DNA of 19,155 bases from an uncultured Nitrososphaerota archaeon (lineage in GTDB: Archaea; Thermoproteota; EX4484-205; JAAOZO01). The DNA lies in contig CAYOYV010000019.1 of NCBI GenBank assembly GCA_964408285.1, positions 1 to 19,155 on the forward strand, read 5' to 3'. A program made the translations under genes and the position numbers. Every line of letters begins with the position of its first letter. Within the stretch, counting starts at the first letter, position 1. Positions 1 to 19,155 of the stretch are shown piece by piece. Below the pieces are notes generated by a model that was not told the origin of the DNA, searched no databases, and was given only the letters and a program-made list of their open reading frames with translations.

Positions 1-249
1 TTTTTTGGCATGGTGGCTTCAGCGGCCAACAGCTTGACCCTTGAACAAGTTCCGAAATTCCGTGGAACAACAATGTGCTTAGACACGGCAGCCTTGAACG
101 TGGGATCTGCTTTTGGCACTGCAATCGGAGGGTCAATGCTTCTTTCATTTGGTTACGAGGGCTTAGGAAGTGTTCTTGGAGGGATAGGTATCGTCGCAGC
201 TCTTGTATTCTACCTTTTTGCGACAGATCCTGCAAGCAGTGCGACTTAG
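1..249 (+). CDS. MFS transporter, C-terminal part (5' end outside window)
   Basis: Open frame from base 1. SLTLEQVPKFRGTTMCLDTAALNVGSAFGTAIGG followed by two hydrophobic helices fits MFS TM10-12 with the 'P..RG' loop. Confidence 0.85.
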   Translation, partial: FFGMVASAANSLTLEQVPKFRGTTMCLDTAALNVGSAFGTAIGGSMLLSFGYEGLGSVLGGIGIVAALVFYLFATDPASSAT

Positions 250-336
250 CTGGATGCTGATTCAGCTGCGCCCAAGAACATGAAAAGAGAAGTAGGGAAG
301 ATGTCTCTGCTGATTATGGCGCACGACCTCGGCCAT

Positions 337-344
337 CGCGCGTG
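337..344. repeat. Intergenic alternating CG tract CGCGCGTG
   Basis: Seen directly; one copy of the dispersed junction motif. Confidence 0.7.
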
Positions 345-550
345 AAGTACTTCGTCTGTCTGACCTACTACTTATGCAGTTCATCGAGTTCGTTGAGGAA
401 ACTCTGATCCCACTCAAAACGCTACCGCCAGCGCTGCGTCGGGGAGGTCTAAAGCTCTTCATCGAAAAATACTCAACTCCAACGGATCTCGCTTCATCGG
501 ACATGACCCACATGATCAAGTGCATGAGAAGCCTTGAACCCGATCCGTGA
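341..550 (+). pseudogene. Possible degraded internal fragment of an HhH-GPD base-excision glycosylase (MutY/Mig/Nth-like)
   Basis: Frame from 341 reads ...FVEETLIPLKT...LFIEKYSTPTDLASSDMTHMIKCMRSLEP*. This resembles 'E.LLQKT...F..KYPT..DLA.AD...I..LG' of HhH-GPD enzymes. Recognised by eye only. Confidence 0.3.
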
Positions 551-640
551 GAGCTGGAGCACTCAAAGAGCTCAGATAAATCTCGCGGTTACTTTCATTT
601 TTATATAACCAGTTGTATATATTTTCTGGTGTGAAGGAGC

Positions 641-1933
641 GTGGGGATAACAGAGATCAGAATTACGAGAGAGGTATGTGAAAAGGCTCCGGGTCCGTCA
701 AAATGTGTAAGCCGGAACCAGAGCTATGTTGGTGAAGGTCTCAGGAGGGTCGATACTCGAACCGTCACGAGCGAATCCGATTATGCGAACGAAATATACG
801 TTCGATATTCGGAAGACAATGGGAAGACTTGGACGGCTTGGCAGGATGTTTACAGAGAGGCCTACAGAACACGTGGTGACATGGAACTGCTGTGGTCGAA
901 ACCTGAAAGTGGAGTCTACAACCGTTTGCACGGCCACTACGTTGCGCTGAACATGCAGAGGCTGTTTCTAGAGAACCATCATGAAAGCTACAAGAAATTC
1001 TGGGGGGAAGGGAAGAAAACTTTCACCGATCATTGCTTTCTCTGGGTGTCGAAGGATCTGAAAGATTGGAAATGGCAGCAAGTGAAATACGAGGATGGAA
1101 CAGATTTCAGCGAAGACGACTGGGGGCGTGAAGGCTATGTCAACATCAACGAAGCATATTCGGGATGTAATCTGGAAGTGCTGGAGAATGGAGACATCAT
1201 ATTCCCCGTCGGGGCAAACGTCATGAGTTGCTGCAGAATCCTCGGCATAGATGTAAACGATGTGTTCCCGTCCTGTCCGCAGATAATGAACGGACTCATT
1301 GTTTCCAGGGGTAGATGGAATGAGGCGGAGGAGAAGTATTATCTCGCCCCGTCGAAGCCCGCTGTGATCTCTGATCTGAAATCATCGAGAGGTATTGATG
1401 AACCCACAATAATGCCATTGAAGAGCGGCAGGATCATCGTGGTATTCAGGGGCTCCAATGTCATGTCCAAGGGCTGGAATACGAGGATACAGAAGGGGAC
1501 CCCTGCCCACAAGTGGTACACATTCTCCGACGATGGGGGCAAAACATTTACGGAGCCAGTGCCGTGGCACTATGACAACGGAGAGGTCTTCTACTCGCCG
1601 GCATCCATTTCACAATTCCTGAGAAGCACGAAGAACGCCAAGGTCTACTGGTTCGGAAACATCACGGGGCCTGAAGCCTATGGCAACAGCCCCAGGTATC
1701 CCCTCGTGATGGCGGAGGTAGATGAGCAAACAGGCTTTCTGAAAAGGGAGACCTACACCGTGATAGATAACCGTGATCCAAAAAAGGAGTCCGAAGCACT
1801 TCAGCTCTCGAACTTCGGGCTACTTGAGGACAGAGAAACCAAAGACATCGAGCTCTATTTGACGAAATTAGGGGCTAACAGGGAGGATCAATGGCGTTCG
1901 GATGCATACAGATACATCATAGAGGTCAAGTGA
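641..1933 (+). CDS. Sialidase-like / BNR Asp-box beta-propeller protein
   Basis: 430 aa with Asp-boxes YSEDNGKTW and FSDDGGKTF, DEPTIMPLKSGRIIVVFRG and PRYPL. GGAG precedes the GTG start and TTATATAA lies at 601-608. Confidence 0.8.
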   Translation: MGITEIRITREVCEKAPGPSKCVSRNQSYVGEGLRRVDTRTVTSESDYANEIYVRYSEDNGKTWTAWQDVYREAYRTRGDMELLWSKPESGVYNRLHGHYVALNMQRLFLENHHESYKKFWGEGKKTFTDHCFLWVSKDLKDWKWQQVKYEDGTDFSEDDWGREGYVNINEAYSGCNLEVLENGDIIFPVGANVMSCCRILGIDVNDVFPSCPQIMNGLIVSRGRWNEAEEKYYLAPSKPAVISDLKSSRGIDEPTIMPLKSGRIIVVFRGSNVMSKGWNTRIQKGTPAHKWYTFSDDGGKTFTEPVPWHYDNGEVFYSPASISQFLRSTKNAKVYWFGNITGPEAYGNSPRYPLVMAEVDEQTGFLKRETYTVIDNRDPKKESEALQLSNFGLLEDRETKDIELYLTKLGANREDQWRSDAYRYIIEVK

Positions 1934-1960
1934 AATGTAGATGAGCAGAATGGCCATCGT

Positions 1961-1970
1961 CACGCGCGCG
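1961..1970. repeat. Intergenic alternating CG tract CACGCGCGCG
   Basis: Seen directly between the sialidase-like stop and the next promoter. Confidence 0.8.
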
Positions 1971-2027
1971 AGCGCCTTCGTGCTATGAAAAGTCTTAAGA
2001 ATAATGATGGCAGATATTATGAGGAAA

Positions 2028-2291
2028 ATGGGCTTGAGTGAGTCTGTTGCCGATTTCCTGCAGTCGCTTCTTCGAATATTCGCCATGATTGTGCGTTTTG
2101 GTGGGACCCTGAGTGTAGCTCTGATAGTGCTTGCCCTTGGCTGGATCTCCAACGAAATAACCACGCGTGCATTTGGAAGCACCGTCTTTGAATTCTTCGG
2201 CTCTTGGATGTGGGTGTTCGCCTTGCTCCTGCTTGTTCTATCGCTCCTTATCATTTATGCTGTGAAACGGATTGGTGGCCTTGAAGAATGA
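2028..2291 (+). CDS. Small hypothetical membrane protein (2 TM); ORF is open from 2004
   Basis: Two hydrophobic stretches. Start placed at 2028 because the BRE/TATA-like GAAAAGTCTTAAG at 1987-1999 is too close to ATG 2004. Confidence 0.6.
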   Translation: MGLSESVADFLQSLLRIFAMIVRFGGTLSVALIVLALGWISNEITTRAFGSTVFEFFGSWMWVFALLLLVLSLLIIYAVKRIGGLEE

Positions 2292-2480
2292 AGGGACACT
2301 TTGTCTGAAAAATATCTGATCGGACCTATCACGTACGGTTGCTCAAAGCTCACACTTGCCACTGGATCGGCATCAGATCCCATCTTCTTCTTACTTGGCC
2401 CAGATCCTTCACCGAATATCGATGAGGCTAAGGAATGCCTCTTGGACCTGTTTGGGTGGAGATAATCTTTCTGATAATCT

Positions 2481-2492
2481 TTCGCGCGCGAA
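2481..2492. repeat. Palindromic CG tract TTCGCGCGCGAA
   Basis: Perfect 12-bp palindrome just upstream of the oxidoreductase promoter. Confidence 0.8.
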
Positions 2493-2539
2493 GAGTTAGT
2501 AGAAAAACTTATTGACCTAGTTGTGGAGGTTCGGCAAAT

Positions 2540-3541
2540 ATGACTCAGAGAGTATTTAGGTGCGGCATAGTCGGATATGGCCCAGCCTTCAATATGGGAA
2601 AGTATCATGGAGAGGTGATAAGCAAGACTGCTGGCCTTGAGCTGGCCGCAGTGTGCGACAAGGACGAGAGCAGGCTCGAAGCTGCCAGGAAGGATTTTCC
2701 AACGGTCAAGATCTTCAGCAATATTGAGTCTATGCTTGAGAACGGACATATAGACCTGGTCGTCATCGTCACTCCTCACAACACACACGCGGAGCTAGCC
2801 CTGAAAGCGTTGAGAGCTGGGAAGCATGTCATAGTGGAGAAGCCCATGTGCATAACTGTTAACGACGCAAACGCGATGATAGATGCGGCCAGAGAGAAAC
2901 AGCTCATGCTAACCGTCTTCCATTGCAGAAGGCTGGACGGAGATTTCTTGGCAATAAAGAGGATTATTGAAGGCGGGGTGGTAGGTAGGGTTTTCCACGT
3001 AGAAGCCTTCGGAGGTAGTTATGAGAATCCGGGGAAATGGTGGCGATCAGACAAAACGATCTCTGGAGGAGCGATGTACGACTGGGGGGCCCACTTCACG
3101 GACTGGATCCTGAACATAGTTCCAGAGAGAGTTGTCGGTGTCAACGGGTATTTCCACAAGCTGGTATGGAACGACGTTACGAATGAGGATCAAGTTGAGG
3201 CGACCATAATATTCGAATCAGGCGCAGTAGCAGATCTCCAGCTATCGAACATAGCCATTGTGGGTAAGCCGAAGTGGAGAATTCTGGGCTCCAAAGGAGG
3301 CATTGCTGTTGATCAAGGCGGGAGGCTAATCCTCTATGTGTATTCTCAAGGCTATAGGTTTGAGACAAATGTTCCGTATAAGGGAAGCGATTGGAGTCCA
3401 TATTACACGAACATAGTTGAGCACCTCTTGCTGGGCAAGGAGCTTTTGGTGAAGCCTGAGGAGGCAAGAAGAGTGATAGCAATAATGGAGGCAGCGGAGA
3501 GATCATCCAAGTCCGGGACTACGGAGCGAGTATTCCTCTAG
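2540..3541 (+). CDS. Gfo/Idh/MocA family NAD(P)-dependent oxidoreductase
   Basis: GIVGYG Rossmann motif, TPHNTH, AGKHVIVEKP, GGAMYDWGAH. GGAGGT SD at 2525-2530. Confidence 0.95.
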   Translation: MTQRVFRCGIVGYGPAFNMGKYHGEVISKTAGLELAAVCDKDESRLEAARKDFPTVKIFSNIESMLENGHIDLVVIVTPHNTHAELALKALRAGKHVIVEKPMCITVNDANAMIDAAREKQLMLTVFHCRRLDGDFLAIKRIIEGGVVGRVFHVEAFGGSYENPGKWWRSDKTISGGAMYDWGAHFTDWILNIVPERVVGVNGYFHKLVWNDVTNEDQVEATIIFESGAVADLQLSNIAIVGKPKWRILGSKGGIAVDQGGRLILYVYSQGYRFETNVPYKGSDWSPYYTNIVEHLLLGKELLVKPEEARRVIAIMEAAERSSKSGTTERVFL

Positions 3542-3561
3542 GGGATTCCATTCTGGTCGCT

Positions 3562-3621
3562 CGCGCTGAATCACTCGCATGCGCTCCCGAGATAGGCTCG
3601 TGCGCGTTGCGCGTTCCGCGG
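3562..3621. repeat. Cluster of degenerate CG tracts (CGCGC, CGCATGCGC, CGTGCGCGT, TGCGCGT, CCGCGG)
   Basis: Five tracts within 60 bp downstream of the oxidoreductase stop. Confidence 0.65.
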
Positions 3622-3686
3622 CCATCTCTAGTACAGTGAAGAGAGCAGATACTTTGGGGAGAGATGTCTCTTTGCATGAAACAGAA

Positions 3687-3697
3687 ACGCGCGTGCA
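3687..3697. repeat. CG tract ACGCGCGTGCA
   Basis: Directly upstream of TTTATA at 3700-3705. Confidence 0.8.
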
Positions 3698-3699
3698 GA

Positions 3700-3706
3700 T
3701 TTATAG
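3700..3706 (+). promoter_or_regulatory. Archaeal TATA box (TTTATAG) for the 3732 gene
   Basis: About 26-32 nt upstream of the ATG, typical of a leaderless or short-leader archaeal transcript. Confidence 0.6.
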
Positions 3707-3731
3707 CCTGTCACATTAAGACTTATAGGGA

Positions 3732-4127
3732 ATGAGCGATCCAATCACCGATGTAATCCAAACGATCATCTTGTGGGTAATCAACATCGTCGGATGGATA
3801 GTGGGGTTGTTTGGCCTCGGCGCTACCTTGATTTGGTGGGCCGCTGGAATGGGAGGAATTGGGGCACTTGTGTACTACATCCTTATCAAGCCAATATGGT
3901 TGAAGGCGAGAGGGCCTGGAAGGACTGAAAAGGAGATGAAGGATTTATCTCAGAAGATGAGTGAGATTGAGGCAGAAATTAGCGCTGATGATCAAGCATA
4001 TCGAACATACGGGACGAGGCGTCTTACTGAAGAATACAGGAAGGAGCGACAAAAGGAGTTGTCGGAATTGAGGAAGGAGTACTGGGCTGCTGTTGAGGCG
4101 AAAGAGAAGGAGGAGAAGAAGCGCTAA
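3732..4127 (+). CDS. Hypothetical membrane protein with C-terminal charged coiled-coil
   Basis: Hydrophobic N-terminal half, E/K/R-rich helical C-terminus, own TATA box. Confidence 0.7.
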   Translation: MSDPITDVIQTIILWVINIVGWIVGLFGLGATLIWWAAGMGGIGALVYYILIKPIWLKARGPGRTEKEMKDLSQKMSEIEAEISADDQAYRTYGTRRLTEEYRKERQKELSELRKEYWAAVEAKEKEEKKR

Positions 4128-4205
4128 GCATCCCCGCGAAGGACTGCCTTTGATATGTTCACACTTCTGTACAGTTAGCTGAGCTGATCTGAAATGAGAT
4201 TACAA

Positions 4206-4631
4206 TCAACAAACCTCTACCTTCTCCCTAAGAATCATCTCGACCAATTCATCTTCTGTCACAAGCTTGTCCTTGATCCGCCAGGCCGGGACACGATCGC
4301 CTTGATCTCGAAGGGGAATGGCTGTCTCTGATTTGCCCAGACGAACGTAGTAATGAGTAGCGTCTTGGTCGTGTATGTCGGGCCATTTCAGATTCAGGGA
4401 CCGGTGCTGTTGTCCTGCCCTTTTCACCAGTTCAGGAACTTCAACCGAGCGTTTCCTTTCCTTGTTCATCTCCTCAATTCCAGCAGCAATCAGCGCTCCG
4501 CCAATGACAATCGCCACGAACATCAAAGTGGAGGATGCTTGAGGGTTGATCGACGATATTCCTAACCATATCAATCCGATTGCCAGTGTGGCAATTCCAA
4601 CAGCGATGATTTTCTGGTAATCTTTCATCAT
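4206..4631 (-). CDS. Hypothetical membrane protein (2 N-terminal TM plus soluble domain)
   Basis: 141 aa with two clear TM helices. Minus-strand TTTTATA at 4678-4672. Confidence 0.7.
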   Translation of the reverse strand: MMKDYQKIIAVGIATLAIGLIWLGISSINPQASSTLMFVAIVIGGALIAAGIEEMNKERKRSVEVPELVKRAGQQHRSLNLKWPDIHDQDATHYYVRLGKSETAIPLRDQGDRVPAWRIKDKLVTEDELVEMILREKVEVC

Positions 4632-4634
4632 TCC

Positions 4635-4667
4635 CCCACGCGTGCTTTCATAACCGGCCCACGCGTG
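4635..4667. repeat. Direct repeat CCCACGCGTG x2 (4635-4644, 4658-4667)
   Basis: Two identical 10-mers with a palindromic CACGCGTG core, 23 bp period. Confidence 0.8.
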
Positions 4668-4722
4668 TTTGTATAAAAGGTTGCAACATATCTAGAGACC
4701 GGGACGTCCATCGACATCGTAG

Positions 4723-4731
4723 GCGCGCGTA
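4723..4731. repeat. CG tract GCGCGCGTA
   Basis: About 20 bp downstream of the stop of the 4752-5138 gene. Confidence 0.75.
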
Positions 4732-4751
4732 AGACAAAATGGGCGATGAGT

Positions 4752-5138
4752 CTATGCACGATAATAGAACACTGTGAAAGCTACAGCAAAGGCAGCCATG
4801 ATGAAGACGTCCGTCCAATACACGGCCGGAAAACCACCGAAGATCACCCCATACGCTGCTGCAAAGGTGCCAATTATGCTCCAGACGACCTGCATCTGAA
4901 GCACGATCTTTATCCTGTCCCATGACGTCTCCTTGTAAGCTAACCAAGAACTCACCGAAAGGCCAATCTGCGTTGCGCCCAGCATCCGGGCAATACTCAT
5001 CGCCCAATCCATAACGGGTAAGCCTGTCAACCTCGCGTACATGTCTGGGATCAGGAGAAGGACAAGTCCGAAGACGCCGGCAACAATGACGTGAACAAGA
5101 AATGTAGTCCCCAGTCCACTTGGGATCTTCCTCTCCAT
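4752..5138 (-). CDS. Hypothetical 4-TM membrane protein (MERKIPSG...)
   Basis: Four hydrophobic helices. Start set at ATG 5138 because minus-strand CTTATA lies at 5168-5163; the ORF track extends it to 5198. Confidence 0.8.
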   Translation of the reverse strand: MERKIPSGLGTTFLVHVIVAGVFGLVLLLIPDMYARLTGLPVMDWAMSIARMLGATQIGLSVSSWLAYKETSWDRIKIVLQMQVVWSIIGTFAAAYGVIFGGFPAVYWTDVFIMAAFAVAFTVFYYRA

Positions 5139-5180
5139 CTCGTTCGACCTAGGCCGTGAGTGTATAAGCGTTATGAAACC

Positions 5181-5188
5181 CGCGCGTG
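5181..5188. repeat. CG tract CGCGCGTG
   Basis: Lies between two divergent promoters. Confidence 0.75.
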
Positions 5189-5246
5189 AGGGAGGCAACC
5201 TCGGAAATGCTCATTAACCGAAACAGGACTGCAGGTATCAGTAGCC

Positions 5247-6080
5247 TTGCCAATTCACTCGCAATCTATTGGAGTAAAAGCGCCGAAGTCCGTGAAGACG
5301 TATGCTGATGTGCAGATTCTGACCGCAAAGAAGGCCCAAATACGCAATGGCGACCGAGTTCTGGACTGCGGGACTGGTCCAGCGGCGTCTCTTGCGCTAA
5401 GACTTGCTAAGCTGGTGGGGGAGAAGGGCAAGGTGGTAGCGATAGATTGCGAAAGGGAGTATATACCCAAGATAAAGGACGCGATAGCCAAAAGCAGTCT
5501 CTCCAATAGGGTTTCATTCTTGGTCGCCGACCTCAGGTATACCCCAATAAGGGATTCCTCGATGGATGCTTCTTTGTCGCTTGACACGGTGCAGAACATG
5601 CATGGCAACGGGGGCAATCCTGAGGATACAGTCAAAGCATATATCAAGGAGTCAGCGAGAGCAATCAAATCGGGAGGAAAGCTCGTCGTCGGCACTAGAT
5701 TTCCTGTCCCAAGGAACGTAGCTCAAAGAGCCTACATGGAATACCGTCTGTTCTCCCGGAAGCTTGAGTATGCGCTCTGGAAAGAAATCTCCAGATACTA
5801 CTTTGAACATGAACTCATCTCTTGGTTCAACGAAGCTCGTTTGCGCGACACTGAAGTTGATATCATTGAACACAAGATTCTTTTCCCAAGGGATTTCCTT
5901 AGCAGGCGAAGAGAACGCGTCGGGCCCAGTCTAGACAAGGTTGCGGCTCGTTCGACAAGGGAAGAGTTGAGAAAGGAATTCCATAAGCTGCTGAAGACAA
6001 CGGAGAAGTATGGAGAAGAATGGTTGCCAACGCTCCTGATATCTGCCACAAAAACAGGCCGAAGCGCGCGCGTTAAATAA
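5247..6080 (+). CDS. Class I SAM-dependent methyltransferase (UbiE/Methyltransf_31-like)
   Basis: VLDCGTG motif I, GKVVAID, ADLRYTP..DSSMD, IKSGGKLVV. Confidence 0.9.
   Translation: MPIHSQSIGVKAPKSVKTYADVQILTAKKAQIRNGDRVLDCGTGPAASLALRLAKLVGEKGKVVAIDCEREYIPKIKDAIAKSSLSNRVSFLVADLRYTPIRDSSMDASLSLDTVQNMHGNGGNPEDTVKAYIKESARAIKSGGKLVVGTRFPVPRNVAQRAYMEYRLFSRKLEYALWKEISRYYFEHELISWFNEARLRDTEVDIIEHKILFPRDFLSRRRERVGPSLDKVAARSTREELRKEFHKLLKTTEKYGEEWLPTLLISATKTGRSARVK
6064..6073. repeat. CG tract GCGCGCGCGT
   Basis: Within the last six codons of the methyltransferase ORF. Confidence 0.8.
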
Positions 6081-6165
6081 TGTGCTGATATTGTCCACAG
6101 GGATTCTTGGATATGCCGGTCATCTTCTGGCCGATTCCATCAGTCGGGTTGGAATGCCAGACTGA
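6073..6165 (+). pseudogene. 3' remnant of a membrane-bound metal-dependent hydrolase (YdjM-like)
   Basis: Frame reads LNNVLILSTGILGYAGHLLADSISRVGMPD*, matching the family motif GYxSHLLxDxxTxxGxP. No N-terminal part is present. Confidence 0.5.
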
Positions 6166-6175
6166 CGCGTGCGCG
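6165..6175. repeat. CG tract ACGCGTGCGCG
   Basis: Overlaps the TGA of the remnant and precedes the next promoter. Confidence 0.8.
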
Positions 6176-6182
6176 GGCTCCA

Positions 6183-6194
6183 GAAAAAGTTATA
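6183..6194 (+). promoter_or_regulatory. BRE-TATA (GAAAAAGTTATA)
   Basis: Purine-rich BRE plus TTATA about 28-32 nt before ATG 6222. Confidence 0.65.
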
Positions 6195-6221
6195 GCACGC
6201 TTGGCCGGTAGAACCGGGAGA

Positions 6222-6458
6222 ATGATGGGCGAGAAGACGACAAAGGTTATTATGCACTTGCTTCCTGCAATGATTACGAGCTTCTCAGGGGCAGGAATGA
6301 TCTTAGCGGGTGTCCTGGCACAGATTGTGATTCTTCAAATATTCGGTGCCCTTGTTTTGACATTCGCTTCTTATGTTGCGTATAAATCGGGGTGGGACTC
6401 TTGCTCCGCGTATTTTGTCAGGCGACTGAAAGAAGAGGGCATAATGGAGGTCAAGTAG
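6222..6458 (+). CDS. Small hypothetical membrane protein (2 TM)
   Basis: Two hydrophobic helices and a basic/acidic tail. Start at ATG 6222 fits promoter spacing and the upstream GGAG. Confidence 0.65.
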   Translation: MMGEKTTKVIMHLLPAMITSFSGAGMILAGVLAQIVILQIFGALVLTFASYVAYKSGWDSCSAYFVRRLKEEGIMEVK

Positions 6459-6543
6459 AGCGCACCCTTCGGCCTCTGGAAATGAAGAGTTCGCCAGAAA
6501 TGGTTCAATAATTCCGGCTTATATATCAGGAGTTTGACCCAGT

Positions 6544-6554
6544 CACACGCGCGC
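6544..6554. repeat. CG tract CACACGCGCGC
   Basis: Lies between the TATA box (TTATATAT 6519-6526) and ATG 6563. Confidence 0.8.
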
Positions 6555-6562
6555 TTTATCCT

Positions 6563-7012
6563 ATGATTTCTGTAGAAGAAAGACATAAGAGCCAGAGAGC
6601 AGTTCTGTTTCCAAGGTTGTGGGCCGCTGTAAAAGGCTTGATCTTGCGACCTCTTGAGTTCAAGACATCCGTAGCGATTGTCTTTGCTGTCCTTGCAGCA
6701 TTATTGTCAGTGCTTTTTGTCTATCTGGAGATCCACGATTGGATGATGGTGGCATTTTTCTTCAGTCTTACGCTTGAGCTCTTCATTGGGGCGGCCTTAG
6801 AGGAATTCAAGGTCAAGCACTGGAGCCTTTCGTATCTAGCGATTCTCTCAATAACCCTGTCTTTTCTATCCTTCCTTCTGGTTCAAGTGAGTATGCTCAG
6901 CCTCTATCCGTTGGCTGTAATCGGGTGGATGGTATTCGCCCTCCCGCCCCTAGCAAACATCTCATATAATCTCTTGATGATAAGCAAAGTACAGCAGCCG
7001 AGGAACCTGTAG
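6563..7012 (+). CDS. Hypothetical multi-pass membrane protein (4 TM)
   Basis: 149 aa, highly hydrophobic, with an upstream TATA box. Confidence 0.7.
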   Translation: MISVEERHKSQRAVLFPRLWAAVKGLILRPLEFKTSVAIVFAVLAALLSVLFVYLEIHDWMMVAFFFSLTLELFIGAALEEFKVKHWSLSYLAILSITLSFLSFLLVQVSMLSLYPLAVIGWMVFALPPLANISYNLLMISKVQQPRNL

Positions 7013-7024
7013 GAACGACCACCG

Positions 7025-7135
7025 ATGGCGCGAGGTCAGAATGCTGCAGAAGAAAGAGTGCTGATTGAGAAGTTTGGGAAGAAGCATGCGGAATACCCCA
7101 AGAAAGCTAGTTGGAAGCTAGTGCCATACTTGTGA
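7025..7135 (+). pseudogene. 3' remnant of an isoprenylcysteine carboxyl methyltransferase (ICMT/PEMT) family gene
   Basis: Reads MARGQNAAEERVLIEKFGKKHAEYPKKASWKLVPYL*, matching the C-terminal signature EExxLxxxFGxxYxxYxxxxxxLIP. All upstream TM segments are absent. Confidence 0.65.
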
Positions 7136-7156
7136 TAAGAGGATAATTGAAAAGGC

Positions 7157-7164
7157 CACGCGCA
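7157..7164. repeat. CG tract CACGCGCA
   Basis: Between the ICMT remnant and the PHP gene promoter. Confidence 0.65.
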
Positions 7165-7212
7165 ATTCGATGTTGTTTAAGCTTTTAAGAGATGCTGGGC
7201 TCTCAAGCGGGT

Positions 7213-8268
7213 ATGGACGACGATTTATTCACGTCCTCAGGGATCTGGTTGAGGGGCAATCTCCATTGCCACAGCACGAATTCAGATGGCCGTCTGACGC
7301 CCGAGGAAGTGGTTGAGTACTACTCTCATTGCGGATATGACTTCATTTCATTGACAGATCACGAGAAAATAACAAGAGCTAATTCGAAGAGCCTATTGCT
7401 GATTCCTGGGACTGAGATCGTGGCAGGGAGGGCCACCCTTGGAGACAGCTATCATGTGATGGCTCTGAATGTGGAAGATAATGAGACCATACAGAAGCGA
7501 AAGCTGGAGTCAGTCGATTCGATCTTGGAATATGTTGCAGATGTTGATGGATTCTCGTTCATTGCCCATCCCTACTGGTCAAGTCTTACAACCTCGGATC
7601 TGTCAAATCTGCAGAACTGCTTGGGAATCGAAGTATACAACACAGGGTGCGATGTGCTGGTTGCAAGGGGCTTTTCGTCAGTCCATTGGGACAATCTCCT
7701 CGCCCAAGGAAAGAGGTTCCACGGTCTCGCGGTGGACGATGCACACTGGTATCCCGTCGACTCAGCGGGCGGCTGGATATGGGTCAAAGCCAAGGAAAGA
7801 AGCGTGCAAGGAATAGTGGATGCCATCAAAGAAGGTCGATTCTATTCTACCATGGGCCCTTCCATAGATTGCCTCTGCTACTCCGATGGAAGATTTGAGG
7901 CAAGATTCTCACCGGCAAGCAGAGTTGATGTGGTCTCTGAGGATGGACTTGGATTCAGCGCCTCCTTCGATACCTATGAGAAAATGAAGAGCATGAGAAA
8001 TGACCTGATAAGCGTCGCGGTCAATGAGAACGAAGAAGGCGGCGAAGAAATCACGGTCGAACTGGGGACAAGAAAAGCCTTTCTGACTATGAAGGATAGG
8101 AAGATAACCCACGTCGCAATGGACGGGGCCTCATTCAAAGAATATCTCAGACTCGAGATCACCGACTCCAATGGAAAAAAGGCATGGGGTAACGCGTTAT
8201 TCTTGCAGAATGCAAGTGCCGCGTGCGCAGAACTATTGTCGGAGCCGAAAGGTGACAATGGACAGTAG
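7213..8268 (+). CDS. PHP-domain metallohydrolase (CehA/McbA-like); ORF is open from 7192
   Basis: WLRGNLHCHSTNSDG, DFISLTDH, PGTE, AHPYWS, GIEVYN, AVDDAH, GRFYSTMGP. TATA-like TTTTAAGA at 7183-7190 favours ATG 7213. Confidence 0.9.
   Translation: MDDDLFTSSGIWLRGNLHCHSTNSDGRLTPEEVVEYYSHCGYDFISLTDHEKITRANSKSLLLIPGTEIVAGRATLGDSYHVMALNVEDNETIQKRKLESVDSILEYVADVDGFSFIAHPYWSSLTTSDLSNLQNCLGIEVYNTGCDVLVARGFSSVHWDNLLAQGKRFHGLAVDDAHWYPVDSAGGWIWVKAKERSVQGIVDAIKEGRFYSTMGPSIDCLCYSDGRFEARFSPASRVDVVSEDGLGFSASFDTYEKMKSMRNDLISVAVNENEEGGEEITVELGTRKAFLTMKDRKITHVAMDGASFKEYLRLEITDSNGKKAWGNALFLQNASAACAELLSEPKGDNGQ
8220..8229. repeat. CG tract CGCGTGCGCA
   Basis: In the apparently non-conserved C-terminal tail of the PHP ORF. 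Confidence 0.6.
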
Positions 8269-8279
8269 GGGTATAGAAT

Positions 8280-8972
8280 TTGAATAACATTGAGAGGGTC
8301 GAGTTCCATCTAGGTAGCCTCGGCCAAGTTCTTGAGGTACCCCCGTTCTATGTGGACTTCCAAACAAGGAGCTTCAAGTCTGCGATGAAGAGGAGGGATC
8401 TCCCAAGGGAGGGCATAGCCATCTACGTATACGTGACCCGATACAAGCACATTGAGAAGCTATTAATCTTGAAGAGAATGCACCCAGACCTCTATGTACC
8501 AGAGGAACAGAGGGAACTCATCTCGACAATCGACAACTTGGACCAAGGAGAGTTCGAGGGATTCATAAGGTTCCTTAGGATCGAGGAGTTCATACAATCC
8601 CTCAGGGAATTGGAGGAGAAATGGGATTACGGTGGGGGAGGCACATGGTTGAGGAATATTGGGCCGTTCACGATCCATATGCTCCTCATAATAGGGGATG
8701 CTAGATGGACCGTCAGGCCGGCCATTTCAAGGAAGGACATGAGAGGCTATGGATTTGAACTGCCAGTGGATGCGGAGCAACGTGAGGCCTTCATGATTGA
8801 GCTAAGAGAGGGCGAACTGGAGGAGATACATGACCACATCGAGAACCAACATTTTCACCTGACCGTCGACAGCCTGAAAAGGTGCATAAGCCTAGCGAGG
8901 AAATGGGATTACTACTTCTCAACCAATGCTAGGTGGAAGCAAACTGTTGGCCTCATCACCGACATTACATGA
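8280..8972 (+). CDS. Hypothetical soluble protein (230 aa)
   Basis: Long ORF with a TTG start and natural-looking composition; no family recognised. Confidence 0.75.
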   Translation: MNNIERVEFHLGSLGQVLEVPPFYVDFQTRSFKSAMKRRDLPREGIAIYVYVTRYKHIEKLLILKRMHPDLYVPEEQRELISTIDNLDQGEFEGFIRFLRIEEFIQSLRELEEKWDYGGGGTWLRNIGPFTIHMLLIIGDARWTVRPAISRKDMRGYGFELPVDAEQREAFMIELREGELEEIHDHIENQHFHLTVDSLKRCISLARKWDYYFSTNARWKQTVGLITDIT

Positions 8973-8992
8973 GATGCGCTCCGATCCAAAAC

Positions 8993-9517
8993 CTACCTGG
9001 GGACAAATGCACTAAGGAAGGGCAGAATTAGGATGATCAAGGTTGCACAAGCGAGAACATACAACAGGACTAGTTGTCTGCGGCTGGATAGAAGCCTTGA
9101 ATCGCTGTAAATCTCTTTATATATAGGCAGGACTAGTCTGTCGAAAAACAGAAAAGGCGTGCCGAGCATCAAAGCCATCCATAGCAATGCTATCGGTGGG
9201 TATGGAGCAAAAACGTGTGCATGCAGAAATCTCATCATTCCGTATGCGTGATCCGTGAATATGAGGCCAATCATCACAAGCGAGAAGAGGGCATTTAGCC
9301 ACGCATAGACCTTTAAGATCACCTTTGAATTTCTATCCTTTACCAAGTGGCCCAAGAGCCAAACTACGACCAATACGAAAAATGGTGGAATCAAGGCGCC
9401 CGCGATTGCTTTTTTCGACTCGGAGGTTTCTGGCAAACCAATCAAAATGCCATTAATCGTGCTCATGATCAGTATGAGCCAGTCAAATGCACCATCTATG
9501 TTGTCTCCCATGAACAT
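8993..9517 (-). CDS. Hypothetical multi-pass membrane protein (about 5 TM)
   Basis: 174 aa hydrophobic ORF with a minus-strand CTTAAGA TATA-like element at 9541-9535. Start is 9517 or 9511. Confidence 0.7.
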   Translation of the reverse strand: MFMGDNIDGAFDWLILIMSTINGILIGLPETSESKKAIAGALIPPFFVLVVVWLLGHLVKDRNSKVILKVYAWLNALFSLVMIGLIFTDHAYGMMRFLHAHVFAPYPPIALLWMALMLGTPFLFFDRLVLPIYKEIYSDSRLLSSRRQLVLLYVLACATLIILILPFLSAFVPR

Positions 9518-9583
9518 AGTTGTGTGCTATTGATTCTTAAGTCTGATTTGGACTCGCATGCGGCGATTTTCTGGGATATCGAG

Positions 9584-9597
9584 TCCGCGCGCGCGGA
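9584..9597. repeat. Palindromic CG tract TCCGCGCGCGCGGA
   Basis: Perfect 14-bp palindrome containing (CG)5, the longest pure CG run in the window. Confidence 0.85.
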
Positions 9598-9818
9598 GGC
9601 CTGCCCCCGCTGCTTGACGCACTGGCTGGATTGGGCGCAGGAGAAGCAACTGAATTACAGGAAGCGTGAAGCCTTTTGGAGAAGAAAAGAGACCGTGACG
9701 GCAGCGTATTGCTTGAGGGAACTTTACCTTCGAAAAACCATATCTGCCTAGAGAGAGGGTTGGGAAACCTATCAAGCGGGGAACTCTCTATGCTTGTCTT
9801 GCACTGAAAAACAAGGAT
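9598..9818 (+). pseudogene. Degraded 3' remnant of a prenyltransferase/squalene-cyclase-repeat-like hypothetical protein
   Basis: GLPPLLDALAGLGAGEATELQEA*SLLEKKRDRDGSVLLEGTL, then a frameshift near 9735, then PYLPRERVGKPIKRGTLYACLALK. This recalls the C-terminus 'AWxLLxxKxDxxGxxxLxGT...GKPSKWxTL'. The TGA at 9667 falls where Trp is expected. Family recalled from memory. Confidence 0.55.
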
Positions 9819-9989
9819 TGGACTCTGAAGCTTCTGCCTCTAACGACTTGTTTCTGTTGGTAACTTGCCCTCCAGCATGCTAGAGAAGAATTCTGGCGCG
9901 TAAGATCGCTCCAGCCGGTTTGACCACAGAAGGCTATGTGCGTATACATTAAGATCTGGCCCCACGCAAGCCTGTCTGCACGACTGACT

Positions 9990-9998
9990 CGCGTGCAC
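9990..9998. repeat. CG tract CGCGTGCAC
   Basis: Just upstream of the TATA-like TAATATA at 10007-10013. Confidence 0.6.
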
Positions 9999-10035
9999 TG
10001 CTAGCCTAATATACGCCCCCCCGAACATATAATAC

Positions 10036-11088
10036 ATGGCAAGGCGAGTCAGGTCTTTCTGGGTCATCACTTCAGCCATCTTCGAGAATCCTGAAAAGCA
10101 CATCGCGGAGTTGGAGTATCTAGGAGCGGATGAGATTTTCATTCTTGTTCCCTATGAAACCTTATGCCCGAACGAGCAACCCGTCGGGTCAGATCAGCCA
10201 AAGAGCAGGGACATCATCAACCCTGTTCTAGCCCAAGCGAAGAAACATGGACTGAAGGTGCACGCTTGGATCGTGTCCCTCAGGAGGCCAAGCAGTGTGC
10301 TTACTTCCTCTCACAAGGACTGGTATGTCGTCAACCGGAACGGGGACAGTTGCGTCGACAAGCCGGCATATATCCCCGACTACAAGTGGCTCTGCCCCAG
10401 CCAAAAGGCCCCTTCTGAGTATTTGCTCGGCGCAATCCACAAATTCCTCGAGCGCTTCGATGTGGACGGCATTGAACTTGACTACATTAGGTTCCCCGAT
10501 ATGTTTCTGCCGAAAGCGCTAAGACCAAATTATGGTCTCGATAGAGAAAGGGAAGTATATAGACCGGAATTTGATTTCTGTTACTGTGACACATGCAGGG
10601 AGGGATTCAAGAGAGATCGGGGCCCGGATCCATTTGATGTCGAATTTGGCAGCAAATCCTGGTATCAATGGGTGCGGTGGAGATCCGATAGCCTGACAAG
10701 TTTCGTGTCAAGGTTCCACAGGACGGTCAAGTCTTATGACGGATCTATTGAAACGTCGGCTACCGTTTTTGCTACTCCAGGTTTAGCTTACAGGTACGTC
10801 TTCCAACGTTGGGCGGCTTGGCCACTGGATCATCTAGAGCCGATGATATACCATGAATATTATGACAAACCAGTGGAATGGATCGGGGAAGCCGTCGCGG
10901 AGGGGATCTCGACCGGAAAGAGGATAATTGCCGGAGTTCTGCTTGGGTTTCTTAGGAGACCTGAAGATATTCATGAAGCAACGAAGAGCGCCGTCCAGAA
11001 CGGAGCAGAAGGAATATGCTGCTATTCATATCCTATTGCGCACAATGAACTGAGAGAGGAACTCAGGTCGGCTCTCAGTAAGGTTTGA
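10036..11088 (+). CDS. Glycoside hydrolase-like family 10 (GHL10/DUF187) TIM-barrel protein
   Basis: AKKHGLKVHAW, WLCPS, VDGIELDYIRFPD, CYCDTC, FQRWAAW, PMIYH. Confidence 0.85.
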   Translation: MARRVRSFWVITSAIFENPEKHIAELEYLGADEIFILVPYETLCPNEQPVGSDQPKSRDIINPVLAQAKKHGLKVHAWIVSLRRPSSVLTSSHKDWYVVNRNGDSCVDKPAYIPDYKWLCPSQKAPSEYLLGAIHKFLERFDVDGIELDYIRFPDMFLPKALRPNYGLDREREVYRPEFDFCYCDTCREGFKRDRGPDPFDVEFGSKSWYQWVRWRSDSLTSFVSRFHRTVKSYDGSIETSATVFATPGLAYRYVFQRWAAWPLDHLEPMIYHEYYDKPVEWIGEAVAEGISTGKRIIAGVLLGFLRRPEDIHEATKSAVQNGAEGICCYSYPIAHNELREELRSALSKV

Positions 11089-11094
11089 CGCGCG
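11088..11094. repeat. CG tract ACGCGCG
   Basis: Overlaps the TGA stop of the GHL10 gene. Confidence 0.75.
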
Positions 11095-11327
11095 GATCAT
11101 ATTTCCACCGAGGATGCCGATGAGCTTTGGGAGCTCAGTGCGCCGCTAGGCGCTTCCTTGTAGCGAAGGTTTCTCTCACACGTGACCTCCTATATAGGCA
11201 AAGTGCTCCGTGCTAGATAATAGTAGTGATCTCCTGCTGAACTGAATGGCAAATCCAAAATGCAGAGGACAAAATTAAAATAATATTCAACGGGCTTGCA
11301 ATCAGTGAGATTCTCCCTAGGTTTCTG

Positions 11328-13737
11328 GTGGTTTGGATGAAAGGCGGCCAAAACTTAACATCCAATCATTTCGACACCAATGTCGATACGGGATTAAGCC
11401 CCGAGGAGGTTCAAAAAAGGCTGAAGCAATATGGATACAATGAGATCGCAGAGAAAAAGGAAAGCCAGATTTCCAGATTCATCAAGAAATTCTGGGGGGT
11501 ATCGCCTTGGATGTTGGAAGCAACAATAGTGCTAGAATGGGCCACGGGAAAATATCTGGAGATGTATATCGTATTGGGCCTTCTGCTTTTCAATGCGACC
11601 TTGGGCTTCTTCCAAGAAGAGAGAGCGAATTCAGCCCTCGAGCTCCTCAAGCAAAGGTTGAGAATCAACGCAAGAACTAAGAGAAATGGAATTTGGGCAA
11701 TGGTTCCAGCAAGGGAACTCGTCCCCGGAGATGTTGTCAGAGTAAGGGCAGGTGATTTCGTCCCCGCTGATGTTGAAGTGTTAGAAGGAAGCGCGGAGGT
11801 GGATCAGTCCGCCCTGACTGGTGAATCCTTGAGCGTAGAGAAGAAGCTTGGCGATTTCCTCTACAGCGGCTCGACTGCTACAAGGGGAGAGATTACGGGA
11901 ATCGTTAGCTCGACGGGCACGAAAACATACTTTGGGAGAACCGTTGAACTAGTTCAGATAGCCCGGCCCAAGTTGCATGTGGAAGAGGTTGTCTCCAGAG
12001 TCTCTACGTGGCTTCTCATAATCGTCGTCGCCATGTTTTCAGTAGGGCTGGCCCTAGCTGTATTAGAAGGCATAGACCTTATCGAGATTATTCCACTAAC
12101 GGTCATTCTTCTCCTTTCAGCAATACCAGTTGCACTGCCAACAATGTTCACAATAACGATGGCACTGGGCTCTCTGGAGCTTGCGAGGAAAGGAGTACTG
12201 ATCACCAGACTGGATGCAAGCGAGGACGCAGCCACCATGGATGTAGTTTGTGCGGACAAGACTGGCACGATGACCATGAACAAGCTCTCGATAGCAGAAG
12301 TGATGCCCATTCTTGCACAAGAAAGAAGACGTAATATTATACGGCACCCTGGCATCGCAAGAGGCAAATCAAGATCCTATAGACCTAGCTTTCATAGCAG
12401 CTGCAAGAGACATGCAAATCACTCCGGAGGGCTATCGACAGACAGAATTTGTTCCATTTGATCCTACAACTAGAAGAACAGAAGCCACGATAGAAAAAGG
12501 AAGTGAACGATTCCGCGTATTGAAGGGTTCGATCGCAACAATAGAATCGATGTGCAAGAACTCACGAGAGGAACTGACTGAGATGAATAGGATCGCCGAA
12601 GGGTCGTCGGCAAAGGGATACAGGGTGATTGCAGTCGCCAAAGGATTGACAGAAGAAGACATCCGATTGGTAGGCGTAGCAGCTCTTTATGACAGACCTA
12701 GATCTGACTCATCGAAGCTCATAGGCGAGCTCAGAGATCTCGGTATTTCCGTGAAAATGCTGACTGGCGATGCCTTGCCAATAGCTAGAGAAATGTCGAA
12801 GCAACTGGGCCTGGGAGATAACATAGTCAAGATGTCGGATCTGAAAGACACAACTAGAGAAGACAGGAATTCGCAAATCATAGAGCAAGGCGACGGCTTC
12901 GCCGAGATTTATCCGGAAGATAAGTACCTCATTGTCAGAAATCTCCAGAAAAGAGGACATGTGGTGGGTATGACGGGCGATGGAGTCAATGATGCTCCGT
13001 CCCTAAGACAAGCCGAAGTTGGAATAGCAGTCAGCAATGCAACGGATGCAGCAAAGAAGGCTTCCAGTGCGGTTCTCACCACAGAAGGACTGGAAGGAAT
13101 AGTGGATCTGGTAAAGACCGGCAGAACAATATTCCAGAGAATAGCAACGTGGATGATAAACAAAATGATCAGAACGCTGAAAAGAGTTGTCTTCGTGGTC
13201 TTGGCCTTCATTTTCACTGGGAAATATGTGGTCTCCACATTTGATATGATATTGCTCCTATTTCTGAGCGACTACGTGACTCTGTCGATCTCAACGGACA
13301 ACGTCAGGTACTCCAAGAAGCCAGAAAGCTGGGACGTGACTGGACTTGTGAGAGGAGGTCTTCTTCTCGGCACCTTGATGGTGATCGAATCTTTCATCTT
13401 GCTCTGTATCGGTCTATCGTATTTCGGCTTATCGAATAATATTGATCAATTGCATACATTCGTCTTCGTCTGGCTTACCTTCGCAGGGTATTTCACCATC
13501 TTAGCGGTCAGGGAGCGTAGGCACTTCTGGGATTCCAAGCCGAGTGGGGCGCTAGCTTTTTCTCTTGTCCTCAATATGGTAGTCGTTTCATTGATCTCAC
13601 TTCTTGGAATACCTGGGGTCGCGCCAATAACTTTCGCTGAATTCTCAACCGTTGTCGTCTATTCGTTTGTCACTTGTCTTCTCCTGAACGATTTCGTCAA
13701 GTTCTCCGCGCTAAGACGGTTCGGATCGATATCCTAG
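11328..13737 (+). pseudogene. Plasma-membrane proton-efflux P-type ATPase (type IIIA), split by a frameshift near 12313-12325
   Basis: ORF 11328-12461 has GLSPEE..RL..YGYNEI, DQSALTGES, IPVALP and the DKTGT phosphorylation site. ORF 12313-13737 continues with QDPID, PFDP, KG, DRPR, MLTGD and MTGDGVNDAPSL. Could be a true pseudogene or a sequencing error. Confidence 0.85.
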
Positions 13738-13745
13738 TGCGTGCG
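13737..13745. repeat. Alternating tract GTGCGTGCG
   Basis: Overlaps the ATPase TAG in the 22-bp convergent gap. Confidence 0.5.
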
Positions 13746-13759
13746 ATGCCTTCAGTAAC

Positions 13760-16321
13760 CTAGTGAGCAAAACGATGCTTCAAAGTAACTATCTCGTAAG
13801 GGTTCACTTCTCTGGCTTTTCCTTTCTTGATCGTATTCTTGAGAAAATCGGTTGAAGATATGGTCGTAGGCCGGACGAAGTGTTCTATGTTCATCAGTCC
13901 TCGCTTTCCCGCGCATTCGTAGAGTCTGAGAATGATGTCTTCATCATCGACGTACAGAGCTGTCATGACGAGGTTTTCTGGACTTGTCTTTAGAAAGGCA
14001 AGGGTCCTTGGAAGTTGTTTCCCTCCTTCATCTGTTTTGACTGTGCTGATTAAGGGATGCAGATATTCTTGAGCTCTTTGAGCTAGATTGGCATTACGCC
14101 AGTTCCCGTTGAAGAAATACATAGCGTATCTGAATTCGTGCTTTCCAATGCCTGAAACATCGGATATGATCCTGAATTGATTCTGGTTTTTCTCATCAAG
14201 ACTTTGCAGTAGGATGTTAGACACGGTGTTTCCCTCAACTACGTAGCCTGGATGGCCGGTGTTGATTAGGCACATGCCCGAAGCATTGTCTGTTAAGGCC
14301 ACCCATTCGTCAGCCCAGCAGACTGTGCAAGACCCTTTAGTGGAACCTACCGTTCTTGAGAAGAGATGCAATGAGTATCCTTCTCTTTCTACTCCATATA
14401 GAGGTTCCTCAGATAGGTCTGTTTCCTCTGCCCCAAAATGGATGTGGCGTATGGCTATGGGATTTCTCAGGCTTGATTTGAGCGGAAACGCGACTCTATA
14501 TCGCATGTTCTTCTCTGAGCAATCTAGCTCAATCTTGAGGTCTATTCTGGGAATTTCATCGTAAATAAGAATGTCTTGGCTAACTCGGCTCTTACCAATG
14601 TGGCCTTTCACCCTCAGACAACCTCTCACAGGGCCTTTCTCAACAATTTCGACCGATCTGGGTTTGAACCTTATGGTGCCGTTTGGTTTGAAGTGGAGTT
14701 CGGCTACCTCTTCTCCTACATCCGCCAATAATTCATTGCCGAGAACTTTATCAGTCTTTAGGAGCTCACGCCCAGTTTGTTTGTCCACAACGCTTTTCAT
14801 CAGTCCTCCTTCTAGTCCGATTCTGAAGAAACGGTTTTCCAAAAGGTCGTTTGAGACTTGCAAGCTTTCTCCTCCTTGTTCGGTCCTCCCAGTATCCCCA
14901 ACTATGCTGTAGGTTGTATATCCTACGGAGGGGACATGGGCCGTGAATATGATTTCGGCTTCCCTCAATACGCCATTTCCATCACGCCGCTCAGAGATAA
15001 CTTGGCGTTTAACCTCATTTCCTTCAATATCTAAGATGCGGAAGTCCTTTGTCCCCTTTGGGAAAGATATCTTAGACGAGACTACGTCTCTTCTACTGCA
15101 ATTACAGACGTTTAGCACTATGATGGAGCCTGCGGGAGAATTCACGAGCTGAGATATGAACTGCGTTTTCTCGTGAATCACTTTTTTCGCCCACTCCTCC
15201 ACTGACGATATGATCTTGATCATGGGCCAATAGTCTTCGTCGAAATAATAGATTGGCTCATGATGTAGCCAATAGCAGAACTCGCGCCAAGCTTGGGTGA
15301 AGCCCTGCGATGGATAATCAGCACCCAGTAAATACACTAACGTAGAGAGAATTTCTGCTTCTAGAAGTGCTCGGCTCGTTCTCTTCGCAGCAACCGTAAA
15401 ATGATCCGCTCTGAAGCCATAAATGCCTCCAGTCCAGCCCACTGGATCCAAGGTACCTCGATACGTTGGTAATCTCCTTTGCTCCAGCGCGCGGAAAAAG
15501 TCGGATAGAGTCGCGACCTTTAAGCGAGGCTTCCTAAGCCTCTCGTTCCACCACTTAACGAACTCGGTGAGCATAATCGAAGGGAGCTTCCAATCCCCAG
15601 CGTCGTGGCATAGGATGACATCGCTATTTGAAGCCTCAGCGGTTTTTCCCAATTCTGTCTTGAATCTCTGAGCGACGATCGGGAAGAATGCATGATTCTG
15701 TTCGAAGTGGTTTGAACTAGTCGGGAATGGCCCGCCTCCATATATATGTATGTGACATAGAGCTCTTGACCCATCTAATCCTTCCCACCAGAAGGAACTC
15801 GGTACGCCTTTTCTTTCAAGAGCTTGGTTAGGCCTGTCGATCTTATAGTAATCGTATCCAAGCTTTCTAGCTATCTGTGGGATCTGCGAATGGTGATAGG
15901 CTATGTCAGCCAGATAGAATACGGAATTGTCCGCATCTTTTCCGAGCTTGATATTGAACGTTTCCTCGTAGTACTTCTTCCCCTCGATCACGTTTCTGAC
16001 CAGCGTTTCAGCATCGACATCAACGAACTGAGGGTCGCTCATCATGCAACTGGGCAAGCCTATTCGGCCCTCAAGAATTAGCTTCCTGATCCTCGGAAGG
16101 AACTCGCTATAGGATTTGAGAAAATCTCTGATTTCAACAGCTTCGTGGATGCCTTCCCAGCGGTAATCTTTGAAATTCTCTAGGCAGTCGAGCATGGAGA
16201 ATATGACGCGGTTGGCTTCTCTCTCAAAATAAGTTCTGGGAGCCCTCCAGCTCCAATCCATGTGGGAATAGGGCACGATATACACTGCCTTGAGATTCTT
16301 GATTTTCATAGATCTGGCCAA
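13760..16321 (-). CDS. Glycoside hydrolase family 38 (alpha-mannosidase-like)
   Basis: VPYSHMDWSW metal motif, DAETLVRN..GKKY, LADIAYHHSQIPQI, FWWEGLDGS, GDW, VPSVGYTTY, LENRFFRI, VEKGPVR, IILRLYE, PYEIVTL. Start is TTG 16321 or ATG 16309. Confidence 0.92.
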   Translation of the reverse strand: MARSMKIKNLKAVYIVPYSHMDWSWRAPRTYFEREANRVIFSMLDCLENFKDYRWEGIHEAVEIRDFLKSYSEFLPRIRKLILEGRIGLPSCMMSDPQFVDVDAETLVRNVIEGKKYYEETFNIKLGKDADNSVFYLADIAYHHSQIPQIARKLGYDYYKIDRPNQALERKGVPSSFWWEGLDGSRALCHIHIYGGGPFPTSSNHFEQNHAFFPIVAQRFKTELGKTAEASNSDVILCHDAGDWKLPSIMLTEFVKWWNERLRKPRLKVATLSDFFRALEQRRLPTYRGTLDPVGWTGGIYGFRADHFTVAAKRTSRALLEAEILSTLVYLLGADYPSQGFTQAWREFCYWLHHEPIYYFDEDYWPMIKIISSVEEWAKKVIHEKTQFISQLVNSPAGSIIVLNVCNCSRRDVVSSKISFPKGTKDFRILDIEGNEVKRQVISERRDGNGVLREAEIIFTAHVPSVGYTTYSIVGDTGRTEQGGESLQVSNDLLENRFFRIGLEGGLMKSVVDKQTGRELLKTDKVLGNELLADVGEEVAELHFKPNGTIRFKPRSVEIVEKGPVRGCLRVKGHIGKSRVSQDILIYDEIPRIDLKIELDCSEKNMRYRVAFPLKSSLRNPIAIRHIHFGAEETDLSEEPLYGVEREGYSLHLFSRTVGSTKGSCTVCWADEWVALTDNASGMCLINTGHPGYVVEGNTVSNILLQSLDEKNQNQFRIISDVSGIGKHEFRYAMYFFNGNWRNANLAQRAQEYLHPLISTVKTDEGGKQLPRTLAFLKTSPENLVMTALYVDDEDIILRLYECAGKRGLMNIEHFVRPTTISSTDFLKNTIKKGKAREVNPYEIVTLKHRFAH

Positions 16322-16324
16322 TTA

Positions 16325-16334
16325 ACGCGCGTGT
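16325..16334. repeat. CG tract ACGCGCGTGT
   Basis: Between the minus-strand TATA box (TTTTTAT, 16347-16341) and the GH38 start. Confidence 0.8.
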
Positions 16335-16402
16335 CAGTAGATAAAAAGTTCCCTTGGCACCCTCTATGCGTCCACCCTTCACTCTTCCCATCCAGCGGTT
16401 GA

Positions 16403-17485
16403 CTATTGCTGAGAGGCCCATTGAATGAATTCATCGGTGCTTGAGAATTTCTTATACTGAGTCTGCGAGAAGACGAGTGTTATGCGAACATTTTTCTGAC
16501 CTTGGTTATTCCAGTATTGGATCCAGTCACCTACGGCGGTGCCAACGTCTTTGGAAGCAAGGTTCCCAAGAGTGTCTCGAGTGAAGAACCTGCCTGCGGG
16601 GTCCAAGATGGTGAGCTTTCCTCCAACGACGGGAAATGCAACGGCCAAATGGCCGCTAGATTCGCTCTGGAATTCAACCACCCATATCGTATATTCCTTC
16701 TTATTGTAGTTCCCTATCATGCTGATTAGCAGTAGGGCTTGGTCCTCACAATCTCCATGCCTATCTGCTATAGTCTCGTTCGGAAACCGCCAAAACTCAG
16801 TTCGCCACTGCAATAATCCGCCCATTTCAGGAATTTCCGGAAGGGGAGAATCATAGCTGTAGGCAATGTTATTTATGACCCAGTCATACATCTTCCTCAG
16901 GTCGCTCCAATATTCATTCCAGTCTGATGTGTTACTCCAACCCCCTGTCACCTGATTGACCAAGTCTCCCACCTTCGTATCATCAGGGGTGACGAAGCTC
17001 TTGCGGTTCTCCGCAAATCCAAGTCTGAGATTGATCTGATCTCTTATTGATGCGTACCAATTCCCTGTATCCGTTTTCTCTGCGCTCAACGAGGAATAGC
17101 GTGACTGAAGAATCGAGTAGGTGGTCTGCAGAGATTGATGTTGCTGTTCGAGTGAAGCATAGGATGTGCGTAGCGATTGATAATTGCTCTGCAGGTCAGA
17201 ATAAGATCGTACAAGATTGCTGTAATTGTCCTGCAGTTGGATGTGTTGCGAATTGAGGGAATTGTAGGAAGACTGGAGGTAGTCGTATCTAGAAGAAAGA
17301 GCCGCATACCTGGTCGAGAGGTCCTGATAGGAAGATTGCAGGCTCAGATATTGATAAAGGGTTGCCACGAGAAGTACTGACATGAATGCAGGAATCAGGA
17401 GTCCCCTGAGATTCCACGCTTGTTTCGTGGCGGCTGGTGGAGGCGGTGCTGGAGGCAATTCATGCAAAACATGACGTCTTGGCAT
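16403..17485 (-). CDS. Membrane-anchored coiled-coil protein with C-terminal transglutaminase-like domain
   Basis: Pro-rich N-terminus, one TM helix, 13 (Y/H)xxL heptads, then a Cys-His-Asp triad (GDCEDQA, GHLA, ILDP). Minus-strand TTATATAA at 17513-17506. Confidence 0.85.
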   Translation of the reverse strand: MPRRHVLHELPPAPPPPAATKQAWNLRGLLIPAFMSVLLVATLYQYLSLQSSYQDLSTRYAALSSRYDYLQSSYNSLNSQHIQLQDNYSNLVRSYSDLQSNYQSLRTSYASLEQQHQSLQTTYSILQSRYSSLSAEKTDTGNWYASIRDQINLRLGFAENRKSFVTPDDTKVGDLVNQVTGGWSNTSDWNEYWSDLRKMYDWVINNIAYSYDSPLPEIPEMGGLLQWRTEFWRFPNETIADRHGDCEDQALLLISMIGNYNKKEYTIWVVEFQSESSGHLAVAFPVVGGKLTILDPAGRFFTRDTLGNLASKDVGTAVGDWIQYWNNQGQKNVRITLVFSQTQYKKFSSTDEFIQWASQQ

Positions 17486-17564
17486 TCTTCACAAATTCCT
17501 GATGATTATATAAGCATGAATCTGTCAAAATCCAAGAAAAGCGCTCATGGCACGGCCATCTCAT

Positions 17565-17606
17565 CGCACGCGAGGTGCCATCATCAATGTGCGTGTAGTC
17601 GCACGC
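17565..17606. repeat. Cluster of alternating tracts (CGCACGCG, ATGTGCGTGTA, CGCACGC)
   Basis: Three tracts in the divergent intergenic region. Confidence 0.55.
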
Positions 17607-17689
17607 TGCAACTTTCGCCTACAGGATTATACAGATGATGCTAATACACGCTTATAAACAGAGGCAAGCTATGTCTCATCGAGAGGCAT

Positions 17690-18217
17690 TTGCCAGTTTG
17701 TCCCCATTGCGGAAAATTGATACGATTTGACTCAAAATACTGTGGACAATGTGGCAAGTCAGTTGATCTCAAGGGCGAATACCTCCCCGCCCCGCCTCCT
17801 CCGATCGAATCAGAGAAGAGGGAGTCTATTCCGACGGGCGAGATATCCATTATGGAGGAGGAGATTCCAGACAGCTCGAGACTTCCTGGAGTTGATATTG
17901 AGAAATTCCTAGGTTTTGACGAAAGGATCATCTTCCGTACGGAAGGGGAGGTCTGGTTCGGAGATCACAAAGCACATGCGTATGTCACGAACAATCGCAT
18001 CTTGTTTTATCACAGAGAACCAAAGTTGATGGATTCCTTTCAGGAAGATGAGCTGGACGAGATATTCCCAACTTCGGTGAAAAGAATTTCACTTGTGGAG
18101 AGCGGGCTTATCGTGAAGAAGATGACGCTTAGAATGGACGAGCACGAGATTGCGGGAGACCGTAATGATCTCATCGGCCTCTACAAGGCGATCCAATACG
18201 TGCGGGCTCAGGCTTGA
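17690..18217 (+). CDS. Zinc-ribbon protein with putative PH-like C-terminal domain
   Basis: CPHCG...YCGQCG, a Pro-rich linker, then ERIIF...AYVTNNRILFY typical of bacterial PH/GRAM-like domains. TTATAAA at 17652-17658 and a GAGAGG SD. Confidence 0.8.
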   Translation: MPVCPHCGKLIRFDSKYCGQCGKSVDLKGEYLPAPPPPIESEKRESIPTGEISIMEEEIPDSSRLPGVDIEKFLGFDERIIFRTEGEVWFGDHKAHAYVTNNRILFYHREPKLMDSFQEDELDEIFPTSVKRISLVESGLIVKKMTLRMDEHEIAGDRNDLIGLYKAIQYVRAQA

Positions 18218-18227
18218 ACGCGCGCAT
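18218..18227. repeat. CG tract ACGCGCGCAT
   Basis: Immediately follows the TGA of the zinc-ribbon gene. Confidence 0.8.
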
Positions 18228-18306
18228 CAAGTTGCTGCCCAATTGAAGGAACCGCGCTCAAGAAGTCTTATAAACAAAGGCATGACTATTGCGATAGAAA
18301 TATATT

Positions 18307-18813
18307 TTGACTAGGTCAGGAAGGTCGGCTGAAATCAGGGCTCCACCTGACAAAGTATGGGAAATGATTGCCTTGGACAGGATGCCAGAATGGGTGGAAG
18401 GGGGGTTGAATGTGGGGTAAACTTCCGAGGTGCGCACACCCGAAGACAAGTATAGAGTCGGCGCGACTGCTCACATGACAGTAAAATGGGAAGGGGAACA
18501 TGATGTGGAGATCACCGAGAGTATCGAAAACGAGAAGATGACATATCGTTCGAAGCCCCCATATTACAAGTACACTGCGACATATATGCTGAAACCAGTT
18601 GAGGAGGGAACCGAACTCACGATGATGAGTGACTATGAAATGCCTTGGGGGATACTTGGCAAGTTCCTCCTATTGTTCTTTCAGAGAGCAGGCGAAAAGG
18701 AGATCGAGAAAGCGTTAGAGAAGTTGAAAAGCATTCTGGAGAAACAGACGAGCGCGACGTTTTTATGCTCATTTCCTGAAAAACCCAATGTCGTTCGAGC
18801 GGGATGGCAATAA
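18307..18813 (+). pseudogene. SRPBCC (polyketide cyclase/START-like) family gene with in-frame TAA at 18418-18420
   Basis: From TTG 18307: MTRSGRSAEIRAPPDKVWEMIALDRMPEWVEGGLNVG*TSEVRTPEDKYRVGA...LKPVEEGTELT...YEMPWGILGK...LEKLKSILEK. The frame is the same on both sides of the stop. CTTATAAA at 18267-18274. Confidence 0.8.
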
Positions 18814-18819
18814 AGAATC

Positions 18820-19155
18820 ATGAAGCGGAAAGAAGGAATTTCGAATAGGAGCTCCACAAAACGTAAGTGGTATGACCTAATAGGTCAGTCAGGCCTACCA
18901 ATCGTTCATCCGGGTGGAGCTCAGGCCACAAGGCAGCTTCTAGAGATGTGCGGAGTGAATCAAGACAAGAAAGTGTTCGATGCAGGCTGCGGTACAGGGT
19001 GGACAGCCTGCGAAACCGCAAGATCGCGTGGTGCCCATGTTGTGGGGATTGACCTTTCTGAGACGATGATTGTCAGAGCAAGAGAAAGAGCGCATGAAAT
19101 GAATCTGGAGGACAAGATCGAATTCTGCGTCGCAGACATCTTCCGGCTACCATTC
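18820..19155 (+). CDS. Class I SAM-dependent methyltransferase, N-terminal part (runs off window; not in ORF track)
   Basis: MKRKEG...HPGGAQATRQLLEMCGVNQDKKVFDAGCGTGWTAC...VVGIDLSETMI...VADIFRLPF. Confidence 0.9.
   Translation, partial: MKRKEGISNRSSTKRKWYDLIGQSGLPIVHPGGAQATRQLLEMCGVNQDKKVFDAGCGTGWTACETARSRGAHVVGIDLSETMIVRARERAHEMNLEDKIEFCVADIFRLPF

Follow-up and report, generated by a model that had tools for sequence, protein, structure and literature searches.

Short alternating CG tracts between the genes of an uncultured archaeon, compared with known iterated palindromes

Related palindromes and insertion systems

REP/BIME elements of bacteria are extragenic palindromes of 20-40 nt with a conserved head and are linked to RAYT transposases. 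The tracts studied here, perfect alternating palindromes with at least three CG units, are similar in that hundreds of palindromic extragenic copies favour gene 3' ends and convergent gaps, their copy number varies strongly among close species, their positions are unconserved, and copies turn up as inserted units. However, they are 6-12 nt long and have no conserved head sequence, and a search for RAYT-type Y1 transposases was negative for the tract-rich sister genus (0 of 17 genomes) and gave a single match in this genome, on a 2 kb contig. With highly iterated palindromes of the HIP1 type the tracts share a very short length, a many-fold over-representation, lineage-specific versions and an unassigned function. 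HIP1 of cyanobacteria is also abundant inside genes and embeds methylated CGATCG, whereas the CG tracts occur at expectation in coding DNA, and searches of this genome and of G008, G012 and G014, which represent the three species of the sister genus that carry tracts, yielded neither a C5 cytosine methylase nor Vsr. Filler or palindromic (P-nucleotide-like) insertions arise at repaired DNA breaks, and transposon excision leaves comparable footprints. Like these, the tracts include small perfect-palindrome insertions at indels, often with adjacent bases lost, but the inserted palindrome is always a C-G alternation and not derived from its flanks, and Ku was found in 0 of 31 genomes.

The tracts belong to the same sequence class as the Z-DNA-prone alternating G-C runs called 'GC6' and 'GC8'. 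Most do not reach the length needed for a stable B-Z transition, and in the twin-domain model negative supercoiling should gather in divergent gaps. The Z-DNA alternative of an earlier note on this DNA is a poor fit, as 217 of 281 tracts are only 6 bp long and tract density is lowest in divergent gaps. In the survey by Huang and Mrazek (2014; PMC4060949), GC6/GC8 patterns are described as being, as a rule, suppressed in the genomes of prokaryotes, whereas the tracts are 5-fold (6-mer) to 24-fold (8-mer) over-represented between genes.

Like integron attC sites, the tracts lie directly past the stops of genes that are unrelated, where one gene unit borders on the next. The earlier note had proposed an integron-like crossover system. 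In its cassette form, a site-specific recombinase would insert and excise cassettes at the tracts. Unrelated genes of mixed orientation are indeed split by tracts at 12 of the 19 gene junctions of the window, and in 30 relatives the genes of the window lie dispersed, without synteny. However, a tyrosine recombinase (PF00589), which would include the IntI type, was not detected in the 94%-complete genome by a search that was positive in 14 of 14 control genomes, and neither an attC-like imperfect inverted repeat (55-140 nt) nor an Rfam match was obtained. Judging by the sequence, the genes also differ from integron cassettes in their mixed orientation and in having promoters of their own. In the sister genus, a tract flanks inserted segments on a single side or not at all, paired sites do not bracket them, and tracts were born without cassette gain; joints at tracts were not seen. 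We consider this reading largely refuted and give it hardly any chance of being correct.

CG tracts of the window and of the genome

In the window, i.e. the whole analysed stretch of 19,155 nt, CGCGCG has 18 matches (overlaps allowed) compared to 2.54 expected (sd 1.59, largest 8), and as many as 18 occurred in 0 of 200 dinucleotide-preserving shuffles. All 13 positions given for CGCGCG by the earlier note do carry it. The first tract, (CG)3 at 337-342, lies 87 nt past the stop of the gene ending at 249, and a (CG)4 at 1963-1970 lies 29 nt past the stop of a BNR/sialidase-like gene (641-1933). The (CG)4 at 2483-2490, located 49 nt upstream of a GFO/IDH/MocA oxidoreductase gene, forms the middle of an imperfect 38-nt palindrome (2468-2505). 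At 3688-3693, a (CG)3 is found immediately 5' of the TATA-like ATTTATAG and 38 nt upstream of gene 3732-4127. Another (CG)3 (4724-4729) is situated between two minus-strand genes, 22 nt past the stop of 4752-5198, and the (CG)3 at 5181-5186, in the divergent gap between 4752-5198(-) and 5247-6080(+), is inside what is probably an over-extension of the minus-strand ORF at its 5' end. A (CG)4 (6065-6072) lies within the final codons of the methyltransferase gene 5247-6080. Two tracts are unaltered in near-identical metagenome contigs, namely the (CG)3 at 6548-6553, 9 nt upstream of the ATG of 6563-7012 (99.9% identical contig), and the longest tract of the window, a (CG)5 at 9586-9595, 68 nt upstream of the minus-strand gene 8993-9517 (99.4% identical contig). 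A (CG)3 at 11089-11094 begins at the first base past the TGA stop of a GHL10-like gene (10036-11088), and one at 18219-18224, part of the full alternating run CGCGCGC, lies 1 nt past the TGA stop of 17690-18217. Between the start of the GH38 gene 13760-16321(-) and the stop of 16403-17485(-) a further (CG)3 occurs (16326-16331), and within the GH38 gene lies the (CG)3 at 15488-15493, the sole deep coding copy, in agreement with the earlier note.

Near-tracts were present at all nine positions where 'variants' had been noted, but the pattern list of the earlier note is out of step with its coordinates; for example, CACGCGTG stands at 4637 and 4660, and ACGCGTGCGCG at 6165. The two copies of CACGCGTG (4637-4667) belong to one 23-nt tandem duplication (4622-4667) and are read as decayed or variant tracts. 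ACGCGTGCGCG (6165-6175) is one transition short of an alternating C/G run, and the near-tracts at 3599, 7157, 8220, 9990, 13737 and 17565 are similar.

A tract at nearly every junction, as had been claimed, describes the window but not the genome, where only 12.3% of 1203 intergenic gaps contain one. The window is the second-richest 20 kb stretch of the genome for tracts, with 10 intergenic tracts in 3.84 kb compared to 3.0 expected (Poisson P = 0.0012, uncorrected for about 90 windows). Genome-wide figures are based on crude ORF-based gene calls with longest-ORF starts in the 1.82 Mb genome. On a first-order Markov background, the comparison that the earlier note had proposed, intergenic CGCGCG amounted to 211 versus 44.6 expected (0.85 per kb, z 24.9), which makes it the top over-represented intergenic hexamer under these gene calls, and coding CGCGCG amounted to 149 versus 163.7 expected (0.095 per kb). 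Intergenic (CG)4 was found 60 times versus 2.5 expected. The enrichment is genuine, genome-wide and confined to non-coding DNA.

CG/GC are the sole dinucleotide repeats that behave in this way, with extension ratios of 0.17, 0.31 and 0.28 versus 0.057 expected and a sharp ceiling at 5 units, as intergenic runs of at least 6 units do not occur. Microsatellite behaviour was rejected on account of this ceiling and of the constant lengths across strain contigs. Neither flanking conservation nor an extended palindrome around the tracts was found in this genome, in line with the unconserved flanks reported earlier. However, strict purine-pyrimidine alternation does not hold as the shared property and was rejected as the signal: alternating runs of at least 8 nt without a (CG)3/(GC)3 core numbered 584 versus 508 ± 22 in shuffles, and the excess was concentrated in runs with the core (110 versus 28 ± 5).

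With respect to genes, tract density was 0.87 per kb in convergent, 0.53-0.68 in tandem and 0.50 in divergent gaps. The densest zone was 0-30 nt past stops in convergent gaps (1.4-2.6 per kb), convergent gaps of 30-60 nt carried a tract in 8 of 50 cases (3.6 per kb), and in long convergent gaps the density was about 2 per kb near stops versus 0.6 farther away. Tracts were scarce 0-40 nt upstream of starts, and their distance to TATA boxes or starts was not fixed. A core-promoter element was rejected given the presence of tracts in all gap types and their depletion close to starts, which bears out the earlier view that no simple core-promoter element is involved. Tract presence was autocorrelated over about 8-12 gaps, forming regional clusters of about 10 genes, and tract-rich regions consisted of single genes of mixed orientation (0.95 versus 0.75 strand switches per gene). 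By GC3, the genes flanking tracts look native (0.557 versus 0.554 for others).

Such a distribution might mean that the tracts are under selection for a role at gene boundaries: they could block transcription from both sides, make it pause or help to end it, insulate independent genes from each other, or form a small 3' hairpin that protects mRNA. A palindrome would serve both directions, and the density peak directly past stops and in short convergent gaps, the depleted promoter zone and the abundance among single mixed-orientation genes would all fit. However, only 12% of gaps contain a tract, divergent gaps, which need no terminator, are still occupied, an association with T-runs was not seen by eye (unscored) among the 86 stop-proximal cases listed, and by a rough estimate most tracts are too short for a stable hairpin.

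Lineage distribution, birth and decay of tracts

The trait is present in the three sister-genus species as A(GC)nT, with T at +1 in 73% of half-sites, and as (CG)n in this genome. Intergenic CGCGCG plus GCGCGC amounted to 94 versus 7.5 expected in G008, 48 versus 3.7 in G012 and 35 versus 3.7 in G014. Four congeners lack the trait (G010, 1 versus 0.4 expected; G013, 0 versus 0.3; G015, 0 versus 0.4; G019, 0 versus 0.3), three of them at similar G+C; coding G+C is 0.46 in G012 with the trait and 0.45 in both G010 and G013 without it. Two congeners have zero CGCGCG/GCGCGC in about 105 kb of coding DNA versus 11 expected. Among 45 contigs of other lineages, enrichment was absent (40 versus 43.7 expected). 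The tract trait is lineage-specific and varies within one genus.

Polarity was obtained from five outgroups at three sites of the sister genus, the relatives of this genome being too distant. At the first site G008 alone has gained about 10 nt (AGCGCGCGCT) by a clean insertion. At the second, a G008 tract stands in place of a hairpin that 5 of the 6 other genomes, those that align there, conserve, and at the third, in a conserved gene, 5 changes within 16 nt gave rise to a tract. Wherever outgroups give polarity the tracts are derived, and some were born without a change in gene content, in conserved gaps and once inside a conserved gene. G008 and G014 align over about 80 kb at 73-95% identity, and 5 of 16 in-block tracts are conserved; among the 11 others, 8 show at least 3 changes or indels within the tract and near-identical flanks. 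In this genome, one-transition neighbours of (CG)4 were counted 42 times between genes versus 8.3 expected and one-transversion neighbours 47 times versus 24.7 expected, and in coding DNA (CG)4 and its one-change neighbours all had ratios of observed to expected of about 1. The 'variants' of the earlier note are thus explained by decay mainly through transitions.

These data bear on a boundary function as well. The replacement of a conserved stem-loop by a tract at the same spot would favour it, as would gaps of locus L027 that carry tracts in G008 and G014 despite unalignable surroundings (7972/3771, 11890+11947/7421+7492 and 13541/13650), where selection could have kept the tracts. On the other hand, a 13.9 kb conserved block (L029) holds 3 tracts in G008 and none in G014, one-off variants and perfect tracts occur in about equal numbers, as in neutral decay, and four congeners manage without tracts. 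Overall, we judge a selected boundary function unlikely.

Still less probable, in our estimation, is a binding or modification site of a lineage-specific DNA-binding protein, a nucleoid protein or an orphan methyltransferase, comparable to some regulatory methylation motifs. A defined short palindromic core with an intergenic ceiling of 5 units and regional clustering over about 10 genes are consistent with such a site, and the contrast of (CG)n here with the sister genus's A(GC)nT looks like a switch in specificity. However, the C5 methylase is lacking in the four genomes named above, matches resembling N4/N6 methylases occur in 29 of 31 genomes independently of the trait, positions are not conserved among close species, spacing to TATA boxes or starts varies, and perfect sites give no sign of purifying selection.

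Tracts at sites of gene-content change

In the sister genus, 22 tracts lie in or at most 30 nt from 12.0 kb of G008-specific segments and 16 in 79.6 kb of aligned blocks, so that species-specific segments have about 9 times the tract density of conserved blocks. In this genome, density per kb of intergenic DNA was 1.85 in contigs below 25 kb, 1.05 at most 15 kb from the ends of large contigs and 0.50 in interiors, i.e. 2 to 3.7 times denser in small contigs and contig ends, which are a mere proxy for variability, and small contigs could be mis-binned.

The tracts themselves might cause such changes, as fragile or crossover-prone sites at which a hairpin or cruciform, stalled replication or a cutting nuclease starts indels and gene exchange. 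This is the idea of the earlier note in a recombinase-free form. At L027 two homology blocks are 7 nt apart in G008, this interval is taken up exactly by a tract, and G014 has 984 extra nt there, and a 1.25 kb G008-specific segment begins at a tract common to both species. A strain contig of run X5 departs from the window exactly at 336/337, where the first tract begins, and the 20 letters with which it first continues were not found in this genome. Contig C2 has a hot region in which three genes, on a 2.8 kb segment, are enclosed by 56-nt inverted repeats whose centre is GATAG(CG)nCTATC, and the missing coding copies in two congeners would fit a nuclease of this specificity in the group. Of 7 G008-specific segments, 4 have a tract no more than 20 nt from one edge; however, neither edge has one in the remaining 3, 4 of 8 'empty' alleles lack a tract, and the coincidence is partly confounded because tracts and indel edges both lie in intergenic DNA and favour gene ends. 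The joints at tracts that the earlier note had suggested looking for were not found in contigs of four sequencing runs, nor were length changes, two near-identical strain contigs have unchanged tracts, and fragility leaves clean tract insertions in conserved gaps unexplained. A causal role of the tracts therein seems improbable to us. Of the proposed recombination signal, the position at gene-unit edges, the density in species-specific segments and several indel edges abutting tracts stand, and integron-like crossover does not.

We tentatively prefer, at somewhat less than even confidence, to regard the tracts as footprints of a process, either break-and-rejoin or the insertion of self-propagating micro-palindromes, that goes along with indels and gene turnover. 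They would then be neither dedicated sites of a site-specific recombinase nor promoter elements. The near-stop excess (about 2 versus 0.6 per kb) is not predicted by neutral accumulation alone and would also fit a 3'-end function. The searches for Ku, reverse transcriptase (0 of 31 genomes), Y1 transposase, C5 methylase and Vsr yielded no candidate enzyme for the footprint process. The tracts make up a family of very short iterated palindromes that is lineage-specific, extends over the whole genome, takes the form (CG)3-5 here and is almost wholly restricted to non-coding DNA. As a footprint, each would be born as a whole unit, when a few nucleotides are inserted or a short patch is replaced, often at the expense of adjacent bases, as seen at three sites of the sister genus and as we infer for this genome. 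Point mutations, mostly transitions, would then turn it into the purine-pyrimidine 'variants', a decay visible in this genome. Tracts would survive where sequence is free to change, i.e. just past stops, in convergent gaps that are short, and farther upstream than the promoter zone, and they would accumulate in stretches of gene gain, loss or rearrangement.

Alternating C-G tracts in intergenic DNA

The genome under study, G000 (1.82 Mb in 46 contigs, 93.7% complete, 2.6% contamination), of which the window constitutes the entire contig C19, has a G+C content of 49% and is slightly depleted in CpG (0.83 of expectation). In a genome-wide count of intergenic versus coding DNA, CGCGCG was the most over-represented intergenic hexamer (211 occurrences versus 44.6 expected, z 24.9, 0.85 per kb), whereas in coding DNA it occurred at expectation (149 versus 163.7; 0.095 per kb); gene calls were our own ORF-based ones with longest-ORF starts, so that intergenic DNA is slightly understated. 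The excess noticed earlier in the window was reproduced, with 18 matches in 13 tracts, meaning perfect (CG)n runs of at least three units, versus 2.5 expected, and none of 200 shuffles reached 18. Shuffles and genome-wide counts rule out chance or composition as the source of the signal, and inflation of the counts by repeats or a CRISPR array is ruled out by flanks that are all different. The earlier note had placed a tract at nearly every gene junction, which is true to a large extent of the window, where a perfect tract is found at 12 of 19 junctions, but not of the genome, where 12.3% of 1203 gaps contain one. It was right that a single tract of the window, at 15488, lies deep in a gene, and at all nine positions named for variants a near-tract is present, although its list of patterns was shifted with respect to its list of coordinates. 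The window is an extreme and not a typical case, being the second-richest 20 kb stretch of G000 with 10 intergenic tracts in 3.84 kb versus 3.0 expected (P = 0.0012, uncorrected).

Among 281 tracts, the core measured 6 nt in 217 cases, 8 nt in 49, 10 nt in 14 and 12 nt in one. The probability of extending (CG)n was 0.17-0.31 per unit, as compared to 0.057 expected. Intergenic DNA held 13 runs with five units and none with six or more, and other dinucleotide repeats occurred at expectation, which rules out a slippage microsatellite, as does the lack of tract indels among those listed for the contigs of four sequencing runs and in two near-identical contigs. The flanks are indeed not conserved; they are unstructured and do not extend the palindrome. 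Strict purine-pyrimidine alternation had been proposed as the property that the tracts share, and this was not borne out, since alternating runs without a C-G core were just 15% above shuffles, as opposed to 4- to 6-fold for those with such a core; general purine-pyrimidine alternation, barely enriched beyond the C-G core, is thereby ruled out. The same result speaks against the Z-DNA alternative: a Z-DNA flipon is a long alternating run where negative supercoils gather, whereas most tracts are 6 bp long and divergent gaps show the lowest density. A search for Z-alpha proteins gave no match, but with its controls equally silent this carries no weight either way.

Intergenic (CG)4 was observed 60 times versus 2.5 expected, its one-transition neighbors 42 times versus 8.3 and its one-transversion neighbors 47 times versus 24.7, whereas in coding DNA the ratio of observed to expected was about 1 for all three classes. 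Because of this intergenic excess of one-off neighbors, the variants are best read as perfect tracts after decay, and as transitions keep the purine-pyrimidine class, such remnants resemble strict alternation. One-off variants and perfect tracts are about equally frequent, which speaks against individual sites being under strong purifying selection, and according to our own rough estimate this ratio roughly fits birth followed by neutral decay.

Position of the tracts and content of tract-rich regions

As had been described, all types of gap are occupied (convergent 0.87 per kb, tandem 0.53-0.68, divergent 0.50) at variable distance from TATA-like boxes, with no fixed spacing found. After normalization for available positions, tracts are depleted in the 40 nt 5' of start codons (0.15-0.56 per kb), and this depletion, together with the spread over gap types, rules out a core promoter element. 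Behind stops, the density is roughly flat in tandem gaps; in convergent gaps it has its maximum within 30 nt of the stop (1.4-2.6 per kb versus 0.3-0.7 in most farther bins), and among 50 convergent gaps with a length of 30-60 nt, 8 contain a tract. Odd-length runs showed no bias with regard to gene orientation (13 versus 11), and no link of tracts to T-runs was visible by eye. If the tracts had a selected function at gene boundaries, as roadblock, terminator or hairpin, a maximum close to convergent stops might be understood, but the frequency of decayed sites speaks against it, and we consider such a function unlikely.

The presence of tracts is autocorrelated over about 8-12 gaps (0.27 versus 0.10 at lag 1, 0.13 versus 0.10 at lag 12), so that clustering is a regional and not a pairwise property. 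In genes adjoining tracts, GC3 is normal and codon use nearly so, strand switches are more frequent and the flanking gaps are longer; a foreign origin of the tract-rich (hot) regions is not supported by composition (GC3 0.557 versus 0.554). A Pfam scan of 20 proteins from two other hot regions returned assorted single enzymes and toxin-antitoxin-like genes including a PIN toxin and a nucleotidyltransferase, and no integrase or viral hallmark was among these 20. In G000, intergenic DNA carries 1.85 tracts per kb on contigs smaller than 25 kb, 1.05 within 15 kb of an end of a large contig and 0.50 in contig interiors, which fits an association with strain-variable, hard-to-assemble DNA, mis-binning being a possible alternative. 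In DNA-level searches, a tract-poor 20 kb stretch had a query coverage similar to that of the window and another hot stretch (about one third, summed by hand) and drew about twice as many matches as the hot stretches, and these match numbers lend weak support to hot regions being accessory.

The genes of the window are unrelated, mostly single and of mixed orientation. They encode a BNR/sialidase-like protein (641-1933), a GFO/IDH/MocA oxidoreductase, a methyltransferase, a PHP-domain protein, a GHL10-like hydrolase, a frameshifted P-type ATPase (11328-13737), a GH38 mannosidase, a transglutaminase-like protein and several small membrane proteins. The ATPase gene consists of two overlapping ORFs (11328-12461 and 12313-13737) with the frame lost soon after the DKTGT motif, which points to either a pseudogene with a frameshift or an error of assembly; the contig of sequencing run X1 has one additional A after 11349. 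The BNR/sialidase-like gene shares 78-80% DNA identity with copies in genomes of another family and is 87% identical to a Bathyarchaeia contig, where homology begins only 35 nt 5' of the start codon, amid otherwise unrelated sequence; this looks like transfer within the group. A 23-nt tandem duplication (4622-4667, 78% identity), both copies of which end in CACGCGTG, lies at the start of gene 4206-4631 on the minus strand. From 17893 to 19155, all four runs had a summed contig depth 10-20x that seen elsewhere in the window, and joints and loose ends were numerous here; the small genes 18430-18813 and 18820-19155 at the contig end seem to be members of a multi-copy or widely shared family.

Elsewhere in G000, at about 197.2-200.1 kb of contig C2 (L136:17001-19943), 56-nt inverted repeats with 84% complementarity, each centered on GATAG(CG)nCTATC, bracket a 2.8 kb three-gene segment at a contig end, and near them lies a duplication of about 450 nt with copies 5.45 kb apart, including two aspartyl-protease-like genes. 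No rRNA genes, SSU rRNA included, are present in the 93.7% complete assembly, and the runs containing the window are labeled as freshwater-sediment or sediment metagenomes.

Distribution and turnover among relatives

Counts of the 8-mer in 31 related genomes ranged from 0 to 339. The sister genus favors the other register (339 GCGCGCGC versus 132 CGCGCGCG in its species G008), and 73% of the half-sites there show T at +1, which makes A(GC)nT the unit in that genus. With 40-160 kb sampled per genome, intergenic CGCGCG plus GCGCGC was observed 94 times versus 7.5 expected in G008, 48 versus 3.7 in G012 and 35 versus 3.7 in G014, all three tract-rich, as compared to 1 versus 0.4 in their congener G010, 0 versus 0.3 in G013, 0 versus 0.4 in G015 and 0 versus 0.3 in G019. 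Coding G+C is nearly equal in G012 (0.46), G010 and G013 (both 0.45); therefore, the difference between rich and poor species is not an effect of G+C content. In about 105 kb of coding DNA from G010 and G015 (L160-L165), neither CGCGCG nor GCGCGC occurred versus about 11 expected, a strong avoidance such as might arise under a restriction system of that specificity. No excess was detected in G002 (55% G+C; 4 versus 5.2 expected), of the closest sampled genus of G000's own family, or in 45 contigs of other lineages (40 versus 43.7). A description of this intergenic C-G signal was not found in a literature search, supplementary tables being outside its reach.

The window has no synteny in 30 relatives, in which its genes are scattered, and since no relative is near enough to G000, turnover was studied by comparing G008 with G014 in seven region pairs (about 80 kb aligned, 73-95% identity). 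Five of the 16 G008 tracts inside aligned blocks are conserved in G014, all five with identical flanks, and of the 11 others, eight differ by at least three changes or an indel within the tract while the flanks are near-identical; by our estimate, such differences would result from independent point changes in about 4% of cases, given a divergence of about 11%. At three polarized sites the tract is derived. At L124:11518 (L124 being a stretch of G008), comparison with five outgroups shows a clean insertion of about 10 nt in G008 only; the rest of this gap is conserved in G014 and, in part, in the outgroups. At L124:13284, G008 has AGCGCGCGCGCT in place of a stem-loop conserved across the other genomes alignable at this site (five of six). 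At L124:12648, within a radical-SAM-like gene, GTGTTC became GCGCGC, with five changes in 16 nt that convert Glu-His to Ala-Arg, and no donor copy for this coding patch was found in 160 kb of G008. The stem-loop reads GCAGGG-GGAA-CCCTGC followed by CTGAAAA and lies between two genes in the counterparts of L124:13240-13330. A tract is also present in one record 5' of the BNR-like gene, where another record has about 45 nt of other sequence.

The tracts were proposed to mark breakpoints of gene gain and loss, and in the aligned relatives this holds in part. G008-specific segments of at least 1 kb contain 22 tracts in 12.0 kb versus 16 in 79.6 kb of aligned blocks. Several indel edges adjoin tracts: one G008 tract exactly fills the gap that holds 984 extra nt in G014, and a 1.25 kb segment begins at a tract common to both species. 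However, a tract stood at one edge in four of seven G008-specific segments and at neither edge in three, and four of eight empty alleles lacked one; moreover, the coincidence is confounded, as edges and tracts both prefer gene ends. That the tracts themselves are fragile or crossover sites would account for the adjoining edges and less readily for the tract-free ones, and has in our opinion a rather low probability.

At strain level, contigs of four runs, which cover the full window and lose rare variants, showed no indel at a tract among 9 listed and no joint ending at a tract among 15 listed. Tracts 6548 and 9586 were unchanged in two metagenome contigs that are 99.9% and 99.4% identical to the window. 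Tracts are thus stable in the short term, and they turn over between species. One contig of run X5 follows the window as far as 336, where unrelated sequence takes over, the edge coinciding with the first tract (337); 20 letters of this continuation are absent from G000, and the divergence is a strain-level structural difference.

Known systems and the meaning of the tracts

Wherever an enzyme is given as absent in the following, the genomes searched were 57-100% complete. An integron has an IntI-type tyrosine recombinase by its array, whereas none was found in G000: PF00589 gave no match in the whole 93.7% complete genome, in a search that was positive in 14 of 14 control genomes, and a Xer-type member was missing from the results as well. 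In an integron, each cassette ORF is followed by attC, an imperfect inverted repeat of some 55-140 nt, and nothing of the kind was found at the tracts; the sole inverted repeat at a tract of the window is a 38-nt quasi-palindrome (2468-2505), and Rfam gave no match on the window at gathering thresholds in a library that may lack an attC model. Finally, an inserted cassette is bracketed by two sites and an empty site has one, whereas G008-specific segments have one tract or none. The earlier proposal of a cassette-junction or recombination signal thus stands insofar as the tracts mark boundaries of gene units and DNA of variable gene content, but the integron-like mechanism finds no support, and a true site-specific cassette system, attractive for the position of the tracts at gene-unit boundaries, appears extremely improbable in view of the missing recombinase, repeats and paired sites.

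Like REP elements, the tracts are extragenic palindromes that favor 3' ends and convergent gaps; unlike the REP unit of about 20-40 nt with conserved head and imperfect stem, they have a core of 6-12 nt and unstructured flanks. The Y1 (IS200-like) transposase PF01797 had one match in G000 (C42:61-390) and none in 17 genomes of the tract-rich sister genus, which makes RAYT-type mobilization less likely, above all in that genus. HIP1 differs in being over-represented in coding as well as non-coding DNA; a palindrome of its type might also come with a matching DNA methyltransferase. Ku-dependent end joining and DNA made by reverse transcriptase were discarded, Ku and reverse transcriptase being found in none of 31 genomes. 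A C5 methylase (PF00145) was not detected in G000, G008, G012 or G014, and neither was Vsr; the two occur together only in G007, so that Dcm/Vsr-type very-short-patch repair was dropped. N4/N6 methylase-like (PF01555-like) matches, present in 29 of 31 genomes, are uninformative as an explanation because they are near-universal. A protein-binding or modification site, against which the lack of a C5 methylase in the tract-rich species speaks, seems improbable to us.

We tentatively favor, at somewhat less than even confidence, that the tracts are footprints, born as units, of a process of breaking and rejoining or of micro-palindrome insertion that is tied to indel turnover. The tracts of G000 would have been born by the same process as those of the sister genus, and this process is presumably linked to break repair. 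More speculatively, and rather unlikely in its entirety, some Bathyarchaeia-like archaea might reshape their genomes without recombinase, with a C-G palindrome written at rejoined ends or itself being the break site; between tracts, gene-sized pieces would be gained, lost or exchanged, the palindrome would have its own version in each lineage, and congeners that avoid the motif would presumably cut it.

Alternating C-G is the strongest intergenic word of this genome, against a general suppression of alternating G-C runs of at least 6 in prokaryotes, as reported in a broad survey (PMC4060949). Tracts come and go between species of a single genus, and their birth as whole units can be caught. 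For an uncultured archaeal group, they amount to a rare and datable marker of small-scale DNA rearrangement that also gives access to the turnover of accessory genes, and in annotating these genomes they are useful for flagging variable regions and the borders of gene units. A dedicated enzyme for writing or cutting such palindromes, should there be one, would represent a new DNA-transaction activity.
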